Shown here: positions 1 through 53,967 of the stretch, one piece after another
Numbering within the stretch: position 1 is the stretch's first letter
Layout of the letters: each line of letters starts with the position of its first letter
Assembly (NCBI GenBank): GCA_965372535.1
Contig: CBDVCR010000002.1
Span: 1 to 53,967 of the forward strand
Length of the DNA: 53,967 nt
Source: an uncultured bacterium
Lineage (GTDB): Bacteria > Nitrospirota > Thermodesulfovibrionia > Thermodesulfovibrionales > JdFR-86
Reading direction: 5' to 3'
The notes under the pieces: generated by a model
Database searches by the model: none
What the model saw: only the letters and a program-made list of their open reading frames with translations
Told to the model about the DNA's origin: nothing
Translations under genes and position numbers: made by a program

Positions 1-275
1 TTTTCATATCTTTTGTTCTCTTTTTCCATAGTGCTCATGCAATGAACGGGTTAATCGACCCCGGCCCTCGTCTGCGAGTTGCTCCTCCATTGCGGGATTC
101 CAAAATAAATGTCCTGCGCACTTTTGCGAAGGCCCGCCATGCACCCTGAGCTTGAGGAAACTCATCTGCCCGCAAACCCATAGAAAGTTGCGGCAGCTTC
201 ATAGTAAAATAGAACTCCTGTGCCGGACATCGGGCCGAAGAGGGTTCCGGTTTATCTCTTTTAAGGAGAAGCGTC

Positions 276-890
276 GTGAAAAAAGACAGATGTACGGAAA
301 TGTACAATTCCGTCGTGCAATACGCCCGGCAAAACCACGCGGATGAAATAGATAAGGCTTACGAATATTTCTGGGAAGAGGAGTTCCCGGAGGACTTCCT
401 GAGCGGCAGGGCGCTGGAGCTGGGTTTTGTCAACTTCGAGGACTGGCTCGTATGCGATTACCGGCCCGACGATGGAAAAGGCTTTATAGACCGTTACGTC
501 GAGGAGCAGAAGCCCGGCCCCGAGGCGGTGCGGGTGCTTGAGGCCATGAGGGATTCCGCGATAAGCCTCTACGAGGTGAAGGCCGGAAACGGAACGGTCG
601 CGCTCCGGGACATCGCCCTGGGCGAGGATGTGCCAATAAAGGACAAGAGGCTTTCCGGGCTTTTGCCGGGCAACGTCTTTGCCGCGCGGATAATAGACCT
701 CGACGGCGAACACGTCCTCGGAAGATGCGTCTACCCCTTTGCGGACAGAAAAGATGCGGTGCTCAAGGCACTGGAGAGCCAGTTTCAGCGCTACGTAAAG
801 AACAAGGACCCGGAAGGCGACATGGCCCGGTTCATAGTCGAGGAGTCTTACATGTTCAACACCATATGGGTAAGCCTTCTGAACGTATAA
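276..890 (+). CDS. hypothetical acidic cytoplasmic protein (no family recognised)
   Basis: 204-aa ORF with a GTG start 8 nt after an AAGGAGAAG Shine-Dalgarno. The overlapping antisense 250-aa ORF looks like a GC-rich shadow frame. Confidence 0.55.
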   Translation: MKKDRCTEMYNSVVQYARQNHADEIDKAYEYFWEEEFPEDFLSGRALELGFVNFEDWLVCDYRPDDGKGFIDRYVEEQKPGPEAVRVLEAMRDSAISLYEVKAGNGTVALRDIALGEDVPIKDKRLSGLLPGNVFAARIIDLDGEHVLGRCVYPFADRKDAVLKALESQFQRYVKNKDPEGDMARFIVEESYMFNTIWVSLLNV

Positions 891-1049
891 CCGGGCGGAC
901 ATCCCTCCGCCCTTTTCCGATAACCGCTCCGCAGCGCGCCGTAGAGTATCCTGAAAAGGCAAGGAGCCGGCAACCCCGCGGCAAGACCACGGGGAATGCA
1001 CCAGTGCATTCAAGTAAACTGAAAACGCCCGGCTGCGTTATTATAGATA

Positions 1050-2087
1050 ATGCCTGAGTACCGGAACATACTCGTAAGGGGAGTCAACCGCCTGGGGGAT
1101 ACCGTCTTTTCCCTGCCCGCCATAAAAGCGCTCAAACAGTCATACCCCGGCGCGCGGGTCACGGTGCTTACAAAGCCCGCGCCCTCCGGCCTTTACGCCA
1201 ATCTCCCCTATGTTGACGAAGTGCTCCTTTTGGACGGCAAGGGCCGCCACGGCGGCATAAGGGGAAGGCTTGCGCTCGCGGGGCAATTGCGCAAAAGGAG
1301 GTTCGACCTGGCGGTCGTCTTCCACAACTGTTTTGACGCCGCGCTTGCGCCCTTCCTCGCCGGGGTCCCGGAGCGCATAGGGTATCCAAGGGAAATGAGG
1401 GGGTTCCTGCTTACGAAAAAGCTCCCCTTCCCCGCCACCCCGGTGCACCAGGTTGACCATTACCTCGGGCTGGCCGCGCTGGCCGGCGCCTCGACGGAGA
1501 AGAGGACGCCGGAACTTTTCGTTACCCCGGAGGAGGAGCAATGGGGGAGGCGCCTGCTCGATGAGCGAAACGCCCGGCGGCCTCTCCTCGGCATCGTCCC
1601 CGGCTCCGTAGCCCTCACGCGCCGGTGGCCCCCGGAGAGGTTCGCGGAACTCGGCGACAGGCTCGCACAGGCCACCGGAGGGAGCATCATAATCCTCGGC
1701 GGCCCGGGCGACGGGGACATTTCCGGTAAGATAAAGTCGCTCATGAAAGCCGGGCCAATCGACACGACGGGCGGGACCGGCCTGAGGCAGCTGATGGCCC
1801 TCATAAGCCTCTGCGACCTGGTCGTCTCAAACGACACCGGCCCCATGCACATAACCTGGGCGCTCGGAAGGCCGGTCGTAACCTTCATCGGCGCTGCCGA
1901 CATCCGCGAGATACGCCCCCTGAGTACCGTCGCGCATATCATTGGCAAGGACCTCGCCTGCAGCCCCTGCATAAAGGAGGAATGTCCCGAGGGCACGACG
2001 CGCTGTCTCGACCTGATTACAGTCAGGGAGGTCTTTGAAAAATCCATGGAAATACTGCGGACATGCGGCCCCGGAACGTCCTTATAA
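1050..2087 (+). CDS. glycosyltransferase family 9 (LPS heptosyltransferase-like)
   Basis: N-terminus 'ILVRGVNRLGDTVFSLPAIKALKQSYPGARVTVLTK' and C-terminal 'VSNDTGPMHI' are typical of GT9 heptosyltransferases. Confidence 0.85.
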   Translation: MPEYRNILVRGVNRLGDTVFSLPAIKALKQSYPGARVTVLTKPAPSGLYANLPYVDEVLLLDGKGRHGGIRGRLALAGQLRKRRFDLAVVFHNCFDAALAPFLAGVPERIGYPREMRGFLLTKKLPFPATPVHQVDHYLGLAALAGASTEKRTPELFVTPEEEQWGRRLLDERNARRPLLGIVPGSVALTRRWPPERFAELGDRLAQATGGSIIILGGPGDGDISGKIKSLMKAGPIDTTGGTGLRQLMALISLCDLVVSNDTGPMHITWALGRPVVTFIGAADIREIRPLSTVAHIIGKDLACSPCIKEECPEGTTRCLDLITVREVFEKSMEILRTCGPGTSL

Positions 2088-3091
2088 TCAAACTGAGCGC
2101 CCTGGGCGACGTGGCAATGGCCACCCCGGTAATCAAGGCCGTCAAAAACGCCTGTCCGGACGCCCGCCTCTCGTGGCTCGTCGAGGAGGCTTCCCGTGGC
2201 ATCGTCGAGGGGAACCCGCTTCTGGACGAAGTGCTCATATGGAGAAAGGACGAATGGGTCCGGCTCATGAGGAAAGCGCGGCCCTTTGCCCTTGCCTCTG
2301 AAATCACGTCGTTTATAGGGGAACTCAGAAGGAGACGCTTCGACGCGGTATACGACCTCCAGGGCTTTCTGAAAAGCGCGATATGGGCCCGGCTTTCAGG
2401 GGCAAGGGAAAGGGTCGGCCTCGACTCGAAGGAAGGCAGCCGGGTTCTGATGACAAGGGTCATCCCCTGGGACAGGAGCGAAAAGAGAATCAGCGCCCAG
2501 TACCTCCAGTTCGTACGGGGTCTGGGAATCGAACCGGGCAGGTTCGAGATGGACATTGCCATCGGGGAGAAGGAGGAGCGGTTTGCGGCGGACTTCAGAG
2601 AAACAACCGCAGAGGGCCGCTACGCGGCCCTCTGCCCCTTCTCGTCAAAGCCCCAGAAGGAATGGATATACGGCAGATGGGCAGGGCTTTCAAGCCGCCT
2701 CATCCCGGAGCACGGCCTTCGGCCCGTCATGCTCGGCGGGCCGGGAGATGTCGAGGCGGCGCAGCGCATGGCCTCCTCCGATATAATCAACATGGTGGGC
2801 AAGACCACGGTAAAGCAGACAGCGGCCCTCATAAAGCGCGCCTCGCTCCTCATCGGCGGCGACACCGGGCTTACTCACATGGGCATCGCCTTTAACGTCC
2901 CCACCGTCGCCATATTCGGCTCCACCTTCCCTTACCACGACACGGACAGGGACAACACCGCGTTGATTTACAAGGGTCTCGACTGCTCCCCGTGCAAGCG
3001 CCACCCCACCTGCGGCGGCAATTTCAGGTGCATGGAGGAGATAACCGGCGACGAAGTGCTCGAAAGCGCCGCCAGGGTGCTCCACGCATGA
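2063..3091 (+). CDS. glycosyltransferase family 9 (LPS heptosyltransferase-like), second paralogue
   Basis: 'VLIIKLSALGDVAMATPVIKAVKNACPDARLSWLVEE' and 'GGDTGLTHM' motifs. Overlaps the previous gene by 25 nt. Confidence 0.85.
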   Translation: MRPRNVLIIKLSALGDVAMATPVIKAVKNACPDARLSWLVEEASRGIVEGNPLLDEVLIWRKDEWVRLMRKARPFALASEITSFIGELRRRRFDAVYDLQGFLKSAIWARLSGARERVGLDSKEGSRVLMTRVIPWDRSEKRISAQYLQFVRGLGIEPGRFEMDIAIGEKEERFAADFRETTAEGRYAALCPFSSKPQKEWIYGRWAGLSSRLIPEHGLRPVMLGGPGDVEAAQRMASSDIINMVGKTTVKQTAALIKRASLLIGGDTGLTHMGIAFNVPTVAIFGSTFPYHDTDRDNTALIYKGLDCSPCKRHPTCGGNFRCMEEITGDEVLESAARVLHA

Positions 3092-4173
3092 TGAAGGTCC
3101 TCCACGTTGAAACGGGCATGAACCTCTACGGCGGCGCGCTCCAGGTGCTGTACCTAATCGGGGGCCTGAGCAAAAGAGAGGTCACAAACGTCCTGGCCTG
3201 CCCGGCGGGGAGCCGCATAGGCGCCGAGGCCGTTGGGATATGCGACAGGGTGCGCTTTATCCCCTTCTCCGGCGAGCTCGACCTGCTTTTTATCCGGAGG
3301 CTCATGAGGGTCATCAGGTCCGAGAGGCCGGACATCGTGCACCTTCACAGCCGCCGGGGGGCGGACACCCTGGGGGGCATCGCGGCTTCGCTTTCGGGAA
3401 CGAAGACGGTACTTTCAAGGCGCGTGGACAACCCGGAAAACCCCCTTCTGGCCCGCATCAAATACCGGCTTTACGACAGGGTGGTCACAATCTCAAACGC
3501 CATCCGGGACGTGCTCGCAAGCGAGGGCGTGCCGCCCGGCAAAATCACCTGCGTCCACAGCGCCGTGGACACCGGAGCCTACGGCACGGCATGCGACAGG
3601 GAATGGTTCGCAGAGGAGTTCGACCTCGCGCCCGGAACGAGGGCTGTCGGGATGGCCGCCCAGTTCATCGAAAGGAAGGGCCACAGGCATCTGATTCAGG
3701 CAGCGCCGGATATCCTCGAATCCTTCCCCAAAACTATATTCCTGCTGTTCGGCAAAGGCCCGCTTGAGGATGAGATGAAAGCGCTCTGCCGGAGCGTGGA
3801 CGTTTCCGGGAGCGTGCGCTTCGCCGGGTTCCGGGACGACCTCCAGCGTATTTATCCCTGCCTCGACCTCCTGGTGCACCCGGCGGACATGGAGGGCCTG
3901 GGCGTCTCGCTGCTTCAGGCCGCGGCCTCGGCGGCGCCGATTGTGGCGGCCAGGGCGGGCGGCCTTCCGGAGGTGGTCAGGCACGGCATGAACGGGCTGC
4001 TCGTTGCGCCGCGCGACCCCGGCGCCGTCGCGGAGGCGGTAAAAACCCTCCTTGCCGACCCCGCCAGGTGCAGGTCAATGGGCGAGGCGGGGCGCGCCAT
4101 AGTCGAGAGGGAGTTTTCCATCGACGCCATGGTAAGCGGCAACCTCCGCGTCTACACGGAACTGCTCGGATAG
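3088..4173 (+). CDS. glycosyltransferase family 4 (GT-B, RfaG-like)
   Basis: Start moved to ATG 3088, which forms an ATGA overlap with the upstream stop. N-terminus 'MMKVLHVETGMNLYGG' and C-terminal 'EGLGVSLLQAAASAAPIVAARAGGLPEVV' (E-x7-E type motif). Confidence 0.85.
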   Translation: MMKVLHVETGMNLYGGALQVLYLIGGLSKREVTNVLACPAGSRIGAEAVGICDRVRFIPFSGELDLLFIRRLMRVIRSERPDIVHLHSRRGADTLGGIAASLSGTKTVLSRRVDNPENPLLARIKYRLYDRVVTISNAIRDVLASEGVPPGKITCVHSAVDTGAYGTACDREWFAEEFDLAPGTRAVGMAAQFIERKGHRHLIQAAPDILESFPKTIFLLFGKGPLEDEMKALCRSVDVSGSVRFAGFRDDLQRIYPCLDLLVHPADMEGLGVSLLQAAASAAPIVAARAGGLPEVVRHGMNGLLVAPRDPGAVAEAVKTLLADPARCRSMGEAGRAIVEREFSIDAMVSGNLRVYTELLG

Positions 4174-4184
4174 GGCGACCGCCG

Positions 4185-4213
4185 TTTCATGACAACTTTC
4201 GTTCTGATATAAT
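4185..4213 (+). promoter_or_regulatory. putative sigma70-type promoter directly abutting the nrdJ start codon (possible leaderless mRNA)
   Basis: TATAAT at 4208-4213 with a weak -35 TTTCAT at 4185-4190 (17-nt spacer). The ATG lies at 4220, 7 nt after the -10, and there is no SD. Confidence 0.3.
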
Positions 4214-4219
4214 CTCATC

Positions 4220-5920
4220 ATGGAGTTTACCGAAAACGCCATGAAGGTCCTTAAGGCGAGGTACCTCCTCAAGGACGAGGAGGGCAAGGTCGTCGAGACC
4301 CCCGAGGGGATGTTCAGGCGCGTCGCCCGCACGGTGGCCGGGGCGGAGTCGGCCCACGGGGAGGACCCGGCGCACTGGGAGGAAAAGTTCCACGCCCTCA
4401 TGAGCGAATTGAGGTTCCTGCCGAACTCGCCCACGCTCATGAACGCGGGCAAACCGCTGGGCCAGCTCGCCGCCTGTTTCGTGCTCCCCGTGGAGGACTC
4501 GATGCAGAGCATATTCGGCACGCTCAAAAACGCCGCCCTGATACTGCAGAGCGGCGGCGGCACGGGGTTTTCCTTCTCGCACCTGAGACCCAGGCTCGAT
4601 ATAGTGCGCTCAACGGGGGGCATCGCCAGCGGGCCGGTATCGTTCATGAAGATATACAACACCGCCACCGACGTAATCAAGCAGGGGGGCGCCAGGCGCG
4701 GGGCCAACATGGCCATACTCCGCGTGGACCACCCCGACATAATGGACTTTATAAGGCTCAAGCGGGACATCACCGAGCTTGTGAACTTCAACATCTCCGT
4801 GGCCGCCTCCGACGCGTTCATCGAGGCGGTCAAAAAAGACGGGGAGTACGACCTGGTCAACCCGAGGAACGGAAAAACCACCGGTAGGCTCAGGGCGAGG
4901 GAAGTCTTCGACGAGCTTGCAAACAGCGCGTGGGCCACCGGGGACCCGGGCGTGGTCTTCCTCGACAGGATAAACGCCGTAAACCCCACCCCGCTGCTCG
5001 GGCCGATGGAGAGCACCAACCCCTGCGGCGAGCAGCCGCTTCTGCCCTACGAGGCCTGCGTGCTCGGCTCCATAGACCTTTCCAAATACGCAGTTGACGG
5101 CCGGGTGGATTGGGACGGCCTTAGGGAAACGGTGCGGACGAGCGTTAGGTTTCTCGACGACTCCATCGACGTAAACAAATACCCCCTGCCGGAAATCGAG
5201 GACATGCACAGGGGCAACCGTAAAATCGGCCTGGGCGTAATGGGCTGGGCCGATATGCTCATACTGCTTGGCATCCCCTATAACGACGAAAAAGCGTTCG
5301 CCCTGGCCGAGGAGGTAATGAAACTCATAAAGGACGCGGCCAGGGCCGCCTCTGCCGAGCTGGCCGGGGCGCGCGGGGCGTTTCCCAATTTCGCGGGCTC
5401 GGTCTACGACGCCCCCGGCATGCCGGTGCTCAGAAACGCCACCCTTACCACCATAGCGCCCACCGGCACACTCTCGATAATAGCGGACTGCTCAAGCGGC
5501 ATCGAGCCGCTCTTTGCGGTGGCCTACAAGCGCATGATACTCGACACGGTGCTTTACGAGTTCAACAGGCACTTCCTGCGCATCGCAAGTGAGAGGGGGT
5601 TTTACACCGAGACGCTCAGGGAGAGGGTCATGGAGGAAGGCTCGCTCGAAGGAGTCGGGGAAGTGCCGGAGGACGTAAAGGGGCTTTTCAGGACCGCCCA
5701 TGAAATCCCCCCCGAGAGCCATATCAGGATGCAGGCCGCTTTCCAGAAGCACACGGACAACGCGGTCTCAAAAACCATAAACATCCCTGCCGAGGCCACA
5801 ATAAAGGAAGTTGAAAATGCCTACCTCATGGCGTATGATATGGGGTGCAAGGGGATAACCGTATTCCGCTACGGCGCCGAAAAAAAGGGAACCCTTGTCA
5901 GGATACGCGACACCGACTGA
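4220..5920 (+). CDS. nrdJ: adenosylcobalamin-dependent (class II) ribonucleotide reductase
   Basis: N-terminus 'NAMKVLKARYLLKDEEGKVVETPEGMFRRVA', catalytic loop 'STNPCGEQPL', and 'TTIAPTGTLS'. Confidence 0.9.
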   Translation: MEFTENAMKVLKARYLLKDEEGKVVETPEGMFRRVARTVAGAESAHGEDPAHWEEKFHALMSELRFLPNSPTLMNAGKPLGQLAACFVLPVEDSMQSIFGTLKNAALILQSGGGTGFSFSHLRPRLDIVRSTGGIASGPVSFMKIYNTATDVIKQGGARRGANMAILRVDHPDIMDFIRLKRDITELVNFNISVAASDAFIEAVKKDGEYDLVNPRNGKTTGRLRAREVFDELANSAWATGDPGVVFLDRINAVNPTPLLGPMESTNPCGEQPLLPYEACVLGSIDLSKYAVDGRVDWDGLRETVRTSVRFLDDSIDVNKYPLPEIEDMHRGNRKIGLGVMGWADMLILLGIPYNDEKAFALAEEVMKLIKDAARAASAELAGARGAFPNFAGSVYDAPGMPVLRNATLTTIAPTGTLSIIADCSSGIEPLFAVAYKRMILDTVLYEFNRHFLRIASERGFYTETLRERVMEEGSLEGVGEVPEDVKGLFRTAHEIPPESHIRMQAAFQKHTDNAVSKTINIPAEATIKEVENAYLMAYDMGCKGITVFRYGAEKKGTLVRIRDTD

Positions 5921-5930
5921 CCGGTACATA

Positions 5931-6100
5931 TTAAGGGGAGCATGAAATAGATTACATGACGAACATCGGCCTGGAACGAATCGATCCGGCTTCCCCCTTT
6001 GGAAAAGGGGGAATGAGGGGGATTTTTCTGAATATTCAAATCCCCCCTCGCCCCCCTTTGCTAAAGGGGGGTGTAAACTATTTTATGCCCTGAGTAATAA
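5931..6100 (+). mobile_element. MITE-like non-coding repeat, family A, copy 1 (full length)
   Basis: ~170 bp, near-identical to 34911-35080. Imperfect terminal inverted repeats (GAGCATGAAATAG ... CTATTTTATGCCC) and three internal GC hairpins. Confidence 0.7.
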
Positions 6101-6122
6101 TACTTAAAGGGGAGGACATTTT

Positions 6123-6839
6123 ATGATATTGGGCGTCAACATCGACCACGTCGCCACGCTCAGGCAGGCGCGCAAAGGCATGGAGCCCGACCCCGTAATG
6201 GCCGCGCCGCTTGCCGTGCTGGGCGGCGCCGACGGCATCACGGTGCATTTAAGGGAAGACAGGAGGCACATACAGGACCGGGACCTCCGGCTTCTGAGGG
6301 AAATCGTGCCGGTGGAGCTTAACCTCGAGATGGCCGCCACAACGGAAATGCTCAACATCGCCACTAAGACAAAGCCCGACATGGCCACCCTCGTGCCGGA
6401 AAAACGGCAGGAACTCACCACCGAGGGCGGGCTCGACGTATTCGAGCACAAGAGCAAGCTCAGAAACGCGATAAAGAAACTCCAGGGGGCCGGTATACCG
6501 GTGAGCCTTTTCATCAACCCCTACCCCGAGGACGTGGAGGTCTCGAAGGAAATCGGCGCGGACATGGTGGAGCTTCACACCGGGATGTACGCCGACGCCA
6601 GGGGCAAAAGGGTCCGTACCGAGCTAAAGCGCATATACGCCGCCGCCGCGGGCGCGCTTAACGCCGGGCTCACCATAAACGCCGGGCACGGGCTTAACTA
6701 CCGGAACGTCAGGCCAATAGCCGAGATTGACGGCCTCAGGGGGCTTTACATTGGGCACGGCATCATCTCCCGCGCCGTGTCCGTGGGGCTTGAGGAGGCG
6801 GTGCGGGAGATGAAGTACCTCATAGAGCAGTGCCAGTGA
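6123..6839 (+). CDS. pdxJ: pyridoxine 5'-phosphate synthase
   Basis: '[23 protein letters not shown]' and 'ELHTG.YA' motifs. AGGGGAGG SD upstream. Confidence 0.95.
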
Positions 6840-7210
6840 TTTACGGCGTCGGGGTCGATATCGTGCGGATAGACCGGCTCAGGAAATCGGTCGAAAGCGC
6901 GGGCAAGAGGTTCCTCGAACGGGTCTTCACCGATGCCGAGGTTGAGTATTGCCACCGCAAGCGCGACCCCTTCCCCTCCCTTGCGGCCCGCTTCGCCGCC
7001 AAGGAGGCGCTCATCAAGGCCATCACCGCGGAAGAGCACATATCCGTGAAGGACGTCGAAATCGCCGTCTCAGAAAACGGCAAGCCCTTCGTCATTGTCG
7101 CGGGCAGGCTCGATGGGATTTTCAGGGAGCAGGGCATCGGCGCAGCCCACCTGAGCCTGAGCCACGAGAAGGAATACGCCGTGGCAAGCGTGGTGCTTGA
7201 GAAGGAATAA
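6830..7210 (+). CDS. acpS: holo-[acyl-carrier-protein] synthase
   Basis: '[14 protein letters not shown]' and '[10 protein letters not shown]' motifs. GTG start at 6830 or 6836, overlapping the pdxJ stop. Confidence 0.9.
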
Positions 7211-7344
7211 TGAATGCGCGGCAGCAAGCCGCGGGTTCCATGATAACCAATAGCTCGCCATTGCCCTGAAAATGCCCTTTTTCCGGGTACGGGCATGAAA
7301 CAGCGCTCATAAGAAAAAGACCCGAAGGGAAAACAGTGAACTCC

Positions 7345-7690
7345 TCAAGGTGAACTGGTTCACATGGACAAGTTCCGCGAGGGGGAATTACAATGGTCGG
7401 TGGAGCATTAGAAACAGCGTTCTTTGACATGGGCGGAAAAAACAGGGTTCGAGGATTCAAGGAAATAATCCCCCCCGCCCCCCTTTACTAAAGGGGGGAA
7501 GAAACGGCGGACGGGCATGGCAGCCTTGAACACTCTTTGAACAGCCGGGCGGGCCGGGATATTCCGCAAAATCAGGGGGTTGCAAAGGTTTTAAAGGAAA
7601 GGCTCTGAACATATAAAAAAAGAGAGCGTCCTTCGACCTTTCGGCAGGCCCTTCGACAAGCTCAGGACAGGCTCAAGGCTCAGGATGATT
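7345..7690 (+). repeat. mosaic intergenic repeat, family B, copy 1
   Basis: Shares several 30-90-bp modules with 53577-53914, for example CAAGGTGAAC.GGTTCACATGGACAAGTTCCGC and CCTTCGACCTTTCGGCAGGC...CTCAAGGCTCAGGATGATT. The module order differs between copies. Confidence 0.6.
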
Positions 7691-7826
7691 AAAGGGCGGC
7701 AGAGCGACGGTTCGGAGAAACGCCGGGATTGACCACGGAGACGCAGAGGCACGGAGAAAATCGAGGGGACTATTGAGCCCCACACAAGTAATGTCCTATA
7801 CCTCTTGTTCTGTCATATACTATCCT

Positions 7827-7938
7827 TGTCATCCCCGCGTAAGCGGGGATCCAGTATTTTCCGCATCTTCCGCTATGGTTACGTCCCTGGATTCCCGCTC
7901 TCCGCCTTCGCGGGGACAGGCTCCGCGGGAATGACAGC
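7827..7938. repeat. pair of inverted REP-like palindromic units
   Basis: TGTCATCCCCGC-GTAA-GCGGGGATCCAG (7827-7854) and the inverted relative CTGGATTCCCGC...GCGGGAATGACA (7888-7935). Confidence 0.5.
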
Positions 7939-8123
7939 AAAGCGGACATTTGTTATGCGTGAGTCAATAATTTCGAGTTTTCTTTGCGCCGGCTCCCCGG
8001 CATGGGAATCAGGCCTTTTCAAACACCCGATAGGCGGGGTTTTCCAACCCCGCCGGGCAGGGCTACTCCCGGAACAGGCCGATATTCACACGCCCCGGCT
8101 TTCTGTGCTAATATACGACTGCC

Positions 8124-9461
8124 ATGAGAAAAGGGGTTTTTCTCTGTTCATTGGTGGTTGGGCTGGCGGTGGCTGCGGTATCCGCTGCGGCGCCGGACGC
8201 ATTCGCCCTGACGAATAAAACCGCGCCGGAAGTGATAAATGTCCCGGCTTCACAATCTCCCATAACAATAATTGTCAACCCCGAGTCCACCGCCGTCACT
8301 GAAAAATCCCCTCAATATATTGACGATGCAATAGGTCTTCTCGAACTTGTCGTTGGGATTTTTGCGTTAGTAGTCGCAATTCTTGGACTCTTCGGTTTTC
8401 TTGAAATTAGAAAGTGGAAAGAACAGCGCAAGGAATTTCAGGAGCAGATAAACTCCGCTGAACAAAAAATCAAGGACTTCGACAATAAAATCAACGAAGC
8501 CAAACAGAAGGTTGAAGATGCAGAAAATATGGCGAAAGAAGCCGAAAGGCAAGCTGAAAAGTCTAAGAAACTGGCCACTGAGATTGAAAATATTTTTAAA
8601 AGAATAAGAATCAGCAAAGAGCAAATCGAACGGATAAGGATAGAGGCACAAGAAAAAATGAGTGGGGTAGTTTTACCCCCCATTACCGAGGAACCGTCCG
8701 AGGAAATCAAGAGCAAGCTCGACGAGTTCGCCGAGAGAATCGAAATCCTCGAAACTGTTGGCGTAAACTTAAATGCAGAAGACTTTTTTAAAATAGCAAA
8801 AAATTATTATTATAAGGAGAATTATAAAGAATCACTTCAAGCCATAGATAAATCCATTAAAATAAACCCAAAAAATGCTAGCGCATGGACTGGCAAAGGT
8901 GCTGCCCTCGAAAGGCTCAACAGACCTGAAGTAGCGCTTGAGGCTTATGACGAAGCCATTAAATTGGAGCCTGATTATGCCCTTGCACGGTACAACAAGG
9001 GCATCGCCCTCGGAAAGCTTAAAAAGCACAATGAAGCCCTTAAGGCTTTCGACAAGGCCATCGATCTCAAACCCGATTTTGCCAAGGCGTGGGACAACAA
9101 GGGCATCGCTCTCGGAAAACTCGAAAGATACGAAGAGGCCCTTAAGGCTTTCGACAAGGCCATCGAACTCAAGCCCGATTTTGCCGAGGCGTGGGACAAC
9201 AAGGGCTTCGCCCTCAATAATCTCGAAAGACACGAGGAAGCCCTTAAGGCTCACGACATGGCAATCAAACTCAAACCCGATCTTGCCAATGCCTATTTTA
9301 ACCGCGCCTGCGTCTATGCTTTAATTGGCGACAAGGAAAACGCCCTCAAAGACCTCGCAAAGGCCATCGAGCTTGACGGCAAGTGTAAAGAAAAGGCCAG
9401 AACCGACAAAGACTTCTCCTCTCTCCGGGACGACCCGGACTTCAAGGCCCTCATCGGGTAG
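8124..9461 (+). CDS. membrane-anchored coiled-coil / tetratricopeptide-repeat protein
   Basis: Signal peptide-like N-terminus, TM helix 'LLELVVGIFALVVAILGLFGFL', a KE-rich coiled coil, then about six 34-aa TPR units. Confidence 0.85.
   Translation: MRKGVFLCSLVVGLAVAAVSAAAPDAFALTNKTAPEVINVPASQSPITIIVNPESTAVTEKSPQYIDDAIGLLELVVGIFALVVAILGLFGFLEIRKWKEQRKEFQEQINSAEQKIKDFDNKINEAKQKVEDAENMAKEAERQAEKSKKLATEIENIFKRIRISKEQIERIRIEAQEKMSGVVLPPITEEPSEEIKSKLDEFAERIEILETVGVNLNAEDFFKIAKNYYYKENYKESLQAIDKSIKINPKNASAWTGKGAALERLNRPEVALEAYDEAIKLEPDYALARYNKGIALGKLKKHNEALKAFDKAIDLKPDFAKAWDNKGIALGKLERYEEALKAFDKAIELKPDFAEAWDNKGFALNNLERHEEALKAHDMAIKLKPDLANAYFNRACVYALIGDKENALKDLAKAIELDGKCKEKARTDKDFSSLRDDPDFKALIG
9036..9239 (+). 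repeat. two near-identical 102-bp tandem units (TPR-coding) inside the TPR gene
   Basis: GCCCTTAAGGCTTTCGACAAGGCCATCGA... recurs at 9036, 9138 and (diverged) 9240, exactly 102 bp apart. Confidence 0.8.
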
Positions 9462-9526
9462 CCCGCCGCGGAATCCTTCGCAATTTTTTAAACGAATGTG
9501 TTAACTTATTATGGAGTGCGACTGTT

Positions 9527-10105
9527 ATGAGAAAACCCGCGACATTGATTTATGCAGCGGCGGTCATTGCCCTGCTCGCCCAGTCCTGCCAGCCCCCTGC
9601 GGAGGATTTCTCCCGCCTGGGGTATGAGGCCGTCGGGGAGGGCAGGTACGAGGACGCCCTCCTTCTCTTCGAGAAGGCGATTAAGGTCAGGCCCGGTTAT
9701 CTTGAGGCATGGACCGGCAGGGGCGTTGCGCTTGCCGGGCTTTCGAGGTACGAGGAGGCAATCACGGCGTTTGAAAACGCCATCGAGATAGCCGAGGAGA
9801 AAGGCCCGCACCTTCGGCCCGCCACGGCCTCTGTCTGGAGCAGCATGGGCATGGTCTTTTTAAGGCTCAAAAAATACGACGACGCAACCAGGGCCTTCGA
9901 CACGGCGGTCGAACTGAACCCCGGCCATGCCGAGTCGTGGTACGCCGGCGCCGTAGTCCACGCGTTAAAAGGAGACATGGACAAGGCCCTCGACGGCCTA
10001 TCGAAGGCCGTCGGACTGGAGCCGAAACTCAAAAAGAAAACCCGGGCGGAAAAAGCCTTCAAGCCCCTGTGGTACAACAAGGACTTCAACCTTCTAATCG
10101 AATAG
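9527..10105 (+). CDS. TPR-repeat lipoprotein
   Basis: Lipobox-like 'LLAQSC' after the signal peptide, followed by TPR-like repeats. Confidence 0.8.
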   Translation: MRKPATLIYAAAVIALLAQSCQPPAEDFSRLGYEAVGEGRYEDALLLFEKAIKVRPGYLEAWTGRGVALAGLSRYEEAITAFENAIEIAEEKGPHLRPATASVWSSMGMVFLRLKKYDDATRAFDTAVELNPGHAESWYAGAVVHALKGDMDKALDGLSKAVGLEPKLKKKTRAEKAFKPLWYNKDFNLLIE

Positions 10106-10155
10106 CCGCTCCCCGATTATCCTCGCAACCGCCCGCTTCCTTCTCCTTAAACAGC

Positions 10156-10268
10156 TTATTACTCAGAGCATGAAATAGTTTACCCCCCCTTTAGCAAAGG
10201 GGGAAGCCGGATCGATTCGTTCCAGGCCGGTGTTCGTCATGTAATCTATTTTATGCTCCCCTTAATAA
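10156..10268 (-). mobile_element. MITE-like repeat, family A, copy 3 (inverted, internally deleted)
   Basis: Both termini match copies 1 and 2. The central ~57 bp are missing between the two CCCCCTTTG direct repeats. Confidence 0.65.
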
Positions 10269-10324
10269 ATGCCGGGCACGGGAACGTCAGGGCCGGGCCG
10301 GGCGGAACCCGGCTGGGCGCAGTG

Positions 10325-11107
10325 TCATATGCGTATTGGAAACGCCTCTTTCGGGGCCGCGATAAACCCCTGGTGTTTCAATATCTCCTTGTTGTAGGCA
10401 AGCTCCTGCTCTCCCCCGAGGTCCACGACCCTCCCCCCGGCCTCAAGCACTATGGCGTGCCCCGCGGCGGTGTCCCACTCCCACGTGGGGCCGAACCGGG
10501 GGTAGATGTCCGCGGAGCCTTCGGCCACGAGGCAGAACTTGAGGGAGCTTCCCGCGAATATCAGTTTATCCACCGGGATTTTCCTCTTGAACTCCTCAAG
10601 CTCCGGGGAGCCGTGCGAGCGGCTGGCGACAACCACAAGGCCGCCTGTTTCCGGCCACGGCCTGACGCGTATCCTCACCGGCCCGCCCTCCCCGTCCCGC
10701 CTGTACGCCCCAATGCCCTGTGCGGCGTAATACGTCCTGTCCCGCACGGGGACATGGACGACCCCGAGCACGGGACGCCCGGCTTCCAAGACGGCGATGT
10801 TGACGGTAAACTCCCCGTTACGGTTGATGAACTCCTTTGTGCCGTCCAGGGGGTCCACGAGGCAGAATTTCTCCCACCCCTTGCGGACGGCGTACTCCGT
10901 GCCCCCGTCCTCTTCCGAAAGCACGGGGATGCCGGGCGCAAGCCCCTTAAGGCGCGCCTTTATGATTTCATGGGAGCGGGTGTCGGCAAGGGTAAGCGGA
11001 GAGCGGTCTTCCTTGTAGGAGACCCCGAAATCCCCGCTGCCGTAGACATCGAGGACGGCTCGCCCGGCCTCTTTCGCCGCTTCAGCCAGTCTTTCGAGAA
11101 ATTCCAT
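10325..11107 (-). CDS. cysQ: 3'(2'),5'-bisphosphate nucleotidase (PAP phosphatase)
   Basis: 'SPLTLADTRSHEII', 'VLSEEDG' and 'WEWDTAAGHAI' motifs of the inositol monophosphatase/CysQ family. Confidence 0.9.
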   Translation of the reverse strand: MEFLERLAEAAKEAGRAVLDVYGSGDFGVSYKEDRSPLTLADTRSHEIIKARLKGLAPGIPVLSEEDGGTEYAVRKGWEKFCLVDPLDGTKEFINRNGEFTVNIAVLEAGRPVLGVVHVPVRDRTYYAAQGIGAYRRDGEGGPVRIRVRPWPETGGLVVVASRSHGSPELEEFKRKIPVDKLIFAGSSLKFCLVAEGSADIYPRFGPTWEWDTAAGHAIVLEAGGRVVDLGGEQELAYNKEILKHQGFIAAPKEAFPIRI

Positions 11108-11123
11108 GGGCCGGACCCGGGGG

Positions 11124-11733
11124 CTACATCAACAGGATGAATTTATTATGGTCAAGAAATTCGAGGATTTTCCGGACGGACTCCTCGACGCTCAACTCGT
11201 CGGTGTCGAGCACCACGTCCGGGTTTTCCGGCTCCTCGTAAGGGGCGTCCACGCCGGTATAGTTTTTTATAACCCCCGCCCTGGCCTTTTTATACAGCCC
11301 CTTGGGGTCGCGTTTCTCGCACACCTCGATGGGGCACCTGACGTAGACCTCAAAGAAATTTTCCTTCCCCGCGATGTCCCGCACGAACTCCCTGTCCTCC
11401 CTGTACGGGGAGATAAAGGCGCTGAGCACTACGATTCCGGCGTCGGAAAAGAGCTTCGCCACCTCGGCGATTCTCCGGAGGTTCTCCCGCCTGTCCTCGC
11501 GGCTGAAGCCCAGGTTGGAGTATGATGCCGTGCCGCACGTTGTCGCCGTCGAGCACGTACCCCCTGACGCCCCTGTCAAACAGGTCCTTCTCCAGGTGGT
11601 GGGCTATGGTGGACTTGCCGGAGGCCGAAAGCCCGGTAAACCAGACTATGCCGCTCCGGTGCTTGTTCATCACGTTGCGTTCTCGCCCGTTTACCAGGTT
11701 TTCGTGCCATACAACGTGTTCCATAATCTCCAT
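11124..11733 (-). pseudogene. cysC: adenylylsulfate (APS) kinase, reading frame broken by a 1-nt insertion
   Basis: The N-terminal part sits in ORF 11350..11733 ('[15 protein letters not shown]...[11 protein letters not shown]'). The C-terminal part sits in ORF 11124..11579 ('[23 protein letters not shown]...[11 protein letters not shown]'). There are 13 nt where 12 are expected between RHG and LGFS (11514-11526). Confidence 0.8.
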
Positions 11734-11870
11734 CCCCTCGGGCCGGCCAGGCGTCCTGCCCGTCCGGAACCTTATTCGATGTATTGTTTAATTATATTTT
11801 ACAAGGACTTATGGATGCAACAGGCAGGGTCTTTCATTCCTGCCGGGGCCTGGCCCGGAAAGGGAAAAGC

Positions 11871-13739
11871 CTACCCCTGGGCGGCCCTGTAGCCCGGCAC
11901 CAGTCTGCCGACCACGGGGTAGATTTCCTCCTCCGAGCCGCGCTCGACCGCTTCCCTCAAGGAAGCCATGCAGTCATTTATCTCGTCCGGGGACGGCGGG
12001 TCGGTGACGGCGATTCTGAGCTTTTCGTGTGAGGTGCCGACCATCCTCTCGGAGTCGTCGAAGAGTTCCTCGTACAGTTTCTCCCCCGGCCTGAGACCCG
12101 TGAACTCGATTCTTATGTCCTCCTCCGGGACAAAGCCCGAAAGCCTTATCGCGTTTTCCGCAAAATCGACTATCCTGATGGGCTCGCCCATGTCGAGGAC
12201 GAATATCTCCCCTCCCTTGCCCGTGGAGGCCGCTATAAGTACCAGTTGCACGGCCTCCGGTATCAGCATGAAGAACCTTTTTATCTCCGGATGGGTGACG
12301 GTCACCGGGCCGCCGCGGGCAATCTGCTCCTTGAAGACATGTATGACGCTCCCGTTGCTTCCGAGGACGTTGCCGAACCTGACAGTGGTAAATTTCGTGC
12401 CGTAGCGCGAGGCGGCGTCCAGGACGAGCAGCTCGGCCATGCGCTTTGTGGCGCCCATGATGTTGGTGGGGTTCACGGCCTTGTCGGTCGAGACCATCAC
12501 GAAACTCTCCACGCCGTGCCGCCCCGAGACGTCTATTAAATTCCTTGAACCGAAAACATTGTTCTTCACGGCCTCGACGGGGTTGCTTTCCATGAGCGGG
12601 ACGTGCTTGTGCGCGGCGGCGTGGAAGACCATCTGCGGCCTGTGCCGTTCAAACAGGCACTCGAGCCTCCGCTCGTCCAGGATGTCGCCGATAACGCCGA
12701 CGACCCTTTCGCCGGGGCCTTCCCTGCGAAGCTCCATGTCTATCTCGAAAAGGCCGTTTTCGTACCTGTCAAGCAGTACGAGCTCCGATGGCCCGTACTT
12801 TATTATCTGCCTCGAAAGCTCCGAGCCGATGGAGCCGCCGGCGCCGGTCACCATGACCCTCCTGCCCCCGATATACTCCCTTACCGACTGGATGTCCGTC
12901 CTTACCGGCTCCCTCTGCAGGAGGTCTTCCATGGAGAGGGGTTTTATCTGCGAGACCGAGACGTCGCCGCTCAGGATGTCGCGCAGGCCCGGAAGAGTCT
13001 TGATGGTCACGTTAAAGGGCTTGCACGTCTCGTATATTTTCCGGACGGCCCTGTTGCTTGCCGAGGGTATGCAGACGATGATTTCCTCGGGCTTGCGTTC
13101 CCTGACGATTCTCTCTATCAGGCTCATCGGCCCCAGGATGGGGACCCCGTGTATGGAAAGCCCCTTCTTGTACGGGTCGTCGTCTATGAACCCGACGGGC
13201 TTGTAGGAATACCTGGGGTTGTTGCGCATGTCCCTCACTATCATCTCGCCGGCGTCCCCGGCCCCCACGATGAGCACCCTCCTGCCGGACGCCTCGGACT
13301 GCAGGTATTCCCTCAAGACCCGGACGCTCAACCTCGCGCCCCCGGCAAAGAATATCAGCATCATCCAGTCCAGTATATATATGGAGCGGGGATACGCCAT
13401 CTCCCCGAAGACGTACCTGACCAGCACGACGAACACCGCGCTCCCGGCGCTCACGGAAGCCGCAATCTTTACGAGGCTGCTTATGCCCGAATACCGCCAC
13501 AGGTCCCTGTTAAGCCTCATTCCGAAATAAAACACCAGCCGGACGGCGACCAGATAGGGCAGGTACCTGAGCATCAGCAGGACCTGGTCCGGGGGTATTG
13601 CCCACTCGAACCTGAGAAAGAACGCAAGGTAGTTGGCCAGCACGGCCTGCACGATATAAAAAGCCGTAACAACCAGGGGCCTGTACCTGATTATAAGGTT
13701 CCTGGTTGCCGGCAACGTCCTGGAAGCGGACTCTACCAT
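11871..13739 (-). CDS. membrane-bound NDP-sugar 4,6-dehydratase (CapD/PglF/WbpM family)
   Basis: Four N-terminal TM helices, two Rossmann motifs ('VLIVGAGDAGE', 'VMVTGAGGSIGSEL') and 'MVSTDKAVNPTNIMGATKRMAE'. Confidence 0.9.
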   Translation of the reverse strand: MVESASRTLPATRNLIIRYRPLVVTAFYIVQAVLANYLAFFLRFEWAIPPDQVLLMLRYLPYLVAVRLVFYFGMRLNRDLWRYSGISSLVKIAASVSAGSAVFVVLVRYVFGEMAYPRSIYILDWMMLIFFAGGARLSVRVLREYLQSEASGRRVLIVGAGDAGEMIVRDMRNNPRYSYKPVGFIDDDPYKKGLSIHGVPILGPMSLIERIVRERKPEEIIVCIPSASNRAVRKIYETCKPFNVTIKTLPGLRDILSGDVSVSQIKPLSMEDLLQREPVRTDIQSVREYIGGRRVMVTGAGGSIGSELSRQIIKYGPSELVLLDRYENGLFEIDMELRREGPGERVVGVIGDILDERRLECLFERHRPQMVFHAAAHKHVPLMESNPVEAVKNNVFGSRNLIDVSGRHGVESFVMVSTDKAVNPTNIMGATKRMAELLVLDAASRYGTKFTTVRFGNVLGSNGSVIHVFKEQIARGGPVTVTHPEIKRFFMLIPEAVQLVLIAASTGKGGEIFVLDMGEPIRIVDFAENAIRLSGFVPEEDIRIEFTGLRPGEKLYEELFDDSERMVGTSHEKLRIAVTDPPSPDEINDCMASLREAVERGSEEEIYPVVGRLVPGYRAAQG

Positions 13740-13782
13740 GGCGGATTTTCTTTCCTTGCCTGATTATATGGATGAGCTTCGA

Positions 13783-14370
13783 TTATTTCACCATCTTCGC
13801 AAGCGTTTTAAATATTAACCTTATATCGTTTATAAAGCTCTGTTCCCTTATGTATTTCCTGTACAAGTCTATCTTCGCGGGCAGGACTTCATTTATATAT
13901 CCTTCCTCGGGGTACTGAAACCTCTTGAGGACGGATTCCTCGTCGCTGAACTCTATGGCGGCGTAATCGGTTATGCCTGGTTTTACGGCGAGTATCTCCT
14001 CGTAATCTTTTCTGAACGCCTCGACGTATTCAGGCATTTCGGGCCTCGGCCCGACAAAACTCATGTCCCCCTTAAGGACGTTGAAAAGCTGAGGCAGTTC
14101 GTCAAGCTTCGTTTTCCTCAGAAACCCGCCGACCCTCGTAATCCGGGGGTCGGCTCGGGCGGTAACCTTCGGCCCGAGTCCCGGGGCGCCGGCGACCATC
14201 GTCCTGAACTTGTAAAGGTCAAAGGGCTTGAAGCCCTTCCCGACCCTCTCCTGAACGAAAAAAACCGGGCCGCCGCTCTCCGCTTTTATGATAACCGAAA
14301 GGACCAGGAAAAGGGGCAGGGACGCAATAAGCCCGATTGTTGAGAAAACAATATCAAAGGCCCTTTTCAC
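13783..14370 (-). CDS. initiating undecaprenyl-phosphate sugar phosphotransferase (PglC/WbaP-C-terminal type)
   Basis: 'MKRAFDIVFS..', 'GGPVFFVQERVGKGFKPFDLYKFRTM', 'DELPQLFNVLKGDMSFVGPRP'. Confidence 0.9.
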   Translation of the reverse strand: MKRAFDIVFSTIGLIASLPLFLVLSVIIKAESGGPVFFVQERVGKGFKPFDLYKFRTMVAGAPGLGPKVTARADPRITRVGGFLRKTKLDELPQLFNVLKGDMSFVGPRPEMPEYVEAFRKDYEEILAVKPGITDYAAIEFSDEESVLKRFQYPEEGYINEVLPAKIDLYRKYIREQSFINDIRLIFKTLAKMVK

Positions 14371-15539
14371 CTCTTGAACCTGCCCGCGACGTCAAGGACG
14401 GATTGCGCCACCCTGTCCACCTCCTCGTCAGTCATTGACGGGTAGATGGGAAGGGAGACAATCCTCTTGTACGCCTCATGCGTAACCGGAAAGTCCTCCG
14501 GCTTATACCCGTACGTCAAACGGTAATACGGGTGGATATGGAGAGGTATAAAATGCACCGACGTCCCAATCCCCCGCTCCCGCAGCTCTTCTATGAACCG
14601 GTCTCTGTCTATGGCAAGTGCGTCGAGGTTGAGCTTCAGCACATAGAGGTGCCGGCTGTGCAGGGTGCCGGCGCGCACGGAAGGCGTTTCCGCCTGCGGC
14701 AGGCCCCTGAAGGCGGCGTTGTAGGCGGACGCGATGCGCTCCCGCTTTTCGAGGAGGAAACCGGCCTTCCCGAGCTGGGCGAGTCCCATCGCCGCCGCCA
14801 CGTCAGTCATGTTGTACTTGTAGCCCGGGGCCACAATCTCGTAGTGCCAGTTGCCCTCGGCGGTGTAGCGCTTCCATGCGTCCCTGCTTATGCCGTGCAG
14901 GCTCATTACGCGCATCCGTTCGGCCCATTCCGCGTTGTCCGTTACCGCCATCCCGCCCTCCCCGGTGGTGATGGTCTTTGTGGCGTAGAAGCTGAAGCAG
15001 GTGATGTCGCCTATGGCGCCGATGTTTCTCCCCCGGTATTTTGCGGGCAGCGCATGGGCGGCATCCTCTATGACGCAGAGGCCGTTGTCCTTCGCGACCC
15101 TCAAGATGGAGTCCATGTCGCACGGCTGCCCCCCGTAGTGTACGGGGATTACGGCCTTCACCCTTTCCCCGCTCCCCCTGAGCCTTGCGACGGTCTCCTC
15201 AAGCCCTGAGGCGTCCATGTTAAGGGTATCGGGCTCTATGTCGACAAAGACCGGCCTGGCGCCCTGGTACCGGATTACCTCGGCAGTGGCGGCAAACGTC
15301 ATGGGCGTCGTGACCGCCACGTCCCCTTCCTCCAGCCCTACGGCGTCCAGGGCGAGGTGGAGCGCGGCGGTGCAGGAGTTAAGCGCCACGGCGTGTTTTG
15401 CGCCGACGTAGCCGGCGAACTCCTCCTCGAACCGCTTAACCTTCGGGCCGGTGGTTATCCAGCCCGTGCGGAGGGAGTCCACCACCCCGTCAATCTCGTC
15501 GTCCGTTATGTACGGCTTATGAAAGGGGACGTGTCCCAT
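14367..15539 (-). CDS. DegT/DnrJ/EryC1-family sugar aminotransferase (PglE-like)
   Basis: 'FEEEFAGYVGAKHAVALNSCTAALHLAL' and the PLP-lysine region 'SFYATKTITTGEGG'. 4-nt overlap with the downstream gene. Confidence 0.9.
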   Translation of the reverse strand: MGHVPFHKPYITDDEIDGVVDSLRTGWITTGPKVKRFEEEFAGYVGAKHAVALNSCTAALHLALDAVGLEEGDVAVTTPMTFAATAEVIRYQGARPVFVDIEPDTLNMDASGLEETVARLRGSGERVKAVIPVHYGGQPCDMDSILRVAKDNGLCVIEDAAHALPAKYRGRNIGAIGDITCFSFYATKTITTGEGGMAVTDNAEWAERMRVMSLHGISRDAWKRYTAEGNWHYEIVAPGYKYNMTDVAAAMGLAQLGKAGFLLEKRERIASAYNAAFRGLPQAETPSVRAGTLHSRHLYVLKLNLDALAIDRDRFIEELRERGIGTSVHFIPLHIHPYYRLTYGYKPEDFPVTHEAYKRIVSLPIYPSMTDEEVDRVAQSVLDVAGRFKR

Positions 15540-15572
15540 GCCGTTGCGCCTCCAGGCGTATGCACAATAAAT

Positions 15573-16445
15573 TCATACGGTATAACCGAGTTTTTGCATG
15601 GTTTGGCCGATGTATTTCATGGCTCCGTCAACTCTGCCCTTCGGCAGGGACAGGTAGTTGTTAATACTGGGCTTTATTCCCTTGCGAATCGTGACAATCC
15701 CATCCTCAATGCCCTTGTCATGGTCAAACTTATGATAATCGATTACCGCGGGCTCGCAGGGAATGCCAAGGTAATCAAAAAGGGCGCCGAGTATGCCTTC
15801 CGGTTTTGTAACGAGGTCTTCATAGCGCATCTCAAACGCCGCCCCGGACCTGCATACGCCGGTGCTTTTCATCTTCCCGACCTGCTCCGCCCAGAAATTG
15901 GCGTATCCCGCAAACCTGTCGTCAAAATTATTCCTCGATACGTATTGGTCAGGCACGTGGAAGTGGCGCCTGTAAAGGGAACAGGCAACGTCCAGCCCGT
16001 TTCGGTAGATGAAAACGAATTTCGCTTTTTGCTCGAACAATTCGCTTAGAACATCCACGTAATCGACATGGTCCGGGGTCTTGTCGGCCCAATAGACCTT
16101 ACCTTTTGATTGCGCGTAATTCATAAAGTAATAATCTATGTAATTACGCGTCATCTTAAACACATGGTCCTTCTCAAACCCCATTGATTCCAGCCCTTCC
16201 AGGGCTTCCCTGTTTGAGAGCATCTTCAATAAGTCCACTATGAACTTCGACTCCGGGGGGCAGGCTATCTTGCTGTGGGAGTCAAGCATTCTCCTTAAAA
16301 GCGAAGTGCCCGACCTGTAGCATCCGATTATGAAAATAGGCGGGTTAGGGCTATAATCGGCCCTGCCCTCGAAAACGACTTTTTTCGAGGGCATGAGAAG
16401 CTTGATATTATAATAAAGCTTTTGATATATGTCCCTTATATTCAT
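15573..16445 (-). CDS. sulfotransferase (intact)
   Basis: 5'-PSB loop 'IFIIGCYRSGTSLLRRML' and a 3'-PB-like 'FVFIYRNGLDVACS'. AT-rich. Confidence 0.8.
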   Translation of the reverse strand: MNIRDIYQKLYYNIKLLMPSKKVVFEGRADYSPNPPIFIIGCYRSGTSLLRRMLDSHSKIACPPESKFIVDLLKMLSNREALEGLESMGFEKDHVFKMTRNYIDYYFMNYAQSKGKVYWADKTPDHVDYVDVLSELFEQKAKFVFIYRNGLDVACSLYRRHFHVPDQYVSRNNFDDRFAGYANFWAEQVGKMKSTGVCRSGAAFEMRYEDLVTKPEGILGALFDYLGIPCEPAVIDYHKFDHDKGIEDGIVTIRKGIKPSINNYLSLPKGRVDGAMKYIGQTMQKLGYTV

Positions 16446-16516
16446 TCTGTATTTACCTCAAATTATCATTAGCCGTGAAACCTCGCAATTTTATCACGAT
16501 ATGCATGCTTTTGTTA

Positions 16517-17161
16517 TCAGCAGTCAAGGTTTTTTCTGAACCTATAGCATTCTCTGGTTTCCTTTTCGATGCGCATGCCTGCTTTCTTATAAAATGATAT
16601 TGCTCTCTCGTTACCTTTCATGACCGACAGGCGATAAGTATTGATTCTATTCATGCATAAAATTCCATTGAATTTATTGAGCATATGCAGTGCAATCCTC
16701 TTTCCTTTGAGTTGAGAGTCAACTGCGATGGACAAAAGACTGAAATCATGTTTTGGTAAGCTGCAATTATTTCCAGTGCGCTTCATGCGGGAGCGAAGTG
16801 CGGCTACAACATGAGAAATTCTGTTGAGCATTCCCCTACGTACAATCGCAGACCGTATAAATGCAAGCACAACCCTATAACAGCAAAACAGAAAATTTTT
16901 CCTGAAAAAACGGGACCGGGCAAATTCAATATGTTGCCCCCCAACTATGAACCCTATCATTCGGCCATGCCTGAAAGCCCCAATGCTCAATTTATTGTAT
17001 TCAATCAATTCCTTATAATAACGCTTTATAAGCTCAGTCCCAAGCGCTGTGAGGAAATATTCAGGGAATGCCGCCTGGTGCAACTGTGCGACCTGAAAAG
17101 CATCATGAGTGTCGAGGAAGCTAAACGCAATGGTATCTTTTTGCATTGGCGTGCTCTCCAT
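16517..17161 (-). CDS. GNAT-family N-acetyltransferase
   Basis: Motif A-like 'LLSIAVDSQLKGKRIALHML' and 'NERAISFYKKAGM'. Confidence 0.7.
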   Translation of the reverse strand: MESTPMQKDTIAFSFLDTHDAFQVAQLHQAAFPEYFLTALGTELIKRYYKELIEYNKLSIGAFRHGRMIGFIVGGQHIEFARSRFFRKNFLFCCYRVVLAFIRSAIVRRGMLNRISHVVAALRSRMKRTGNNCSLPKHDFSLLSIAVDSQLKGKRIALHMLNKFNGILCMNRINTYRLSVMKGNERAISFYKKAGMRIEKETRECYRFRKNLDC

Positions 17162-17188
17162 TATTTTCCATTCACTACCATTAGCATT

Positions 17189-18274
17189 TCACCTGGTAAG
17201 AGGGATGTCCGTAATTATATTCTTTCTGTATTTTTTTCGTATGATAAAATCCCATATACCCTTGATATACCCCATGCCGTAGCCGAAATGAATAGTAAAA
17301 AAAACAGAAGGCAACACAAAAAAATATTTTAAGCCTCTCCTGATTGCGATAGAAGATGAAAAAAATATATTAGCGGCAACGTACAGAAACAGTAACAAAA
17401 GAAACGGCCACAGAAATACCTTCCATGCAAACGACAGTATTCCAAGGGTTATCGAGCTCGCCACAAGGGTCGGCGGCATTATCTGCCTGAAAGTAAAAAC
17501 TCCTCTGGTTTTCAAGGCAACTAGCGGCTTGAAGTAGCCGTACTGGAAATACATCTTTCCAAGCTTGGAAATCGTATCCCTCGCATGATAATATGATACG
17601 ATGTCGGGTACAAGGAGGATTTTCCCGCCATTTTTCAGCAACCTCATGTTCAACTCATCGTCCTGGTTTCTTATCATGTCTTCGTCAAATACCCCTATTT
17701 CATTAAAAACCTCCTTCCTGTAACACCCAAAAGGCACGGTATCCACCAGCCTGGGCTTTTCAGAGCCTATCCTATAATAAGCATTGCCCGCGCCGAAAAA
17801 ATGAGAAACAGCCAACGCTATGGACTCGGCTGTATACGTATTGTCTCCAGGCAATATAACCCATAGACCTCCAACATTGTCCACATCATGTTCCTGCAAA
17901 TATTTGACGCATTTTGGAATATAATCTTTATTGTAAATACTGTGGGCGTCAAGCCTGATTATTATTTCGCCTTTGGCATTCTCGATGCCTATATTCAGGG
18001 CCGCTGGCACTGTTTTTTTCGGGTTGTCCATGAGCCTGATGAACGGCCATCTGCCGGAGAACCCCTTGATTTTTTCTCTTGTACCATCGCCGCTCATGCC
18101 ATCCATTACTAAGACTTCAAGTTTGCTCTTGGGATATTCAGTGTTCACAGTTGAGTCCAGACATTTGTCAATGTGCTTCTCTTCATTACGGCATGGAATA
18201 ATAACCGTTATAAAGGGCAGTGCCCCGTCATGCTTGTTTGCAGGTTCACCTGTCTTCATGCAAGTCTTTTGCAT
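17189..18274 (-). CDS. glycosyltransferase family 2 with C-terminal TM helices
   Basis: 'ITVIIPCRNEEKHIDKCLDS', 'VLVMDGMSGDGT', 'IIIRLDAHS'. Confidence 0.85.
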   Translation of the reverse strand: MQKTCMKTGEPANKHDGALPFITVIIPCRNEEKHIDKCLDSTVNTEYPKSKLEVLVMDGMSGDGTREKIKGFSGRWPFIRLMDNPKKTVPAALNIGIENAKGEIIIRLDAHSIYNKDYIPKCVKYLQEHDVDNVGGLWVILPGDNTYTAESIALAVSHFFGAGNAYYRIGSEKPRLVDTVPFGCYRKEVFNEIGVFDEDMIRNQDDELNMRLLKNGGKILLVPDIVSYYHARDTISKLGKMYFQYGYFKPLVALKTRGVFTFRQIMPPTLVASSITLGILSFAWKVFLWPFLLLLFLYVAANIFFSSSIAIRRGLKYFFVLPSVFFTIHFGYGMGYIKGIWDFIIRKKYRKNIITDIPLTR

Positions 18275-18277
18275 ATA

Positions 18278-19201
18278 TCAAATATACACCCTTCCATAAT
18301 TGCGCCTGAGATATTGAATTGTCCTATCGGATATCACAGTTCTCTTTAACCTCTTGAAGCCGCCGAACCCTGCCAGGACGCCTTTTATCGCTGCAATGAA
18401 CTCGCCTTTCCTTATTGAAGCAGCAAGGAGGACAAGACTCCAGAAGCACGTATTTATGACAAAAGGAAGAGCGGGCAAGTATTTATAGTTTATCCAGATT
18501 TTATTTCTTATCGAATAATACATGTATCCGCTTCTTACGCGGTTCAAGGAATTCAAGTGCGGATAGTGTTCAATAAATATATCCGGACAGTAAAGTATGC
18601 TGTAGCCCTTTTCGATTATGCGGTAAGACAGGTCCAGCTCTTCCGCTCCAAAGAACAAATCTTCCTGATACAAGCCACAGTCCTCATAGACTTTTTTTCT
18701 CGCAGCATGCCCTCCGCCCAGATAATAGCTGACATATTGGGACATGTCCACGATATCGGGATTCTTTTTCACTACGGCCCTACGAAAAGGAACTCTCACT
18801 TTCTTTTCATGATGCCCGTCAATATCAACAATTTTAAACGCAATCAACCCTACATCAGGAAATGTATTAAAGACATGAGTTATTTGTTCAATAGAATTAT
18901 CAAACCTGAAAGCGGCATCATCGTCCAATGTTATCAGAATATCACCCTTCGCCTTCTTGATAAGAACGTTCCTGCCGCCCGCAACGCCGAGCGGCTTGCC
19001 GGAGGTTATGCACCTGATTCTGGGGTCGTCGTATTTTCCGGCGACTTCCCCGCAGATGCCATGCCCGGAATTGTCATCGAGCACGATTATTTCAATATTA
19101 CTATACGATTGAACCAGTATGCTGCCCAGGCACCTGAGAATATCCTCGGGGCCTTCATTGGTTGCGACCAGGAAGCTTATCAACGGCTGGTTCGTCTTCA
19201 T
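18278..19201 (-). CDS. glycosyltransferase family 2
   Basis: 'ISFLVATNEGPEDILRCLGSILVQSY', 'IIVLDDNS', 'ILITLDDDA'. Confidence 0.85.
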   Translation of the reverse strand: MKTNQPLISFLVATNEGPEDILRCLGSILVQSYSNIEIIVLDDNSGHGICGEVAGKYDDPRIRCITSGKPLGVAGGRNVLIKKAKGDILITLDDDAAFRFDNSIEQITHVFNTFPDVGLIAFKIVDIDGHHEKKVRVPFRRAVVKKNPDIVDMSQYVSYYLGGGHAARKKVYEDCGLYQEDLFFGAEELDLSYRIIEKGYSILYCPDIFIEHYPHLNSLNRVRSGYMYYSIRNKIWINYKYLPALPFVINTCFWSLVLLAASIRKGEFIAAIKGVLAGFGGFKRLKRTVISDRTIQYLRRNYGRVYI

Positions 19202-20408
19202 TTCCTTCTCCTTTTAATTTATACGACGATATTAACATGCCGATTACGACCCAGAGAAAAGAGTTCGTCCCGAAAGAAAAAAACAAGAGGAATATAACCA
19301 GTAGAATAAACATCTGGTTCCACGGGTTCATGACCTTCAAGACGGCCGGAGTTTTCCTTTCATTAATCAATACCCAGAATGTCGCAAAAATAATAACCAT
19401 GAATAACAGCGCACCTATGACGCCGGAGTCTACGAGGGTTTCGAAGTATGTATTATGAGAATAATGTCCAAGCGCGCTCTGGGAAGTCCTGAGCCCGTAT
19501 CCGATGATAATCTTGTTGTCGAGTGTTTTTTCATAAAGCTCACTCCAAAAAATGGTCCTCGAACCGGAAGGAATGTCAAAAACCCTGATTCTCATGACAT
19601 TGAAGGGATTGACATCAAGCAGAAAAGTTATGGTCACTAACGATATGGAAATGCCGAGGACGGTCTTCGGGATGAAACGCAAGCTCTTTAAATCGAGCCT
19701 GACCAACCTCAGCAAAACCATGAGTATGGAGCTGATGAGGATAACGAAGTATATGGTCCTTGAAAACGCCAGAATCAAAGAGGCCGTCACCAATAAAAGA
19801 CCGCCGTATTTGACTGATTTTCTCATCTCGACCTGCATGCCGCACAGGAGGGAAAGGGTCATGAACAGCGAGAAAAAATTGGCGTCTCCCGGCAGTCCGC
19901 TCAACCTCAGATAGCCGCTCTTGTCAAGCCCGTACCCCAGCCCTCTCCAGAGGTCCGAATCATGAAGGATACTATGTATTTTCAATTGGCCCATGTAATA
20001 AAATATCAGGGATATAATTGCGAACAGGACGCCGATGAGAAAAACGGTCGAGTTTATTTTCCTGAAATCACGCACGGAAAGAGGAATCTTGGCCAACAGC
20101 AGCAATAAAATGAAATTTCTCGCAAATTGCAGATACAAAGTCGTCGCGCTTTTCGGAGTAATGGAAATATACGCACTTGTCCCGCACCAGAGGAAAAATA
20201 TAAAGTACGCAAGTATCGGAGAAATATAGAGGAAGGAAGGGAACCTCCTGATGGAATTGCCCCTGGAAAAATACAATGCAAAGTATATAACACCCATGAC
20301 TATTACGATGTCAGCGGGATCTATCTTTATGCCAATATCAAAATAAAAGCCCTGCAGGTTATACGCTGTAAAAAGAAGAACAACAAAAATAATGGAATTA
20401 TTATTCAT
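19155..20408 (-). CDS. O-antigen polymerase/ligase-family membrane protein (Wzy_C type)
   Basis: About 10 TM helices and 'GHYSHNTYFETLVDSGVIGALLF'. ATGA-type overlap with the upstream gene. Confidence 0.8.
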   Translation of the reverse strand: MNNNSIIFVVLLFTAYNLQGFYFDIGIKIDPADIVIVMGVIYFALYFSRGNSIRRFPSFLYISPILAYFIFFLWCGTSAYISITPKSATTLYLQFARNFILLLLLAKIPLSVRDFRKINSTVFLIGVLFAIISLIFYYMGQLKIHSILHDSDLWRGLGYGLDKSGYLRLSGLPGDANFFSLFMTLSLLCGMQVEMRKSVKYGGLLLVTASLILAFSRTIYFVILISSILMVLLRLVRLDLKSLRFIPKTVLGISISLVTITFLLDVNPFNVMRIRVFDIPSGSRTIFWSELYEKTLDNKIIIGYGLRTSQSALGHYSHNTYFETLVDSGVIGALLFMVIIFATFWVLINERKTPAVLKVMNPWNQMFILLVIFLLFFSFGTNSFLWVVIGMLISSYKLKGEGNEDEPAVDKLPGRNQ

Positions 20409-21461
20409 TTCTTATGTCCCGGCTTACTTTGGCCATAAACCACACGCATTCTCTTCCTGATAAGAAACAGCTTGATCTGAATCCAGAAAAGTTTTCTGTT
20501 ATTCACGTAATGAAACAACCGTTTATAATAACTCCATAATGTACACTTATAATGCATAAGATAAGCATAAGAAACACAAAAAAGCTTATTCCATTTTTTC
20601 GCTTTACTTAAGAACCATTTTTCGTATCCATAGGCCTGAAGACTATGTCCCAGAACTGCCTCAACAGCCACGCCCTGCCATATTGGAAGTTCTCTCTTCC
20701 AGCCCTCCGTTCGCTTAATGTCAGGGGGTTTGTCGAATAACGCGTGTATGCCTTTTTCTTTCCCGCTCACATTAAAAAATGTATTTTCATCGCTTGCTCT
20801 TTGCGCTACAAAGGGAACGTCCAGGAATCTGAGAACATCCTTTATCCTGTCGACAACGGAAAAGCACAAGTCCTCATACCGTACTTCTGTCATCCGGATG
20901 CCGCTAACCTTCTTCATGTCATCAGCCATCATCATGTAATTCATCCAGGTCCTTGCCATGAATACCACGTTGCCTCTGCCCATCTGTTCCTGCACCAAAT
21001 AAGGTGTCTTGAAGCGGAGCATGGAGTTTACAACAGCCCTCGGATCGCGGAAGATATGGATAAATTCAGCCATGGGAAAGAGGTGGAGCAATATCCGATA
21101 GTAATATATCAATGCGCCGTTTTTAATTAGCACAACGCTAAAAGTCCGGTCTTTTAACTTCGAAAAATTCCGGGCGATGCTCTCCATCAAGCTTTTGATA
21201 CCTTTGCCCTTGTTGCCCTCCGCGATAGCATACAACCATTCATCGTCAAATCCAAGGTTGTCTATTTGATAGTCAAGTTTCATTAAGTTAAACAAATCTT
21301 CAGTGCCCATTTTTCTTAAGTTATCGTCGCCCTTGGCTATTAAAAGTTCAGGCAGCCTGAACTCCGGCATCACAAGTGTGTCCGGGGAATACATGGATAG
21401 TTGTCTTGCAAAAAAAAGTAGAACCCGAACGCGAATTATATAGAAGAAACACAAACCTCAA
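20405..21461 (-). pseudogene. sulfotransferase interrupted at a T8 homopolymer (possible phase-variable gene or homopolymer sequencing error)
   Basis: TTG start at 21461, 6 nt after AAGGAGG, gives 'MRFVFLLYNSRSGSTFF' (5'-PSB loop). The frame is lost at T8 (A8 on +, 21410-21417). The rest, including 'IHIFRDPRAVVNS' (3'-PB), continues in ORF 20405..21454. One T fewer would give a continuous 351-aa protein. Confidence 0.75.
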
Positions 21462-21552
21462 CCCTTGCCTCCTTTTACGTTTTAAGAGCAACCCTTGCCT
21501 CCTTTTACGTTTTAAGAGCAACCCTTGCCTCCTTTTACGTTTTAAGAGCAAC
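21459..21552 (-). repeat. perfect tandem repeat, 3.1 x 30 bp
   Basis: The unit on the coding (minus) strand is TGCTCTTAAAACGTAAAAGGAGGCAAGGGT. It spans the wzx stop, an SD and a TTG. Confidence 0.95.
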
Positions 21553-22812
21553 TTTGGTCTTTCCCTTATTTTGCAGGAGAAAGAGATGCCATACGTTCAG
21601 CAAAATTAGGCTTACCGCCGTGACACAAGCCGCGCCCACCGCGCCGAAAGCCCTGATGGCAAAAAAGTTTCCGACGGCGTTCCCCCCGGCGACCAATCCC
21701 GTGGAAAAGGCAAACTGGCGCTCCTTTCCCGACATCAAAAGCGCAGATCCAACTATCCCAGCAGCCGCGTTAACAAACTGCCCCACCGCGAGAATTCTCA
21801 AGAGAACGGCACCTTCCGCGAATTTCGGACCGAAAATAGCCAGCAGATGCTGCGCTCCTAAAACCATTATTATAAACAGCGGCAAAGTGCCGACAGTGGA
21901 CCATTTAACCACTTTACGCATAATCGCCTTGAACTCGCCGGGCCGGTTCCCGTGATACGCGGAGGCCAACATCGGCGCAGCCAGGGTGTTTATCGCCAAT
22001 AACAGAAAAACGTTCAGAGTAGCAATCCGGTTTGCGGCGCTGTAAAGCCCGACCGTGTCCATGTTCACCATGGCCCCGAGCATCAGCACGTCGGTTCGGA
22101 CAATGATTATCTTACTCGCTTCTCCTAACAGCATGGGCAGGGCTATCGCCATCCATTTGCGGATATTGAACTCCGGGGGGGCGCTTCTCCCCTGCTTGGG
22201 AAGTCTCCTGCACAGCAGGACGACGCCTGCCAGGAAAACGAACAAAGCGGCGCCCGCGTATATCAGCAACGCATCGGTAGCGTTATCTGCGGCGAAAACA
22301 TATACACCTAAGATCACAAGCACCGGAAGGACAATGTCATCGGGGATAATGCTCTCCTTTGCGCATTGTAAACTTCTCAGGGCTCCGCGGCGCAGATTGG
22401 CGAAGGTCAATAGAGGTAGTAACAATGAAGCATACTGCAGGCTCCGAGCCATGTCTTGGGACATGGGTATTGCATGGGCAACTCCCCAGAGCGCCAGGGC
22501 CGTCAGGGTTACGCTAACAAACGCAACACCGTGCGCCGTTATAATAGACCCCTTCATCAGGCCCCACCTTTTCTGCTCGCGATACTCCGTAACGAAACGC
22601 AATAGGGCTGTAGTCCACCCGAGCGGCATAACAAACGCCAGCAATCCCGCAAGGGCGACCGCGTAGCTGAACATCCCGAACCCCTCTTTTCCAAGCACGC
22701 GCGCTATGACCGCGTGCATCGAAAAAAGCAGCCCGGCCCCCAGTACCCGGAGCAGGAAGGCCTCGACCGCACCGCGGCGCAAGCGCATGAGGGCGCTCTG
22801 TTCAGCGTCCAT
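21535..22812 (-). CDS. wzx: oligosaccharide flippase (Wzx / MOP superfamily)
   Basis: 425 aa, about 12 predicted TM helices, with a polysaccharide-biosynthesis-protein-like N-terminus. Confidence 0.85.
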   Translation of the reverse strand: MDAEQSALMRLRRGAVEAFLLRVLGAGLLFSMHAVIARVLGKEGFGMFSYAVALAGLLAFVMPLGWTTALLRFVTEYREQKRWGLMKGSIITAHGVAFVSVTLTALALWGVAHAIPMSQDMARSLQYASLLLPLLTFANLRRGALRSLQCAKESIIPDDIVLPVLVILGVYVFAADNATDALLIYAGAALFVFLAGVVLLCRRLPKQGRSAPPEFNIRKWMAIALPMLLGEASKIIIVRTDVLMLGAMVNMDTVGLYSAANRIATLNVFLLLAINTLAAPMLASAYHGNRPGEFKAIMRKVVKWSTVGTLPLFIIMVLGAQHLLAIFGPKFAEGAVLLRILAVGQFVNAAAGIVGSALLMSGKERQFAFSTGLVAGGNAVGNFFAIRAFGAVGAACVTAVSLILLNVWHLFLLQNKGKTKVALKT

Positions 22813-22889
22813 CCGGAGGCCCCTTTCGAGCGGTGTTCATAAGTTTCACCCTTATTGCAAACAGCTTATTCATCGGATACGACTTTTAC

Positions 22890-25253
22890 TCAATACGAGG
22901 AACCCTTTTCCGCTCCCCCGCTGCCGGCCTTCAGGCTCTCGATCCTTTTTCTCGCATACTTGTTGCCCGGGTCGATAAGCAGCGCCTTCCCGTACTCCTC
23001 GGCGGCCCGGTAGGGGATGCCGGTCCTCTCGTAAAGGCTCCCCAAAGTTATCCGTATGCCGGCGTTGTCGGGCAGGGCACTGGCGGCCTTCCGCATAACC
23101 CCAAGCGCCTCGTCCAGACGCCCGTCTTTTGCGAAATGCCGGCGGACCCTTAAGAAATACGAAGGGTCCGGTTCCTTTTCGCCTACGGCGTACTCGACCG
23201 CCTTAAGGTATGCCCTTTCTGCCATGCCCTTTCTGCCCGTCTCGAGGAGGAAATCCCCGTAGTCCAGATACGGCCTTGCCTTCTCCGGAAGCGCCCTTTC
23301 CATCTCCCCGAGGTCCAGCCCCCGGAGCAGCATGGCCGCGATATAGCCCCTCGTATTTTCCGGCTCTATTGATATCGCCCTGCCCATCTCCACAAGCCCC
23401 CGCTCCCTCTCCCCTCGCCAGAAGAGCCACAGGGCGTACCGCCTGTGCACGGCCGGGTTCATCGGCTCGCACGCGGCCCCGGAAGCCAGCAACTTGTCCG
23501 CCATTTCGTAATCTTCACGCTGCGAGAACGCCAGGGCCGCCCTCTGCAGGTATCCGCCGTTTAAGGGGTCAAGGCCGACGGCCTTTCCGTAATGCCTTAA
23601 GGCCTGGTCTTTCTCTGAAAGCAGCAGCGCGGCGTCGGCCCCGGCGTAGGGGTACTTCGCCTCAAGGGGGTCGAAAATCGACGCCCTGTAAGCGCGCTCC
23701 TTCATCCGCTTAAGGGCCTCAGCCGGGGTATGCCTGTCAAGCTCCATGTCCTCCACGGATGAAAAACCGGACTTCGCTGTAATTACCCCCGCGTTGGCGC
23801 CCGTAACCAGGAGGGCCGCAAGGGCCGCAAGGGCCAGGTGTTTGGCGGGAAACGGCCGTCCCATGCCCTTAAGGTACGTGCCGTCTCTTCTAATCCTCGT
23901 ATGGGCCGCCGAAACGGCAAGCCCGGCGAGGAAGAAGAAGTAAAGTCCGTTGGCGCCTATGTGGAGGTTGAAGTCCGTAAACCCGTGAAACAGGAAATAC
24001 GCCATTCCGGCCAGAGCGCCCAGGGCCAGATAAATCGAATACGGCTCCATCCTCACGGCCAAGGCCCTCGCCGTCCTGATAAATACCGCGGCCAGGAACC
24101 AGCCCGCCAGGGCCGAGCCGACAAGACCCCCTTCCACGAGAAGCTCCAGATAATCGTTGTGGGCATGGTCCACGATGCGGCCGTTGGAAATGGAGCCGAA
24201 CACCTTATAAACGTGAACATAGCTGCCAAAACCCGTCCCGAAAACCGGGAAACGACCGATGATGCCCAGGCTGTCCTTCCAGAGGTCCACCCTAAGGTCG
24301 CTGATATCGCCGGAGGCGCCCCTGAGCCGCCCGAACCGCTCAAAGACCGGCTCCCACCCGAACCAGCCCACCGAAAACAAAAGGAGGACGAAAACCAGCA
24401 TGATGACCAGGCCCCTTTTCAGGTCCTTTCCAAGGAGCAGGGCACCCAGCAGGAGCATGGAAAAACAGAGGCTTATAATCCCTCCCCTTGAGAGCGAGAC
24501 AAAGACCGACGCCCCGATAAGCACGGCGGAAAACACAAGCAGCACGTATACGTTGGTCCTTCTCTGGTTGAATATCCCCACCACCGTCTCACGCAGAGAC
24601 TTATAGGCAACCTTCGGCTTATAGGCGAGCAAGAGGCCCACGACGACCGGCAGCACCATGCCCATGAACCCGGCGTAGTGGTCCCTGTTTACGTAAGGCC
24701 CGAAGGGGATGCCTCCCCTCGTAAGCTCCCTGAACCATAAAACCTTCTCGGGCGCGGCAAAATGCTGCAGTATGCTCGAAAGCGCAAGCGCCGTGGCGAA
24801 GACGGAAACCAGGGCGGCGGTTTTCCTGAGGCGTCCGGCCCCGCTTAAAAGCTGCACCGTGAGGACGTAGAACATGGCATAGGACGTAAAACGCACGCCC
24901 TCAAGCACGGTCGCCTTTTTGTTGAGGGAAAGCGACATCCACCCCGAAGGCTCAAGTATCCCCGCCGTCCCCTGGTAAAGCCCGTATGTGGCGGGCGAGA
25001 GGAGCTTGACCGCCGCCGCAGGAAGCGGCAGAACCTGAAAGAACATGTAAACCCACAGGCAGAGGAGGGGCAGGAACCCGGGCACTTCGTAAAGCCGCGC
25101 CTCCCCGCGCCGTGCGCCTGTTCCAACGAGCATCAACAGGGCGGCCGCGGTAAGGCACTGCATGAGAGCCAGCGACCACGTCTCCACGGACCCGAACGCC
25201 AGGGGAGAGAAAAGCAGGACAAAAAGGAATATCCTGTAAACGGCCTTATGCAT
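22890..25253 (-). CDS. O-antigen ligase-like (Wzy_C) membrane domain fused to a C-terminal TPR domain
   Basis: 'VDHAHNDYLELLVEGGLVG' within a polytopic N-terminal half. The C-terminal ~300 aa are TPR-like. Confidence 0.8.
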   Translation of the reverse strand: MHKAVYRIFLFVLLFSPLAFGSVETWSLALMQCLTAAALLMLVGTGARRGEARLYEVPGFLPLLCLWVYMFFQVLPLPAAAVKLLSPATYGLYQGTAGILEPSGWMSLSLNKKATVLEGVRFTSYAMFYVLTVQLLSGAGRLRKTAALVSVFATALALSSILQHFAAPEKVLWFRELTRGGIPFGPYVNRDHYAGFMGMVLPVVVGLLLAYKPKVAYKSLRETVVGIFNQRRTNVYVLLVFSAVLIGASVFVSLSRGGIISLCFSMLLLGALLLGKDLKRGLVIMLVFVLLLFSVGWFGWEPVFERFGRLRGASGDISDLRVDLWKDSLGIIGRFPVFGTGFGSYVHVYKVFGSISNGRIVDHAHNDYLELLVEGGLVGSALAGWFLAAVFIRTARALAVRMEPYSIYLALGALAGMAYFLFHGFTDFNLHIGANGLYFFFLAGLAVSAAHTRIRRDGTYLKGMGRPFPAKHLALAALAALLVTGANAGVITAKSGFSSVEDMELDRHTPAEALKRMKERAYRASIFDPLEAKYPYAGADAALLLSEKDQALRHYGKAVGLDPLNGGYLQRAALAFSQREDYEMADKLLASGAACEPMNPAVHRRYALWLFWRGERERGLVEMGRAISIEPENTRGYIAAMLLRGLDLGEMERALPEKARPYLDYGDFLLETGRKGMAERAYLKAVEYAVGEKEPDPSYFLRVRRHFAKDGRLDEALGVMRKAASALPDNAGIRITLGSLYERTGIPYRAAEEYGKALLIDPGNKYARKRIESLKAGSGGAEKGSSY

Positions 25254-25959
25254 TTACCGTCTCCCCGGCTAAGACCGCCTCGGGGTTTGAAAAAACCAGC
25301 CTCAGCGCCCGCTCCTTGCCGAGGACTTTACCGGCGGCCTTAAGCGCCCCGGAGAGCACCGGCCTTCTCCCCCGGCTCGAATGGGCGTCGGTGGCGATAA
25401 AACTCACCACCCCCCTTTCCAGCAGAAAGAAGGCGCACTCCCGCGCTTCGGAGCCGAACCCGCCGGTAAGGCTTCCGGCCGTTATCTGAACGAGCGCGCC
25501 CGTCTCCACCAGCCTGAGCAGCGCCGAGGGGTCCCTCATTATGGTGCAGTTCCGCTCGGGGTGGGTGATTATGGGCCTAATGCCCTCCACCATGAGCCTG
25601 AAGAGGACTTCCCCTGCGCTTCGGGGGAGAAAAACGTGGGGGAATTCGACGAGCAGGTAGCCCGTCCCGTTAATCGTGTGCCCCCTCAGCAACGAGGGGT
25701 CCAGCGACGCGTCCGTATCCGCCCCCGGCAATATCCTGAGCGGGATGTCCTCTTCGGCAATCCTTGCGTTTAACTCCCCGACCCTCTCCCGCACAAGCGC
25801 GGGAGGGCATGCGTCGTCCTTTACATGAGGAGTGGCCACGACCCTGGTAATGCCGTCCAGCGCCGCGACCCTCGACATCTCCAGGGACTCCGCCATGTCT
25901 GAAGGCCCGTCGTCGATGCCCGGAAGGATATGGCAGTGGATGTCTATCATGGCGGTCAA
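25246..25959 (-). CDS. PHP-family protein-tyrosine phosphatase (CpsB/YwqE type)
   Basis: 'MIDIHCHILPGIDDGPSDMAESLEM', 'VVATPH', 'ATDAHS'. Confidence 0.85.
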   Translation of the reverse strand: MTAMIDIHCHILPGIDDGPSDMAESLEMSRVAALDGITRVVATPHVKDDACPPALVRERVGELNARIAEEDIPLRILPGADTDASLDPSLLRGHTINGTGYLLVEFPHVFLPRSAGEVLFRLMVEGIRPIITHPERNCTIMRDPSALLRLVETGALVQITAGSLTGGFGSEARECAFFLLERGVVSFIATDAHSSRGRRPVLSGALKAAGKVLGKERALRLVFSNPEAVLAGETVNA

Positions 25960-25989
25960 CGGGAAGAGGGGAAAAACCGCGTTGTTTTC

Positions 25990-28209
25990 CTAAACGGGCT
26001 TTTTATCTTTTTCCTCTTCCTCTGAATAATAATAGTTGTAGTACCTGTAATAATAGTAATAATCGCTTTTGCTCAGGTCCAGGGCATTGATGAGAAGGCC
26101 GAAGACATGGGGCCTGATATCCTCGGTACGCCGCCCCTCGAGGGTTTTCAGCCCGTTCCTCACAAAATCATACGACGTCTTGCCCGCCCTTACCACCAGT
26201 ATCGTCCCGTCAAACCGCCTGCTCATCACGAGGCTGTCCGTTACCGTGAGCACGGGCGGAGAGTCGCAAACGACCACATCGTACTTCTCCTTCAGCCTGG
26301 AAAGCAGGACGTTGAACCTTTCGGCGCTCAGGAGTTCCGACGGGTTCGGGGGGATGGGCCCCGAAGTTATGATGTCGATTGCGGGCAAAGGCCCCTTTTG
26401 TATGATTGGAGAGGCATCGCCGGCCAGATACGTACTAAGCCCCCTGTTGTTGGGCTTTTCGAATATCTTATGCACCGCCGGCTTCCTCAGGTCGGCGTCC
26501 ATCAGGAGCACTCTGCGGCCCGCCTGCGCCACGGCCAGGGCGAGGTTTACCGAAGTGGTCGTCTTGCCCTCGCCCGGCCCGGAGCTTGTCACCAGTATGC
26601 ACTTTGGCGGGGCGCCGGCGGAAGAAAGCATGATGGCCGTCCTGAGCGCCTTATAGCTCTCCGCATATGTGGATTTCGGCTCGTTAACCACGACCATCTC
26701 TATGCCGCCTTCGTCGGAACCCTTCTCCTCCTTTTTAAGCGATACCGTGCCCAGTACCGGCACGCCGAGCCTGGCCTCCGCCTCTTCGGGCGACTTGACC
26801 GTATTGTCGAGATACTCGATGAAAAACGCAAGCCCCACGCCCCCGAAAAGCCCCATGACGATGCCCAGGAGCATGTTCAGGAGTTTTTTCGGTTTCACGG
26901 GATCCTCGGAAGGCTCGGCCTCTTCCACAATCCATACGTTCACGCTGTGTATTTCCTCGGTGATGCGCTGCTCCTTCATTTTAGTTATGAGCGAATCGTA
27001 AAGCTGGCTGTTCGTCTCGACTTCCCTTTTCAGCACGCTGTACTGGATGAACTTCTCGTTCAGGTTCAGGGCCTCCTGCTTGGTCTCCGAAAGGAGGCTC
27101 CCGAGGTTTTTCTCGTTGGAGAGGGCGAGTTCATACTCATTTTTTATTGACTCCATGACCCTTTTGGTCTCCTGCTTCCTCTTCCTGTTCAGCATATCGA
27201 GGTCCCCCCGGGCCTTTATCATCAGGGGGTGCTTCTTGCCGTATTTTTTCGAAAGCTCCATGACGTTCTTCTCGGCGCCTATAACCTGCTCGCGTATCGA
27301 GCGCAGGATGCTGTCGGAGGATATGACGGGCAGGGACTCGGCCCCCCGAAGGTCCCTGGGCAGGGCCTTTATTTTATCGTACAGCGTTCCGATTTCCTTC
27401 CTTTTGGCCTCGGCCCGGGTCAGGTTGGTGCTCAATTCCGAAAGCTTCTCGGGTATGATGGTGAGCCTGTCCTGGAGCGTGACGATGTCCCTGTCCTGCA
27501 TGTACTTCTGGAGGGCCCTCTCGGACTCCTCGAGCTTCGCCCCCTCCTCCTGGGTCTTTTTCGTCATCCACTGGAGGGTGTTCTTGGAGGCGTTCATCTT
27601 CATCTCGAAAGTGGCCTCGATGTAGGCTTTCGCCGCGGTATTGGCGACCAGGCTCGATAGCTCGGGGTTTTCGGACATGTAGCTTATGTTGATTATCTTT
27701 GTGTCCTTTATGGGTTTGACCTTGATGCCGTCGAGTATCGACTTGACTATATCGCCCTTGAGCGAACCGTCCTCCTCCCCGGCTTCCGGGGGCGTCTCGC
27801 CTTTTTTCAGGCCCAGCAGCTTGAGCGAGACGGCATAAAACTCCGAGAACCAGCCCAGGGGAGACATCCCGGCGACGCCGAAACCGTGGCCGCCCTTGAA
27901 ATAGGCGCGGAACGTCCTGTCCGGCGAGAGCATGTCCACGATTTTACCGGCTACGCGCTTGCTCCTTATAATCTGGTACTGCGTCCCGAAAAACTCGGGG
28001 TCATAAGTGCTGTAGCGGATTTCCTTGATAAGGGAATACGGTTCGACTTTTTCCACATAGAGCTTGGTCGTGGACATGTACAGAGGGGTAGTGGTAAAAG
28101 TCGCTATCACGACGACCGCGAACACGACCACGAAAAAGGTGCCGGCGGTAAACCGCCTTTTCCGGAGGACCTTGAGGTAGTCCCATAAATGCGCTTCGTT
28201 TTCGACCAC
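25990..28209 (-). CDS. polysaccharide co-polymerase / BY-kinase (Wzc-like)
   Basis: Wzz-like N-terminus with 2 TM helices and a coiled coil. Walker A 'SSGPGEGKTTTSVNLA', 'DADLRKP', 'VVCDSPPV', and a C-terminal Tyr cluster 'DYYYYYRYYNYYY'. Confidence 0.9.
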   Translation of the reverse strand: MVENEAHLWDYLKVLRKRRFTAGTFFVVVFAVVVIATFTTTPLYMSTTKLYVEKVEPYSLIKEIRYSTYDPEFFGTQYQIIRSKRVAGKIVDMLSPDRTFRAYFKGGHGFGVAGMSPLGWFSEFYAVSLKLLGLKKGETPPEAGEEDGSLKGDIVKSILDGIKVKPIKDTKIINISYMSENPELSSLVANTAAKAYIEATFEMKMNASKNTLQWMTKKTQEEGAKLEESERALQKYMQDRDIVTLQDRLTIIPEKLSELSTNLTRAEAKRKEIGTLYDKIKALPRDLRGAESLPVISSDSILRSIREQVIGAEKNVMELSKKYGKKHPLMIKARGDLDMLNRKRKQETKRVMESIKNEYELALSNEKNLGSLLSETKQEALNLNEKFIQYSVLKREVETNSQLYDSLITKMKEQRITEEIHSVNVWIVEEAEPSEDPVKPKKLLNMLLGIVMGLFGGVGLAFFIEYLDNTVKSPEEAEARLGVPVLGTVSLKKEEKGSDEGGIEMVVVNEPKSTYAESYKALRTAIMLSSAGAPPKCILVTSSGPGEGKTTTSVNLALAVAQAGRRVLLMDADLRKPAVHKIFEKPNNRGLSTYLAGDASPIIQKGPLPAIDIITSGPIPPNPSELLSAERFNVLLSRLKEKYDVVVCDSPPVLTVTDSLVMSRRFDGTILVVRAGKTSYDFVRNGLKTLEGRRTEDIRPHVFGLLINALDLSKSDYYYYYRYYNYYYSEEEEKDKKPV

Positions 28210-28210
28210 G

Positions 28211-29002
28211 CTAAAAATAACTCTCCGGGACCACGATTACGTCGTCGGGCAGGACCTTTTCGTCCATCTTCACCTTCTTGATGACTTTTTCCACGCCGTC
28301 GATTTTTCTGATAATCCTTATCCTGCCCTCGGCCGCCTTGTCCGAGAGGCCACCGGCCATGGTAACCGCCTGGATTACCGTCGTGCCTTCCTTGACCGTA
28401 TAGGAATCGGGCTTTTTCACCTCGCCCGTGACATACACGACCCCGGCCCTTGATATGTACACCGTATCGCCGTCAAAGACGGGGATGTTCAGGGAGGAGT
28501 CGCCCTCCTCAAGCAGCCTCTTGAGGTCTATGGTATTGACCACCGCGCTTCCTTCGTCCGACATGCGCTTGATAATCGCCGTGTCGCCCGCTTCCTTCGT
28601 CAGGCCCCCGGTCATGGAAAGGAGCTCATGAAAAGTCGTGTTCCCCTTTAACTCATAAAGCCCGGGGTTCTTCACCTCCCCCATGACGGCGGTCTTCTGG
28701 CTCCTGAACTCCTCGATAAACACCGACACCTGGGGCATGACAATGTAGCCGTCGGCAAGGAGGGAGGCGATTTTTTCCGATAGCCCGGAGACCGAAAGAC
28801 CTTCGACCCCGACAACGCCGATTAAGGGGAATTTAATCGTGCCGGCCCCGCTGACCCTCTCGACGGTCGTCAGGTCGTCGTGCCCGTAAACCTTTATCTT
28901 GACTACGTCACCCTCGCCCACGCTGTAGTCAAGGGCGAAGAGTGGAAAAGCGACGGCCAGGCAGAAAAACAGGAGAGCCGATGTCATGGACTGCTTCTTC
29001 AT
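28211..29002 (-). CDS. polysaccharide export protein (Wza-like, Poly_export + SLBB)
   Basis: Start set at 'MKKQSMTSALLFFCLAVAF' (signal peptide). 'YSVGEGDVVKIKVYGHDDL' follows. Confidence 0.85.
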   Translation of the reverse strand: MKKQSMTSALLFFCLAVAFPLFALDYSVGEGDVVKIKVYGHDDLTTVERVSGAGTIKFPLIGVVGVEGLSVSGLSEKIASLLADGYIVMPQVSVFIEEFRSQKTAVMGEVKNPGLYELKGNTTFHELLSMTGGLTKEAGDTAIIKRMSDEGSAVVNTIDLKRLLEEGDSSLNIPVFDGDTVYISRAGVVYVTGEVKKPDSYTVKEGTTVIQAVTMAGGLSDKAAEGRIRIIRKIDGVEKVIKKVKMDEKVLPDDVIVVPESYF

Positions 29003-29113
29003 TTGGAAGGACGCACCTTTATCGCCGTTTCTTAATGCCGATTGCATTATTATAAAATACCCGCAACCGATAAATAAAGGTGTTTAAATGGATTCGGGCA
29101 ATGCCGAACGCAA

Positions 29114-30787
29114 CTAAAGCGACGCGGTTATCCTGAAAAACACCCTGTTGTTCCTGAAGTCAAAAATATCCGCATTGGACGCCCTCTCCGTATAAGCGTA
29201 ACCGATGTCCGCGAAAAACCACTTTACGGCCTCATACCTGAAGGCGACCACCCCCCTGTATATCTCGTCTTTTCTTTGCTTTGCCGCCCCTCCGAACGTG
29301 TCGAACGTCCTCTCGTCGTACGACGCGCTCAGGCTGACGGATACCCTGCGGGTAAACCTCTGCGCGTAATCCGCCCTGACGCTGTTTGAAAGCACGAACT
29401 CCGAAGTCTGGACGTCGACCTCCTCTCTTTCTCTCGAAACCGAGAGGTTTAAGAAAGTCTTGGGCGTGAAGTTATGCCGCAACCTGCCCGCGAGCACGAA
29501 CGTCTCGTTGCCTTCGCCCAAGGGGTCCCGGCGTTTCTCTCTGACCCCGTAGCCCGCCTTCACCCTCCCGGTGGACTTCGCCGTCACGTCCCACTCGAGC
29601 CCGCCGAAATAATTCCGTTCAACGCTGTCGGGGAGGACGTCCGTGTCATAATCTATGTCGATGTATTCGTACTGGAGGAACGCCGAGGTCATGGCCGTGG
29701 TCTTATAGAAAACATAGCCCGAATAGACATCGTCCCTTCGGTTTCTGAATTCACTCTGCGCCCGCCCGTAATCCGCCAGAAAGCCGGCATATTCGGCTTT
29801 CAACCTGAGCCTCGCAAACTGATACGACAACGCCGCGCCGCCGCGGTAGTTGAAGAAGTCCTCCGGGTCGCCGGGCAGACCGGCGCCGGTGCTGTCGCGG
29901 GACTTAAGAAAACGCCCCGAAAGGCCCAGCCCGATGCCTCCCCTCGAATTAAACAGGAGCTTCCCCTCCGCCTTATGGTGTGTGAAGTCCTGCGAAGAAC
30001 TTTCCTTGAATTTCTCCACGTCCGCCTGGTATATGAGATATGCCTGAAAGACCCTGTCCGAACCCGGAAAATCGTCGTCCCCGCCGCCCGGCACATGCGC
30101 GGAAATATTTTTCCACCTCCTGGCCTTCCTGCTGCCCGGCGCCGCCAGCCACACCCCGGGCGAGACCACGGTCACATAATCCGAGACCTCGCCGCTTGCG
30201 GTACCGAAAAGGTTATCGGTGTGGACCTCCGATATGGAGAGAAAAGGGTGGAAATACCCTCCCTTTTTTTTTAGCATGTCCCATGAGATGCGGCCCTGTT
30301 CATACGACGGGGCAGGTGCTTTCCCGGCTGCTTCGCCCTCCAGTACCTCCTCAGCCACAACCAGCACGGGAGCCGGCCCCTGTTCGGCTTCCGGCTCGAT
30401 GTCTTCGGACAATGGGACGGGAATTTTTTCTTCAGTGGCCGCCGTCGTTTCGGCCAGGGAGGTTTCGGCCAGGGGGCAGGAAACCACTGACACGGACTTG
30501 ACGGCGTTGACTGCAAACGCATCGCGGAACCCGGTGCTCCTTAACTTGTCCCTCATGTAAAGGGCCTCGTCCATGGAGCCGAACTCCCCGCAATGGACCT
30601 TGTGAAAGCCGTCTTCATTAACAATCCTGCATTCGATGTCCTTGTTCCGCAGGTCGCAGACCACTCCCTTTGCGTTTCTGAGTATTATAAAACTCCCCAC
30701 CTGAACGGAAAAAAAATCCGACGCACACGCAATGGAAGAAAACAGCAGGAAAAGAGCAATCGATATCGCATGGATATTCAAACGCAA
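29114..30787 (-). CDS. SPOR-domain protein fused to a predicted outer-membrane beta-barrel (EpsL-like)
   Basis: Signal peptide and SPOR-like 'FFSVQVGSFIILRNAKGVV...HKVHCGEFGSMDEALYMRDKLRSTGFRDAFAV'. The C-terminal ~370 aa have alternating Y/F/R beta-strand patterns. Confidence 0.7.
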   Translation of the reverse strand: MRLNIHAISIALFLLFSSIACASDFFSVQVGSFIILRNAKGVVCDLRNKDIECRIVNEDGFHKVHCGEFGSMDEALYMRDKLRSTGFRDAFAVNAVKSVSVVSCPLAETSLAETTAATEEKIPVPLSEDIEPEAEQGPAPVLVVAEEVLEGEAAGKAPAPSYEQGRISWDMLKKKGGYFHPFLSISEVHTDNLFGTASGEVSDYVTVVSPGVWLAAPGSRKARRWKNISAHVPGGGDDDFPGSDRVFQAYLIYQADVEKFKESSSQDFTHHKAEGKLLFNSRGGIGLGLSGRFLKSRDSTGAGLPGDPEDFFNYRGGAALSYQFARLRLKAEYAGFLADYGRAQSEFRNRRDDVYSGYVFYKTTAMTSAFLQYEYIDIDYDTDVLPDSVERNYFGGLEWDVTAKSTGRVKAGYGVREKRRDPLGEGNETFVLAGRLRHNFTPKTFLNLSVSREREEVDVQTSEFVLSNSVRADYAQRFTRRVSVSLSASYDERTFDTFGGAAKQRKDEIYRGVVAFRYEAVKWFFADIGYAYTERASNADIFDFRNNRVFFRITASL

Positions 30788-30843
30788 TTAAACCCGTCCG
30801 GCCAAGTGTTGTTAAAGTGTATGAACATCCGTTACAGACCGGA

Positions 30844-31356
30844 TTAAAAGCCCGAAGGACTGAGAGCGAGGCCGGGCTCATTCTCTCCCCAGCAGGGCAA
30901 CTCGATTGTCGCGGGCTCGTAAATCATCGTTTCGCCCACGCCGGCCCGGGCCACCTCGGCCTTGGCGGCGTCCGCCTCGACGGCGCTGGTTTCGGTTTCC
31001 GCGGCCCGGGTAATTCCCTTGGGCGCCGTGCTGATTGCGATTTCAACCGCGGAGGGTTCGACGCCCGCATCGACCGCCCCCTGCACGATTACGTCCACGG
31101 CCGCACCGGCCTCCAGCGCCCCGCACACCACGTCATTGAGGTCCGCCCCGGCCTCAAGGGAATATCTGACGACTTCATATGCATTCGAGCCCATTTCTAT
31201 GGCCGTCTTGACGACGTAATTCGCGTCTTTTCCCTCGCGGATTAAACGCTGGACAGCTGAATAGATGTCTTCTTCGACGTCCTGGGCAAAGGCTCCCGCC
31301 CCGCCTATGAAAAGAAAAAACAAAACGCTTAAAAAAACCGCCGCCTTGAATTTCAT
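30844..31356 (-). CDS. secreted repeat protein, unknown function
   Basis: Signal peptide 'MKFKAAVFLSVLFFLFIGGAGAFA' and about four ~14-aa 'A.EAGA...DVV'-type repeats. It is the first gene of the minus-strand locus. Confidence 0.55.
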   Translation of the reverse strand: MKFKAAVFLSVLFFLFIGGAGAFAQDVEEDIYSAVQRLIREGKDANYVVKTAIEMGSNAYEVVRYSLEAGADLNDVVCGALEAGAAVDVIVQGAVDAGVEPSAVEIAISTAPKGITRAAETETSAVEADAAKAEVARAGVGETMIYEPATIELPCWGENEPGLALSPSGF

Positions 31357-31569
31357 TTTAACGCCCTCCTTTATTACGTTAATAAATCATATTATTTTAA
31401 CATAGCTAATATGCTTACAAGAATAAAAAAATGGCAATATGGACAGATTCCGAACACCACAAAAGGTAGAAGGGGAAAAGAGGCAAGGGCCTTCCGGCCT
31501 TTCACCGCCCGGCGCCTTGACATTTCCACTCCCTCTGCATTTTAATATCCATACCGGGCGCCCCCCCAG

Positions 31570-31800
31570 GGGGCTTAATAGGGAATCCCGAAGCCACGGG
31601 CTTTTTTCGTCCGGGTTTGCAGCCGTTTTGTCTGGAGGAAAGGCCGCAAACGCGGTTGAAAAGGGCCAATGGCCCAGACGGGAGCGGTCCCGCCGCTGTA
31701 GCCGGGGACGAAAGCCCATTGACGCCACTGGTCCGTAAGGCCGGGAAGGCGGGGCGAGTAGGACGAACCGGAAGCCAGAAGACCTGCCCGGGGGTCAAAA
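31570..31800 (+). promoter_or_regulatory. cobalamin (B12) riboswitch
   Basis: AATAGGGAA (31577-85), CCCGCCGCTGTA (31689-700), GCCACTG (31724-30), GGGAAGG, and the B12 box AGCCAGAAGACCTGCC (31773-88). Confidence 0.8.
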
Positions 31801-31914
31801 GCCCCTTATTTACAGGGAAGCCTTTGACCGGCTCAGGGCCGATGCCCCGTTTTAGAGGGGGCCGTGCCCCCTCTCGCAAGAAGAGGGAAAGGGGATGAAG
31901 GAAAACAGGGTGCA

Positions 31915-31950
31915 ATCCCCGGCGCTTTTTAAGCGCCGGGGATTTTTATT
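31915..31950 (+). terminator. intrinsic terminator (probable riboswitch expression platform)
   Basis: 11-bp stem ATCCCCGGCGC / GCGCCGGGGAT with a 7-nt loop, followed by TTTTATT. It lies just before AGGAGG and ATG 31964. Confidence 0.75.
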
Positions 31951-31963
31951 TCAGGAGGCATCG

Positions 31964-33262
31964 ATGACACAGCTTGAGAGCGCGAAGGACCGGATGACTG
32001 ATGAGGTCAAGGCGGTAGCCCAAAACGAGGGCGTTGAGCCGGAGGTGGTGCGAAGGAGGGTCGCCTCCGGGAAGATAGTAATACCGGCCAACAGAAACAG
32101 GAAAGCAAACGTCCTCGGCATCGGCAAGGGCCTGAGGACGAAGATAAACGCCAGCATCGGCACGTCCACTTCCATCGCGGACATTGAGATGGAAATCGAA
32201 AAAGCGAGGGTCGCCGAAAGCTCGGGAGCCGACACCCTGATGGACCTGAGCGTTGGGGGCGATATTGCGGGCGTTAGGGCCGCGGTTATGGACGCCGTGG
32301 GCCTCCCCGTGGGAACGGTGCCCCTTTACGAGGCGTTTGCCCTCTCCATAGAAAAATACGGCTCCGCCGTGAAGATGCCGGAGGAACTCCTCTGGGAAGT
32401 CGTGGAGAGGCAGTGCGAGGAGGGGGTCGCCTTCATGGCCATACACTGCGGCATCAACCTCATGACCGTGGAGATGCTCAGGCGGCAGAACTACCGCTAC
32501 GGCGGCCTGGTCTCAAAGGGCGGGTCGTACCTCACGGCCTGGATGCTCCATAACAAAAAGGAAAACCCCCTTTACGAAAAATTCGAGAGGGTGGCGGGGA
32601 TACTCAAAAAGCACGACGTGGTCCTGAGCCTCGGTAACGGCTTCAGGGCCGGCGCGATACACGACTCCACCGACAGGGTGCAGATACAGGAGCTTCTGAT
32701 AAACTGCGAGCTTGCCGAGGCCGGAAGAAACATGGGATGCCAGAGCATGGTTGAAGGCCCGGGCCATATCCCCATAGACGAGATAGAGGCCACCGTGATA
32801 CTGGAAAAAAAGATGAGCAACGAGGCGCCGTTTTACATGCTCGGCCCCATCACGACGGACGTGGCCCCCGGCTACGACCACATCACGTCGGCCATCGGGG
32901 CCGCCCTGTCCTCTGCCCACGGGGCGGACTTCATCTGCTATGTAACGCCGTCGGAGCACCTCGGCCTTCCGTATCCGGAGGACGTCAAAGAGGGGGTCAT
33001 GGCCGCGAGGGTGGCGGCCCACGTGGGCGACATGATAAAACTTAAAAACAGGGGCAGCGACAGGGAGATGGCAAAGGCCAGAAGGGACCTCGACTGGAAC
33101 AGGCAGTTTGAACTCGCAATCGATTCGGAAAGGGCCAGGGAGATAAAGGGAAGAAGAGACAACGGCGACGGGGACTCCTGCACCATGTGCGGCAAGTTCT
33201 GCGCCTCAAACATATTAAAGGGAATGTTCGCCCCGGACATGGCGGGCTCCGGGAAAAAGTAA
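31964..33262 (+). CDS. bzaF: ThiC-family radical-SAM enzyme, probable 5-hydroxybenzimidazole synthase (BzaF-like)
   Basis: ThiC-like throughout, with a C-terminal 'CTMCGKFC' cluster. Start reset to the ATG after the terminator and SD. It is controlled by a B12 riboswitch, not a TPP one, and heads the cobUTSC genes. Confidence 0.8.
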   Translation: MTQLESAKDRMTDEVKAVAQNEGVEPEVVRRRVASGKIVIPANRNRKANVLGIGKGLRTKINASIGTSTSIADIEMEIEKARVAESSGADTLMDLSVGGDIAGVRAAVMDAVGLPVGTVPLYEAFALSIEKYGSAVKMPEELLWEVVERQCEEGVAFMAIHCGINLMTVEMLRRQNYRYGGLVSKGGSYLTAWMLHNKKENPLYEKFERVAGILKKHDVVLSLGNGFRAGAIHDSTDRVQIQELLINCELAEAGRNMGCQSMVEGPGHIPIDEIEATVILEKKMSNEAPFYMLGPITTDVAPGYDHITSAIGAALSSAHGADFICYVTPSEHLGLPYPEDVKEGVMAARVAAHVGDMIKLKNRGSDREMAKARRDLDWNRQFELAIDSERAREIKGRRDNGDGDSCTMCGKFCASNILKGMFAPDMAGSGKK

Positions 33263-33783
33263 TGTCAAGGCTTGTCCTCATAACAGGCGGGGCGCGGAGC
33301 GGCAAGAGCGCGCTGGCCCTGAGGCTCGCCTCGGAGCACAAGGGAAAGAGGGCCTTTGTCGCCACTATGGAACCCCTGGACGGGGAACTCAGGGCAAGGG
33401 TCGAAAAACACCGCATGGAGCGGGGCCAGGGGTGGGACACCTTTGAGGAGCCCCGCGGCGTTGCGGGAGCCCTCGGGCGCATCGACGGGGACTACGGCGC
33501 CGTGGTGCTTGACTGCCTCACCCTCTGGCTTTCGAACGTCATGATTGAGGGGGTGGACGCCGGACGGGAGATAGAGGCGCTGGTCTCCGCCCTCAAGGCG
33601 ATGAAGACCCCCGTCTACGTGGTCTCCAACGAGGTGGGCATGGGCGTGGTGCCCGACACCCCCCTGGGCAGGGAGTTCAGGGACCAGGCCGGCGCCCTTA
33701 ACCAGAAGGTGGCCGCCGCGGCGGAGGTGGCGTATCTTACGGTCTCCGGCATACCCGTAAGGATCAAGGGCTTTTTGAAATAA
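33262..33783 (+). CDS. cobU: adenosylcobinamide kinase / adenosylcobinamide-phosphate guanylyltransferase
   Basis: 'LVLITGGARSGKSALA' P-loop. TAATG overlap with the upstream stop. Confidence 0.9.
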   Translation: MSRLVLITGGARSGKSALALRLASEHKGKRAFVATMEPLDGELRARVEKHRMERGQGWDTFEEPRGVAGALGRIDGDYGAVVLDCLTLWLSNVMIEGVDAGREIEALVSALKAMKTPVYVVSNEVGMGVVPDTPLGREFRDQAGALNQKVAAAAEVAYLTVSGIPVRIKGFLK

Positions 33784-33813
33784 ATATCCATATCAAACTA
33801 AAACGGAGGAATT

Positions 33814-34863
33814 ATGCTTGAGGAGACGATTAAGAAAATTACGCCTGTAAAGGAGGAATTCGAGCGCAAGGCGCAGGAGAGGCTCGACATGCTCACCAAG
33901 CCGAGGGGGAGCCTGGGCCGCCTTGAGGAGTTCGCGCGAAGGCTCGTGGCCATTACCGAGGACACCATGCCCACGCTTGAGAAGAAGGCTATCTTTACCT
34001 TCGCGGGCGACCACGGGGTGGCCGACGCCGGGGTGTCGGCCTTCCCCAGGGAGGTCACCCGGCAGATGGTCTTTAATTTCCTCCGGGGCGGGGCGGGCAT
34101 AAACGTGCTCGCGCGCCACGCGGGGGCCGAGGTCGCGGTGGTCGATATCGGGGTGGACCACGACTTCGGCTCGCCCGAGGGCCTTATCGAAAGAAAAGTG
34201 CTGAGGGGCGCCAGAAACATGCTCAAAGGCCCGGCCATGTCGCGGGAGGAGGCGATAAAGTGCATCGAGGTGGGCATCGCCCTCGCCGTGGAGTACCGCG
34301 ACAGGGGCTATAAGATACTCGGCGCCGGCGAGATGGGCATCGCAAACACCACGCCCTCAAGCGCCATCGCCTCGGTCATGACCGGCCGCCCCGTAAGCGA
34401 GGTGACCGGCAGGGGCACGGGCATCGACGACGAGGGGTTTAAAAATAAGGTGAAAGTCATCGAGCGGGCCATAGAGCTGAACAGGCCCGACCCCTCCGAC
34501 GCCCTCGACGTGCTGGCCAAGGTCGGCGGAGCGGAGATAGGCGGAATCGCGGGGCTCTGCCTCGGCGCGGCGGCCTCCCGCCTTCCGGTGGTGGTGGACG
34601 GCTTCATCTCAACGGCCGGCGCGCTCATCGCCCATGCGCTTGAGCCCCGGGCCGCGGAGTACATGTTCGCCGCCCATAGGTCCGTGGAGACGGGCCATGC
34701 GGCCATGCTTGAGAAGATGGGCCTCCGGCCCATGCTTGACCTCGACATGCGGCTTGGCGAGGGCACCGGGGCGGCCCTCGGCATGTCGCTCATCGAGGCC
34801 GGGCTGAAGATATACAAGGAGATGGCGACCTTTGCCGACGCGGGGGTCTCAGACGGCGCGTGA
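33814..34863 (+). CDS. cobT: nicotinate-nucleotide--dimethylbenzimidazole phosphoribosyltransferase
   Basis: '[13 protein letters not shown]', 'FAGDHGV', 'GEMGIANTT', '[11 protein letters not shown]'. Confidence 0.95.
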
Positions 34864-34910
34864 GGCGAAAACGACTAAACCAAAGAGGCACGGAGACACT
34901 GAGAAAGGAA

Positions 34911-35080
34911 TTATTAAGGGAGCATAAAATAGATTACATGACGAACATCACCCTGGAACGAATCGATCCGTCTTCCCCCTTTGGAAAAGGGGGAATGAGG
35001 GGGATTTTTCTGAATATTCAAATCCCCCCTTGCCCCCCTTTACTAAAGGGGGGTAAACTATTTTATGCTTTGAGTAATAA
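34911..35080 (+). mobile_element. MITE-like repeat, family A, copy 2 (full length), inside the cob operon
   Basis: Near-identical to 5931-6100. TIRs are TTATTAAGGGAGCATAAAATAG / CTATTTTATGCTTTGAGTAATAA. Confidence 0.7.
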
Positions 35081-35157
35081 CAGAAGGTTTTTGTGAATAA
35101 CCAATAATGGTTTTTCGTCCTCCGTGCCCCTGTGCGTCAGTGGTTATATTCCGGCAT

Positions 35158-35940
35158 ATGAAAATGTTATTAATAGCGCTGCAGTTTCTTACCATCCTCC
35201 CCGTGCGGGTGAGGGGCGATGTATCCGAAAAGGACATGGCCCGGAGCGCGGCGGCCTTCCCCGTGGTGGGGGCCTTGCAGGGCGCGGTGCTCGCGGGGGC
35301 GGCCATTGTGTTCGGGAAGGTCTTCCCTGCCTCGCTTTCTCTTGCGCTCGTGCTCCTTGTGCTCGTCATAACCAACGGGGGGTTCCACCTCGACGGGCTG
35401 GCCGACACCTTCGACGCCCTGGCCGCAAGGGGCGGGAGGGAGAGGAAGCTCTCGGCCATGAAGGACAGCTCCACCGGGGCCATCGGGGTCACGGCCATAG
35501 TGTTTTCGCTTGCAATAAAATATCTCGCGCTTCTCGGGATTGCCGAGGCCGGGCGTTTCCCCTTCTATTTTTCCCTCCTCCTCATGCCAATGCTCTCAAA
35601 GTGGGTGATGCTCGCCGGCATGTTCCACGGCGAACCGGCAAGGGAAGACGGCCTTGGCAGAGTATTCATCGAAGGCGTGGGGGCGAGGGAATTCGCCGCG
35701 GGCGCCGCGGCGGCGGGTCTTTTTGCGGCCCTTCCGGTGGTTCTGCTCTCCGGGGACGCGCCCTGGTATTTTTTCGCCGCCGCTTCGCTTATCATACTAT
35801 ACGCGGGCGCAAGGGCGTGGTTTTGGTTTCTCAAGCGCGGCCTCGGCGGGCTTACAGGCGACACCCTCGGCGCGGCCGGGGAACTTTCGGAAAACTTTTT
35901 TCTCTTGATGGTGCTGGCATGGTCGGGAATCTATATTTAG
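35158..35940 (+). CDS. cobS: adenosylcobinamide-GDP ribazoletransferase (cobalamin synthase)
   Basis: 'LLIALQFLTILPV', 'HLDGLADTFDAL', polytopic. Start chosen at 'MKMLLIAL'. Confidence 0.9.
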   Translation: MKMLLIALQFLTILPVRVRGDVSEKDMARSAAAFPVVGALQGAVLAGAAIVFGKVFPASLSLALVLLVLVITNGGFHLDGLADTFDALAARGGRERKLSAMKDSSTGAIGVTAIVFSLAIKYLALLGIAEAGRFPFYFSLLLMPMLSKWVMLAGMFHGEPAREDGLGRVFIEGVGAREFAAGAAAAGLFAALPVVLLSGDAPWYFFAAASLIILYAGARAWFWFLKRGLGGLTGDTLGAAGELSENFFLLMVLAWSGIYI

Positions 35941-36536
35941 TCAGGCACGGCGAGACCGAGGGGAGCGAGGCAAGGCGCTACAAGGGGAGCCTGGACGTCC
36001 CGCTTTCGGAAAACGGCGTCGAGCAGATGAAGCGGACGGCGGGTTTTATACGCTCCGTCCTGGACGGAAGACCCCTCTCCGCTGTCTTTTGCTCGGACCT
36101 CATACGGGCGAAAAAGAGCGCCGAGCTTATCGCGCTGCCCCACGGCCTTGCGCCCACGGTGCTTGACGCGCTCAGGGAGAGGAACTTCGGCGAGTGGGAG
36201 GGGCTGAGTTTCGATGAGATTCGCCGGAAATTCCCCGGCGCCTTCGAGGCGTGGGCCGGCGACCCCCTCACATACAGCCCCGTAGGCGGGGAGAGCACCC
36301 TTGAGGTTCGCGACAGGGTGGTGGGCGCGCTTGAGGAAATACTTGCCCGGCACGACGGCGGCGACATCGCGGTGGTGGCCCACGGCGGCGTCAACCGGGT
36401 GGCGCTCTGCCATCTCATGGGCGTTCCCCTCGAGAACATCTTCAGGGTGGAGCAGGACTTCGCCTGCGTAAACATCATAGAGTTCCACAACGGCTTCCCG
36501 GTGGTCAGGCTCTTAAACGGGGGAGCGTTTGATTAG
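35919..36536 (+). CDS. cobC: alpha-ribazole phosphatase (histidine phosphatase family)
   Basis: 'LYLVRHGETE' and 'VAHGGV' motifs. The start overlaps the cobS end by 22 nt. Confidence 0.85.
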   Translation: MVGNLYLVRHGETEGSEARRYKGSLDVPLSENGVEQMKRTAGFIRSVLDGRPLSAVFCSDLIRAKKSAELIALPHGLAPTVLDALRERNFGEWEGLSFDEIRRKFPGAFEAWAGDPLTYSPVGGESTLEVRDRVVGALEEILARHDGGDIAVVAHGGVNRVALCHLMGVPLENIFRVEQDFACVNIIEFHNGFPVVRLLNGGAFD

Positions 36537-36600
36537 CGCAAAATAGACCACAAGACACGGAACCGCTTATCCGAATGAGGTAATCGGCAATTCGCGAACC

Positions 36601-36629
36601 TTTACTTTTTACGAAGCTTATATTATAAT
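36601..36629 (+). promoter_or_regulatory. putative sigma70-type promoter of the rpsP operon
   Basis: TTTACT-N17-TATAAT, about 27 nt upstream of the TTG start, which is preceded by GGAGGTG. Confidence 0.5.
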
Positions 36630-36655
36630 TTTCTACTTAACGCGGAGGTGATGAG

Positions 36656-36901
36656 TTGGTAAAGATACGTTTAACACGCCTGGGAGCCAAAAAAAAGCCC
36701 TTCTACAGGGTCATAGTGGCTGACTCCAAGGCAAGGAGAGACGGCCCCTTTATCGAGATACTGGGTACGTACGACCCGATGAAGGAGCCTTCGGAGATAA
36801 AGATTGACCTCGAAAAAGCCGGCTACTGGCTGGAAAAAGGTGCTCAACCCACGGATACTGCCCGCAAGCTTTTGAAAAAGGCAGGTCTCGAAGCCGCATA
36901 A
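36656..36901 (+). CDS. rpsP: 30S ribosomal protein S16
   Basis: '[37 protein letters not shown]'. Confidence 0.95.
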
Positions 36902-36913
36902 TTCCCTTCGGAG

Positions 36914-37153
36914 GTGGTGACGATGAAAACTTTAATCGAGACGATGGCCAAGGCTCTGGTTGACAAACCCGATGATGTGGTGGTTGGCGAAGTGGAAGGC
37001 GAAAAAACCACTGTGTTCGAGCTCAGGGTCTCCGAGAGCGACCTCGGAAAAGTCATAGGAAAGCAGGGCAAGACCGCCCGGGCGATGAGGACAATCCTGA
37101 GCGCGGCCGGGACCAAGCTTGGCAAGCGCTGCGTCCTCGAGATTCTGGAATAA
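36914..37153 (+). CDS. KH-domain RNA-binding protein (YlqC-like)
   Basis: '[19 protein letters not shown]' GxxG KH motif. Its position after rpsP is canonical. Confidence 0.85.
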
Positions 37154-37174
37154 ACGGCATAACGATAAAGGGTG

Positions 37175-37209
37175 GCAATAAGGGGCTGAAAAGCCCCTTA
37201 TTGCTTTTG
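37175..37209 (+). terminator. intrinsic terminator
   Basis: Perfect 12-bp stem GCAATAAGGGGC / GCCCCTTATTGC with a 6-nt loop, followed by TTTT. Confidence 0.7.
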
Positions 37210-37498
37210 GCAAGCCCTGCAATAAAAGAAAAAGGAAGGCACAAAGGCACGGAGGGAAAAAGCGAAAAAATTATCCCCGTAATCCAGATTTTCCCGGTCT
37301 TCAATGTCTTTTTCCGCTCTGTGGTTTAACTGAAGTTCTCTTTTATCCGGTCGAGTTAATCGAGTTAATAGGGAGAACAAAAGCCGCCCGGCGTTAAGAC
37401 GCAAAATGTGCCTTAACCGGCATTTCAATGTCGAATGGAAAATTTCCACCGGGACCGCCGGGAAACCGGCTGGGTTGGTAATTTATTAAGCGCCTGTT

Positions 37499-38254
37499 AT
37501 GCACGTTTCGATAGTGACCATATTCCCCGAGGTCTTCGACGCATACCTCGACGTAAGCCTGATTGGCAAGGCCCGCGAAAGGGGCATCCTCAGGGTGGAC
37601 ATACACGACCTCCGGGACTTCGCCGCCGACCGCCACCGCACCGTGGACGACACTCCCTACGGCGGCGGACCGGGCATGGTGATGAAGCCGGAGCCCATTG
37701 CCGGAGCGCTGGAGCACATCAAGTCCGACGGGGAGGAGACCCGCACCATCGTGGTCACGCCCCAGGGAAGGCCGTTCAGGCAGGAGACGGCGGAGGAGCT
37801 TTCGAGGGAGACGAGGCGGCTGCTGTTCCTGTGCGGAAGGTACGAGGGGATAGACGAGCGGGTGATTGAGGAACTTGTGGACGACGAGTACTCCATCGGC
37901 GACTACGTGATGGCTGGCGGAGAACTGGCCGCATTGGTTATAATAGACGCTGCCGTCCGCCTCCTGCCCGGAGTGGTGGGAGACGAAGGCTCGCTTGCGG
38001 AGGAGTCTTTTTCGTGGGGGATACTGGACTACCCCCACTATACCAGGCCCCCGGAGTGGAAGGGCCTGAAAGTGCCGGAGGCGCTGCTTTCGGGCAACCA
38101 CCGCGAGATAGAGCTGTGGCGGAGAAAAGAGGCCCTGAGAAGGACGCTTGGAAGGAGGCCCGACCTTCTGGAAAAGGCGGCCCTTTCCGAAGAGGACCTG
38201 AGACTTATTTCCGCGATAAAGGAGGAGGAAGATGGACTTCATAAAAATGGTTGA
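37499..38254 (+). CDS. trmD: tRNA (guanine37-N1)-methyltransferase
   Basis: 'IVTIFPEVF', '[17 protein letters not shown]', '[12 protein letters not shown]', '[11 protein letters not shown]'. Confidence 0.95.
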
Positions 38255-38579
38255 GGAGGGGTTCAGGAAGGAAACCGCCCCCTTCGATATCGGCGACAGC
38301 GTCAAGGTCTTCTTGAAGGTCGTCGAAGGGGACAAGGAAAGGCTCCAGCCCTTCGAGGGCGTGGTCATCTCCAGAAAAGGCGGCGGCACAAGGGAGACCT
38401 TCATGGTGCGCAAGGTGTCCTTCGGCATTGGGGTGGAGAGGATTTTCCCCCTGCATTCCCCCTCGATAGACAGGATAGAGGTGCTGAGGAAGGGTGCCGT
38501 CCGCAGGGCGAAGCTCTACTACCTGCGGCACAAGAAGGGCAAGGCGGCGAAGGTAAAGGAGAAGGAAAGGCCCAGGTAA
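38232..38579 (+). CDS. rplS: 50S ribosomal protein L19
   Basis: 'FDIGDSVKV...[15 protein letters not shown]', '[18 protein letters not shown]', '[10 protein letters not shown]'. Confidence 0.95.
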
Positions 38580-38642
38580 TGGGGCCCGCCCCGGAGGAAA
38601 CCTTAACCGCTGCCTCGCGAGTCCCGGAAGCGCCCCTGTCCA

Positions 38643-39275
38643 ATGGACATCTACCGCTACGATGAGTCCTTCAGGGGCGGGGAAGGCCGGGTTCTGGCCG
38701 GCATTGACGAAGCGGGCAGAGGGCCCTTGGCCGGCCCGGTCGTTGCCTCCGCCGTAGTGTTGCCCCCGGGGGTCAGGATAGAGGGGCTCAGGGACTCAAA
38801 AGAGTTGTCCCAACGGCGGCGGGAGTCCATATTCCTGGAGATTCTCTGCTCCGCCTCCCATATAGGCGTGGGCATGTCAGATGCCGAAGTAATCGACAGG
38901 GTGAACGTACTTGAGGCCACGAGGCTCGCCATGGCCGCCGCGGTGGGCGACCTCTCAACCGTACCGGATTTACTCCTCATCGACGCGGTCAAACTCCCCT
39001 CCCTGAAAATCGAGCAGTCCTCACCCGTAAAGGGCGATACGAAAAGCGCCTCCATAGCCGCCGCCTCCGTCGTCGCCAAGGTCGTAAGGGACGGCCTCAT
39101 GCTCCATTACAACGGCCTTTATCCGGGATACGGTTTTGACAGGAACAAGGGCTACGGAACGAAGGAGCACATGGAGAGGGTCAGGGCCCTGGGGCCGTGC
39201 CCCGTACACAGGAGGACGTTCGGGGGGGTCAAGACGCCGACGCTTCCGGGCTGGGCATTTCCGGGGGGTTGTTGA
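38643..39275 (+). CDS. rnhB: ribonuclease HII
   Basis: 'AGIDEAGRGPLAGPVV', 'DSKELS', 'KGDTKSASIAAASVVAKV'. Confidence 0.9.
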   Translation: MDIYRYDESFRGGEGRVLAGIDEAGRGPLAGPVVASAVVLPPGVRIEGLRDSKELSQRRRESIFLEILCSASHIGVGMSDAEVIDRVNVLEATRLAMAAAVGDLSTVPDLLLIDAVKLPSLKIEQSSPVKGDTKSASIAAASVVAKVVRDGLMLHYNGLYPGYGFDRNKGYGTKEHMERVRALGPCPVHRRTFGGVKTPTLPGWAFPGGC

Positions 39276-41217
39276 CGGGGAGGACCACGGTGAACGCGGT
39301 GCCCTTGCCCTCCTCGCTCTGCACTTCTATGCGGCCGTTATGGCTCTGTATCACCCTGTAGCTTACGGACAGGCCTATGCCCGTGCCCTTTTCCTCCTTG
39401 GTGCTGAAGAAGGGCTCGAATATCCTTGACAGCAGCTCCCTGGGGATTCCCTCGCCGGTATCGGATATCTTTACGAGCACGTTGCCCCCGTTGCTTGAGG
39501 TGCATATGGTCAGTTTGCCCTCGTTTTGCATGGCGTAGATGGCGTTGTTGACGATGTTTATGAACACCTGCTTGAGCTGGTTTTCGTCGCCCCTGATGGT
39601 GGGGACGTCGCCGAAGTCCCTGATGATTTTTACATTGCCGTCCTTCGTGTGGATATTGGTAAGGTCGGTGATGTCCCCGAGCAGTTCGTTGACGTCAAGT
39701 TCCGCGATGTTAAGGGAGCGCTTTCTGGAGAACTCAAGGAGCTGGCGCACTATTTCCCTGGCCCGCAGGGTCTCCTTTTCGATTACGTCTATGTCTCTGG
39801 ATATGCCCTCGATGTCGGGCTCCTCCCTGATAAGCTGTGCATAGCCGAGCACCGTGGTAAGGGGGTTGTTTATCTCGTGGGCGACGTTGGAGGCGACCTC
39901 CCCGATGGCCACGAGTTTAGCGGCCTGCACAAGCTGCTCCTGCGCGTCCCGGATCTCCTGCATCTGGCCCCGGAGGTCGGAGTAAAGCCTGGCGTTTTCC
40001 AGCGCCACGGTGACGTTGTTGGCAAGGATGGCCAGCAGCCGTGCGTCTTCCTCGGTGAAGTCCCCGCTCCGCTTGTTGGCCACCCGTATGGCCCCGGTCA
40101 CCTTCCCTTTCTGCCGTATCCATACGAGCATGAGGTTGCGCACGCCGAGTTTCGCGTCTATCTCGTAGGTCCACGAGGACCGGATGTCGCTGTTCAGTAT
40201 CATGGCCCTCCTGTTTGAGGGGGCGTAGAATTCCATGAAGGTCTCGTGGGGGACATTGAAGAGTTTAAGGGCCTCCCTGTCCAGCCCGACGGCCGGAGAC
40301 ATGTGGACAAAGTGGTCGCCGTGGCGGAGCATGAGGCCGCACTGCTCGACGTCCACAAGCTCCGCCACGCCGTAGGCGAGTTCGCGGTATATCTCGCCCT
40401 CGTTGGCTATCGAGTGGAACGTGAGCGTGACGCTGTAGAGGTTTGAGAGGCTGTTGAGGTGTCGCATGACCTTCCTGTTGCTCTGGTCGAGCGACAGGCT
40501 CATGTCGTTGAAGGCGTCTATCAGCTCGCCGAACTCCGCCTTCCCCTTGTACCGGGTGGTGTAGCCCAGTTCCCCGGCCTTGATGCGCCTCGTCGCGTCA
40601 ACCAGCTCGTCTATCGGCTCGGTTATCTGCCTCGTCATTACGACGGCGATGGCGATGGCGATAAAGAAAGAGAGGATAAGAGTTATTATCAGTATTACCT
40701 TGGAGTTGTTTATCTCCTGGAGCGATTTAAAGGTCTTGTCGTTCAGCTTCTGGCCCGCTATAAGGGTCATTTCCTGAACCCTGTCGAGCAGGGTGGTGCC
40801 GATGCCGATGGCCACCATCCTGAGCCGCTCTATCCTCTTGGTGTTGGCCGAGGTCGTGATAAGGTAGCTAAGGGCGTCCTGGTACTGCTCTATCAGGCTG
40901 ACCACGCCCGTCAGCTTTTCCCGGATTTCCTCGTTGTGGTGGCACTGCAGGCACTTCCGGGAGGACTTGTCCAGGTCTATGACGTTTTCCACTATGACGT
41001 CCAGCTCCTGGCCGAAGGCGGTGGCGAAGGAGTACAGGTGGCTCTGGACGGTCTGGGCGCGTATGACGAGGTCCTGGCGGATTATCTCCACCCGGTGCAG
41101 GTTGATGACGGACTGCATGTTCGTGGTCGTCTTGTACAGGTAGAGCATGGTAATGCCCGAACCCGCAAGGAACAGGGTGAAGAGTATGAGCAGAGATGAT
41201 ATAATCCTGTTTCTCAT
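39229..41217 (-). CDS. sensor histidine kinase (TM sensor - HAMP - GAF - HisKA - HATPase)
   Basis: Start reset to 'MRNRIISSLLILF' (ATGA overlap with the upstream stop). H-box 'VAHEINNPLTTVLGYAQL', N-box 'INIVNNAIYAM', 'ISDTGEGI', 'GTGIGLSV'. Confidence 0.85.
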   Translation of the reverse strand: MRNRIISSLLILFTLFLAGSGITMLYLYKTTTNMQSVINLHRVEIIRQDLVIRAQTVQSHLYSFATAFGQELDVIVENVIDLDKSSRKCLQCHHNEEIREKLTGVVSLIEQYQDALSYLITTSANTKRIERLRMVAIGIGTTLLDRVQEMTLIAGQKLNDKTFKSLQEINNSKVILIITLILSFFIAIAIAVVMTRQITEPIDELVDATRRIKAGELGYTTRYKGKAEFGELIDAFNDMSLSLDQSNRKVMRHLNSLSNLYSVTLTFHSIANEGEIYRELAYGVAELVDVEQCGLMLRHGDHFVHMSPAVGLDREALKLFNVPHETFMEFYAPSNRRAMILNSDIRSSWTYEIDAKLGVRNLMLVWIRQKGKVTGAIRVANKRSGDFTEEDARLLAILANNVTVALENARLYSDLRGQMQEIRDAQEQLVQAAKLVAIGEVASNVAHEINNPLTTVLGYAQLIREEPDIEGISRDIDVIEKETLRAREIVRQLLEFSRKRSLNIAELDVNELLGDITDLTNIHTKDGNVKIIRDFGDVPTIRGDENQLKQVFINIVNNAIYAMQNEGKLTICTSSNGGNVLVKISDTGEGIPRELLSRIFEPFFSTKEEKGTGIGLSVSYRVIQSHNGRIEVQSEEGKGTAFTVVLPVNNPPEMPSPEASAS

Positions 41218-42101
41218 TTGCGATAGAACTTCCTGAGGTCTATCCCCGCCTTCGCCGCCAGTCCCCTGACCGGGACGAAGTCCTTCTTTTCGGCGGGAAC
41301 GAACCTCTGCGCCTCCATTTCCTTCAGCACCTTTTTGCCCTCCGGGTCCTCGTGCATCGAAAGCAGCGTCTTCCGCAGCTTTTCCTTGAACTCCGGGGGA
41401 AGGTCGCCCCTTACGCACAACGTGTTGTCGGGCAGTTCCATGGACCTGGACAATACCGTTATCTCGTCTTTCAGCACCGGGTCTTTCAGGCTGAGTTTGT
41501 CCAGCACCCGGCCCTTTACCGTGCCCACCTCGGCCCTCCCGGCAAGCACGGCATATACCGTGGTGTCGTGGCTGCCCGTGAAGTAATGCTCGCCGAAATA
41601 ATTGCCGGGGTCCTTCACGCCATGCTCTCTCAGGTATACCAGCGCGTAAACGAAGCCGGTCGCGGTGTACTCGTCCACGAAGGCGGCTTTCCTGCCTTTC
41701 ATGTCGCTTACGCTCCTGATTCCCGTGTCCTTCCTGGTGAAAATGTAGCTCTTCGCGGTCGTGCCGCCGTCGAGGTTCATCGGCCTGGCCAGGGGCTCCA
41801 CGCCGAGGAATTCCTGCGCGAGGACGGCGGTGAAGATGCCGAAGAACGCCCCGTCCAGCTCCCTCGATGCAAACCTCCTGATGATGTGCGGGTACCTGCT
41901 CAGTATGGTAAACCTCACCCTGACGCCGAGCTTGTCGCTCAGGTACTCGGCCAGCGGCCTGTGCTTTCTGACCTGCCTGAAGATGTTCTCCTCGGGTATG
42001 AGGCCCAGGAGGAACTCCTCGTCCTCTTCCGCGAAGGCCCCGGAAGGCGCCAGGACGAGCGAAAAAAGAAGGAGCAGGCTTATGAGCTTTTTCTTCTCCA
42101 T
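41214..42101 (-). CDS. periplasmic substrate-binding protein, PhnD-like
   Basis: Signal peptide, 'LLGLIPEENIFRQVRKHRPLAEYLSDKLG', 'TATGFVYA'. Confidence 0.75.
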   Translation of the reverse strand: MEKKKLISLLLLFSLVLAPSGAFAEEDEEFLLGLIPEENIFRQVRKHRPLAEYLSDKLGVRVRFTILSRYPHIIRRFASRELDGAFFGIFTAVLAQEFLGVEPLARPMNLDGGTTAKSYIFTRKDTGIRSVSDMKGRKAAFVDEYTATGFVYALVYLREHGVKDPGNYFGEHYFTGSHDTTVYAVLAGRAEVGTVKGRVLDKLSLKDPVLKDEITVLSRSMELPDNTLCVRGDLPPEFKEKLRKTLLSMHEDPEGKKVLKEMEAQRFVPAEKKDFVPVRGLAAKAGIDLRKFYRK

Positions 42102-43072
42102 CAGTAAATCAGCCTTGTGGCCTCCGTCACGAGGTCCATCGGTATCCTGATGCCGAGTTCCTGCGCTTCTCTTAAATTAAACACGATTTCCACGTCCTTT
42201 GAGCAGCCTTTGGGTATGTCGGCGGCGGATGTGCCTCCCAGCAGTCTGAGGAGCCTTTTCGCGGCCTCTCTCCCGTGCTCGGTCGGGCTTGCGTGAAAAG
42301 TTATAGTGGAGTAAGAGTCGCTCCGGTAAATGAGGGAGGCCGTGAGCATCTTCCTTATTCTGGCTATGCGAGTGACGGTGGGGTATACGCTGTTTATAAG
42401 GGAGGAGGACGTTATAAACAGCGCCTTGGCGTCCATGCTGGAGAGCAGCACGGAAATGTCGGCCGGTTTCTTCAGGTCCAGGGGCACGACCGAGAACCCG
42501 TACTTTTGCGATAGGCGTTTGATTACCTTGAACTGTGCTATCGAGTCCTCCTCGAGGCTGCAGTAGAGGATGCCGAGTTTCTTGTCGGAGGCGGAGTAAT
42601 TGAGATACCTTACAAGCGACGAGACAGGGAACTTCGAACATATGCCGGTTATGTTTTTCGCCTTGATGCGCAAGGCGATGGGCTCGTATACCGCGGCGTA
42701 TATGACGGGGATTCCCGGCCTCTGCCTCAGGGCCGAAAGGGTCGCGGGCGCGCCGTAGGTCACGATTACGTCAACGTCCTCGGCTATGAGCTTCCGCGAG
42801 GCGTTGGCAAGGGCGATGGGGTCGGCGTGGGGCCTCTGGATTATGAAATTAAGCCCTGCGGGGCCTCTGTCCTTAATAAAAGACATGAGTTCCTCGTTGG
42901 CCTCTTCATGGAACGCCCTGCCGTGGGTTACGATGACGCCGATGGTCTGGGCATACCCTGACCGCGGCGGGATGACGGCCAATATCGCCGCAAAGAGCAG
43001 GACAAATGCGGGTTTTCCAGATACAAATGACTTAAGGACGCCCTTCCGGTACATTATACATTTATTATACAA
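42101..43072 (-). CDS. periplasmic substrate-binding protein (ABC_sub_bind-like)
   Basis: Signal/TM N-terminus and 'TIGVIVTHG...DVDVIVTYGAPATL' periplasmic-binding fold pattern. The assignment is tentative. Confidence 0.65.
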   Translation of the reverse strand: MYNKCIMYRKGVLKSFVSGKPAFVLLFAAILAVIPPRSGYAQTIGVIVTHGRAFHEEANEELMSFIKDRGPAGLNFIIQRPHADPIALANASRKLIAEDVDVIVTYGAPATLSALRQRPGIPVIYAAVYEPIALRIKAKNITGICSKFPVSSLVRYLNYSASDKKLGILYCSLEEDSIAQFKVIKRLSQKYGFSVVPLDLKKPADISVLLSSMDAKALFITSSSLINSVYPTVTRIARIRKMLTASLIYRSDSYSTITFHASPTEHGREAAKRLLRLLGGTSAADIPKGCSKDVEIVFNLREAQELGIRIPMDLVTEATRLIY

Positions 43073-43093
43073 TAAAATTAGCGGCGCTTCCCC

Positions 43094-44575
43094 TCATGAA
43101 CTCACCAGTTGCAGCGTCTTCATAAGGGCCTCGGCTTTTTTAAGCGATTCAAGGTATTCCCGTTCCGGGTCGGAGTCCGCCACTATCCCGGCGCCCGCCT
43201 GGACGTAAGCCTTTTGCCCCTTTATGGTGAACGTCCTTATGACGATGTTAAGGTCCATCGAGCCGCCGAAGCCGAGGTAGCCGACGGAGCCGGTATAAGG
43301 CCCCCTTCTCAAGGGCTCAAGTTCGTCGATTATCTCCATGCAGCGCACCTTGGGCACCCCGGTGATGGTACCGCCGGGGAACACGGCCCGGATGACGTCC
43401 GTCAGGGTTTTGCCCGGAGCGAGGGCGCCCTTGACGTTGGAGACGATATGCATCACATGGGAGTAGTCCTCGGTAATCATAAGCTCGTCCGCCTCCACGC
43501 TGCCGTAATCGCACACCCTGCCGAGGTCGTTCCTTTCGAGGTCGATGAGCATTATGTGCTCCGCCCGTTCCTTCTCGTTAAGCAGGAGCTCGTCGCGCAT
43601 GCGCATGTCCTCTCCGGCGTCCTTCCCCCTCGGCCGGGTGCCTGCAATGGGCCTTGTCTCGACCGAACCGCCGCAAACCCGGACCAGCCGCTCCGGCGAG
43701 GAACTCACAATCTGGTAATCCCCGAAGTCCATGAACGCCGCGAAGGGAGCGGGGTTTACGTCCCTCAGCACCGAATAAAGCCGCCAGGGGCTGATGTCCC
43801 CGATGGAGGCCGAAACCCTGAGGGACAGGTTCGCCTGGAAAATATCCCCTGCCGCTATGTACTCCCTGGCCCTTTTTACCATATCGGTATAGTATTTCCT
43901 CGTCGTATCATGGGTTATCTCCACCCTGCCGCCCCTGCGGGGTAATGTCCTGTCCACGCGGCGGCGGTCCATCGCCCGGATGATTTTCGCCACCTCCTCC
44001 TCCGCCTCGTCATAGTCGGAAGGCCAGTCCGGGGCGGTTTTTCGCCTTGCGCCGGGGCAGAAGACGGCCCATGCCTTTTTTTCGAGGTGGTCGAAGGCCA
44101 AAACCCTGTCAGCCATCAGAAAATGGGCGTCGGGCACGCCGAGGTCGTCCTTCGTGGTGGCGGGCGCCCGTTCGAGGTAATGGACGAAGTCGTAGCTCAA
44201 AAGGCCCACGCCGCCTCCCTGAAACGGCGGCAGCGCGGGGTCGGGTCTCTGCCTGTAGCCCCGGGTGAGGGTCCTCAGCGCCCCCAGTGGACCGCCGGCA
44301 AGCGTTTTGGTTCCCTCGCCGTCCTTAAGTTCCGCCGCACCGTCCTTGATTTTATATTCCGCGTACGGGGAAAAACCGATGAAAGAGTACCGGGCTATCT
44401 TGAACGGCCCCTTGACGCTTTCGAGCAGAAAACTCCCCGGACCGGAAAAAGAAGGGTATAGCGAGGCGGGCGAGGCATAGGGCACGGGGGCGTAAAGGGG
44501 AGGCGTTGCGCCGCTTTTTACGGCCTCAAGGAAAGCCTTCTTGGTGGCCGATAACCGGAAAAGGGCGTCTGTCAT
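43094..44575 (-). CDS. chorismate-utilising enzyme, anthranilate/aminodeoxychorismate synthase component I (TrpE/PabB family)
   Basis: Start reset to 'MTDALFRL'. 'FLLESV', 'SSSPERLV', 'IAGTRPRG', 'PGGTITGVPKVRCMEIIDELE', 'RGPYTGSVGY'. Confidence 0.85.
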   Translation of the reverse strand: MTDALFRLSATKKAFLEAVKSGATPPLYAPVPYASPASLYPSFSGPGSFLLESVKGPFKIARYSFIGFSPYAEYKIKDGAAELKDGEGTKTLAGGPLGALRTLTRGYRQRPDPALPPFQGGGVGLLSYDFVHYLERAPATTKDDLGVPDAHFLMADRVLAFDHLEKKAWAVFCPGARRKTAPDWPSDYDEAEEEVAKIIRAMDRRRVDRTLPRRGGRVEITHDTTRKYYTDMVKRAREYIAAGDIFQANLSLRVSASIGDISPWRLYSVLRDVNPAPFAAFMDFGDYQIVSSSPERLVRVCGGSVETRPIAGTRPRGKDAGEDMRMRDELLLNEKERAEHIMLIDLERNDLGRVCDYGSVEADELMITEDYSHVMHIVSNVKGALAPGKTLTDVIRAVFPGGTITGVPKVRCMEIIDELEPLRRGPYTGSVGYLGFGGSMDLNIVIRTFTIKGQKAYVQAGAGIVADSDPEREYLESLKKAEALMKTLQLVSS

Positions 44576-44586
44576 GAGAGCGGCCC

Positions 44587-45306
44587 CTATCTGGCGGTCA
44601 GCATCTCCACCGTTATGAGGTCCAGGGCCTTGAGGGAGTCGGGCTGGTCGAGGATTGAGCGCCCCACGACCAGGTAGTCGGCCCCCTCCCTGACGGCCTG
44701 CCTCGGGGTCATGGTCCTTTTCTGGTCGTCGGGCGGGCTCCATGAGGGCCTGATGCCGGGCGTCACTATGAGGAAATTCTCCCTGCAGTGTTTCCTTATC
44801 AGGGAGACTTCATGGCCGGAGGCGATAACGCCGTCGAAGCCGGCCTCGTCCGCCAGTTTCGAGAGTTTCTTGACATGGGTCCTGAGGCTGTGCTGGATGC
44901 CGAACTCCTCCTTGAACGGTTCGGGCCCCAGGCTGGTGAGCACCGTGACCCCGAGTATCCTGGGCCTCGGAAGGTTTTCCCTGGCGCAGAGGTCGGCCAC
45001 GGCGTCCGCGCACCTTTTCATGGTCTCAAGGCCGGAGGAGGCGTGGACGTTGAACATATGCACCCCGAGCCGGGTCGCGGCCAGCGCGGCCCTGGCCACG
45101 GTGTTGGGTATGTCGTGGAACTTCAGGTCAAGGAAGACTTTCTTGCCCCTCTGCTGGATGGCGCGGACCACCGAAGGGCCGGCCGAGGAGAAAAGCTCAA
45201 GCCCCACCTTGAATATTTCTATCTGCCCGCCGAAGCGGTCCACCGCATCGAGCGCGTAGCCTTCGCCGCTTACGTCAAGGGCGAGAATGATTTTTTCCCT
45301 GGCCAC
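44587..45306 (-). CDS. pyrF: orotidine 5'-phosphate decarboxylase
   Basis: 'KIILALDV', 'FKVGLELF', 'VFLDLKFHDIPNT'. GTG start inferred at 45306; the longer ORF would run into dcd. Confidence 0.8.
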   Translation of the reverse strand: MAREKIILALDVSGEGYALDAVDRFGGQIEIFKVGLELFSSAGPSVVRAIQQRGKKVFLDLKFHDIPNTVARAALAATRLGVHMFNVHASSGLETMKRCADAVADLCARENLPRPRILGVTVLTSLGPEPFKEEFGIQHSLRTHVKKLSKLADEAGFDGVIASGHEVSLIRKHCRENFLIVTPGIRPSWSPPDDQKRTMTPRQAVREGADYLVVGRSILDQPDSLKALDLITVEMLTAR

Positions 45307-45851
45307 TATAACCTCTGGTGGGTGATGTCCTTCTGCGCCTGGTATTTCCCCGCCCTGTCGGCGTAGGACGTTTCGCAGACCTCCACGGCGCCGAGGAATA
45401 TTACCTGTGCGATTCCCTCGTTTGCATAGACCCTGGCGGGAAGCGGCGCCGTGTTGGAAATGGATATGGTCACGAACCCCTCCCACTCGGGCTCAAGGGG
45501 GGTTACGTTTACCACCACCCCGCACCTGGCGTATGTGGACTTGCCGAAACATACGGCCAGCACGTCTCTTGGCAGCCTGAAGTACTCGAGGGAGCGGCCG
45601 AGGGCGTAGGAGTTGGGGGGGATTACGCAGACATCGCCCTTGAAGTCCACGAAATGCCCGCGGTCGGCCTCCTTCGGGTCGACGACTCCCTCCGCGGCCT
45701 GGAAAATCCGGAACTCCCCGGAAAGCCTCATGTCGTATCCGTAGGAGCCGACGCCGGAGGAGATGACGCCTTCTTTTTTCAGCGTCTCGTTAAACGGCTC
45801 TATCATGCCCTTTGCGGCCATCTCCCTTATCCAGAGGTCGTTTTTAGGCAT
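45306..45851 (-). CDS. dcd: dCTP deaminase
   Basis: Start reset to '[11 protein letters not shown]'. '[10 protein letters not shown]', 'KSTYARCG', 'EPEWEG.VT..ISN'. Confidence 0.9.
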
Positions 45852-46334
45852 CCAGAAGATTACCACAAGGCCGCGGCGCAATACAAGAAAAAGAGAAAAT
45901 ATTTTCGGAAAAACGGGTTGATTTGTATTATAATAGTGCAAGGGTAGGACAGAGTTACCTGCCCTGTGCGTGAAGGGCGGAGAATGTTGATCCAACAAAT
46001 TAGATCTATCGGGAGCCCGCGTAAGAAGTGCGGTGAGCAAGTCTTCCCTCACGAGGGAAGAAAGCCTGAAGGCTTCTTCAGGGCACCCACCTATGTAACA
46101 GGGGGTCTAAATTCTCATGCCTGGCACGGCAGGGCGGGTTTAGGTTTTCATGGGGAGTTCATGGCAGGTTTTCAAATCGAAAATAAATGTGAAATATCCG
46201 AACCGGGGCGCGCGCCCCGTAACGTAAATTTCAGGAAATCACGCCATAAACCCCTCGCCCCCGGAAGCACCTGCTTCCTGACCTGACCTTTCTGTCCTTT
46301 CCCTAAAGACCGTACAGTTGAGGAGGAGCGCCAT

Positions 46335-47894
46335 ATGGAGGCGAAGTATGTAATTGCAGCCATCGGTATCGGTATTGCATTCGGCACCCTGCTTGCCGTG
46401 GTTTACGGCTATTATGTTAAGGCGAAATGGGGAGCGCTGGAGACGCAGAAGGAATCCGTCGTAAAGGATGCGGAGAGGACGGCCTCGGCCATAAAGAAAG
46501 AGGCCGCAATCGAGGCCAAGGACATCGTATACCAGGCCAAGTCGGAGGCCGAAAAGGAGCTTAAGGAAAGGCACAACGAGCTAAGCCAGAACGAGAAGAG
46601 GCTCAGGCACAAGGACGACCTCCTGGAGAAGAAGCTCGAACAGGCCGAAAGAAAGGACAGCGAACTCGGCAGGAAGGAGAAGGAGTTAGGCCAGAAGGAA
46701 AAGGACGTCCAGGAGAAGGAGAGCCATTACGCCCGGCTTATCGGCGAGCAGACCGCCCTGCTTGAGAAGTACTCGGGCATAAGCGCCGATGAGGCCAGGC
46801 AGGAGCTTTTCAGGAGGGTGGAGGAGGACTCCACCTTCGAGGCGGCCAAGCTGGCAAAGAGAATCGAGGACGAGGCGCGGGAGACCGCGGACAAGAAGGC
46901 CAAGGCGATAATCAGCCATTCCATCCAGCGCTACGCCAGCGACTACATAGCCGACGCCACGGTGTCCTCGGTGAGCCTCAAGAGCGATGAGTTGAAGGGG
47001 CGTATTATAGGCAGGGAAGGCCGCAATATCCGGGCGCTCGAGGCGGCCACCGGGGTGGACCTCATCGTGGACGACACGCCGGAGGTGGTCACCATCTCGG
47101 CCTTCGACCCCGTAAGGAGAGAGGTGGCGAGGCTCGCCCTCGAAAAACTGATTGCCGACGGCAGAATTCATCCGGCGAGGATTGAGGAGATAGTTGAGAA
47201 GGTAAAGAGAGAGGTGGACGCCATAATCATCGAGGAAGGGGAAAAGGCGGTCTTCGACCTCGGCCTCGCGGGCGTGCACCCGGAACTCGTTAAAACCCTC
47301 GGGCGGCTCAAGTACAGGACCTCGTACGGGCAGAACGTGCTCCAGCACTCAAGAGAGGTGGCCTACCTCGCCGGCCTGATGGCCGGGGAACTCGGCGTGG
47401 ACATAAGGCTTGCCAAGAGGGCGGGGCTGCTGCACGACCTCGGCAAGGCCGTGGACCACGAGGTTGAAGGCCCGCACCACGAGATAGGCGGGAAGCTGGC
47501 CAAAAAACACGGGGAGAAGGAAGAAGTCGTAAACGCCATAATGGCCCACCACGGCGACGTGGAGGTGGCCACCGTGGAGGCCGCCCTGGTGGCCGCGGCG
47601 GACGCCCTCTCGGCGGCGCGCCCCGGCGTGAGGCGCGAGAGCATAGAGAACTACATAAAGCGGCTTGAAAAACTCGAAGAACTCGCCATGTCCTACGACG
47701 GGGTGGACAAGTGCTACGCCGTCCAGGCCGGAAGGGAACTCAGGCTTATCGTCAAGCCCGACAGCGTAAACGACAACATGTCGTGGAACATCGCAAGGGA
47801 GTTGTCCAAAAAAATAGAGCAGGAAATGACCTATCCCGGGCAGATAAAGGTTACCGTCATCCGGGAGTCCAGGTACGTGGAGTACGCCAAATAG
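46335..47894 (+). CDS. rny: ribonuclease Y
   Basis: N-terminal TM helix, KE-rich coiled coil, KH '[15 protein letters not shown]', HD '[12 protein letters not shown]'. Confidence 0.95.
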
Positions 47895-47900
47895 CGGCGC

Positions 47901-48683
47901 ATGAAGGTCCTTTTCGTCGGCGATATCGTTGCCAGGGCGGGCAGGACCGCCCTTAAGGCCCTCCTGCCGAAAATCAGGGACCGCTACAGGCTCGACGTCG
48001 TCCTGGCAAACGGCGAAAACGCCGCGGGCGGCTTCGGCATCACGGAGAAGGTGGCCTCCGAGCTTTTCGCCATGGGCGTGGAGGTCATCACCACCGGCAA
48101 CCACGTCTGGGACAAGAAAGAGGCCGTTAAATACCTGGACCGGGAAAAGCGCATACTGCGGCCCCTTAACTACCCCCCCGGCGTCCCCGGCATGGGCAGC
48201 ATCGTCCATGAAACCAAAAAGGGGGAGAAATTGGCCGTCCTTAACGTCTCCGGCAGGGTGTTCATGCAGAACTACGACTGCCCCTTCCGGGGCGTCGAGG
48301 CGGAGCTTGAGAAGCTCAAGGGGGTCACGAAAAACATCGTCGTCGATTTCCACGCCGAGGCCACGTCGGAGAAAATCACCTTCGGCTATTTCCTGGACGG
48401 CAAGGTCAGCGCCGTTCTCGGCACGCACACCCATGTGCAGACCGCGGACGAGAAAGTGCTCCCCGGCGGCACGGCCTACATTACCGACGTCGGGATGACA
48501 GGCCCCGCGGACTCCATCATCGGGGTGGAAAAAGAACAGATAATCGAGCGGTTTCTGACCCTGATGCCCCGGAGGTTCGACGCGGCCAAAGGCCCGGCGA
48601 TGCTCAACGCCGTGGTGCTCGACATTGACGGAAAGACCGGCCGCTCCACCGCCATCCACAGGCTCCAGCTTACGCACCCGTAG
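47901..48683 (+). CDS. ymdB: YmdB-family metallophosphoesterase (2',3'-cyclic-nucleotide phosphodiesterase)
   Basis: 'MKVLFVGDIV', 'ANGENAAGGFGIT', 'TTGNHVWD', 'DFHAEATSEK', 'GTHTHVQTADE'. Confidence 0.9.
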   Translation: MKVLFVGDIVARAGRTALKALLPKIRDRYRLDVVLANGENAAGGFGITEKVASELFAMGVEVITTGNHVWDKKEAVKYLDREKRILRPLNYPPGVPGMGSIVHETKKGEKLAVLNVSGRVFMQNYDCPFRGVEAELEKLKGVTKNIVVDFHAEATSEKITFGYFLDGKVSAVLGTHTHVQTADEKVLPGGTAYITDVGMTGPADSIIGVEKEQIIERFLTLMPRRFDAAKGPAMLNAVVLDIDGKTGRSTAIHRLQLTHP

Positions 48684-48973
48684 GGGGGGGGAGGTAGGGG
48701 GTTGCTTCCTGAAACAAGAAAATTAACGGATTAATAAATTATGATAATTTCAAACATAAATTCGCAGCGAGGACTTCTTCCTGAACTTTGCAGGGTCAGA
48801 GGGGTGAAAAAACTGCGGAGTAGCAGTGTAAATCAACAGGGGAACATGGAAGTGGCCCTGTATGCCTGCAGGAAGAGCTATTTATCTTGATAATATTGGA
48901 ATTCATGTGCTAATCTTTTCCATGATAAATAAACAATTTTCCATAAAATTCAGTGCTTATAGGGCTTTTTTGA

Positions 48974-49894
48974 ATGCTTGACCCAGTTGAATTATTTCCA
49001 GAAATTCCCAATTTATATCAATTCCCGAGCGTGCATGCAGGGATGCTATATGATGAAGAACGGGTGGCAAAATATTCAGCAGCTATCAAACAAGTTATAA
49101 AAAAGGGCGATGTTGTGGCAGATATTGGCACAGGAACAGGACTTCTTGCATTTTTATGCTTAAAGGCAGGTGCAAAGAGGGTGCATGCTATCGAACGATC
49201 ATCAGCAATAGATTGGGCCAAACGAATTGCCGACAAGAATGGGTTAAGCGATAGAATTATTTTTCATAAGCAAGATTCGCGAGATTGCGATCTTCCGGAG
49301 AAGGTTAATGTGGTAGTGAGCGAACTTATTGGTCACATTGCTTTTGAGGAGGGAATGGCCGAATCGCTTTTCGACGCGAGGGAAAGGTTCCTTGTGCCAG
49401 GTGGCGTCTTGGTGCCGGAAAAAGTAGATTTAAGAGTGGCACTTGTTGAAGAAAAGGAGGTTTATCCAGAGTGTATAGATTGTTGGCAAGATATAGGAGG
49501 AATTGATTATTCACCTATGCGTGAAGAAGCGGTTAAGGCATGTTATTTGTCCAATTTAAAAGACCGTGATCTTTTGTCAAAACCAAAGACTTTTTTTAGG
49601 GCGGATTTCCAAGCAAGAAGGCCGTTAAATCTAAAAGGAAAACATTCATTTGATGTCTGTCGTGACGGGAAAATAAATGGGATTGCTTTATGGTTTGAAT
49701 CATGTCTTTCTCCTACTGTCACACTTTCTTCAGGTCCTGGGACACGAACGCACTGGAAACAATGCTTTGCGCCGCTAACAGAAGCGATTCATGTAAGTAT
49801 GGGTGATAACGTTTGCGTTAATATCGATATGCAATTACGCACTAAAGAAAATGATTCGTTTCGAATTATTTTTAGCGTTGAAAAGAAAGATTAA
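48974..49894 (+). CDS. protein arginine N-methyltransferase (PRMT)-like SAM-dependent methyltransferase
   Basis: 'HAGMLYDEERVAKY', motif I 'VVADIGTGTGLL', 'AKRVHAIERS', double-E loop 'VVVSELIGHIAFEEGM', THW loop 'THWKQ', plus a full-length beta-barrel region. Confidence 0.85.
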   Translation: MLDPVELFPEIPNLYQFPSVHAGMLYDEERVAKYSAAIKQVIKKGDVVADIGTGTGLLAFLCLKAGAKRVHAIERSSAIDWAKRIADKNGLSDRIIFHKQDSRDCDLPEKVNVVVSELIGHIAFEEGMAESLFDARERFLVPGGVLVPEKVDLRVALVEEKEVYPECIDCWQDIGGIDYSPMREEAVKACYLSNLKDRDLLSKPKTFFRADFQARRPLNLKGKHSFDVCRDGKINGIALWFESCLSPTVTLSSGPGTRTHWKQCFAPLTEAIHVSMGDNVCVNIDMQLRTKENDSFRIIFSVEKKD

Positions 49895-49908
49895 TTCAAA
49901 GGTAAAAA

Positions 49909-51642
49909 ATGCCAAATCCAGAAACATTTGAGGTGTTTGATTTACTCGATAAATACAAAGGTCGCTTAAAAACGATAGGGTTTTTGAAGGGGAGTTCACT
50001 TAAAGATATTGAAGATAAATTAAAAAAGTTAATGGGATTATTTCCAAAAGGCGTAAAGGATAAAGAAGAATCATTGGACTGGCATGAAGCACATGAAATA
50101 GGGCGAGACTTATGGCGCCAATTGATAAGCGCTGCGATAAATAGTATTGATGAAAATTCCAAGGGAAATTCGAAGCTTTTTGAATATCTCGATGACGCAA
50201 CAAAATTTGAAGATTTATTATATGGACTGGACCCATACTATAGAGACCACACATTGCATTCGTTATGGGTTTATTTTTTAGGAGACCAACTGTTAAATAA
50301 TGATTTAAAACATGTTTATGAGCAGCTAAATTGGTACTTATTCAATGATATCAAAAGAGATGAGGAGAAGTATCAATATAAAACAGAATTGGTGAATTTT
50401 TCAAAAATAAAAAAAGAGCTACTTTGTAATGAAGTGAATAAACATAAAGATGCAATTTGGTGTATTATCGCGCTGTGTCATGATCTGGGATATTCTCTTG
50501 CCAAATTAAATAGGCTCAATGCAAGTGTCCAAAAGGTATTAGAATATTACGATGTACCTGACTTCAGGCATGTTGGATATTCGTTAGATATTGAGCACCA
50601 ATACCTTATGTCACAGTTTCTCGAATTGATGTGCATGGATGTACGTATTGAGCCTAGCGAGAAATATGATGACCCAAAAAAAATAACCCGAGGAGCAAAG
50701 AAATGGCTATCTGCTTGGAATGATGCAAACAATGGTAAATATAGCGACGATGAACGTAAGGAAAAAGTAAACAGCCTTTCACAAAGAATCCCAAGAGAGT
50801 TAGAAAATAAAATATCAGTTAAATGCTATAAGGATGACTCAACATACTGGCGATTATGTCGAGCACTAGAGAAGAAGGAACATGGAATATTAAGTGCGTA
50901 TTTAATTTATAAAATTCTTGGCATTTTTGCAGAAAGTTCAGTGCGAGGGCCTGCGGAAGAGTGGGGTCTTGACGATGCGGAAACGCAACGCAATATAATT
51001 AGAGGCGATATTCTTTTTGCAATTGCTCAGCATGGATTCGATTTTGCTCATCTAAATCAGTTAGGTAGTCTCGCTGACCTTCTAATAATTGCTGATGAAT
51101 TAGAGGAATTTACTAGATACGGTAGACAATTGGCATCACGAAAATATACCGCTACGACCGCAAAAACATCAATAGAATTTAGAAATCCCCAAAATAATGA
51201 GGGAATTAAGCCAGGACAGGATATCGAGATAGATATTGCTTATTATTGTAAGCATAAGCAGGAAGAACATTTTCTTGATTTTTTTCGTAGAAAAGCAGAA
51301 AAACGATTATGTAGTATCTATTCCCTTAAGCCAACACGAGAAGAAAAGGCAGAGGAGGAAAAGGATAATTATTGCACCATAACAAGCATTAAAATGAATA
51401 TGAAGTGGGAAGACCCAAAAGATGAGACAAACAAAAAGGAATATTGGTTTAAATTTTCCAGTGATGGCAAACTTTGGGGCGGTTTGCCAGAGTATAAATT
51501 AGACGACAGGGATAGTGAAATGCCGGAAGAAGGATATGAGCTAAAATCTTATGATGATGAACTCCGAGTTTATTATGATGGAAAAGAGATAAAATTAAAA
51601 AAATGGTTAGGATTAGATAAGTCGGATGTTGAAAAAGATTAA
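49909..51642 (+). CDS. HD-domain-like protein of unknown function (577 aa)
   Basis: 'RDHTLHSLWVYFLG' ... 'IIALCHDLGYSL' ... 'LLIIADELEEF' give H-HD-D spacing. I recognised no other domain. Confidence 0.7.
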   Translation: MPNPETFEVFDLLDKYKGRLKTIGFLKGSSLKDIEDKLKKLMGLFPKGVKDKEESLDWHEAHEIGRDLWRQLISAAINSIDENSKGNSKLFEYLDDATKFEDLLYGLDPYYRDHTLHSLWVYFLGDQLLNNDLKHVYEQLNWYLFNDIKRDEEKYQYKTELVNFSKIKKELLCNEVNKHKDAIWCIIALCHDLGYSLAKLNRLNASVQKVLEYYDVPDFRHVGYSLDIEHQYLMSQFLELMCMDVRIEPSEKYDDPKKITRGAKKWLSAWNDANNGKYSDDERKEKVNSLSQRIPRELENKISVKCYKDDSTYWRLCRALEKKEHGILSAYLIYKILGIFAESSVRGPAEEWGLDDAETQRNIIRGDILFAIAQHGFDFAHLNQLGSLADLLIIADELEEFTRYGRQLASRKYTATTAKTSIEFRNPQNNEGIKPGQDIEIDIAYYCKHKQEEHFLDFFRRKAEKRLCSIYSLKPTREEKAEEEKDNYCTITSIKMNMKWEDPKDETNKKEYWFKFSSDGKLWGGLPEYKLDDRDSEMPEEGYELKSYDDELRVYYDGKEIKLKKWLGLDKSDVEKD

Positions 51643-51660
51643 ACTTAAGAATTTTTTACT

Positions 51661-52047
51661 ATGAAGAAAATAGAAAAGAAACCATATGGATTTGAGCTGA
51701 TAATAGATTTACATAAATGTGACGTGTCTACATTTAACAGAGAAAGCCTTGACGCTTATTTTGCAAAACTGTGCAAGGCAATTAAGATGCAAAAATGCGA
51801 ACGATATTTCTGGGATGATGTTGGATTGCCAGAAGAGCAGAAGCAGACATCTCCTCATACAAAAGGGTCTTCGGCAGTACAGTTTATCCTTACCAGTTCT
51901 ATTGTTATTCATACGTTGGATTTATTAGAAGCTGTTTATATAAATATTTTTTCATGTAAAAAATACAATAAGGAGCTGGCAGTTAAGATTACAAAAGAGT
52001 GGTTTGTTGCAAAGGAAGTTAGAACGCATTTCATTGAGAGGATTTAG
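51661..52047 (+). CDS. SpeH-type (class 1) S-adenosylmethionine decarboxylase-like pyruvoyl enzyme, divergent
   Basis: Aligns by eye with prokaryotic AdoMetDC. 'YGFELIIDLHKC', 'GSSAVQFILTSSIVIHT' (canonical ...ISESHLTIHT) and 'INIFSCKKY' (canonical DLFTCG). Confidence 0.8.
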   Translation: MKKIEKKPYGFELIIDLHKCDVSTFNRESLDAYFAKLCKAIKMQKCERYFWDDVGLPEEQKQTSPHTKGSSAVQFILTSSIVIHTLDLLEAVYINIFSCKKYNKELAVKITKEWFVAKEVRTHFIERI

Positions 52048-52048
52048 C

Positions 52049-53413
52049 ATGTTGCTGACCAGACGAGAGCTTGATATCCCTGCAGTAAAAACTAATAAAT
52101 ACTTATTGAATTATTTTCGAGAAGAAGTTGAAAAAAATATTGAAGCTGATGAAATACCAGTACGATTTGCGGTAACACAAAGTGATTCGAATGTAAACAA
52201 ATGCGAATTAGGCATTCTTAAAAGAGCAAACCGTTCATATGCACATCGGCTGTCATCTATCTTTGATTTTACTCCGAGAGAAATCGAAAACACCAAAAAC
52301 TTTAATGCGGTGATGATAGTCCCCACTGGTATCGGAGCGGAGATTGGAGGTCATGCCGGAGACGCTACTCCAGCAGCAAGATTGTTGGCTTCAGTTTGTG
52401 ATACGCTGGTAACCCATCCGAATGTGGTAAATGCTTCTGACTTAAACGAATTGCCAGCTAATGGGTTATATGTTGAAGGTAATACGCTGACACAATTGTT
52501 GATGGGCACGGTAGGTTTACAGAAGGTTAGAGCAAATCGAATACTTATGGTTATCGATAAACACCCGGATAGTAGAATTTCTGATTTTTCTATCAATGCT
52601 GTTTCTGCTGCTCGTAGTACATTGGGAATTGATTGTCAAGTAATTGAGATGGATTCGCCGATACTAATGCGTCCAGATTATTCTACTTCGGGTACTGCAG
52701 TGGGCAGAATCGAAGGCATTGAGCGGCTTTGCGAAGTGCTTAGCGCTCATAGAGCAGAATATGATGCTATAGCTCTGACTTCAATTATTGATGTGTCAAA
52801 GGAACTCATGATGGATTATTTTCAAAGTTCTGGAGATATGGTTAATCCGTGGGGTGGCGTGGAGGCAATGTTGACGCATGCGATAACAATGTTATTTGGG
52901 GTGCCAGCAGCACATTCCCCTATGTTAGAATCGACAGACGTATTAGAGATGCAACTTGGCATAGTAGATCCACGCATGTCTGCTGAAGCAATATCTACCA
53001 GTTTTCTTCACTGCATATTAAAGGGGCTTCACCAAAGTCCTCGAATTATCACTGACGGCCTATTATTTACGCATCCGAGTGTAATAACTGCAGCTGATAT
53101 ATCATGTATGGTGATACCAGATGGATGTGTGGGTTTACCGACACTTGCAGCGCTGGAGCAAGGAATTCCCGTAATAGCAGTAAAAGAGAATAAAAGCCGA
53201 ATGAAGAATGATCTTAAGGCACTTCCATTTAGGCCTGGCAAACTCTTCTTTGCAGAGAATTATCTCGAAGCAGTAGGTATAATGGTCGCCCTCAAAGCTG
53301 GAGTATCTTTAACTTCTGTACGTAGACCGTTAAGTCCAACAAAAGTTTCTACAGAAAAACGAGATAAAGACATGGCCAACCCAGAGATAGCTCAGATAAA
53401 ACTAAAAGCGTAA
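52049..53413 (+). CDS. DUF3326-like protein of unknown function (family name recalled from memory) with an ~85-aa N-terminal extension
   Basis: Start reset to ATG 52049 (GAGAGGA SD, 1 nt after the upstream stop). Conserved-looking core 'IVPTGIGAEIGGHAGDATPAARLLA...THPNVVNAS'. Confidence 0.65.
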   Translation: MLLTRRELDIPAVKTNKYLLNYFREEVEKNIEADEIPVRFAVTQSDSNVNKCELGILKRANRSYAHRLSSIFDFTPREIENTKNFNAVMIVPTGIGAEIGGHAGDATPAARLLASVCDTLVTHPNVVNASDLNELPANGLYVEGNTLTQLLMGTVGLQKVRANRILMVIDKHPDSRISDFSINAVSAARSTLGIDCQVIEMDSPILMRPDYSTSGTAVGRIEGIERLCEVLSAHRAEYDAIALTSIIDVSKELMMDYFQSSGDMVNPWGGVEAMLTHAITMLFGVPAAHSPMLESTDVLEMQLGIVDPRMSAEAISTSFLHCILKGLHQSPRIITDGLLFTHPSVITAADISCMVIPDGCVGLPTLAALEQGIPVIAVKENKSRMKNDLKALPFRPGKLFFAENYLEAVGIMVALKAGVSLTSVRRPLSPTKVSTEKRDKDMANPEIAQIKLKA

Positions 53414-53576
53414 TAAATAGTGACAGCGGAAAAATAAATAGCCTACATTAATCCGCAAGTCAAAATTCATTATGAAGGCAACAGTAGTAGGCGTTAGCCG
53501 CAAAAACCTGCCTGAGCGTCACAGGGCACGACTTTGTAACCCGCCCTCCGCGGGTTTCGTGAGAAAAAGGAACCTG

Positions 53577-53914
53577 TCAAGGTGAACGGGTTCACATGGA
53601 CAAGTTCCGCCCGGGGGAATTACAATGGGCGTGGAGCATTAAGGGAGCAGGTTACAAACCTGCTCCCGCAAAGTGCGGAGCGTTCTTTGACATAGGAGTG
53701 AGACCGGATTCAAGGATTCAAGGAATAATCCCCCCACGCCCCCCTTTACAAAAGGGTGGGACAAAGGAGTACATCCTTCGACCTTTCGGCAGGCTCAAGG
53801 CTCAGGATGATTCGTAATGAAGGCCGGGCGGCTTTGAACACCTCTTGAACGCCAAAACAGGCCGGAATGTTCCGAAAAATCAGGGGGTTATAAAGGTTTT
53901 AAAGGAAATGCTCT
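53577..53914 (+). repeat. mosaic intergenic repeat, family B, copy 2
   Basis: Modules shared with 7345-7690 in a different order. Includes the CCCCCCTTTAC.AAAGGG hairpin module also seen in family A. Confidence 0.6.
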
Positions 53915-53967
53915 TCCACCGCCCTACAGATAGATTGGACACTGAATAAGCAAGCATAATAGCTTAG

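Follow-up and report, generated by a model that had tools for sequence, protein, structure and literature searches.

Gene content of the locus

The window analysed in this work, a stretch of 53,967 nt from the genome of an uncultured bacterium, carries at positions 10325-31356 a polysaccharide locus of the Wzx/Wzy type, whose products include a BY-kinase and a PHP phosphatase as well as a short Wza and an EpsL-like barrel. Searches with Pfam and NCBIfam located every gene class named in the original prediction, all on the minus strand, at the coordinates given below. The many overlaps of 1-8 nt that had been described were recovered only in part: overlaps do exist, but there are three of them (4, 4 and 8 nt), together with gaps of 1 and 3 nt.

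10325-11107, minus: cysQ, 3'(2'),5'-bisphosphate nucleotidase (PAP to AMP), intact (TIGR01331, 277 bits against a cut-off of 228.8; Pfam Inositol_P, 5.6e-51)
11124-11733, minus: cysC, APS kinase, its frame broken by a 1-nt insertion (extra coding-strand T at 11522)
11871-13739, minus: PglF/WbpM/CapD-like membrane UDP-HexNAc 4,6-dehydratase (Polysacc_synt_2, 8e-116, and CoA_binding_3)
13783-14370, minus: small PglC-like initiating phosphoglycosyltransferase, 195 aa (Bac_transf, 7.5e-63)
14367-15539, minus: PglE/PseC-like sugar 4-aminotransferase (DegT_DnrJ_EryC1, 6e-130; TIGR03588, 404 bits, slightly below its cut-off)
15573-16445, minus: ST1, intact PAPS-type sulfotransferase with a TPST-like fold (Sulfotransfer_3, 5e-33)
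15573-21454, no strand: low-GC variable cassette from ST1 to ST2 (42-48% GC per gene, against 56-63% in the flanks)
16517-17161, minus: GNAT acetyltransferase (Acetyltransf_1, 1.4e-5)
17189-18274 and 18278-19201, minus: pair of GT2 glycosyltransferases (Glycos_transf_2, 3e-27 and 3e-20)
19155-20408, minus: Wzy-type polymerase (Wzy_C, 8.8e-9; 86% identity to its counterpart on sister contig L053)
20405-21461, minus: ST2, the other sulfotransferase, which starts with TTG (21461) and loses its frame in a T8 run 44 nt further on
21410-21417, minus: T8 homopolymer in which the ST2 frame is lost; the frame would be restored with T7
21459-21552, minus: three perfect tandem copies of a 30-bp unit (3.1 copies at period 30 by Tandem Repeats Finder, 100% matches)
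21535-22812, minus: Wzx flippase (Polysacc_synt, 3.8e-21, and MatE)
22890-25253, minus: O-antigen-ligase/Wzy_C domain fused with TPR repeats (Wzy_C, 7.5e-25, and TPR families)
25246-25959, minus: PHP-type tyrosine phosphatase, CpsB/CapC (CpsB_CapC, 4.8e-49)
25990-28209, minus: Wzc-like PCP-2a/BY-kinase (Wzz, GNVR and AAA_31; TIGR01007, 184 bits)
28211-29047, minus: short OPX (Wza-like) protein, 278 aa (Poly_export and two SLBB domains)
29114-30787, minus: SPOR and EpsL/BBP2_2-like outer-membrane beta-barrel (BBP2_2, 3e-22; SPOR, 7e-6; TIGR03014, 1.5e-15)
30844-31356, minus: ORF that opens the array, encoding a secreted Ala-rich protein of 170 aa whose N terminus resembles a signal peptide

The Wzc-like protein carries a tyrosine cluster, YYYYYRYYNYYY, at its C terminus. 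The short OPX protein has no C-terminal outer-membrane helix and matches the EpsE and EpsY models below their cut-offs, and the SPOR/EpsL-like barrel is probably its pore partner. The protein that fuses Wzy_C with TPR repeats may be either a second polymerase or a ligase, and the GNAT is probably responsible for N-acetylation of the 4-amino sugar. The 170-aa Ala-rich protein found no family match in Pfam or NCBIfam. The NCBIfam search also returned a weak match to NoeE.

Sulfotransferases, PAPS genes and sulfur metabolism

Domain annotation confirmed that both sulfotransferases belong to Sulfotransfer_3, but ST1 is nearest to tyrosylprotein sulfotransferases and not to any characterised carbohydrate sulfotransferase: its nearest solved relatives are these enzymes and the sulfotransferase domains of CurM/OLS, and its top sequence matches in the PDB are TPST1/2 (E about 1e-9). 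ST1 appears to be catalytically active, as 34 homologues show no variation in the 5'-PSB loop GCYRSGTS, the 3'-PB motif R148..D152..S156 or Glu65, and the AF2 model is confident (pLDDT 91.4). The modelled fold is close to that of TPST1/2 (PDB 5wrj and 3ap1; TM 0.71-0.76) and less so to heparan-sulfate sulfotransferases (TM about 0.48-0.50); the PAPS-binding loops are shared, and the invariant Glu aligns with the catalytic base of the TPSTs. Identity to these eukaryotic Golgi enzymes, which act on proteins, is nevertheless only about 22% and, unlike them, the ST1 family sits in bacterial polysaccharide loci: homologues with 39-96% identity were found in Wzx/Wzy loci in 7/7 contexts examined. 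ST1 itself is 90% identical to its counterpart in the sister locus L053 and 96% to that of L050.

In ST2, the 5'-phosphosulfate loop (RFVFLLYNSRSGSTFF) lies in one ORF (21348-21551) and the remainder of the protein in another (20405-21454). Three intact homologues (P0122-P0124) carry MRFxFLxYxSRSGSTxLAxxL in one continuous frame, and with T7 the window sequence would encode a 351-aa product that matches positions 8-214 of the Sulfotransfer_3 profile. The 30-bp repeat at 21459-21552 covers the wzx stop codon, the Shine-Dalgarno sequence AAGGAGG and the TTG start of ST2.

The array had been predicted to end with cysC and cysQ, and both genes are there, but cysC is not an intact ORF. Its N-terminal part (11350-11733) corresponds to profile positions 2-48 and its C-terminal part (11124-11579), in a different frame, to positions 46-152; alignment with the sister contigs L054 and L053 places the break at ATCA[T]ACTCC. 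When read through, the gene encodes 202 aa and matches PF01583 over positions 2-152 with 236 bits, and its dN/dS against the sisters is 0.09-0.12, which makes the break either very recent or artefactual. A second APS-kinase-like gene, on contig C101, reaches 75 bits where the cut-off is 138.7, and is devoid of the DGD, LGFS and FISP motifs.

No ATP sulfurylase occurs within the window, as had been noted, and a genome-wide search for sat and cysDN found the sole match on contig C19. There, sat belongs to the row adk-sat-aprB-aprA-qmoA-qmoB, in which Sat (539 bits) and AprA (944 bits) each exceed the cut-off of their model. In this dissimilatory operon, sat would supply APS. The genome also carries dsrAB, present and intact, while no cysH, cysD or cysDN was found genome-wide, the single PAPS_reduct-family match being DndC. 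Because sat-aprBA-qmoAB and dsrAB are present and cysH and cysDN are not, the genome is predicted to respire sulfate; we take the host to be an uncultured dissimilatory sulfate reducer of the Nitrospirota (Thermodesulfovibrionales-like). Without cysH or cysDN, cysC would have no assimilatory use and could therefore feed sulfotransferases only. The whole genome (99.5% complete) has two Sulfotransfer_3 genes, both inside the polysaccharide locus.

The same genes were found linked in closely related DNA. Contig L054 (96.7% nucleotide identity) carries pglF, an intact cysC of 202 aa and cysQ, and L053 (about 91%) the order Wzx-ST-Wzy-GT2-GT2-MTase-ST1-pglE-pglC-pglF-cysC(intact)-cysQ. Over the 15573-21454 cassette L053 is mosaic with respect to the window; identity to L050 falls from 96% on one side of about 16467 to about 65% on the other, and both L050 and L053 have a methyltransferase where the window has the GNAT. 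In the sister locus, both sulfotransferase slots are still occupied, but one holds an unrelated Sulfotransfer_1 gene instead, which is the behaviour expected of genes that decorate a repeat unit. Among 40 relatives of the order, canonical cysC and sulfotransferases co-occur (15/4/4/17; Fisher p = 3.4e-4, phylogeny ignored), and the genes are contiguous as cysC-cysQ-ST-ST within polysaccharide loci in G005 and G025 and as cysC-ST in G013 and G032.

Proposed sulfation of the glycan and the two frame breaks

Taken together, our findings suggest that the locus of this lineage was built for a sulfated heteropolysaccharide and that its sulfation branch is broken twice in this assembly, a reading to which we assign a probability of about 0.7. 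The original prediction, that sulfotransferases accompanied by PAPS supply and PAP removal argue for a sulfated glycan, holds for the lineage, where glycan sulfation is well supported by gene content and linkage; it is weakened for the sequenced genotype as assembled, in which cysC and ST2 are frame-shifted, and by the likeness of ST1 to tyrosylprotein sulfotransferases. We hypothesize that the PglF-like dehydratase, the PglE-like aminotransferase and the GNAT would produce a 2-acetamido-4-amino(acyl)-2,4,6-trideoxyhexose, which the small PglC-like transferase would load onto undecaprenyl phosphate and the two GT2 enzymes would lengthen. ST1 and ST2 may then use PAPS to sulfate this unit on its lipid carrier, while it is still in the cytoplasm, their context pointing to the glycan as acceptor. 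Wzx would flip the unit for polymerisation by Wzy under the control of Wzc and the PHP phosphatase, and the polymer would leave the cell through the short Wza and the EpsL-like barrel. In this scheme, the respiratory Sat would provide APS, the CysC of the locus would phosphorylate it to PAPS and CysQ would clear PAP.

Sulfated LPS and lipo-oligosaccharides are known from rhizobia, and the sulfated product could be another envelope molecule, such as the core or lipid A of LPS, a glycan O-linked to protein or a sulfolipid. The presence of two Wzy_C proteins, of which the TPR-fused one weakly resembles O-glycosylation ligases (TIGR03097, TfpM), would fit a protein glycan made with a ligase-like enzyme. 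We regard such products as unlikely, since both sulfotransferases lie within the repeat-unit cassette, among the Wzx, Wzy and GT2 genes, and the sister locus retains both slots even where one gene was exchanged. Less probable still is a protein or peptide target, with ST1 (and possibly ST2 as well) acting as a bacterial sulfotransferase for tyrosine or peptides, comparable to RaxST/TPST. The sequence matches, fold and invariant Glu of ST1 all point in that direction and bear on the caveat, raised with the original prediction, that the sulfotransferases might belong to non-carbohydrate families, and many of its homologues are named 'protein-tyrosine sulfotransferase' by JGI; the genomic context, however, argues against a protein substrate. 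All seven homologue contexts examined are polysaccharide loci that encode Wzx, Wzy and Wzz next to glycosyltransferases, ST1 has the amino-sugar genes on one side and glycosyltransferase genes on the other, general inspection of the array ORFs noticed no RaxX-like peptide gene or RaxAB-type exporter, and Sulfotransfer_3 (PF13469) is among the families reported from cyanobacterial EPS clusters (PMC8205485).

The gap of 137 nt between cysC and pglF, with an AT-rich stretch upstream of cysC, means that cysC-cysQ may have its own promoter, and would suit an independent housekeeping or assimilatory unit that adjoins the polysaccharide locus by position only. Phosphopantetheinyl transfer also yields PAP, so that a general role for CysQ is conceivable. 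Nevertheless, of all the explanations considered this is the one to which we give least credence. The genome is devoid of cysH and cysDN, and neither gene of the pair belongs to the core of the order, in which 13/41 genomes have a true CysQ and about half a canonical cysC. In the relatives, the pair recurs at varied positions in polysaccharide loci with sulfotransferases directly after it.

How the two frame breaks should be read is a more balanced question. With cysC and ST2 out of frame, the genotype as written would make no PAPS through a canonical kinase and would retain one intact sulfotransferase; the polymer would therefore be unsulfated or under-sulfated, unless the breaks are assembly errors or slippage is reversible. 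The sulfation branch seen in the assembly may be switched off, freshly broken or mis-assembled. Both breaks are single-base disruptions (cysC, +1 nt outside a repeat; ST2, T8 instead of T7) in otherwise undecayed genes: read-through cysC is under the constraint given above, read-through ST2 fits the full profile and cysC is intact on the sister contigs. These points, the homopolymer at the ST2 break and the origin of the genome, a metagenome bin of 220 contigs, give real weight to consensus or assembly errors, or to minority alleles fixed by the assembler, with a branch that functions as in the sister strains. We lean, with modest confidence, towards real mutations or population variants instead. 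The cysC insertion lies outside any homopolymer or repeat, which is atypical for a sequencing error, and elsewhere in the window, ORF pairs with a suspicious overlap on one strand proved to be separate complete genes. By our arithmetic, two random breaks would both fall in the 3.3 kb of this four-gene branch, within about 48 kb of coding sequence, in about 0.5% of cases. Genome-wide, signatures resembling frame breaks were no commoner at homopolymers than at random sites (9.1% against 9.7%), which speaks against systematic homopolymer error, although the test is weak. Fragmented cysC next to cysQ was also found in the relatives G037 and G029, so loss of cysC does occur in the order. In the single run that contained the same strain (X1, about 3x depth), no contig crossed 11522 or 21410-21417, and the cysC site was covered in no run.

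Comparison with known systems

In rhizobia, NodPQ and NodH provide a dedicated PAPS supply that is genetically linked to a glycan sulfotransferase, as in the locus described here; their substrate, however, is a lipo-chitooligosaccharide signal, NodPQ includes a sulfurylase and no Wzx/Wzy machinery is involved. For export, the closest likeness is to the composite OPX/beta-barrel translocon of Myxococcus xanthus, made up of the class-3 OPX protein EpsY and its partner EpsX (PMC9601211, PMC9603273, PMC12819527), where the gene of a short OPX that lacks a helix across the outer membrane also lies beside a beta-barrel gene. The putative pore partner described here differs by a SPOR domain at its N terminus, and the matches to the EpsY and EpsL models stay below their cut-offs.

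PAPS genes and sulfotransferases in a polysaccharide cluster have been termed a hallmark of the synthesis of sulfated polysaccharides (PMC11641403, PMC11766843). In Vibrio sp. KMM 8419 (PMC11641403) and Cobetia marina KMM 1449 (PMC11766843), whose sulfated capsular polymers were proven by NMR, sulfotransferase genes and PAPS-supply genes (cysC/cysNC) lie within the cluster as they do here, and that of Cobetia also includes cysQ. Those clusters depend on ABC transporters (Kps) and have their own cysDN, whereas the present locus is Wzx/Wzy dependent and without a sulfurylase, so that it would have to take its APS from the Sat of its sulfate-reducing host, a dissimilatory enzyme; in addition, its cysC and one sulfotransferase are frame-shifted. 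The synechan cluster (xss) of Synechocystis sp. PCC 6803 shares the Wzx/Wzy organisation and the two sulfotransferases, which belong to different subfamilies there, and its polymer has about two sulfates per repeat unit (PMC8205485). Unlike the present locus, it has eight glycosyltransferases, is plasmid-borne with its OPX gene elsewhere, and comes from another phylum and physiology; its cluster description holds no PAPS genes, and PAPS is absent from the paper (PMC8205485). The original statement that sulfation is relatively uncommon in bacteria was therefore too strong, as clusters of the same design have been published with chemical proof (PMC11641403, PMC11766843, PMC8205485). Given the Vibrio, Cobetia and synechan clusters, the combination of PAPS genes and sulfotransferases in a polysaccharide cluster is not new, and the design of the locus is already known from other bacteria.

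Architecture of the polysaccharide locus

The original prediction of one co-directional minus-strand array, running from 31356 down to 10325 and holding all the named gene classes, was confirmed by the ORF listing and by Pfam and NCBIfam scans, while its "many 1-8-nt overlaps" shrank to true overlaps (4-8 nt) at only three junctions. In its 5' part the array encodes a secreted 170-aa protein, for which the Pfam and NCBIfam scans returned no family match, an EpsL-like barrel with SPOR and BBP2_2 domains, a Wza-type OPX protein, a Wzc-type BY-kinase and a PHP (CpsB) phosphatase. The middle part comprises a Wzy_C+TPR protein, Wzx, the sulfotransferase ST2 (20405-21461), Wzy, two GT2 enzymes, a GNAT and the sulfotransferase ST1 (15573-16445), and the 3' part a PglE/PseC-like aminotransferase, a PglC-like PGT, a PglF-like dehydratase and, after a gap of 137 nt in which a promoter/terminator scan gave nothing decisive, cysC and cysQ.

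Initiation, flippase and Wzy-type features of the array (coordinates, strand, product, domain match)
13783-14370, minus strand, small PglC-like initiating polyprenyl-phosphate phosphoglycosyltransferase (Bac_transf 7.5e-63)
19155-20408, minus strand, Wzy (Wzy_C 8.8e-9)
21535-22812, minus strand, Wzx flippase (Polysacc_synt 3.8e-21)
22890-25253, minus strand, Wzy_C+TPR protein (Wzy_C 7.5e-25)

The Wzc-type co-polymerase/BY-kinase (PCP-2a) has Wzz, GNVR and AAA_31 domains, scores 184 bits against TIGR01007 (cut-off 108) and ends in a tyrosine cluster (tail YYYYYRYYNYYY); the phosphatase matches CpsB_CapC at 4.8e-49 and the OPX protein carries Poly_export and SLBB domains. With an initiating PGT, Wzx and Wzy, and a PCP-2a/BY-kinase accompanied by phosphatase and OPX protein, the locus has the composition of a Wzx/Wzy-dependent pathway. 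The OPX protein is short (278 aa, C-terminus ...VVPESYF, without an amphipathic tail), and its gene is the neighbour of one for a BBP2_2 barrel, a pairing that corresponds, at the domain level only, to a composite class-3 OPX/beta-barrel translocon; in the NCBIfam scan the two proteins did not reach the EpsY and EpsL equivalog cut-offs. The barrel gene (29114-30787) places an N-terminal SPOR (peptidoglycan-binding) domain on the EpsL/BBP2_2-like barrel (Pfam 7e-6), a fusion of which we saw no mention in descriptions of composite OPX/beta-barrel translocons.

From ST1 through ST2 (15573-21454) the GC content is 42-48%, against 56-63% in the flanks, as is characteristic of a variable repeat-unit cassette. 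A ThiC-family radical-SAM gene, followed by cobU, lies immediately upstream of the locus on the plus strand (31895-34863). On the downstream side of cysQ, the other strand encodes two TPR proteins (8124-9461 and 9527-10105), the former with a 102-bp tandem repeat at 9000-9289 (2.8 copies, 84% matches) that corresponds to TPR units.

Sulfotransferases, cofactor genes and two frame breaks

ST1 carries its PAPS-binding motifs in one intact ORF, and its Pfam match covers profile positions 1-215. The GCYRSGTS loop and R148..D152..S156 are invariant across 34 homologues, the invariant residues including G41, R44, S45, G46, T47, E65, R148, D152 and S156. The AlphaFold (AF2) model of ST1, which is a confident one (pLDDT 91.4), has a sulfotransferase fold, with TPST1/2 as the best Foldseek matches (E 1e-12, TM 0.71-0.76), followed by CurM/OLS sulfotransferase domains, and with the heparan-sulfate enzymes (NDST, 3-OST) at about 0.48-0.50. 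It had been stated beforehand that membership of non-carbohydrate families would refute sulfation of the polysaccharide. Taken alone, the nearest solved structures of ST1 fit such a family, since they are non-carbohydrate enzymes, and no characterised close homologue was found; however, members of the ST1 family (39-96% identity) lie in Wzx/Wzy polysaccharide loci in 7/7 genomic contexts. The ORFs of the array showed no obvious RaxST-type partner, either peptide or exporter, and PF13469 genes are reported from cyanobacterial EPS clusters (PMC8205485). We place ST1 in a TPST-like bacterial clade whose acceptors are most likely glycans, and the consistent embedding of this family in glycan loci singles it out as a concrete candidate for biochemical work.

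ST2 is rare, with only three homologues (30-35% identity) in a large protein collection. Within its 349-aa ORF the Pfam match is confined to the C-terminal half, and the 5'-phosphosulfate loop RFVFLLYNSRSGSTFF sits in an overlapping ORF (21348-21551), so that ST2 possesses a PSB loop (RSGST) as well as a 3'-PB motif (FRDPRAVVNS), but, as assembled, in different frames and not in one intact ORF. The frames join at a T8 run (21410-21417), 44 nt past the TTG start at 21461, in front of which stands AAGGAGG. In intact homologues the same segment is continuous, and T7 in place of T8 puts ST2 back in frame; the read-through version matches Sulfotransfer_3 positions 8-214, whereas the broken version does not. 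Like phase-variable contingency genes, ST2 has, early in its coding sequence, a homopolymer that determines the reading frame by its length. A 30-bp unit is also repeated perfectly three times in tandem here (21459-21552), with copy 1 supplying the last five codons of wzx and its TAA; since AAGGAGG and a TTG in frame recur in each copy, there are three possible starts for ST2, the alternative ones adding 10 or 20 residues (LLKRKRRQGL). A loose contig end resembling a single-copy repeat, in the sequencing run X1, was set aside, as it may be a de Bruijn-graph collapse.

The cysQ product scores 277 bits against TIGR01331, above the equivalog cut-off of 228.8. The assignment of cysC as an APS kinase held for its motifs, all of which are present (P-loop, DGDNxR, LGFS, FISP), but not for a single intact ORF: profile positions 2-48 are found in 11350-11733 and positions 46-152, in another frame, in 11124-11579. 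Alignment to two sister contigs placed the break at one extra coding-strand T at position 11522 of the window (ATCA[T]ACTCC). No break is present in the sister alleles P0130 and P0131, and the read-through cysC scores 236 bits across the whole APS_kinase profile; together with the read-through match of ST2, this identifies both breaks as single-base disruptions of otherwise undecayed genes. The dN/dS of the read-through cysC against its sisters is 0.09-0.12, the lowest among neighbouring genes, and therefore the break is either very recent or artefactual. Elsewhere in the genome, C101:1410-2039 (L006) encodes a divergent APS-kinase-like P-loop protein, kept in most genomes of the order with or without sulfotransferases. 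Considered as a CysC substitute, it was judged unlikely (75 bits, below the cut-off of 138.7, and without DGD, LGFS or FISP), and on its sequence it would not be expected to replace CysC.

Neither break figured in the original prediction, and both could be artefacts, a reading that fits the metagenome-bin source, the T8 run at one of the two sites and the otherwise pristine state of both genes. By our own arithmetic, however, the chance of both breaks falling inside the same 3.3 kb of functionally related genes, out of about 48 kb that is coding, is about 0.5%; moreover, the cysC insertion lies outside any repeat, the other suspicious ORF overlaps of the window proved to be separate complete genes, and cysC decay is seen in relatives. 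Genome-wide, frame-break signatures occur at about 9% of homopolymers and random sites alike, which speaks weakly against systematic homopolymer error, the signature being unspecific. The same strain is present in one run only, X1 (100% identity, about 3x depth), whose contigs end before both break sites; no run covered the cysC site, and the other runs contain relatives at 92-95% identity, without the extra T. On balance, we lean towards regarding the frame breaks as real.

Sulfate donor and related loci

The bin (2.79 Mb in 220 contigs, 99.5% complete), of which the window is contig C2, has an AprA 87-89% identical to those of Nitrospirota MAGs, with further matches in Thermodesulfovibrionales, Dissulfurispiraceae and Magnetobacteriaceae. 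The genes adk-sat-aprB-aprA-qmoA-qmoB stand in one row (Sat 539 bits, AprA 944 bits, both over cut-off) and dsrAB is intact, two TAA codons in the dsrA match, considered as a gene disruption, being merely terminal stops; together, the row and the intact dsrAB mark the organism as a dissimilatory sulfate reducer or as functionally close to one. The genome-wide search for sat and cysDN that had been proposed thus found sat, in the respiratory operon, and no cysD, and cysH is likewise absent from the genome. The lone PAPS_reduct-family match, a weak one considered as cysH, is DndC of a DNA-phosphorothioation cluster on another contig (C38, L029:288-2850; DndB 542 bits, DndC 659 bits). The respiratory Sat provides APS and, as there is no assimilatory sink for PAPS, cysC can serve sulfotransferases only; the caveat that cysC and cysQ might be purely assimilatory is very unlikely to apply to a genome without cysH or cysD. 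ST1 and ST2 are the only two Sulfotransfer_3 matches in the whole genome.

Across 40 same-order genomes, canonical cysC (>170 bits) and Sulfotransfer_3 occur together in 15, one without the other in 4 and 4, and neither in 17 (Fisher p = 3.4e-4, uncorrected for phylogeny). Only 13/41 genomes, mostly ones with cysC, encode a true CysQ, so the pair is accessory and not housekeeping. Two relatives (G005 and G025) have contiguous cysC-cysQ-ST-ST within polysaccharide loci, and in G013 and G032 a sulfotransferase directly follows cysC. In G037 (C40:22987-24276), a genome without sulfotransferase, cysC is split, with an in-frame TAA, beside a cysQ that is intact, and in G029 (C63:997-2092) a cysC remnant (profile positions 100-152) remains beside cysQ, so that the PAPS branch shows recurrent decay in the order.

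The Logan contig L053 (about 91% nucleotide identity) carries Wzx-ST-Wzy-GT2-GT2-methyltransferase-ST1(90% aa)-pglE-pglC-pglF-cysC(199 aa, intact)-cysQ, and a JGI contig (L054, 96.7% nucleotide identity) pglF-cysC(202 aa, intact)-cysQ. Between wzx and wzy, where the window has ST2, L053 carries a Sulfotransfer_1-type gene (370-1215, 281 aa, with a GAQKAATTT loop) that has no relationship to ST2, one sulfotransferase having been exchanged for another at a fixed position. In L053 and a further sister contig, L050, a methyltransferase replaces the GNAT, with a homology breakpoint at about 16467. The cassette is mosaic yet retains two sulfotransferases. A search of a genome-contig collection for related loci, with ST1 as query, gave no match.

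Proposed pathway and comparison with known systems

From the protein families, the dehydratase, aminotransferase and GNAT would produce a bacillosamine-type 2,4-diamino-2,4,6-trideoxyhexose derivative, the small PGT would start the unit on undecaprenyl phosphate and the two GT2 enzymes would lengthen it. ST1 and ST2 would then sulfate the unit in the cytoplasm using PAPS, after which Wzx, Wzy, Wzc and the PHP phosphatase would assemble the polymer and the short OPX protein and EpsL-like barrel would export it, much as composite OPX/beta-barrel translocons do (PMC9601211, PMC9603273). The donor branch, in which Sat would form APS, CysC would convert it to PAPS and CysQ would clear PAP, draws partly on the results presented here. 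In the assembled sequence, both ST2 and the CysC step are disrupted.

We put forward, tentatively and with a probability of roughly one in five, that surface-glycan sulfation in Thermodesulfovibrionales-type Nitrospirota is strain-variable, switchable and directly fed from the respiratory APS pool. The locus-borne CysC would divert APS of the dissimilatory Sat to PAPS, the sulfation pattern would vary through cassette swaps such as the unrelated sulfotransferase in the sister's ST2 slot, and sulfation would be turned on or off by T7/T8 slippage, possibly with the 30-bp start-site triplication, or by cysC knockout. If true, this would parallel the phase-variable capsule or LPS decoration of pathogens, but in an environmental sulfate reducer. 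The paired breaks offer a simple reads-only test of sulfation switch-off in environmental populations.

Bacterial sulfated polysaccharides attract interest as glycosaminoglycan-like materials, metal-binding matrices and phage or immune decoys. To our knowledge, hardly any bacterial polysaccharide sulfotransferase and only a few producers have been characterised so far. A search of the literature on Thermodesulfovibrio and sulfotransferases found no paper with a substantive link. For Vibrio sp. KMM 8419 (PMC11641403) and Cobetia marina KMM 1449 (PMC11766843), the literature describes clusters combining sulfotransferase and PAPS genes, together with the chemistry of the polymers. In gene content the present locus is of this type, with ST1, ST2, cysC and cysQ inside one 21-kb co-directional polysaccharide array and the same layout, all intact, in L053; it extends the published design to a sulfate-reducing Nitrospirota anaerobe, in which the sulfate donor would branch from energy-conserving sulfate reduction and cysC has no other plausible role. 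Like the synechan cluster (PMC8205485), it is a Wzx/Wzy cluster with two sulfotransferases. The design is thus known already; particular here are the Nitrospirota sulfate-reducer host, the APS source, since the locus has no sulfurylase of its own and relies on the respiratory APS pool, the TPST-like sulfotransferase family and the double frame break in the sulfation branch.

Follow-up and report, generated by a model that had tools for sequence, protein, structure and literature searches.

The gene sulfoT1, placed between wzx and wzy in a polysaccharide biosynthesis locus, is interrupted 45 nt into its coding sequence by a run of eight T; the removal of one T restores a sulfotransferase of 351 amino acids. 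The explanation we favour, with even confidence, is a genuine and recent slipped-strand insertion (T7 to T8) in an incidental Thr-Phe-Phe run of a gene that is otherwise intact. It is preferred to an error of the assembly, which is possible and distinctly less probable. The analysis covered the whole 53,967-nt stretch of DNA (the window), in which the elements of the break are:

20405..21461, minus strand: sulfoT1, the whole sulfotransferase gene, 351 codons after removal of one T
21410..21417, minus strand: T8 homopolymer on the coding strand (A8 on the plus strand), the point of the frame break
21348..21461, minus strand: frame-0 reading as assembled, from the TTG start to TGA (sequence and ORF list)
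21468..21474, minus strand: Shine-Dalgarno (SD) sequence AAGGAGG, 6 nt before TTG 21461
21452..21454, minus strand: TTG in the frame of the protein body, start of the 349-aa ORF (P0001) reported by gene callers

The coding strand reads AAGGAGG CAAGGG TTG AGG TTT GTG TTT CTT CTA TAT AAT TCG CGT TCG and continues GGT TCT ACT TTT TTT TGC AAG, with the T-run at 21417-21410. Translation in frame 0 gives 17 native residues (MRFVFLLYNSRSGSTFF) followed by 20 out-of-frame residues and a TGA at 21348-21350. In ORF 21348..21551(-), ...LRFVFLLYNSRSGSTFF is followed by 20 wrong-frame residues, and the rest of the protein, including IHIFRDPRAVVNS, is found in the +1 frame within the 349-aa ORF 20405..21454(-). 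The T8 divides a 17-residue amino terminus, in which the RSGST PAPS-binding loop lies, from a body of 334 residues. No single reading frame codes the sulfotransferase as assembled, the 5'-phosphosulfate-binding (PSB) loop being in frame 0 and the remainder in frame +1.

With seven T the run becomes ACT TTT TTT GCA (T15-F16-F17-A18). The repaired 351-aa protein begins at TTG 21461-21459 with MRFVFLLYNSRSGSTFFARQLSMYSPDTLVMPEF... and reads ...RSGSTFFARQLSMYSPDTLVMPEF... across the junction. A first, sequence-only reading of this DNA had proposed that sulfoT1 is split into two ORFs at the A8 of the plus strand (21410-21417) and that loss of a single T yields 351 amino acids from TTG 21461, 6 nt past AAGGAGG; the sequence and its frames agree with both proposals. 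Its description of the two ORFs holds for the split and has to be amended for the upstream ORF, which does not end in ...STFF and extends 20 wrong-frame residues beyond. The body-frame TTG 21454 comes directly after a TGA at 21458-21460 and lies 13 nt from the SD. Its product, P0001, has MCFFYIIRVRVLLFF in place of the first beta-strand and the PSB loop. The coincidence of the frame break with a homopolymer is beyond chance, and the one-base repair is colinear with 14 homologues over the junction.

Two cofactor-binding motifs are recognised in the repaired protein:

21417..21431, minus strand: RSGST, the PSB loop, codons R11-S12-G13-S14-T15 (alignment)
21023..21049, minus strand: RDPRAVVNS (R138-S146), the 3'-phosphate-binding motif, in the body frame

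Pfam family Sulfotransfer_3 (PF13469) matches residues 10-217 of the repaired protein (5e-15, 56.7 bits for a cut-off of 27), while an NCBIfam search of sulfoT1 found no named equivalog. The protein is colinear over its full length with its 14 closest homologues in an alignment of 15 sequences. All 16 invariant columns of this alignment are kept (R11, S12, G13, S14, T15, V30, P32, E33, L69, K113, R138, D139, R141, S146, E196 and H239). R11 to T15 are unchanged in 15/15 sequences and match the RSGST of 4gbm and 4gox, the repaired junction STFFARQLS aligning with the family consensus RSGSTxLAxxLA. Four homologues have an M(R/K)(F/Y/I) start at the column of TTG 21461. R138, D139, R141 and S146 of the 3'-phosphate motif do not vary among the 15 sequences, and the motif aligns with VRHPYSVIES of 4gbm. 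The assignments of RSGST as PAPS loop and of RDPRAVVNS as 3'-phosphate motif, already made in the first reading, are borne out by this invariance and by the alignment to 4gbm. The invariant P32-E33 pair aligns with the PEL motif of 4gbm; its Glu is a candidate for the catalytic base, which in TPST2 and CurM-ST is a Glu.

The AF2 model of the repaired protein (pLDDT 92, pTM 0.90) places the PSB loop after strand 2-8, an arrangement found in the T7 reading only. Foldseek top matches of the model are TPST1/2 and the CurM sulfotransferase (E 3e-9 to 4e-7, probability 1.00), and mycobacterial Stf proteins are also among the matches with probability 1.00. A family profile searched against the PDB gave 4gbm (CurM sulfotransferase) at 1.6e-12, and also 4gox (olefin-synthase sulfotransferase) and TPST1/2; in the profile alignment to 4gbm, RSGST falls on RSGST and PEF on PEL. 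On its modelled fold and motifs, repaired sulfoT1 is confidently predicted to be a TPST/CurM-type PAPS-dependent sulfotransferase. It has in common with these enzymes (PDB 5wrj, 3ap1, 4gbm, 4gox) the fold, the RSGST loop after beta-1, the PE(F/L) motif and the Arg/Ser of the 3'-phosphate-binding site. It differs from them in an identity of only ~16-22% and in ~100 extra carboxyl-terminal residues, which feature two long basic/aromatic helices (289-342) common to the sulfoT1 homologues and probably attach the enzyme to the membrane surface. The genomic context of sulfoT1 suggests a lipid-linked sugar as substrate, in contrast to the protein tyrosine or polyketide modified by TPST and CurM-ST.

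A protein search of 5.8 billion sequences retrieved, besides P0001, only 15 relatives of sulfoT1, nearly all of 323-356 aa and the best 38% identical. All 14 homologues examined at the site (14/14) are single uninterrupted ORFs, showing that the frameshift is not conserved. The locus of the best homologue, P0002, has the order found here, with Wzx, the sulfotransferase and then a 429-aa protein without Pfam match, and it codes also a second sulfotransferase, of the Sulfotransfer_2 family. A tract at the equivalent site is absent from both homologue loci that were read (L017 and L018), which hold relatives of 36-38% identity only. A scan of GTDB genomes with the neighbouring 787-aa protein gave best matches of at most 49% identity, the nearest ones in Thermodesulfovibrionales, Nitrospirae and Desulfobacterales MAGs; none of the 16 GTDB loci found in this way has a sulfoT1 homologue. 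Scans of JGI metagenomes with a DNA pattern allowing T6-T10 (0 matches) and with Wzx returned no relative, and exact-protein look-ups of the 349-aa ORF and of Wzy found nothing on record. The source organism is without a close sequenced relative.

The setting of sulfoT1 is a minus-strand polysaccharide locus that extends from ~11.9 to 30.8 kb (Pfam scan) and includes:

21535..22812, minus strand: wzx, Polysacc_synt flippase gene, upstream of sulfoT1 (Pfam)
19155..20408, minus strand: wzy, Wzy_C-domain polymerase gene, downstream of sulfoT1 (Pfam)
20405..20408, minus strand: ATGA overlap of the sulfoT1 stop (TGA) and the wzy start (ATG)
15573..16445, minus strand: sulfoT2, intact sulfotransferase gene (Sulfotransfer_3, 5e-33), product 22% identical to sulfoT1

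In order of transcription the locus starts with a barrel of the outer membrane (SPOR + BBP2_2), a Wza-like exporter, a Wzc-like tyrosine kinase and a CpsB phosphatase. These are followed by an O-antigen-ligase/TPR protein, Wzx, sulfoT1 and Wzy, and then by two GT2 glycosyltransferases, GNAT, sulfoT2, a DegT aminotransferase, Bac_transf and a PglF-like dehydratase. The set of domains is that of a Wzx/Wzy system: Polysacc_synt, Wzy_C, Bac_transf, GNVR+AAA_31 (Wzc-like), Poly_export+SLBB (Wza-like) and CpsB. The surface-glycan setting claimed for the gene is thereby established, with sulfoT1 between wzx and wzy in a complete Wzx/Wzy/Wzc/Wza locus. The segment from sulfoT2 through sulfoT1 (15.6-21.5 kb) is an island of 41-46% GC within DNA that is mostly of 53-63% GC. 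In polysaccharide loci, the part that is variable and serotype-specific typically has such a low GC. The low identity (22%) discards sulfoT2 as a redundant recent paralogue of sulfoT1. The window is chromosomal and codes RNase Y, YmdB, ThiC, pyrF and an anthranilate-synthase-type chorismate-binding enzyme.

In the explanation that we favour, slipped-strand replication inserted one T at nucleotide 45 of sulfoT1, a gene whose product would be a PAPS-dependent sulfotransferase decorating the repeat unit of a Wzx/Wzy-dependent exopolysaccharide or capsule; the repeat unit is its probable substrate. Ribosomes starting at the SD-served TTG 21461 would make a 37-residue peptide. Products initiated in the body frame, at TTG 21454 or ATG 21393, would lack the first beta-strand and the RSGST loop. 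Without the PAPS-binding loop the enzyme would be off, and sulfoT1 activity is therefore probably lost. The AF2 model locates the break inside helix 14-24, two residues past the cofactor loop, so that no assembled product has both the PAPS loop and the catalytic body. A split enzyme made of two polypeptides is discarded because the break falls inside this helix and the amino-terminal fragment has only 17 native residues.

The polymer would then be devoid of one of two kinds of sulfate group. The ATGA overlap between sulfoT1 and wzy is a possible case of translational coupling, which the frameshift would uncouple; about 940 nt would be left untranslated ahead of wzy and its expression may fall, the frameshift being in that case polar on wzy. 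The same slippage could revert the allele, at the low rate of a short poly-T, and cells with the gene on and off may for this reason coexist in a large population. On this view the run arose by chance, mutates as little as short poly-T does and is no evolved contingency switch.

The main rival of the recent null allele is that the organism has T7 and an intact, ordinary gene, the eighth T being a miscall of the consensus. Homopolymers are the commonest place for consensus indel errors, and the break lies exactly within one. As an error would give, sulfoT1 has no second defect and keeps all its invariant residues. The sequence is represented by a single unreplicated contig, without a second copy in the collections searched, and local assembly may be hindered by a perfect tandem repeat at a distance of 42 nt.

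Against the miscall, nothing else in the 54 kb looks miscalled and the other coding runs of 6-9 all keep their frame. One base was added or removed at every run of at least six, a gain of 60 codons being flagged. The few flagged gains were all at gene boundaries or in intergenic DNA, and no run of at least six inside a gene other than sulfoT1 marks a frame break; the gain at sulfoT1 itself is only 46 codons, under the flag. At four other coding runs of 8-9 the frame is kept (17297-17304, 30264-30272, 30709-30716 and 50676-50683). None of the other ~45 genes looks broken, the scanned ORFs that match Pfam being all near full-length domain matches, with three scanned ORFs having no match and several short ORFs lying outside the scan. 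The scan and the intact Pfam domains discard an assembly that is systematically prone to homopolymer errors. Overall, the extra T is probably present in the DNA, since serious homopolymer trouble would give more breaks in the window and since, with accurate reads, a single miscall of an 8-mer is rare and less frequent than a true frameshift of an accessory glycan gene. A miscall thus keeps a minor though sizeable share of the probability.

The first reading had put forward the run as a candidate phase-variation switch. In such a switch a contingency tract would flip often between T7 (on) and T8 (off), leading to mixed sulfation and possibly to variable wzy expression. Several traits agree with it. 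The tract is 5'-proximal (nucleotide 45) in a surface-glycan modification gene located in the variable, low-GC part of a polysaccharide locus, and a change of one T switches between a truncated product (T8) and 351 aa (T7). The gene is undecayed, which fits equally a reversible switch kept by selection and a null allele of very recent origin. A perfect 30-bp x3 repeat, a second slippage-type feature, abuts the start codon. Simple sequence repeats (SSR) are well known to switch capsule and LOS modification genes in Campylobacter, Neisseria and Helicobacter (PMC6321876, PMC8437040).

The length of the tract argues against frequent switching. PhasomeIt uses cut-offs of at least 10 for poly-A/T and at least 7 for poly-G/C (PMC6321876), so that T7 and T8 are both shorter than the tracts used to call phase-variable loci, and borderline tracts may mutate below 1e-5, too slowly for reversible switching (PMC6321876). 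Nor does the tract exceed what chance or codon usage would give. Simulations of the gene with Markov-1 and Markov-2 models gave an A/T run of at least 8 at P ~0.22 and of at least 7 at P ~0.5. In synonymous-codon shuffles of repaired sulfoT1, a run of at least 7 appeared in 46%, and within the first 60 nt in 24%. With the codon usage of the island, the probability of ACT TTT TTT given Thr-Phe-Phe is ~0.10. Neither the shuffles nor the simulations revealed an excess of the tract over composition or codon usage: the T-run is a chance feature of Thr-Phe-Phe codons and is statistically unremarkable.

Runs of the same length in neighbouring genes leave the reading frame undisturbed. The five neighbouring genes of the low-GC island have seven further runs of at least 7, including an in-frame T8 in GT2a, and the barrel gene has an in-frame T8 (D-F-F-S) and an A9. 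Length, enrichment, in-frame neighbouring runs and the two homologue loci of 36-38% identity, which have no tract at the site, all fail to support the switch, and it is improbable. The two alternatives raised with it, a plain pseudogene and an error of sequencing, are still the most likely explanations.

The repeat next to the start codon is the following feature:

21459..21552, minus strand: perfect 30-bp x3.1 tandem repeat, unit TTGCTCTTAAAACGTAAAAGGAGGCAAGGG, directly upstream of sulfoT1

It is a second slippage-type feature at the start of sulfoT1. The 30-bp unit includes the last five wzx codons with their TAA, the SD and the spacer. Its repetition creates three SD+TTG modules (TTG 21521, 21491 and 21461), all in sulfoT1 frame 0, and each additional unit would add LLLKRKRRQG. 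The repeat is located exactly at the GC break of the island and has no counterpart in the homologue loci. As its copies are identical, the repeat either arose recently or is still expanding and contracting, or its assembled copy number is uncertain. Its presence 42 nt from the T-run marks a neighbourhood that either slips readily in vivo or is hard to assemble. No significant fold, Rfam match, or promoter or terminator signal above background was found at the repeat, and a regulatory RNA, a terminator and a promoter were discarded there. It is conceivable, at a probability that we consider small, that the two features form, in an uncultured environmental anaerobe, a slippage module in which the T-run toggles the frame and a copy-variable repeat multiplies SD+TTG; what weight this has is owed mainly to the presence of the repeat at the same start.

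Recoding, by which a fixed T8 would still give some full-length enzyme, is very improbable. The routes would be RNA-polymerase slippage on U8 (-1 U or +2) or a +1 slip of tRNA-Phe on UUU_U, and U UUU UUU U permits perfect re-pairing of tRNA-Phe in the +1 frame. A/T runs of 8 slip productively in IS elements of Deinococcus and Nostoc, and an A8 in human apoB is rescued to ~10% by transcriptional slippage, yet the usual run-length threshold for such slippage is 9 (PMC1088944). Rescue of sulfoT1 requires the loss of one nucleotide (or the gain of two) in RNA, while transcriptome-wide slippage in runs gives almost only insertions, in-run deletions being rare (PMC5574713). The 14/14 homologues are unshifted, no significant stimulatory RNA structure is found near the run (fold z-score +1.16), an Rfam search of 20000-23000 gave no match, and the 0-frame A-site codon after the run is UGC, a sense codon that is neither a stop nor an evident hungry codon. 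Leaky suppression at the percent level is possible, as non-programmed frameshift suppression in E. coli reaches ~1-4% (PMC10861913). A -1 ribosomal frameshift on U_UUU_UUU is discarded because the -1 frame, which differs from the body frame, meets a TGA within 16 codons.

The architecture of the locus resembles that of the synechan (xss) cluster of Synechocystis PCC 6803, which is likewise Wzx/Wzy-dependent and combines two sulfotransferases of different subfamilies with glycosyltransferases, a flippase, a polymerase and a co-polymerase (PMC8205485). This likeness is one of gene content and architecture. Unlike the cyanobacterial cluster, the locus encodes a Wza-type exporter, shows no XssS/R/Q-type regulators and has one of its sulfotransferases frameshifted, and the nearest relatives of its flanking gene are from Thermodesulfovibrionales, Nitrospirae and Desulfobacterales MAGs, at no more than 49% identity. 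In xss, loss of xssA abolishes EPS accumulation while loss of xssE changes little (Maeda et al. 2021; PMC8205485), so that either outcome is conceivable for the loss of sulfoT1.

With the SSR loci of Campylobacter, Neisseria and Helicobacter (PMC6321876, PMC8437040, PMC5953494) sulfoT1 shares a 5' mononucleotide run in a surface-polysaccharide modification gene and truncation of the product by a one-unit change, a likeness in geometry only. Their tracts are mostly poly-G/C of at least 7-8 or poly-A/T of at least 10, compared to T8/T7 in sulfoT1; they are conserved, length-variable between strains or cells and numerous per genome, whereas the sulfoT1 run is unique in the data. Frameshifted pseudogenes to which transcriptional slippage gives partial rescue (Baranov et al. 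2005; PMC1088944) and the poly(A) genes of Blochmannia and Buchnera (PMC3017870, PMC5574713) are likewise intact but for a one-base indel in a run of A or T. Where rescue occurs, the runs are of at least 9 and mostly a base is inserted in RNA, while sulfoT1 has a run of 8 and needs the loss of a base.

A homopolymer frameshift in an accessory glycan gene is an ordinary event, and the locus is interesting, not unprecedented; a single such frameshift is routine and matters little as it stands. The break is invisible to annotation, as the body-frame TTG gives an ORF of 349 aa compared to 351 aa for the intact protein. This ORF still scores Sulfotransfer_3 though it lacks the cofactor loop, and pipelines would consequently list a dead enzyme as intact. 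The locus also provides a complete Wzx/Wzy system with two sulfotransferases outside cyanobacteria. Mixed tract lengths, if true, would mean phase-variable polysaccharide sulfation in an environmental bacterium, a moderately interesting case. Should the T-run and the 30-bp repeat act as a two-part module, they would generate heritable and reversible heterogeneity in exopolysaccharide sulfation, and perhaps in polymerisation via the coupling to wzy. Contingency loci would then be found beyond host-adapted pathogens, in free-living Nitrospirota- or Desulfobacterota-like bacteria, and contingency-locus biology would reach sulfate decoration.

The frameshift in sulfoT1, the sulfotransferase gene whose reading frame is broken at a T8 run (21410-21417), is not revealed by the annotation. 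It is masked by a TTG codon in the body frame (21452-21454), which opens an ORF of 349 aa (20405..21454, minus strand) versus 351 aa for the intact gene. This ORF lacks the RSGST cofactor loop, yet its protein database entry (P0001) is a Sulfotransfer_3 protein.

The following features of the window are listed by position:
8992-9289, tandem repeat of 102 bp x2.9 with 84% identity, within the gene of a 445-aa TPR protein (8124..9461)
15573-21461, low-GC island, 41-46% GC in surrounding DNA mostly of 53-63%
21459-21552, minus strand, perfect tandem repeat of 30 bp x3.1, unit TTGCTCTTAAAACGTAAAAGGAGGCAAGGG
29114..30787, minus strand, gene of an outer-membrane barrel with SPOR and BBP2_2
47901..48683, plus strand, YmdB-like gene
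48974-53413, second low-GC block, 34-41% GC

The start of sulfoT1 lies at the 30-bp repeat, which covers the stop codon of the flippase gene wzx, the SD and the spacer, and provides three modules of SD and TTG start, all in frame with sulfoT1. The repeat has no other copies in the window and lies right at the GC break that bounds the low-GC island. The 102-bp repeat consists of ordinary TPR units.

Other homopolymer runs are found in the window. The barrel gene carries an A9 (30264-30272) and a T8 (30709-30716), the latter coding D-F-F-S at the end of the signal peptide, ~24 codons into the gene. Both runs are in frame and, being intact, are useful control tracts for the sulfoT1 T-run. A G9 run (48683-48691) overlaps the final base of the YmdB-like gene stop codon and is followed by an AT-rich spacer of 290 bp that leads to the second low-GC block. 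The gene set of this block is unusual: its products are a PRMT-like protein of the arginine-methyltransferase type, a protein of 577 aa without Pfam match, an AdoMet-decarboxylase-like protein of 128 aa and a DUF3326 protein.

The low-GC island codes sulfoT2 (the second, intact sulfotransferase), a GNAT protein, two GT2 enzymes, the polymerase Wzy and sulfoT1, and is probably the exchanged, serotype-specific portion of the polysaccharide locus. The last 47 nt of wzy (19155-19201) also belong to the GT2 gene that comes next, which reads them in another frame. Both genes appear intact; a T7 run (19277-19283) lies within wzy just upstream of the overlap.

The island holds both sulfotransferase genes of a single, non-cyanobacterial Wzx/Wzy cluster. 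The locus of a sulfoT1 homologue with 38% identity (L017, 2512-7116) has a Wzx-containing cluster in which a GH123-like gene is also present. This cluster likewise features two sulfotransferases (Sulfotransfer_3 and Sulfotransfer_2), and sulfotransferase pairs may therefore be common in Wzx-type polysaccharide loci such as these two.

Follow-up and report, generated by a model that had tools for sequence, protein, structure and literature searches.

A horizontally acquired four-gene cassette downstream of ymdB with a candidate polyamine-type biosynthetic core and exchangeable accessory genes

Background

What function unites genes for a protein arginine methyltransferase (PRMT)-like enzyme, an HD-like protein, a pyruvoyl-dependent decarboxylase and a DUF3326 protein that lie together in an AT-rich island right after ymdB? 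The question is raised by a stretch of 53,967 nt from an uncultured bacterium of the Nitrospirota (from here: the window), in which these genes (g1 to g4) follow one another on the plus strand. The initial annotation had described the island as one with no described counterpart. This holds for the four-gene set, which matched no described system in the family libraries and literature searched, but not for the g3-g4-type pair, which has a precedent in PavA/PavB. In the pavettamine pathway of Burkholderia s.l., pavA, encoding an NspC-like domain, and pavB, encoding a DUF3326 protein, are both necessary for bis(5-aminopentyl)amine, and the pavA/pavB homologues of B. pseudomallei led to the same intermediates in E. 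coli (bioRxiv 10.64898/2026.06.12.731819). Genes of the decarboxylases SpeDC and SpeDA were reported to spread by horizontal gene transfer inside polyamine clusters (Li et al., JBC 2023, PMC10407285).

Here we propose, with confidence that stands about midway, that the cassette combines a polyamine-type biosynthetic core with accessory modules, was horizontally acquired and acts in phage conflict, probably in defence. If so, it may be a novel type of module in virus-host conflict.

Results and discussion

The G+C content of the island (positions 48684–53470) is 0.381, compared with 0.566 for positions 1–48683 and about 0.57 for all contig sequence outside the island. In sliding windows it fell from 0.59–0.66 over rny and ymdB to 0.29–0.45 between about 48650 and 53450 and returned to about 0.52 beyond. 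Compared with 439 equally long windows from other parts of the contig, whose G+C content averaged 0.563 (sd 0.045, minimum 0.427), the island lies at z = −4.0. The GC3 values of g1 to g4 were 0.32, 0.30, 0.33 and 0.31, versus 0.80 for rny, 0.85 for ymdB and mostly 0.7–0.86 for the contig's other true-frame ORFs with a length of 200 aa or more. The sharp compositional drop claimed initially thus withstood both the sliding-window and the codon-usage test.

The ymdB stop codon TAG (48681–48683) shares its last base with a G9 run (48683–48691), as had been noted before. The left junction of the variable region (48683–48713) consists of this run and ~ 22 nt common to one sister contig only: contig L090 matches the window at 98% identity along 10.7 kb that end at position 48689, and contig L091 does so at 93% up to position 48713, where the alignment ends. 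Past ymdB, both carry other, differing low-GC cargo in place of the cassette, and the site is therefore a variable hotspot. An AT-rich tail (53414–53545) forms the probable right junction; its block of ~ 55 nt at 53490–53545 recurs where the variable region of L091 ends on its right (blastn, 82% between window positions 53488–53546 and L091 positions 4873–4931), and the G+C content recovers there in both. In line with the initial annotation, profile searches detected no integrase or transposase families among the four island proteins, the window contained no tRNA genes, and a search for a direct repeat bounding the island on its left and right found none. The repeat at the right flank (53577–53915) has its sole match at 7345–7690, again as described earlier, and the contig ends ~ 550 nt beyond g4. 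The island is horizontally acquired cargo at a strain-variable spot right after ymdB.

The four ORFs are separated by gaps of only 14, 18 and 1 nt and form a single operon-like cassette, and the ORF coordinates bear out the tight layout first proposed. Ahead of g1, a block on the plus strand (48866–48969) aligns with the region upstream of the PRMT gene of locus L001, which is 78% identical to g1, whereas more distant cassettes gave no alignment. The block contains the sigma-70-like elements TTGATA (48887–48892) and TAATCT (48911–48916), spaced by 18 nt, and is a probable promoter or leader of the cassette. We infer its promoter status, since a promoter-consensus scan of the region did not exceed shuffled controls.

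The third gene, g3 (51661–52047, plus strand), encodes a 128 aa protein with the AdoMetDC fold (Pfam AdoMet_dc, 2.1e-14) and a predicted self-processing site at T78/S79, together with H84 and C99. S79, H84 and C99 are invariant, and their S/+5/+20 spacing equals that of S63/H68/C83 in T. maritima. The claim that two cassette members use SAM probably needs correction, as g3 does not have the Pro by which true AdoMetDC is recognised, scored 24.7 against the SpeH equivalog cutoff of 75.65, and in hhalign its family profile matched a validated SpeDC domain with 97% (E 1e-10), versus 19% for a true AdoMetDC (SpeD) domain. Like SpeDC and SpeDA, g3 combines the Ser/His/Cys triad with the absent AdoMetDC Pro, the phyla concerned are the same, and the genes are prone to horizontal transfer (PMC10407285). 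Mapped by us onto the Fig. S5 alignment of PMC10407285, g3 has three of the four SpeDC-diagnostic residues, Gln(−5), Thr(−1) and Tyr(+14); unlike SpeDC, it has Thr at the fourth position (Phe after His) and an insert of ~ 10 residues ahead of the core. By these sequence criteria, g3 appears to be a self-processing pyruvoyl decarboxylase that resembles SpeD-derived ornithine decarboxylases more closely than it does SAM decarboxylase. It probably does not use SAM, and g1 would then be the only SAM enzyme of the cassette.

The fourth gene, g4 (52049–53413, plus strand), encodes a 454 aa long-form DUF3326 enzyme (Pfam DUF3326, 3.9e-90), in which a domain of ~ 85 aa that is extra relative to PavB precedes the core. 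It has more than 6400 homologues; the best 120 of those listed span phyla and have identities of 63–88%. Its start at ATG 52049 fits an invariant M1 in 25 homologues; TTG 52004 could also serve as the start but is less likely. The AF2 model reached a pLDDT of 77.6, there is no solved relative, and structural searches with the DUF3326 fold gave no informative match, which is why its reaction is deduced from context and a single preprint. For g1, g3 and g4, the family calls made initially stood at the fold level (PRMT_C, AdoMet_dc and DUF3326 matches).

A census of gene neighbours covered 81 DUF3326 loci from more than 15 phyla (78 of 80 genome-scan loci, L001–L003 and the window). The decarboxylase partners of DUF3326 come from one of three unrelated families: the gene directly upstream was AdoMetDC-like at 46 of the 81 loci and NspC-like at 22 (TIGR01047, 7e-88, with a score of 294.7 below the NspC equivalog cutoff of 409), while a PS_Dcarbxylase-like (pyruvoyl) gene lies downstream of DUF3326 in 10 phage contigs. 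Most likely, g3 and g4 make an amine of polyamine type by a route of two enzymes that has not been described before, which agrees with the early suggestion of a polyamine-type small molecule; the GSP_synth genes beside the pair (see below) also support this chemistry. In such a route, g3, from the SpeD-derived ornithine/arginine decarboxylase branch, would act together with g4. Either a basic amino acid would be decarboxylated to a diamine and diamines condensed to a triamine, as reported for PavA/PavB, or condensation would come first and the carboxy-intermediate would be decarboxylated afterwards, following the logic of CANSDH/CANSDC.

PavA and PavB likewise join a decarboxylase and DUF3326 to yield a symmetric triamine, and g4 is likened to PavB by its DUF3326 family membership (bioRxiv 10.64898/2026.06.12.731819). 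However, the decarboxylase part of PavA is a PLP-dependent NspC-like domain that shares its polypeptide with a Rieske domain, whereas g3 is a small pyruvoyl SpeDC-like protein; a JmjC hydroxylase follows in the pav pathway, whereas the window's cassette has PRMT-like and HD-like partners and, unlike pavettamine PavA/PavB, such cassettes lie in a defence-type island. The CANSDH/CANSDC (NspC) route resembles the pair in using two genes and two steps to make a triamine, and it is an NspC-like gene that replaces g3 in the 22 loci mentioned, but DUF3326 and CANSDH are not homologues.

The same findings would also fit a purely metabolic mobile island, an alternative polyamine pathway with no immune role, which we consider a tenable though rather doubtful explanation. 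Here g3 would supply the diamine and g4 a homospermidine- or spermidine-like triamine, g1 and g2 would tailor or regulate the product, for instance by N-methylating a guanidino-polyamine and hydrolysing a phospho-intermediate, and the island context would merely reflect mobility. The strong conservation of the pair (51–88% identity among the best 80 genome loci) speaks for it, as do the precedent of PavAB, the mobility of SpeDC-type genes in polyamine clusters and the GSP_synth gene (polyamine ligase family) that adjoins the pair in 12–13 loci and does so in marine alphaproteobacteria. Outside g2-type cassettes, moreover, the pair is often found among ordinary genes.

What such an island leaves unexplained is the company that the pair keeps. 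Bona fide Septu genes, PtuA (PADLOC 1.4e-47) and PtuB, stand directly upstream of the pair and tightly co-oriented with it in ~ 18 loci across phyla. In locus L122 the order is small protein, g2, PtuA, PtuB, NspC-like gene and DUF3326, and L124 follows this order up to PtuA, where the contig ends. PRMT and cyclase-TPR genes accompany decarboxylase and DUF3326 in L001, L002, L225 and L227. The g3-g4 pair represents the invariant core, and the upstream position is exchangeable between PRMT plus g2, PRMT plus cyclase-TPR, small protein plus g2, and PtuAB; a metabolic role alone does not account for the alternation of a nuclease pair with cyclase-TPR or with HD-like proteins. The arrangement recalls retrons (Retron-Eco7/Ec78) that co-opt PtuAB beside an accessory module, although the window's cassette itself lacks PtuAB, whose place is taken by the PRMT-like and HD-like genes.

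DUF3326 lies downstream of g2 homologues at 53 of the 54 loci with enough downstream sequence, and an AdoMetDC-like gene is present at 56 of 65. Those without it mostly have a gap of ~ 1.15 kb, with an NspC-like gene inside where ORFs were called. Because of this linkage and because the complete order PRMT-g2-decarboxylase-DUF3326 recurs in L084 and L094, a chance juxtaposition of the four genes is ruled out, and the co-occurrence check suggested initially was positive.

The second gene, g2 (49909–51642, plus strand), encodes a 577 aa protein of an unannotated family that matched nothing in Pfam, NCBIfam, PADLOC or PHROGs; it has 710 homologues, and its superfamily comprises 431 clusters at 50% identity. 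It carries residues of metal-ligand type (H114, H117, H191-D192, H325-G326, H375 and D396) and a beta-rich C-terminal domain. The previous HD-motif label needs qualifying: the pattern H..H..HD..HG..H..D is invariant across relatives and Pfam HD was matched weakly by 4 of 54 distant ones, but fold and profile searches returned nothing and the AF2 model (pTM 0.81) had no Foldseek match. The HD assignment of g2 is accordingly weak.

The first gene, g1 (48974–49894, plus strand), encodes a 306 aa SAM-dependent methyltransferase with a complete type-I PRMT core, judged from matches to Pfam PRMT_C (3e-19) and class I methyltransferase models and from motif I, the double-E loop (E117, E126) and the THW loop. 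Residues 13–296 align with yeast Hmt1/PRMT1 (phmmer versus PDB, 5e-37), including the C-terminal barrel, and at least 311 bacterial homologues of ~ 306 aa exist. Unlike the eukaryotic enzymes, g1 is bacterial, has no N-terminal extension and is encoded in a mobile cassette beside amine-synthesis genes, and it could act on a small guanidino compound. Its sole PADLOC match was mad2, through the methyltransferase domain. With all PRMT signature motifs kept, and with PRMT and cyclase-TPR genes occurring in L226 without the decarboxylase-DUF3326 pair, g1 might methylate arginines of a host or phage protein as the main activity of a protein-modification or toxin-like module, the other genes being unrelated passengers. 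We regard this as very unlikely: of the 42 g2 loci whose upstream sequence is long enough, only 2 have a PRMT gene before g2, and the close spacing and recurring order favour one functional unit. Protein-arginine modification as such, one of the early suggestions, neither gained nor lost support. In our preferred explanation, g1 and g2 would be an exchangeable accessory module, with g1 methylating a guanidino group on a small molecule or protein; the cassette would remodel or exhaust the pool of polyamines or amino acids, or its amine product would control the accessory proteins.

A role in conflict is inferred because g2-type cassettes sit in restriction-modification (R-M)-rich islands and the core by itself occurs in phages. 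Around g2-type cassettes (123 neighbours), ResIII, Eco57I, N6_Mtase, Methylase_S, MmeI_Mtase, SWI2_SNF2, HSDR_N and SLFN_AlbA_2 led the list of Pfam families, compared with none of these eight among 132 neighbours of non-g2 DUF3326 loci, a contrast to be read as a qualitative census. The contexts of individual cassettes include R-M genes, Abi_2 and Mrr, as well as an integrase island and a dCTP-deaminase-like gene. The metabolic explanation does not account for the contrast, and the earlier proposal of a defence island fits this context, while g2, g3 and g4 themselves had no PADLOC match. DUF3326 was found in 53 viral contigs, with an AdoMetDC-like gene directly upstream in 38, and some of these pairs are located between terminase and portal. 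Phages have the pair without accessory genes, as is the case for known polyamine auxiliary genes; this observation also fits a plain metabolic role.

The position in the packaging module, the R-M-rich surroundings and partners that are, or possibly are, of nuclease type would suit a modification-restriction system. The core would then place an aminoalkyl or amino-carboxyalkyl group on DNA or RNA, HD-like g2 or the HNH protein PtuB would attack unmodified nucleic acid, and phages would escape by modifying their own DNA via the bare core. We judge this improbable, as the only experimental datum on DUF3326 is a free triamine (bioRxiv 10.64898/2026.06.12.731819), the adjoining GSP_synth also suggests free polyamines, no DNA-binding, glycosylase or transferase domain was found in g3 or g4, and a nuclease activity of g2 is conjecture.

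A foreign cassette at a strain-variable site

In a 300-nt sliding window, the GC content is 0.59–0.66 across rny (46335–47894) and ymdB (47901–48683, directly left of the island), 0.29–0.45 between about 48650 and about 53450, and about 0.52 thereafter. The island (48684–53470) has a GC content of 0.381 compared with 0.566 for the remainder of the contig (z = −4.0; 439 windows of the same size elsewhere had a mean of 0.563 and a minimum of 0.427). GC at third codon positions (GC3) is 0.30–0.33 in the four island genes versus 0.80 in rny and 0.85 in ymdB. The AT-rich character of the island, which the initial annotation had proposed from spot counts, was therefore upheld, and a counting artefact was ruled out by the sliding-window values, the comparison with windows of equal length and GC3. 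The ymdB stop codon, the run of nine G residues and the four open reading frames with gaps of 14, 18 and 1 nt were all confirmed on the sequence. These frames, all on the + strand, are the PRMT-like g1 (48974–49894), the HD-like g2 (49909–51642), g3 with an AdoMetDC fold (51661–52047) and the DUF3326 gene g4 (52049–53413).

The reported absence of an integrase, a tRNA and an att duplication also held in tRNA, family and repeat searches. There were no tRNA genes in the whole window, no integrase family among the four island proteins in searches with family models, and no left/right direct repeat flanking the island. The locus hence lacks the integrase, tRNA target and flanking direct repeats of a classical integrative island; the contig ends 550 nt past g4. 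A scan of the island region for promoters and terminators gave scores no higher than shuffled controls. At the right edge, a repeat was correctly described as having one other copy: 53577–53915 matches only 7345–7690, in a mosaic manner with common blocks at 72–100% identity. The left copy is intergenic, with pdxJ (6123–6839) on one side and a TPR gene (8124–9461) on the other; the repeat may be a MITE, a REP-like or a regulatory element.

Two other contigs, L090 and L091, encode proteins at least 90% identical to the RNase Y and YmdB of the window. The DNA of L090 is 98% identical to the window across 10.7 kb, ending at 48689 inside the G run, and that of L091 is 93% identical, ending at 48713. 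Beyond these break points there is no homology, and the two contigs have different low-GC cargo: in L090 (10784–13309) there are three unannotated ORFs of 169, 192 and 241 aa, and in L091 (2903–5000) an RHH-PIN pair comes after unannotated ORFs of 215 and 244 aa. The cargo ORFs had no PADLOC matches and are candidates for unknown hotspot cargo. A block of about 55 nt (53490–53545 in the window) is found again in L091 at the point of GC recovery, on the right edge of the cargo. The loss of homology together with the differing low-GC cargo identifies the site after ymdB as a strain-variable hotspot, at which g1–g4 are one of several alternative cargos. The four genes are a foreign cassette in this hotspot.

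Elsewhere in the window, a second stretch of lower GC (0.38–0.45; about 15500–21500, − strand) is a surface-glycan cluster encoding two sulfotransferases, a GNAT protein, two GT2 glycosyltransferases, a Wzy-like protein and a flippase, and this stretch is likely to be a further region of horizontal variation. A 6S RNA gene lies just upstream of rny (45953–46144, +; Rfam, 86.8 bits) and a cobalamin riboswitch further left (31539–31805, +; 102.5 bits).

The four encoded proteins

The PRMT-like protein g1 keeps SAM motif I (VADIGTGTGLL), the double-E loop SELIGHIAFEEGM with E117 and E126, and the THW loop (THWKQ). The PRMT_C model covers its residues 153–300, and the alignment with yeast Hmt1/PRMT1 extends over its full length (E 5e-37). 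The sequence features of a type I PRMT, namely motif I, double-E, THW and the C-terminal beta-barrel with dimerisation arm, are thus all present. There are at least 311 bacterial homologues of about 306 aa; the sole PADLOC match was mad2, via the methyltransferase domain. A small guanidino compound would be as possible a substrate as protein arginine. The complete set of PRMT features would suit an island centred on g1 and serving protein modification; in the metagenome scan described below, a PRMT gene was found upstream of a g2 homologue in 2 of the 42 loci with enough upstream sequence, and we regard such a module as very improbable.

No matches to g2 were found in Pfam, NCBIfam, PADLOC or PHROGs. 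It has 710 homologues, and the wider superfamily forms 431 clusters at 50% identity. All of 25 close members have H114/H117, H191-D192, H325, H375 and D396, and across 54 distant ones the residues that never vary are E, H, H, HD, HG, H, D and R, a pattern containing the ligand signature of the HD superfamily (H...HD...D). The invariant residues suggest a metal-dependent HD-type hydrolase, with thin support past the pattern itself. The Pfam HD model (PF01966) matched weakly in 4 of the 54 distant relatives (best E 5.4e-4), and a Foldseek search of the PDB with a confident AF2 model (pTM 0.81) gave nothing with E < 0.27. Comparison of the g2 family by hhalign with the HD domain of the window's RNase Y and with an HDOD protein gave nothing, and sequence and profile searches of the PDB gave nothing usable.

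The g3 protein matches AdoMet_dc (PF02675, 2.1e-14), and S79, H84 and C99 are invariant in 29 members of its family. They align, with the same spacing (His +5, Cys +20), with S63, H68 and C83 of the T. maritima enzyme, which are needed in self-processing and catalysis (PMC10407285). The Pro of the H-T-W-P motif is completely conserved in true AdoMetDC (PMC10407285); g3 has IHTLDL at this motif, without the Pro, and scored 24.7 bits with the SpeH equivalog model TIGR03330 against a cutoff of 75.65. In hhalign, the g3 family reached 97% (E 1e-10) with the validated SpeDC domain of an Omnitrophica protein, compared with 19% for that protein's true AdoMetDC domain. Of the four residues diagnostic of SpeDC, g3 has Gln −5, Thr −1 and Tyr +14, with Thr in place of Phe +6; the positions were taken from the Fig. 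S5 alignment of validated fusion enzymes (PMC10407285), read from an OCR copy. The only PHROGs match was a PHROG annotated as SAM decarboxylase, PADLOC gave no match, and no spermidine synthase family (the SpeE-type partner) was matched among the four island proteins. The initial annotation had called g3 SpeH-like. The fold and the catalytic triad stand, but the reading as a SAM decarboxylase of the SpeH type was rejected as improbable on the absent Pro, the score below the SpeH cutoff and the preference for SpeDC, and the same observations make g3 a predicted pyruvoyl decarboxylase of a neofunctionalised branch.

The last protein, g4, matches DUF3326 (PF11805) at 3.9e-90 over model positions 1–336 of 337 and is extended at its N terminus by a domain of about 85 aa. 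There are more than 6400 DUF3326 homologues, the best 120 of those listed being 63–88% identical across phyla. PDB searches and Foldseek found no solved structure related to g4 by sequence or fold: matches of the model in the PDB were weak and flavodoxin/lumazine-synthase-like alone (E ~1e-3, TMq 0.22), and BFVD gave nothing. There were no matches in PADLOC or PHROGs.

Linkage of g2, decarboxylase and DUF3326 genes

The DUF3326 alignment was used to scan one genome per species, and the best 80 loci listed came from Planctomycetota, Omnitrophota, Nitrospirota, Zixibacteria, Elusimicrobia, Chloroflexota, Bacillota, Bdellovibrionota, Alphaproteobacteria and others. ORFs in the compared loci were simple longest-ORF calls, which were then clustered. 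An AdoMetDC-like gene lies immediately upstream of DUF3326 in 46 of 81 loci, and in another 22 this place is taken by a PLP decarboxylase nearest to carboxynorspermidine decarboxylase (NspC-like; TIGR01047 7e-88, below the model cutoff). In 10 viral contigs (L177–L186, GC 0.22–0.33), a pyruvoyl protein resembling PS_Dcarbxylase (5.5e-17) follows DUF3326 instead of the AdoMetDC-like gene. That one partner combines with three unrelated decarboxylase families is a strong argument for a decarboxylation step being needed by DUF3326. In total, DUF3326 is the partner gene of a g3-type decarboxylase in at least 100 loci.

A scan of metagenomes with the g2 alignment yielded 80 loci. DUF3326 lies downstream of the g2 homologue in 53 of the 54 loci with enough downstream sequence, and an AdoMetDC-like gene is present in 56 of 65; most of the remaining g2 loci have a gap of about 1.15 kb, occupied by an NspC-like gene where ORFs were called. 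A small unannotated protein is encoded upstream of g2 in 24 of 42 loci. The exact gene order of the window was found again in two loci (L084, L094), and a PRMT gene followed by a gene for a cyclase-TPR protein and the core pair in four (L001, L002, L225, L227). Hence g2, g3-type decarboxylases and DUF3326 are strictly linked, and the full architecture recurs. The possibility, raised in the initial annotation, that homologues never co-occur elsewhere was not borne out, and a chance juxtaposition is ruled out by the linkage of g2 with DUF3326 and the recurring orders. The family libraries and literature searched held no description of this cassette; the nearest described systems are PavAB, SpeDC-containing polyamine clusters, the CANSDH/CANSDC pathway and Septu.

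Predicted chemistry of the core pair

A June 2026 preprint on the pavettamine pathway shows that formation of N-(5-aminopentyl)pentane-1,5-diamine depends on both PavB (DUF3326) and PavA, the latter with a carboxynorspermidine-decarboxylase-like domain, and the PavA/PavB homologues of B. pseudomallei gave the same intermediates in E. coli (bioRxiv 10.64898/2026.06.12.731819). Genes of the glutathionylspermidine synthase family adjoin the pair in 12–13 marine alphaproteobacterial loci. Taken together with the triple decarboxylase replacement and the SpeDC-like g3, the most economical reading of the pair would be a two-step synthesis of a polyamine-type amine, with a DUF3326 reaction that we infer. 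Either an amino acid would be decarboxylated to a diamine first and then condensed, or condensation to a carboxy-intermediate would come first and decarboxylation last. If this chemistry is right, DUF3326 and its decarboxylase represent a widespread polyamine route missing from current pathway maps, with homologues running into the thousands across more than 15 bacterial phyla as well as in phages and an archaeon-labelled MAG (Thermoplasmata); such a route could account for polyamine synthesis in lineages without known enzymes. The recruitment of three unrelated decarboxylases to one partner is a clean, testable case of non-orthologous replacement.

Two further neighbourhoods were observed. 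In marine alphaproteobacterial MAGs, a yjf-like cluster (a glutathionylspermidine-synthase-family protein, DUF1190 and a small membrane protein) precedes the pair (L023, L037, L050, L051, L053, L065–L067, L070, L078, L079 and L082). A gene for 4-HFC-P synthase (MfnB-like, 1e-37), sometimes with one for an unannotated 394-aa protein, adjoins DUF3326 cassettes of the PtuAB type in about 8 loci; it lies upstream of PtuA in L014, L021, L027, L034, L038, L044 and L056. The product of this synthase is a furan aldehyde of methanofuran synthesis, and the presence of the gene may be a hint that the core uses an aldehyde.

Defence neighbours and phage copies

PtuA (PADLOC 1.4e-47) and PtuB are encoded immediately upstream of the pair in about 18 loci from many phyla, co-oriented and with few-nt spacing. 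[quoted passage not shown] In one locus (L122:3438–10871), a single string comprises the small protein, a g2 homologue, PtuA, PtuB, an NspC-like decarboxylase and DUF3326, so modules of the g2 and Septu types can be combined. Another (L124:2250–6064) has the same order up to PtuA, where the contig ends.

Neighbours of individual g2- or PRMT-type cassettes include type IIG and type I restriction-modification (R-M) systems, Mrr, a dCTP-deaminase-like gene, Schlafen/AlbA, a SNF2 helicase, Lipase/PLD, PIF1 and Abi_2, and the settings also include an integrase island. The top Pfam families among 123 neighbours of g2-type cassettes were ResIII, Eco57I, AAA_15/21, TaqI_C, N6_Mtase, Methylase_S, SWI2_SNF2, MmeI_Mtase, RadC, HSDR_N and SLFN_AlbA_2. 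Among 132 neighbours of DUF3326 loci without g2, they were PtuA/PtuB, 4-HFC-P synthase, ABC transporters, TPR proteins and transposases, with no R-M family in the top 25; the two censuses serve as a qualitative internal control, not as a statistic. In these qualitative terms, defence-family neighbours and three cargos on three near-identical backbones mark the location as one typical of defence genes. The R-M neighbours would also fit a nucleic-acid modification or restriction logic of the cassette itself, which we consider improbable.

DUF3326 is encoded on 53 IMG/VR contigs, with an AdoMetDC-like gene immediately upstream in 38; among the phage and plasmid collections searched, DUF3326 relatives were found in IMG/VR contigs only, and neither they nor the pair in GenBank phages or PLSDB plasmids. 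Most phage copies begin near g4 residue 85 and so are without the N-terminal domain, and no conserved accessory gene accompanies the pair in viral contigs. IMG/VR contigs may contain host DNA, and several are backed as phage by terminase and portal genes adjoining the pair; in L191, L196, L202, L209 and L214 the AdoMetDC-like gene and short-form DUF3326 have genes for the terminase large subunit and the portal as neighbours. Polyamine enzymes, SpeD-derived decarboxylases among them, have been described in phages before. The g2-type cassette thus has an R-M-rich setting, Septu genes occupy the equivalent position elsewhere, and the bare core occurs in phages.

We give about an even chance to a combined reading, in which the core would make a polyamine-type amine, g1 and g2 would be an exchangeable accessory module (sensor, regulator, effector or tailoring) and the whole cassette would act in phage–host conflict. 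A purely metabolic island, to which the pavettamine precedent and the glutathionylspermidine-synthase-family neighbours would be congenial and on whose other side stand the Septu and R-M genes, is a weaker possibility. Going beyond the combined reading, we tentatively suggest that the decarboxylase–DUF3326 pair might be the metabolic heart of an unrecognised, widespread antiviral family acting via polyamine chemistry. One option is that an effector would quickly convert or deplete the pool of diamines or amino acids on which phage packaging and translation depend, as a bacterial counterpart of interferon-induced SAT1. Alternatively, following a guard logic, a constitutive amine would restrain effectors such as Septu PtuAB, the HD-like g2 or the PRMT/cyclase modules until infection cuts the supply. 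Under either option, the bare pair would serve phages as a counter-measure or as their own polyamine supply. If the conflict reading is true, polyamine metabolism would for the first time be the basis of a bacterial immune-type system, Septu nucleases would gain a new accessory module, and the rare PRMT homologues of bacteria would be given a functional context.

The PRMT and cyclase-TPR genes may form a separate module of their own. In L226:4307–12201, genes for a PRMT and a 476-aa protein of the cyclase-TPR family are followed by ResIII and an uncharacterised 593-aa protein, with no decarboxylase–DUF3326 pair; there the PRMT module adjoins an N6_N4 methylase and a Prim-Pol gene.

What the first reader, a model, noticed from the sequence alone, without database searches (positions are those of the whole stretch)
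48974..49894. Eukaryote-type protein arginine methyltransferase homologue in a bacterial island
The 306-aa protein carries the complete PRMT signature set in the right order and spacing. It has 'H.GML.DE.R...Y' at the N-terminus, motif I 'VADIGTGTGLL' and post-I 'RVHAIERS'. The double-E loop 'SELIGHIAFEEGM' has the two Glu spaced as in PRMT1 'SEWMGYCLFYESM'. The diagnostic THW loop 'THWKQ' is present, and a C-terminal region of beta-barrel length follows. The THW loop and double-E loop position the arginine guanidinium in eukaryotic type I PRMTs. As far as I know, such complete homologues are uncommon in bacteria. Together with the AT-rich context this suggests horizontal acquisition. The substrate (protein arginine or a free guanidino compound) is open.
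Basis: partly seen in the sequence, partly recalled or inferred. Interest (0 to 1): 0.7.

Follow-up and report, generated by a model that had tools for sequence, protein, structure and literature searches.

The report
Bacterial PRMT-like methyltransferase in mobile cassette
The gene is a real, intact relative of eukaryotic protein arginine methyltransferases, and it matters because it is the first gene of a horizontally acquired four-gene cassette (with a decarboxylase, a DUF3326 protein and a novel-fold protein) that recurs in bacterial anti-phage defence islands and has no described function.

Summary
ORF 48974-49894 (+) encodes 306 aa that align end to end with yeast Hmt1/PRMT1 (E 5e-37) and hit Pfam PRMT_C (3e-19). 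Motif I, the post-I acid, the double-E loop (E117, E126) and THW (259-261) are intact and invariant in the family.

It is not a lone eukaryotic import. About 315 close homologues come from metagenomes, and at least 150 protein clusters score above any eukaryotic PRMT in the PDB.

The main result is the context. The gene opens a low-GC operon (GC3 0.31 against 0.8 in host genes): PRMT-like, a 577-aa protein with HD-type motifs and no fold match, a divergent pyruvoyl SpeD-like decarboxylase, and DUF3326. In related loci gene 2 is a class III cyclase-TPR protein, and once the decarboxylase is an NspC-like PLP enzyme. The SpeD-like + DUF3326 pair is far commoner and lies beside restriction-modification (R-M), Septu, PDC-S73 and BrxH/DrmD-like genes. 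The nearest outgroup PRMT-likes sit next to deoxyhypusine-synthase (SpeY)-like genes.

Best reading: a guanidino N-methyltransferase that tailors an arginine- or agmatine-derived amine made by a candidate, undescribed defence-island cassette. A protein substrate remains a serious rival. Nothing is shown biochemically.

The parts
48700..53450 (.). Low-GC horizontally acquired island holding the four-gene cassette. It begins just after the host ymdB-like gene (stop at 48683). GC rises again after about 53450.
   Evidence: GC in 200-nt windows drops from 0.51-0.65 to 0.30-0.46 between about 48800 and 53600. Cassette GC is 0.382 against 0.564 in the flanks. GC3 is 0.30-0.33 against 0.73-0.85. No convincing flanking repeats, tRNA or integrase were found.
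48974..49894 (+). Gene 1: PRMT-fold SAM-dependent guanidino N-methyltransferase homologue, 306 aa (the finding).
   Evidence: PDB phmmer best hit is Hmt1/PRMT1, E 5e-37, full length. Pfam PRMT_C E 3e-19. 315 close homologues.
49115..49141 (+). Motif I VADIGTGTG (SAM binding), residues 48-56.
   Evidence: Translation. D50, G52, G54, T55 and G56 are invariant in A1.
49322..49351 (+). Double-E loop ELIGHIAFEE (E117 to E126), with an extra invariant acid E125 and an invariant His121.
   Evidence: Aligned with Hmt1 SEWMGYFLLYES. Invariant in the family.
49748..49756 (+). THW loop (T259, H260, W261).
   Evidence: Aligned with THW of Hmt1. H260 and W261 are invariant, T259 is at least 90% conserved.
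49909..51642 (+). Gene 2: 577-aa protein of an orphan family with HD-type metal-site motifs (YRDHTLHS at 111-118, CHDLGY at 190-195, QH at 374-375, D396/E399/E400). It has an alpha-helical N-terminal part and a beta-rich C-terminal domain. Related cassettes carry a class III cyclase-TPR protein in this position.
   Evidence: No Pfam, NCBIfam or PADLOC hit. 710 homologues. Invariant residues in A3. AF2 model has pLDDT 85 and pTM 0.91, but no PDB or BFVD match at E<=1e-3. There are only weak HD hints.
51661..52047 (+). Gene 3: divergent class-1 AdoMetDC/SpeD-like putative pyruvoyl decarboxylase, 128 aa. T78-S79 lies at the self-cleavage position, and His84 and Cys99 are retained.
   Evidence: Pfam AdoMet_dc E 2e-14, 54 bits (cutoff 25). 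It is below the NCBIfam SAM_DCase cutoff. Alignment of 10 family members. Replaced by an NspC-like PLP decarboxylase in L145.
52049..53413 (+). Gene 4: DUF3326 protein, 454 aa. The real start is ATG 52049, 1 nt after the stop of gene 3, not the TTG at 52004 listed mechanically. It has an invariant Gly-rich motif PTGIGAEIGGHAGDA (residues 92-106; nt 52322-52366) after a hydrophobic strand.
   Evidence: Pfam DUF3326 E 4e-90. More than 6400 homologues. The start is inferred from homologues. Invariant columns.

Best explanation
Three layers, in decreasing order of support. SHOWN: the ORF encodes a catalytically intact PRMT-fold methyltransferase. It has a SAM-binding Rossmann domain and the guanidinium-binding double-E and THW loops. 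A PRMT_C profile hit supports the C-terminal beta-barrel. SHOWN: it belongs to a tight prokaryotic clade that is always the first gene of a mobile operon. The order is PRMT-like, then a variable gene 2 (class III cyclase-TPR, or as here an HD-motif protein of unmatched fold), then a decarboxylase (SpeD-like pyruvoyl, or once NspC-like PLP), then DUF3326. The last two or three genes form a much more widespread module that sits next to known defence genes in five of about eleven independent contexts examined. INFERRED: the decarboxylase and DUF3326 build an arginine- or agmatine-derived amine or guanidino-polyamine. DUF3326 would take the amine-joining role that SpeY/DHS or CANSDH-type enzymes play elsewhere. 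The PRMT-like enzyme would N-methylate the guanidino group of that small molecule or of its free-arginine precursor. Gene 2 would be the nucleotide-directed effector or regulator of what is probably a new anti-phage or conflict system. In this reading the PRMT is an optional tailoring component, because the cassette also exists without it or with an unrelated 169-198-aa first gene.
For: PRMT identity.

Conserved synteny: all 8 independent loci with a PRMT at least 54% identical have it immediately followed by gene 2 (6 cyclase-TPR, 2 HD-like). In 6 of the 7 with enough downstream sequence, a decarboxylase and DUF3326 follow. In the window the intergenic gaps are 14, 18 and 1 nt.

Decarboxylase role: in L145 the SpeD-like gene is displaced by an alanine-racemase-fold PLP decarboxylase closest to carboxynorspermidine decarboxylase NspC (E 5e-94). 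The Ser, His and Cys at the AdoMetDC catalytic positions are kept in all 10 SpeD-like sequences.

Link between PRMT-likes and guanidino-polyamine enzymes:
- The two closest outgroup PRMT-likes (L008 39%, L063 41%) lie directly beside deoxyhypusine-synthase/SpeY-like genes, and L008 also has an AdoMet_dc gene.
- SpeY plus arginine decarboxylases, including neofunctionalised SpeD (SpeDA), make bis(guanidino)homospermidine from agmatine (PMC13625781).
- These outgroups share with the window family the loop signature SE[LV]IGH...(D/E)E.

DUF3326 and polyamines: PavB (DUF3326) sits in the three-gene pavABC cluster that its authors deleted to test for pavettamine (a polyamine) biosynthesis. PavA in that cluster carries a Lys/Orn-decarboxylase domain (bioRxiv 10.64898/2026.06.12.731819).

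Precedent for free-arginine methylation in bacteria: SznE, and the N-methylagmatine groups of saskemycin (PMC12637814).

Defence-island context, confirmed with PADLOC models and Pfam context:
- PDC-S73 (2e-165), DrmC-like PLD and OLD-family nuclease, R-M and Abi_2 around L001.
- Type IIG R-M (1.8e-275), Mrr and a dCTP deaminase-family (DCD/dUTPase) gene in L148.
- BrxH/DrmD-like helicase and SLFN-AlbA_2 in L150.
- Type I R-M and SLFN-AlbA_2 in L152.
- Septu PtuA/PtuB 9 nt upstream of the pair in L147.
- PRMT plus cyclase between the mod and res genes of a type III R-M in L005.

Mobility: cassette GC is below flank GC in 9 of 12 loci.
Against: - There is no biochemical or genetic evidence for any step.
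- DUF3326 could not be modelled (pLDDT 52), so its proposed role rests on two gene-neighbourhood analogies.
- L005 has the PRMT and cyclase-TPR genes without a decarboxylase or DUF3326. That fits a protein substrate, or a common cellular metabolite, better than a cassette-made product.
- All six PRMT-linked cyclase-TPR proteins start with an Arg-rich tail, MA(K/R)RRRR, which is an obvious candidate protein substrate.
- The enzyme keeps the PRMT_C region and aligns continuously through the region where Hmt1 has its dimerisation arm, as protein-modifying PRMTs do.
- Some contexts are housekeeping-like (L141, L145, L146, and the window itself sits next to rny/ymdB), so the defence association is suggestive and not statistical.
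- The cassette was not found on phages, plasmids or viral contigs.
- What gene 2 does, and why a cyclase and an HD-like protein are interchangeable, is unexplained.
Confidence: 0.45

Rival explanations
1. It is a true protein arginine methyltransferase. It methylates a partner or target protein, switching the effector on or off or disabling a phage protein. Candidates are the Arg-rich N-terminal tail of the adjacent gene-2 protein in the cyclase variants, another cassette protein, or a phage or host protein. The decarboxylase and DUF3326 would do something unrelated to its substrate.
For: The protein aligns over its full length with protein-modifying PRMTs, including PRMT_C. The PRMT gene is always directly upstream of gene 2. 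It occurs with the cyclase-TPR gene alone in L005/L006, inside a type III R-M operon. All six linked cyclase-TPR proteins carry a conserved MA(K/R)RRRR tail. A more distant PRMT-like (L063) precedes ParA-like and CHAT-protease genes.
Against: In the window the partner is the HD-like protein, whose N-terminus (MPNPETFEV...) has no Arg tail. Its variable K/E-rich insert is not specific to PRMT-linked members. Gene 2 belongs to two unrelated families, yet the PRMT is very strongly conserved (68% mean column identity), which argues for one common substrate. The nearest outgroups are linked to SpeY/SpeD-type polyamine genes.
Confidence: 0.3
2. The cassette is an ordinary, if unusual, polyamine or secondary-metabolite pathway with no role in phage defence. 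It might make a methylated guanidino-amine used as an osmolyte, signal, antibiotic or siderophore-like compound. In this reading the defence-gene neighbours only reflect its residence in variable genomic islands.
For: The domain content is metabolic: a methyltransferase, a decarboxylase and a Rossmann-like DUF3326 protein. DUF3326 is implicated in pavettamine biosynthesis. Housekeeping-like neighbours occur in L141, L145, L146 and the window. No component is on phages or plasmids, and there is no PADLOC hit for genes 2-4.
Against: The cassette is repeatedly adjacent to bona fide defence genes, sometimes operon-like, in 5-6 independent contexts. The first and second genes vary in a modular way, as is typical of defence systems. 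No transporter, ureohydrolase or other usual polyamine-pathway gene is linked. Distribution across phyla is patchy, with high sequence identity.
Confidence: 0.2
3. It is a generic class I methyltransferase (PrmA/UbiE-like, as many database names say), and the PRMT motifs are a chance resemblance.
For: Source annotations call family members '50S ribosomal protein L11 methyltransferase', 'UbiE' and similar. PrmA and Methyltransf_25/31 Pfam models do hit.
Against: Those hits cover only residues about 37-175 and all NCBIfam scores are far below their cutoffs. PRMT_C covers 153-300. 74 PDB sequences hit, all of them PRMTs, with best E 5e-37. The double-E and THW residues are invariant in the family.
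Confidence: 0.02
4. The gene was acquired recently and directly from a eukaryote.
For: Characterised PRMTs are eukaryotic, and the best named hits are yeast and human PRMT1.
Against: At least 150 representatives of 50%-identity clusters score 162-338 bits, against 130 bits for Hmt1. Labelled relatives are bacterial or archaeal MAGs. The gene lies in a bacterial-type operon with 1-18-nt spacers. Identity to Hmt1 is only 30%, against 39-41% to prokaryotic outgroups.
Confidence: 0.03

Closest known systems
Eukaryotic type I PRMTs (yeast Hmt1, PRMT1/3/6/8)
   Same: The alignment covers query residues 13-296 of 306 and includes the Rossmann domain and the PRMT_C barrel region. The conserved elements are H-x2-ML-x-D-x2-R-x3-Y, motif I, a post-I acid (E74), D101, a double-E loop with the same 8-residue spacing, and THWKQ. 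The two Met that align with those of Hmt1 'EEML' and 'ESM' are kept (M24, M128).
   Different: Identity is only about 30%. The aromatic residues of the loop SEWMGY are replaced by SELIGH, with an invariant His121 and an extra invariant acid (E125). The N-terminus MLDPxELFPExPN is distinctive and strongly conserved. There are no N-terminal targeting domains. The gene lies in a bacterial operon with metabolic genes. The substrate is unknown, and dimerisation was not modelled.
SznE-type bacterial free-arginine N-methyltransferases (streptozotocin; the saskemycin BGC homologue)
   Same: This is a bacterial precedent for SAM-dependent methylation of the guanidino group of free L-arginine. In saskemycin the product is thought to give N-methylagmatine after decarboxylation (PMC12637814). 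That is the same methyltransferase-plus-decarboxylase logic proposed here.
   Different: Sequence relatedness of SznE to this protein was not tested here. That SznE is PRMT-like is my recollection only. Those enzymes sit in classical Streptomyces biosynthetic clusters, not in a four-gene cassette with DUF3326 and an HD-like or cyclase protein.
SpeY (DHS homologue) + arginine decarboxylase pathway to N1,N9-bis(guanidino)homospermidine (PMC13625781)
   Same: A decarboxylase is paired with an amine-joining enzyme, and decarboxylases of different folds are interchangeable (SpeD-derived SpeDA or alanine-racemase-fold PLP). The products carry guanidino groups. The closest outgroup PRMT-likes (L008, L063) are physically linked to DHS/SpeY-like genes.
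   Different: The window has no DHS/SpeY homologue; DUF3326 stands in its place and its activity is unknown. No ureohydrolase or iminohydrolase follows. The SpeD-like protein is a divergent subfamily (54 bits against 88-91 bits for L008's).
Carboxy(nor)spermidine / carboxyaminopropylagmatine pathways (CANSDH/CAPADH + NspC-type decarboxylase)
   Same: In L145 the decarboxylase slot is filled by an NspC-like enzyme (E 5e-94). This suggests the substrate may be an N-substituted basic amino acid made by the neighbouring enzyme.
   Different: No CANSDH/CAPADH (saccharopine-dehydrogenase-like) gene is present. The NspC-like protein is below the equivalog cutoff (315 against 409 bits). In most cassettes the decarboxylase is pyruvoyl, not PLP.
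Pavettamine cluster pavABC (bioRxiv 10.64898/2026.06.12.731819)
   Same: This is the only cluster found in the papers searched that links a DUF3326 protein (PavB) to polyamine biosynthesis. There too it is paired with a basic-amino-acid decarboxylase domain (PavA).
   Different: PavA is a Rieske-PLP fusion and PavC a JmjC hydroxylase. There is no methyltransferase and no HD-like or cyclase partner. The sequence distance of PavB from the window protein was not measured.
Nucleotide-based defence systems (Pycsar cyclases; dGTPase/SAMHD1-like dNTP depletion)
   Same: Gene 2 is either a class III cyclase-like protein (Pfam Guanylate_cyc E 8e-8) or a protein with R-x-H-x2-HS and CHDLG motifs. By my reading these recall dNTP triphosphohydrolases. 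Its location in defence islands also matches.
   Different: There is no PADLOC hit and no cNMP-binding effector. The HD-like protein has no significant fold match to SAMHD1/dGTPase or anything else. Any functional analogy is conjecture.

Membership tests
PRMT superfamily (type I-like) | Class I Rossmann SAM-binding domain with motif I (V-x-D-x-G-x-G-x-G) and a post-I acidic residue | tested here: met
   VADIGTGTG at 48-56. The acid is E74 (E or D across the family). It aligns to VLDVGCGTG / GVD of Hmt1.
PRMT superfamily (type I-like) | Double-E loop: two invariant Glu with 8 residues between them | tested here: met
   E117 and E126 are invariant in 20 of 20 family members and lie on the two Glu of Hmt1 SEWMGYFLLYES.
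PRMT superfamily (type I-like) | THW loop | tested here: met
   T259-H260-W261-K-Q aligns to THWKQ of Hmt1. H260 and W261 are invariant.
PRMT superfamily (type I-like) | C-terminal beta-barrel domain | tested here: met
   Pfam PRMT_C 153-300, E 3e-19, 70 bits against a cutoff of 27. The PDB alignments run to residue 296. This is sequence-level only; no 3D model of this protein was made.
PRMT superfamily (type I-like) | Dimerisation arm and head-to-tail dimer | tested here: inconclusive
   The alignment with Hmt1 is continuous, without large gaps, through residues about 150-215 where the arm lies.
PRMT superfamily (type I-like) | N-terminal YFxxY / alpha-Y helix and H-x2-ML-x-D-x2-R motif | tested here: met
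   NLYQFPSVHAGMLYDEERVAKY against NSYDHYGIHEEMLQDTVRTLSY of Hmt1. H21, D27, R30 and Y34 are invariant. The YFxxY part is only partly kept (Y15, F17).
PRMT superfamily (type I-like) | Methylation of arginine residues in proteins, and the product type (MMA or ADMA) | not testable with these tools
   This needs enzyme assays. The context suggests a small-molecule guanidino substrate is at least as likely.
PrmA / UbiE-type generic methyltransferases | Full-length match above the curated cutoff | tested here: not met
   NCBIfam prmA scores 31.8 bits against a cutoff of 183, and UbiG 22 against 103. The Pfam PrmA hit covers only 37-123.
AdoMetDC/SpeD class 1 pyruvoyl decarboxylases (gene 3) | Pfam AdoMet_dc fold match, with the self-cleavage Ser and the catalytic His and Cys | tested here: met
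   Pfam E 2e-14 over 13-127, profile positions 2-106 of 107. S79, H84 and C99 are conserved in 10 of 10 family members.
AdoMetDC/SpeD class 1 pyruvoyl decarboxylases (gene 3) | S-adenosylmethionine as substrate (equivalog level) | tested here: not met
   NCBIfam SAM_DCase_Bsu scores 24.7 bits against a cutoff of 75.65. The slot is filled by an NspC-like PLP decarboxylase in L145. This argues for an amino-acid-type substrate. No assay was possible.
Known anti-phage defence systems (PADLOC-DB v2.0.0) | Component proteins match the models of a described system | tested here: not met
   Genes 2-4 give no hit. Gene 1 hits only the methyltransferase domain of mad2 (E 6e-16, residues 33-149). Full-text searches found no paper linking DUF3326 or a SpeD-like decarboxylase to phage defence (one search matched only AdoMetDC, not PF02675 or PF11805).
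SpeY/DHS-dependent bis(guanidino)homospermidine pathway | Presence of a deoxyhypusine-synthase homologue, an ADC and a ureohydrolase or iminohydrolase | tested here: not met
   The window cassette has no DS-family gene and no SpeB/AguA. DS genes occur only beside the outgroup PRMT-likes L008 and L063.
HD-domain phosphohydrolase superfamily (gene 2) | H...HD...D metal-binding motif set on the HD helical fold | tested here: inconclusive
   Invariant H114/H117, H191-D192, H375 and D396. Pfam HD reaches only E 0.086, on one homologue. A Cas3-type HD in the PDB reaches E 0.33. Foldseek on a confident model finds nothing at E<=1e-3, with PDE4 at ranks 20 and 31.

The most novel reading that the evidence does not exclude
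The cassette is a previously undescribed family of anti-phage or conflict systems whose conserved core (SpeD-like pyruvoyl decarboxylase plus DUF3326) makes an arginine-derived guanidino-amine or polyamine. That compound would act as an antiviral molecule or as a second messenger controlling a nucleotide-directed effector: a novel-fold HD-like protein or a class III cyclase-TPR protein. In the window's variant a PRMT-fold enzyme has been recruited to N-methylate the guanidino group of that small molecule. This would be the first functional assignment for a prokaryotic PRMT clade and for DUF3326.
Probability: 0.25. Interest if true: 0.9.

Novelty: new variant of a known kind. Interest (0 to 1): 0.68.

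Why it matters
PRMTs are textbook eukaryotic enzymes, and I found no functional study of a prokaryotic PRMT clade in the papers searched. This clade has an intact guanidinium-binding site and a very informative gene neighbourhood. That makes the question of what bacterial PRMT-likes methylate directly testable with four small genes.

Separately, the SpeD-like + DUF3326 pair has more than 6400 homologues and no known function, and it is found beside R-M, Septu and BREX/DISARM-type genes. It may be an unrecognised small-molecule-based defence module. It would also give a first activity for DUF3326, a family that is also present in cyanobacteria and plants. Finally, gene 2 gives a confident structure prediction with no match in PDB or BFVD.

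Tried and rejected
- **DUF3326 structure.** AF2 on a 20-sequence alignment gave pLDDT 52 and pTM 0.50. Foldseek against PDB returned only noise. A profile search against PDB sequences also found nothing. I draw no fold conclusion.
- **Gene-2 fold searches.** PDB and BFVD searches gave no hit at E<=1e-3 despite a confident model. The idea that it is a recognisable SAMHD1/dGTPase homologue is therefore not supported beyond short motifs.
- **RG-containing insert.** I tested whether the insert in PRMT-linked HD-like proteins marks a methylation site. The insert is a variable K/E-rich segment that is also present in PRMT-less members, so I dropped the idea.
- **Collection scans.** They recovered mostly distant methyltransferases. 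They were useful for outgroups but not for counting cassettes.
- **Mobile-element searches.** No cassette component (PRMT family, DUF3326) was found in IMG/VR, phage or plasmid collections. The plasmid PRMT-like hits are only 24-31% identical.
- **Island boundaries.** No tRNA, integrase or flanking direct repeats define the island in the window. The promoter and terminator scans were at background level.
- **Host taxon.** Cluster look-ups gave no names for the host or for the nearest PRMT relatives.
- **Literature.** Searches for DUF3326, AdoMet_dc, PRMT or polyamine together with phage defence found no description of this system.
Full report
**1. The observation**

The ORF listing gives an ORF from ATG 48974 to the stop at 49894 on the + strand, 306 aa.
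- HAGMLYDEERVAKY, residues 21-34
- VADIGTGTG, residues 48-56
- RVHAIERS, residues 69-76
- SELIGHIAFEEGM, residues 116-128
- THWKQ, residues 259-263

phmmer against PDB sequences returns 74 distinct sequences, and every listed one is a PRMT. The best is yeast Hmt1 (E 5.3e-37, query 13-296 against chain 5-299), followed by PRMT1, 8, 2, 6, 3 and CARM1. In the printed alignment E117 and E126 fall on the two Glu of SEWMGYFLLYES, and THWKQ falls on THWKQ.

Pfam's best hit is PRMT_C, the beta-barrel/oligomerisation subdomain (residues 153-300, E 3e-19, 70 bits against a cutoff of 27). PrmA and the generic methyltransferase models touch only the Rossmann half. No NCBIfam model comes near its cutoff.

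**2. The family**

The large protein collection holds 315 homologues at E<=1e-5. The best 120 are 53-100% identical, and nearly all are 303-313 aa. In a 20-sequence alignment the mean column identity is 68%. The following are invariant:
- the catalytic positions D50, G52, G54-G56, D101, E117, E126, H260 and W261;
- the clade-specific residues H121, F124, E125 and M128;
- P4, E6-P9, N13 and F17 in the N-terminal segment MLDPxELFPExPN.

The conserved N-terminus shows that ATG 48974 is the real start, not the Met24 used in a public gene call (P0001, 283 aa).

Named members come from MAGs of Nitrospirae and Actinobacteria and from unclassified MAGs labelled only 'bacterium'. Their annotations are misleading ('L11 methyltransferase', 'UbiE').

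An exhaustive HMMER scan of 1.84 billion cluster representatives finds 1015 proteins at E<=1e-30 and 6445 at E<=1e-10. The best 150 score 162-338 bits, all above yeast Hmt1 at 130 bits. Those I looked up are unnamed metagenome proteins.

In species-representative genomes, PRMT-likes 26-39% identical occur in Aminicenantia, Desulfobacteraceae, Hyphomicrobiaceae, Acidimicrobiia, Cyanobacteria, Bacteroidota and an Altiarchaeote. Many of these keep both Glu and THW; others, such as the actinobacterial ones, have degenerate loops.

Complete PRMT-type enzymes are therefore sporadic but not rare in prokaryotes. Nothing indicates a recent eukaryotic donor: identity is 30% to Hmt1 against 39-41% to the nearest prokaryotic outgroups.

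**3. The gene is the first of four in a foreign operon**

Three ORFs follow downstream on the same strand, with spacers of 14, 18 and 1 nt:
- 49909-51642, 577 aa, with no Pfam, NCBIfam or PADLOC hit;
- 51661-52047, 128 aa, Pfam AdoMet_dc E 2e-14;
- 52049-53413, 454 aa, DUF3326 E 4e-90. The mechanical ORF list starts this gene at TTG 52004, but homologues begin at the ATG.

The block is 38% GC against 56% for the rest of the window. GC3 is 0.30-0.33 against 0.73-0.85 in the adjacent rny, ymdB-like, pyrF and pabB-like genes. I found no tRNA, integrase or flanking repeat.

**4. Conservation of the context**

Contigs encoding family members show the same order every time.

| Loci | Gene order |
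|---|---|
| L001, L002-4, L141/142/061 | PRMT, a 451-480-aa protein, AdoMet_dc, DUF3326 |
| L062 (contig ends inside gene 2) | PRMT, cyclase-TPR protein |
| L143/144 | PRMT, a 619-aa homologue of the window's gene 2 (55% identical), AdoMet_dc, DUF3326 |
| L145 | PRMT (53-54% identical), 483-aa protein, a PLP decarboxylase, DUF3326 |
| L005/006 | PRMT and a 476-aa protein only, between the mod and res genes of a type III R-M system |

The 451-483-aa proteins are mutually homologous. They consist of a class III nucleotidyl-cyclase domain (Pfam Guanylate_cyc E 8e-8) followed by TPR repeats. They are unrelated to the window's gene 2.

Across the 8 independent loci with a PRMT at least 54% identical, gene 2 is the cyclase-TPR type in 6 and the HD-like type in 2. 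A decarboxylase and DUF3326 follow in 6 of the 7 loci that are long enough. More distant PRMT-likes (47% identity or less) lack the cassette.

**5. The core is bigger than the PRMT**

DUF3326 proteins of this type are much more numerous. 6431 were scored at E<=1e-5, and the best 120 are 59-100% identical, nearly all at least 63%. Gene-2 (HD-like) homologues number at least 710.

Their contexts show the same module without the PRMT:

| Loci | Arrangement | Neighbours |
|---|---|---|
| L148/149 (a Bacteroidales member) | 198-aa protein, HD-like, AdoMet_dc, DUF3326 | DUF4062, a DCD/dUTPase-family (dCTP deaminase-like) gene, Mrr, a type IIG R-M enzyme (PADLOC E 1.8e-275) |
| L150/151 (a Verrucomicrobia member) | 169-aa protein, HD-like, AdoMet_dc, DUF3326, TPR protein | type IIG R-M, SLFN-AlbA_2, a BrxH/DrmD-like SNF2 helicase |
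| L152-154 | HD-like, AdoMet_dc, DUF3326, with no gene 1 | lies between a type I R-M system plus RadC and SLFN-AlbA_2 |
| L147 | AdoMet_dc, DUF3326 | Septu PtuA (E 1e-63) and PtuB (E 3.5e-21), 9 nt upstream |
| L146 (a Planctomycetota chromosome) | AdoMet_dc, DUF3326 | an HDOD/HD protein upstream |

L001, which carries the PRMT, is flanked upstream by an OLD-type nuclease, PDC-S73 (E 2e-165), an R-M pair, a lipase and a DrmC-like PLD. Downstream lie a PIF1/PDC-S68-like helicase and Abi_2.

So about 5-6 of about 11 independent contexts are defence islands. The others (L141, L145, L146 and the window itself) look housekeeping. This is suggestive, not a statistic.

PADLOC v2 has no model matching genes 2-4. 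Ten full-text searches found no description of such a system.

**6. What the neighbours say about chemistry**

*(a) The SpeD-like protein.* It is a divergent AdoMetDC-fold protein, at 24.7 bits against the 75.65 cutoff of the SAM decarboxylase equivalog. All ten sequences examined keep a Ser at the pyruvoyl position (T78-S79 rather than E-S), the His (H84) and the Cys (C99).

*(b) The displacement in L145.* Its slot there is taken by an alanine-racemase-fold PLP decarboxylase closest to carboxynorspermidine decarboxylase NspC (E 5e-94, below the cutoff). Such non-orthologous displacement argues that the step is decarboxylation of a basic, or N-substituted basic, amino acid and not of SAM. Michael and co-workers have shown that SpeD homologues repeatedly became arginine or ornithine decarboxylases (PMC10407285). 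They also showed that arginine decarboxylases of three folds are interchangeable partners of SpeY (PMC13625781).

*(c) DUF3326.* Its only functional mention in the papers searched is PavB, in the pavABC cluster proposed for the polyamine pavettamine. There too it stands next to a Lys/Orn-decarboxylase domain. The invariant PTGIGAEIGGHAGDA after a hydrophobic strand looks like a dinucleotide-binding loop. That is my reading of the sequence, not a tested result. I could not obtain a usable model.

*(d) The outgroups.* The two nearest outgroup PRMT-likes are linked to polyamine genes.
- In L008 (a Desulfobacteraceae MAG, 39% identical) the order is deoxyhypusine-synthase-like, AdoMet_dc, PRMT-like, then an 833-aa unknown protein.
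- In L063 (41% identical) a DS-family ORF ends 5 nt before the PRMT-like gene.

The L008 DS protein hits the NCBIfam models for DHS and for '1,9-bis(guanidino)-5-aza-nonane synthase'. SpeY-type enzymes join two agmatines into bis(guanidino)homospermidine. These outgroups share with the window family the loop signature SE[LV]IGH...(D/E)E, that is, His in place of the Tyr of SEWMGY and an extra acid before the second Glu.

*(e) Precedent.* SznE methylates free arginine. The N-methylagmatine groups of saskemycin are proposed to arise from omega-N-methylarginine (PMC12637814).

Together these make a small guanidino compound the most economical substrate. Candidates are free arginine, agmatine, or a guanidino-polyamine made by genes 3-4.

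**7. The rival reading**

The enzyme keeps the whole PRMT architecture. It always sits directly upstream of gene 2, and in L005 it occurs with the cyclase-TPR protein alone.

All six PRMT-linked cyclase-TPR proteins begin with a conserved Arg-rich tail:
- MAKRRRRRTASRS
- MARRRRISE
- MARRRRNES
- MAKQRSTRTRARS
- MRRKKID
- ..NPRRRRNKS

That tail is a natural candidate for arginine methylation. In the window, however, the partner is the HD-like protein, which has no such tail. Its K/E-rich insert varies regardless of PRMT linkage. I weight this rival at about 0.3.

**8. Gene 2 of the window**

A 75-sequence alignment shows these invariant residues: R112, D113, H114, H117, H191, D192, Q374, H375, D396, E399, E400, R403, G405 and R406. 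That is an H...HD...H...D pattern. The local motifs RDHTLHS and CHDLGY recall dNTP triphosphohydrolases, but this is from memory only.

AlphaFold2 gives a confident model (pLDDT 85, pTM 0.91) with a helical N-terminal two-thirds and a beta-rich C-terminal domain. Foldseek finds nothing at E<=1e-3 in PDB (best E 0.07; PDE4 at ranks 20 and 31) or in BFVD. Sequence hints are weak: Pfam HD E 0.086 on one homologue, and a Cas3-type HD at E 0.33.

HD membership is therefore unproven. Why an HD-like protein and a cyclase-TPR protein are interchangeable is unexplained. Both families act on nucleotides, which suggests an effector or regulator role.

**9. Verdict**

*Shown:*
- The gene is a real, intact PRMT-fold enzyme.
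- It was horizontally acquired.
- It is a member of a tight prokaryotic clade.
- It is the first gene of a conserved, modular, mobile cassette whose core recurs in defence islands.

*Inferred:*
- It methylates a guanidino small molecule made, or processed, by the co-encoded decarboxylase and DUF3326.
- The cassette is a new conflict system.

*Unknown:* the actual substrate, the DUF3326 reaction, the gene-2 activity and any phenotype.

As a PRMT it is a new variant of a known kind. The cassette as a whole may be something new, which is why I score interest at about 0.7.

Noticed in passing
window 49909-51642: The 577-aa gene-2 protein belongs to an orphan family of at least 710 members. AlphaFold2 models it confidently (pLDDT 85, pTM 0.91), yet there is no structural neighbour at E<=1e-3 in PDB or BFVD. 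It may have a new fold built around HD-like metal-site motifs.
   Followed up: partly
L147 5626-9365: A Septu pair (PtuA E 1e-63, PtuB E 3.5e-21) lies 9 nt upstream of the SpeD-like + DUF3326 pair, as if in one operon. This suggests the pair can be attached to different defence modules.
   Followed up: partly
L008 1246-6103; L063 5-1670: The closest outgroup PRMT-likes (39-41% identical) sit directly next to deoxyhypusine-synthase/SpeY-like genes, and in L008 also next to a canonical AdoMet_dc gene. In L063 the PRMT-like is followed by a 406-aa unknown protein, a ParA-like ATPase and a CHAT/C25 protease.
   Followed up: partly
L145 7697-11225: In one cassette the pyruvoyl SpeD-like gene is replaced by an NspC-like PLP decarboxylase. 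An LPG_synthase_C (DUF2156) protein follows DUF3326.
   Followed up: partly
L002 10923-, L005 10924-, L141 2169-, L145 6217-, L062 ~1912-, L001 ~10923-: Every PRMT-linked cyclase-TPR protein begins with a short Arg-rich tail, MA(K/R)RRRR or similar. It could be a methylation substrate or a nucleic-acid-binding tail.
   Followed up: partly
L005 7307-15201: A PRMT + cyclase-TPR pair, without a decarboxylase or DUF3326, is inserted between the mod and res genes of a type III R-M system. The res gene appears split into two ORFs. PrimPol and integrase genes lie nearby.
   Followed up: no
L148 7391-7987; L150 7478-7987: In PRMT-less cassettes the first gene encodes a 169-198-aa protein with no Pfam hit. 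The two examples share motifs (FYIxF, DExW, H-x-R-x-LD-x-IW), so they are probably a second, unrelated gene-1 family.
   Followed up: no
window 15573-22812 (- strand): A second low-GC stretch (41-48% GC) encodes a polysaccharide/O-antigen-type cluster: two sulfotransferases, a GNAT, two GT2 glycosyltransferases, a Wzy-like polymerase and a Wzx-type flippase. A Wzy_C-TPR protein follows at 22890-25253.
   Followed up: partly
window 48974-49042 and 52004-52048: Two gene-start issues. A public call of the PRMT starts at Met24 (283 aa), although the first 23 residues are highly conserved. The mechanical ORF for DUF3326 starts at TTG 52004 and overlaps gene 3, whereas homologues support ATG 52049.
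   Followed up: yes
window 43094-48683: The host backbone next to the island is ordinary housekeeping: a pabB/trpE-like gene, pyrF, a dCTP deaminase-like gene, RNase Y, and a YmdB-like metallophosphoesterase (TIGR00282 family). The host taxon could not be named from the cluster look-ups.
   Followed up: partly
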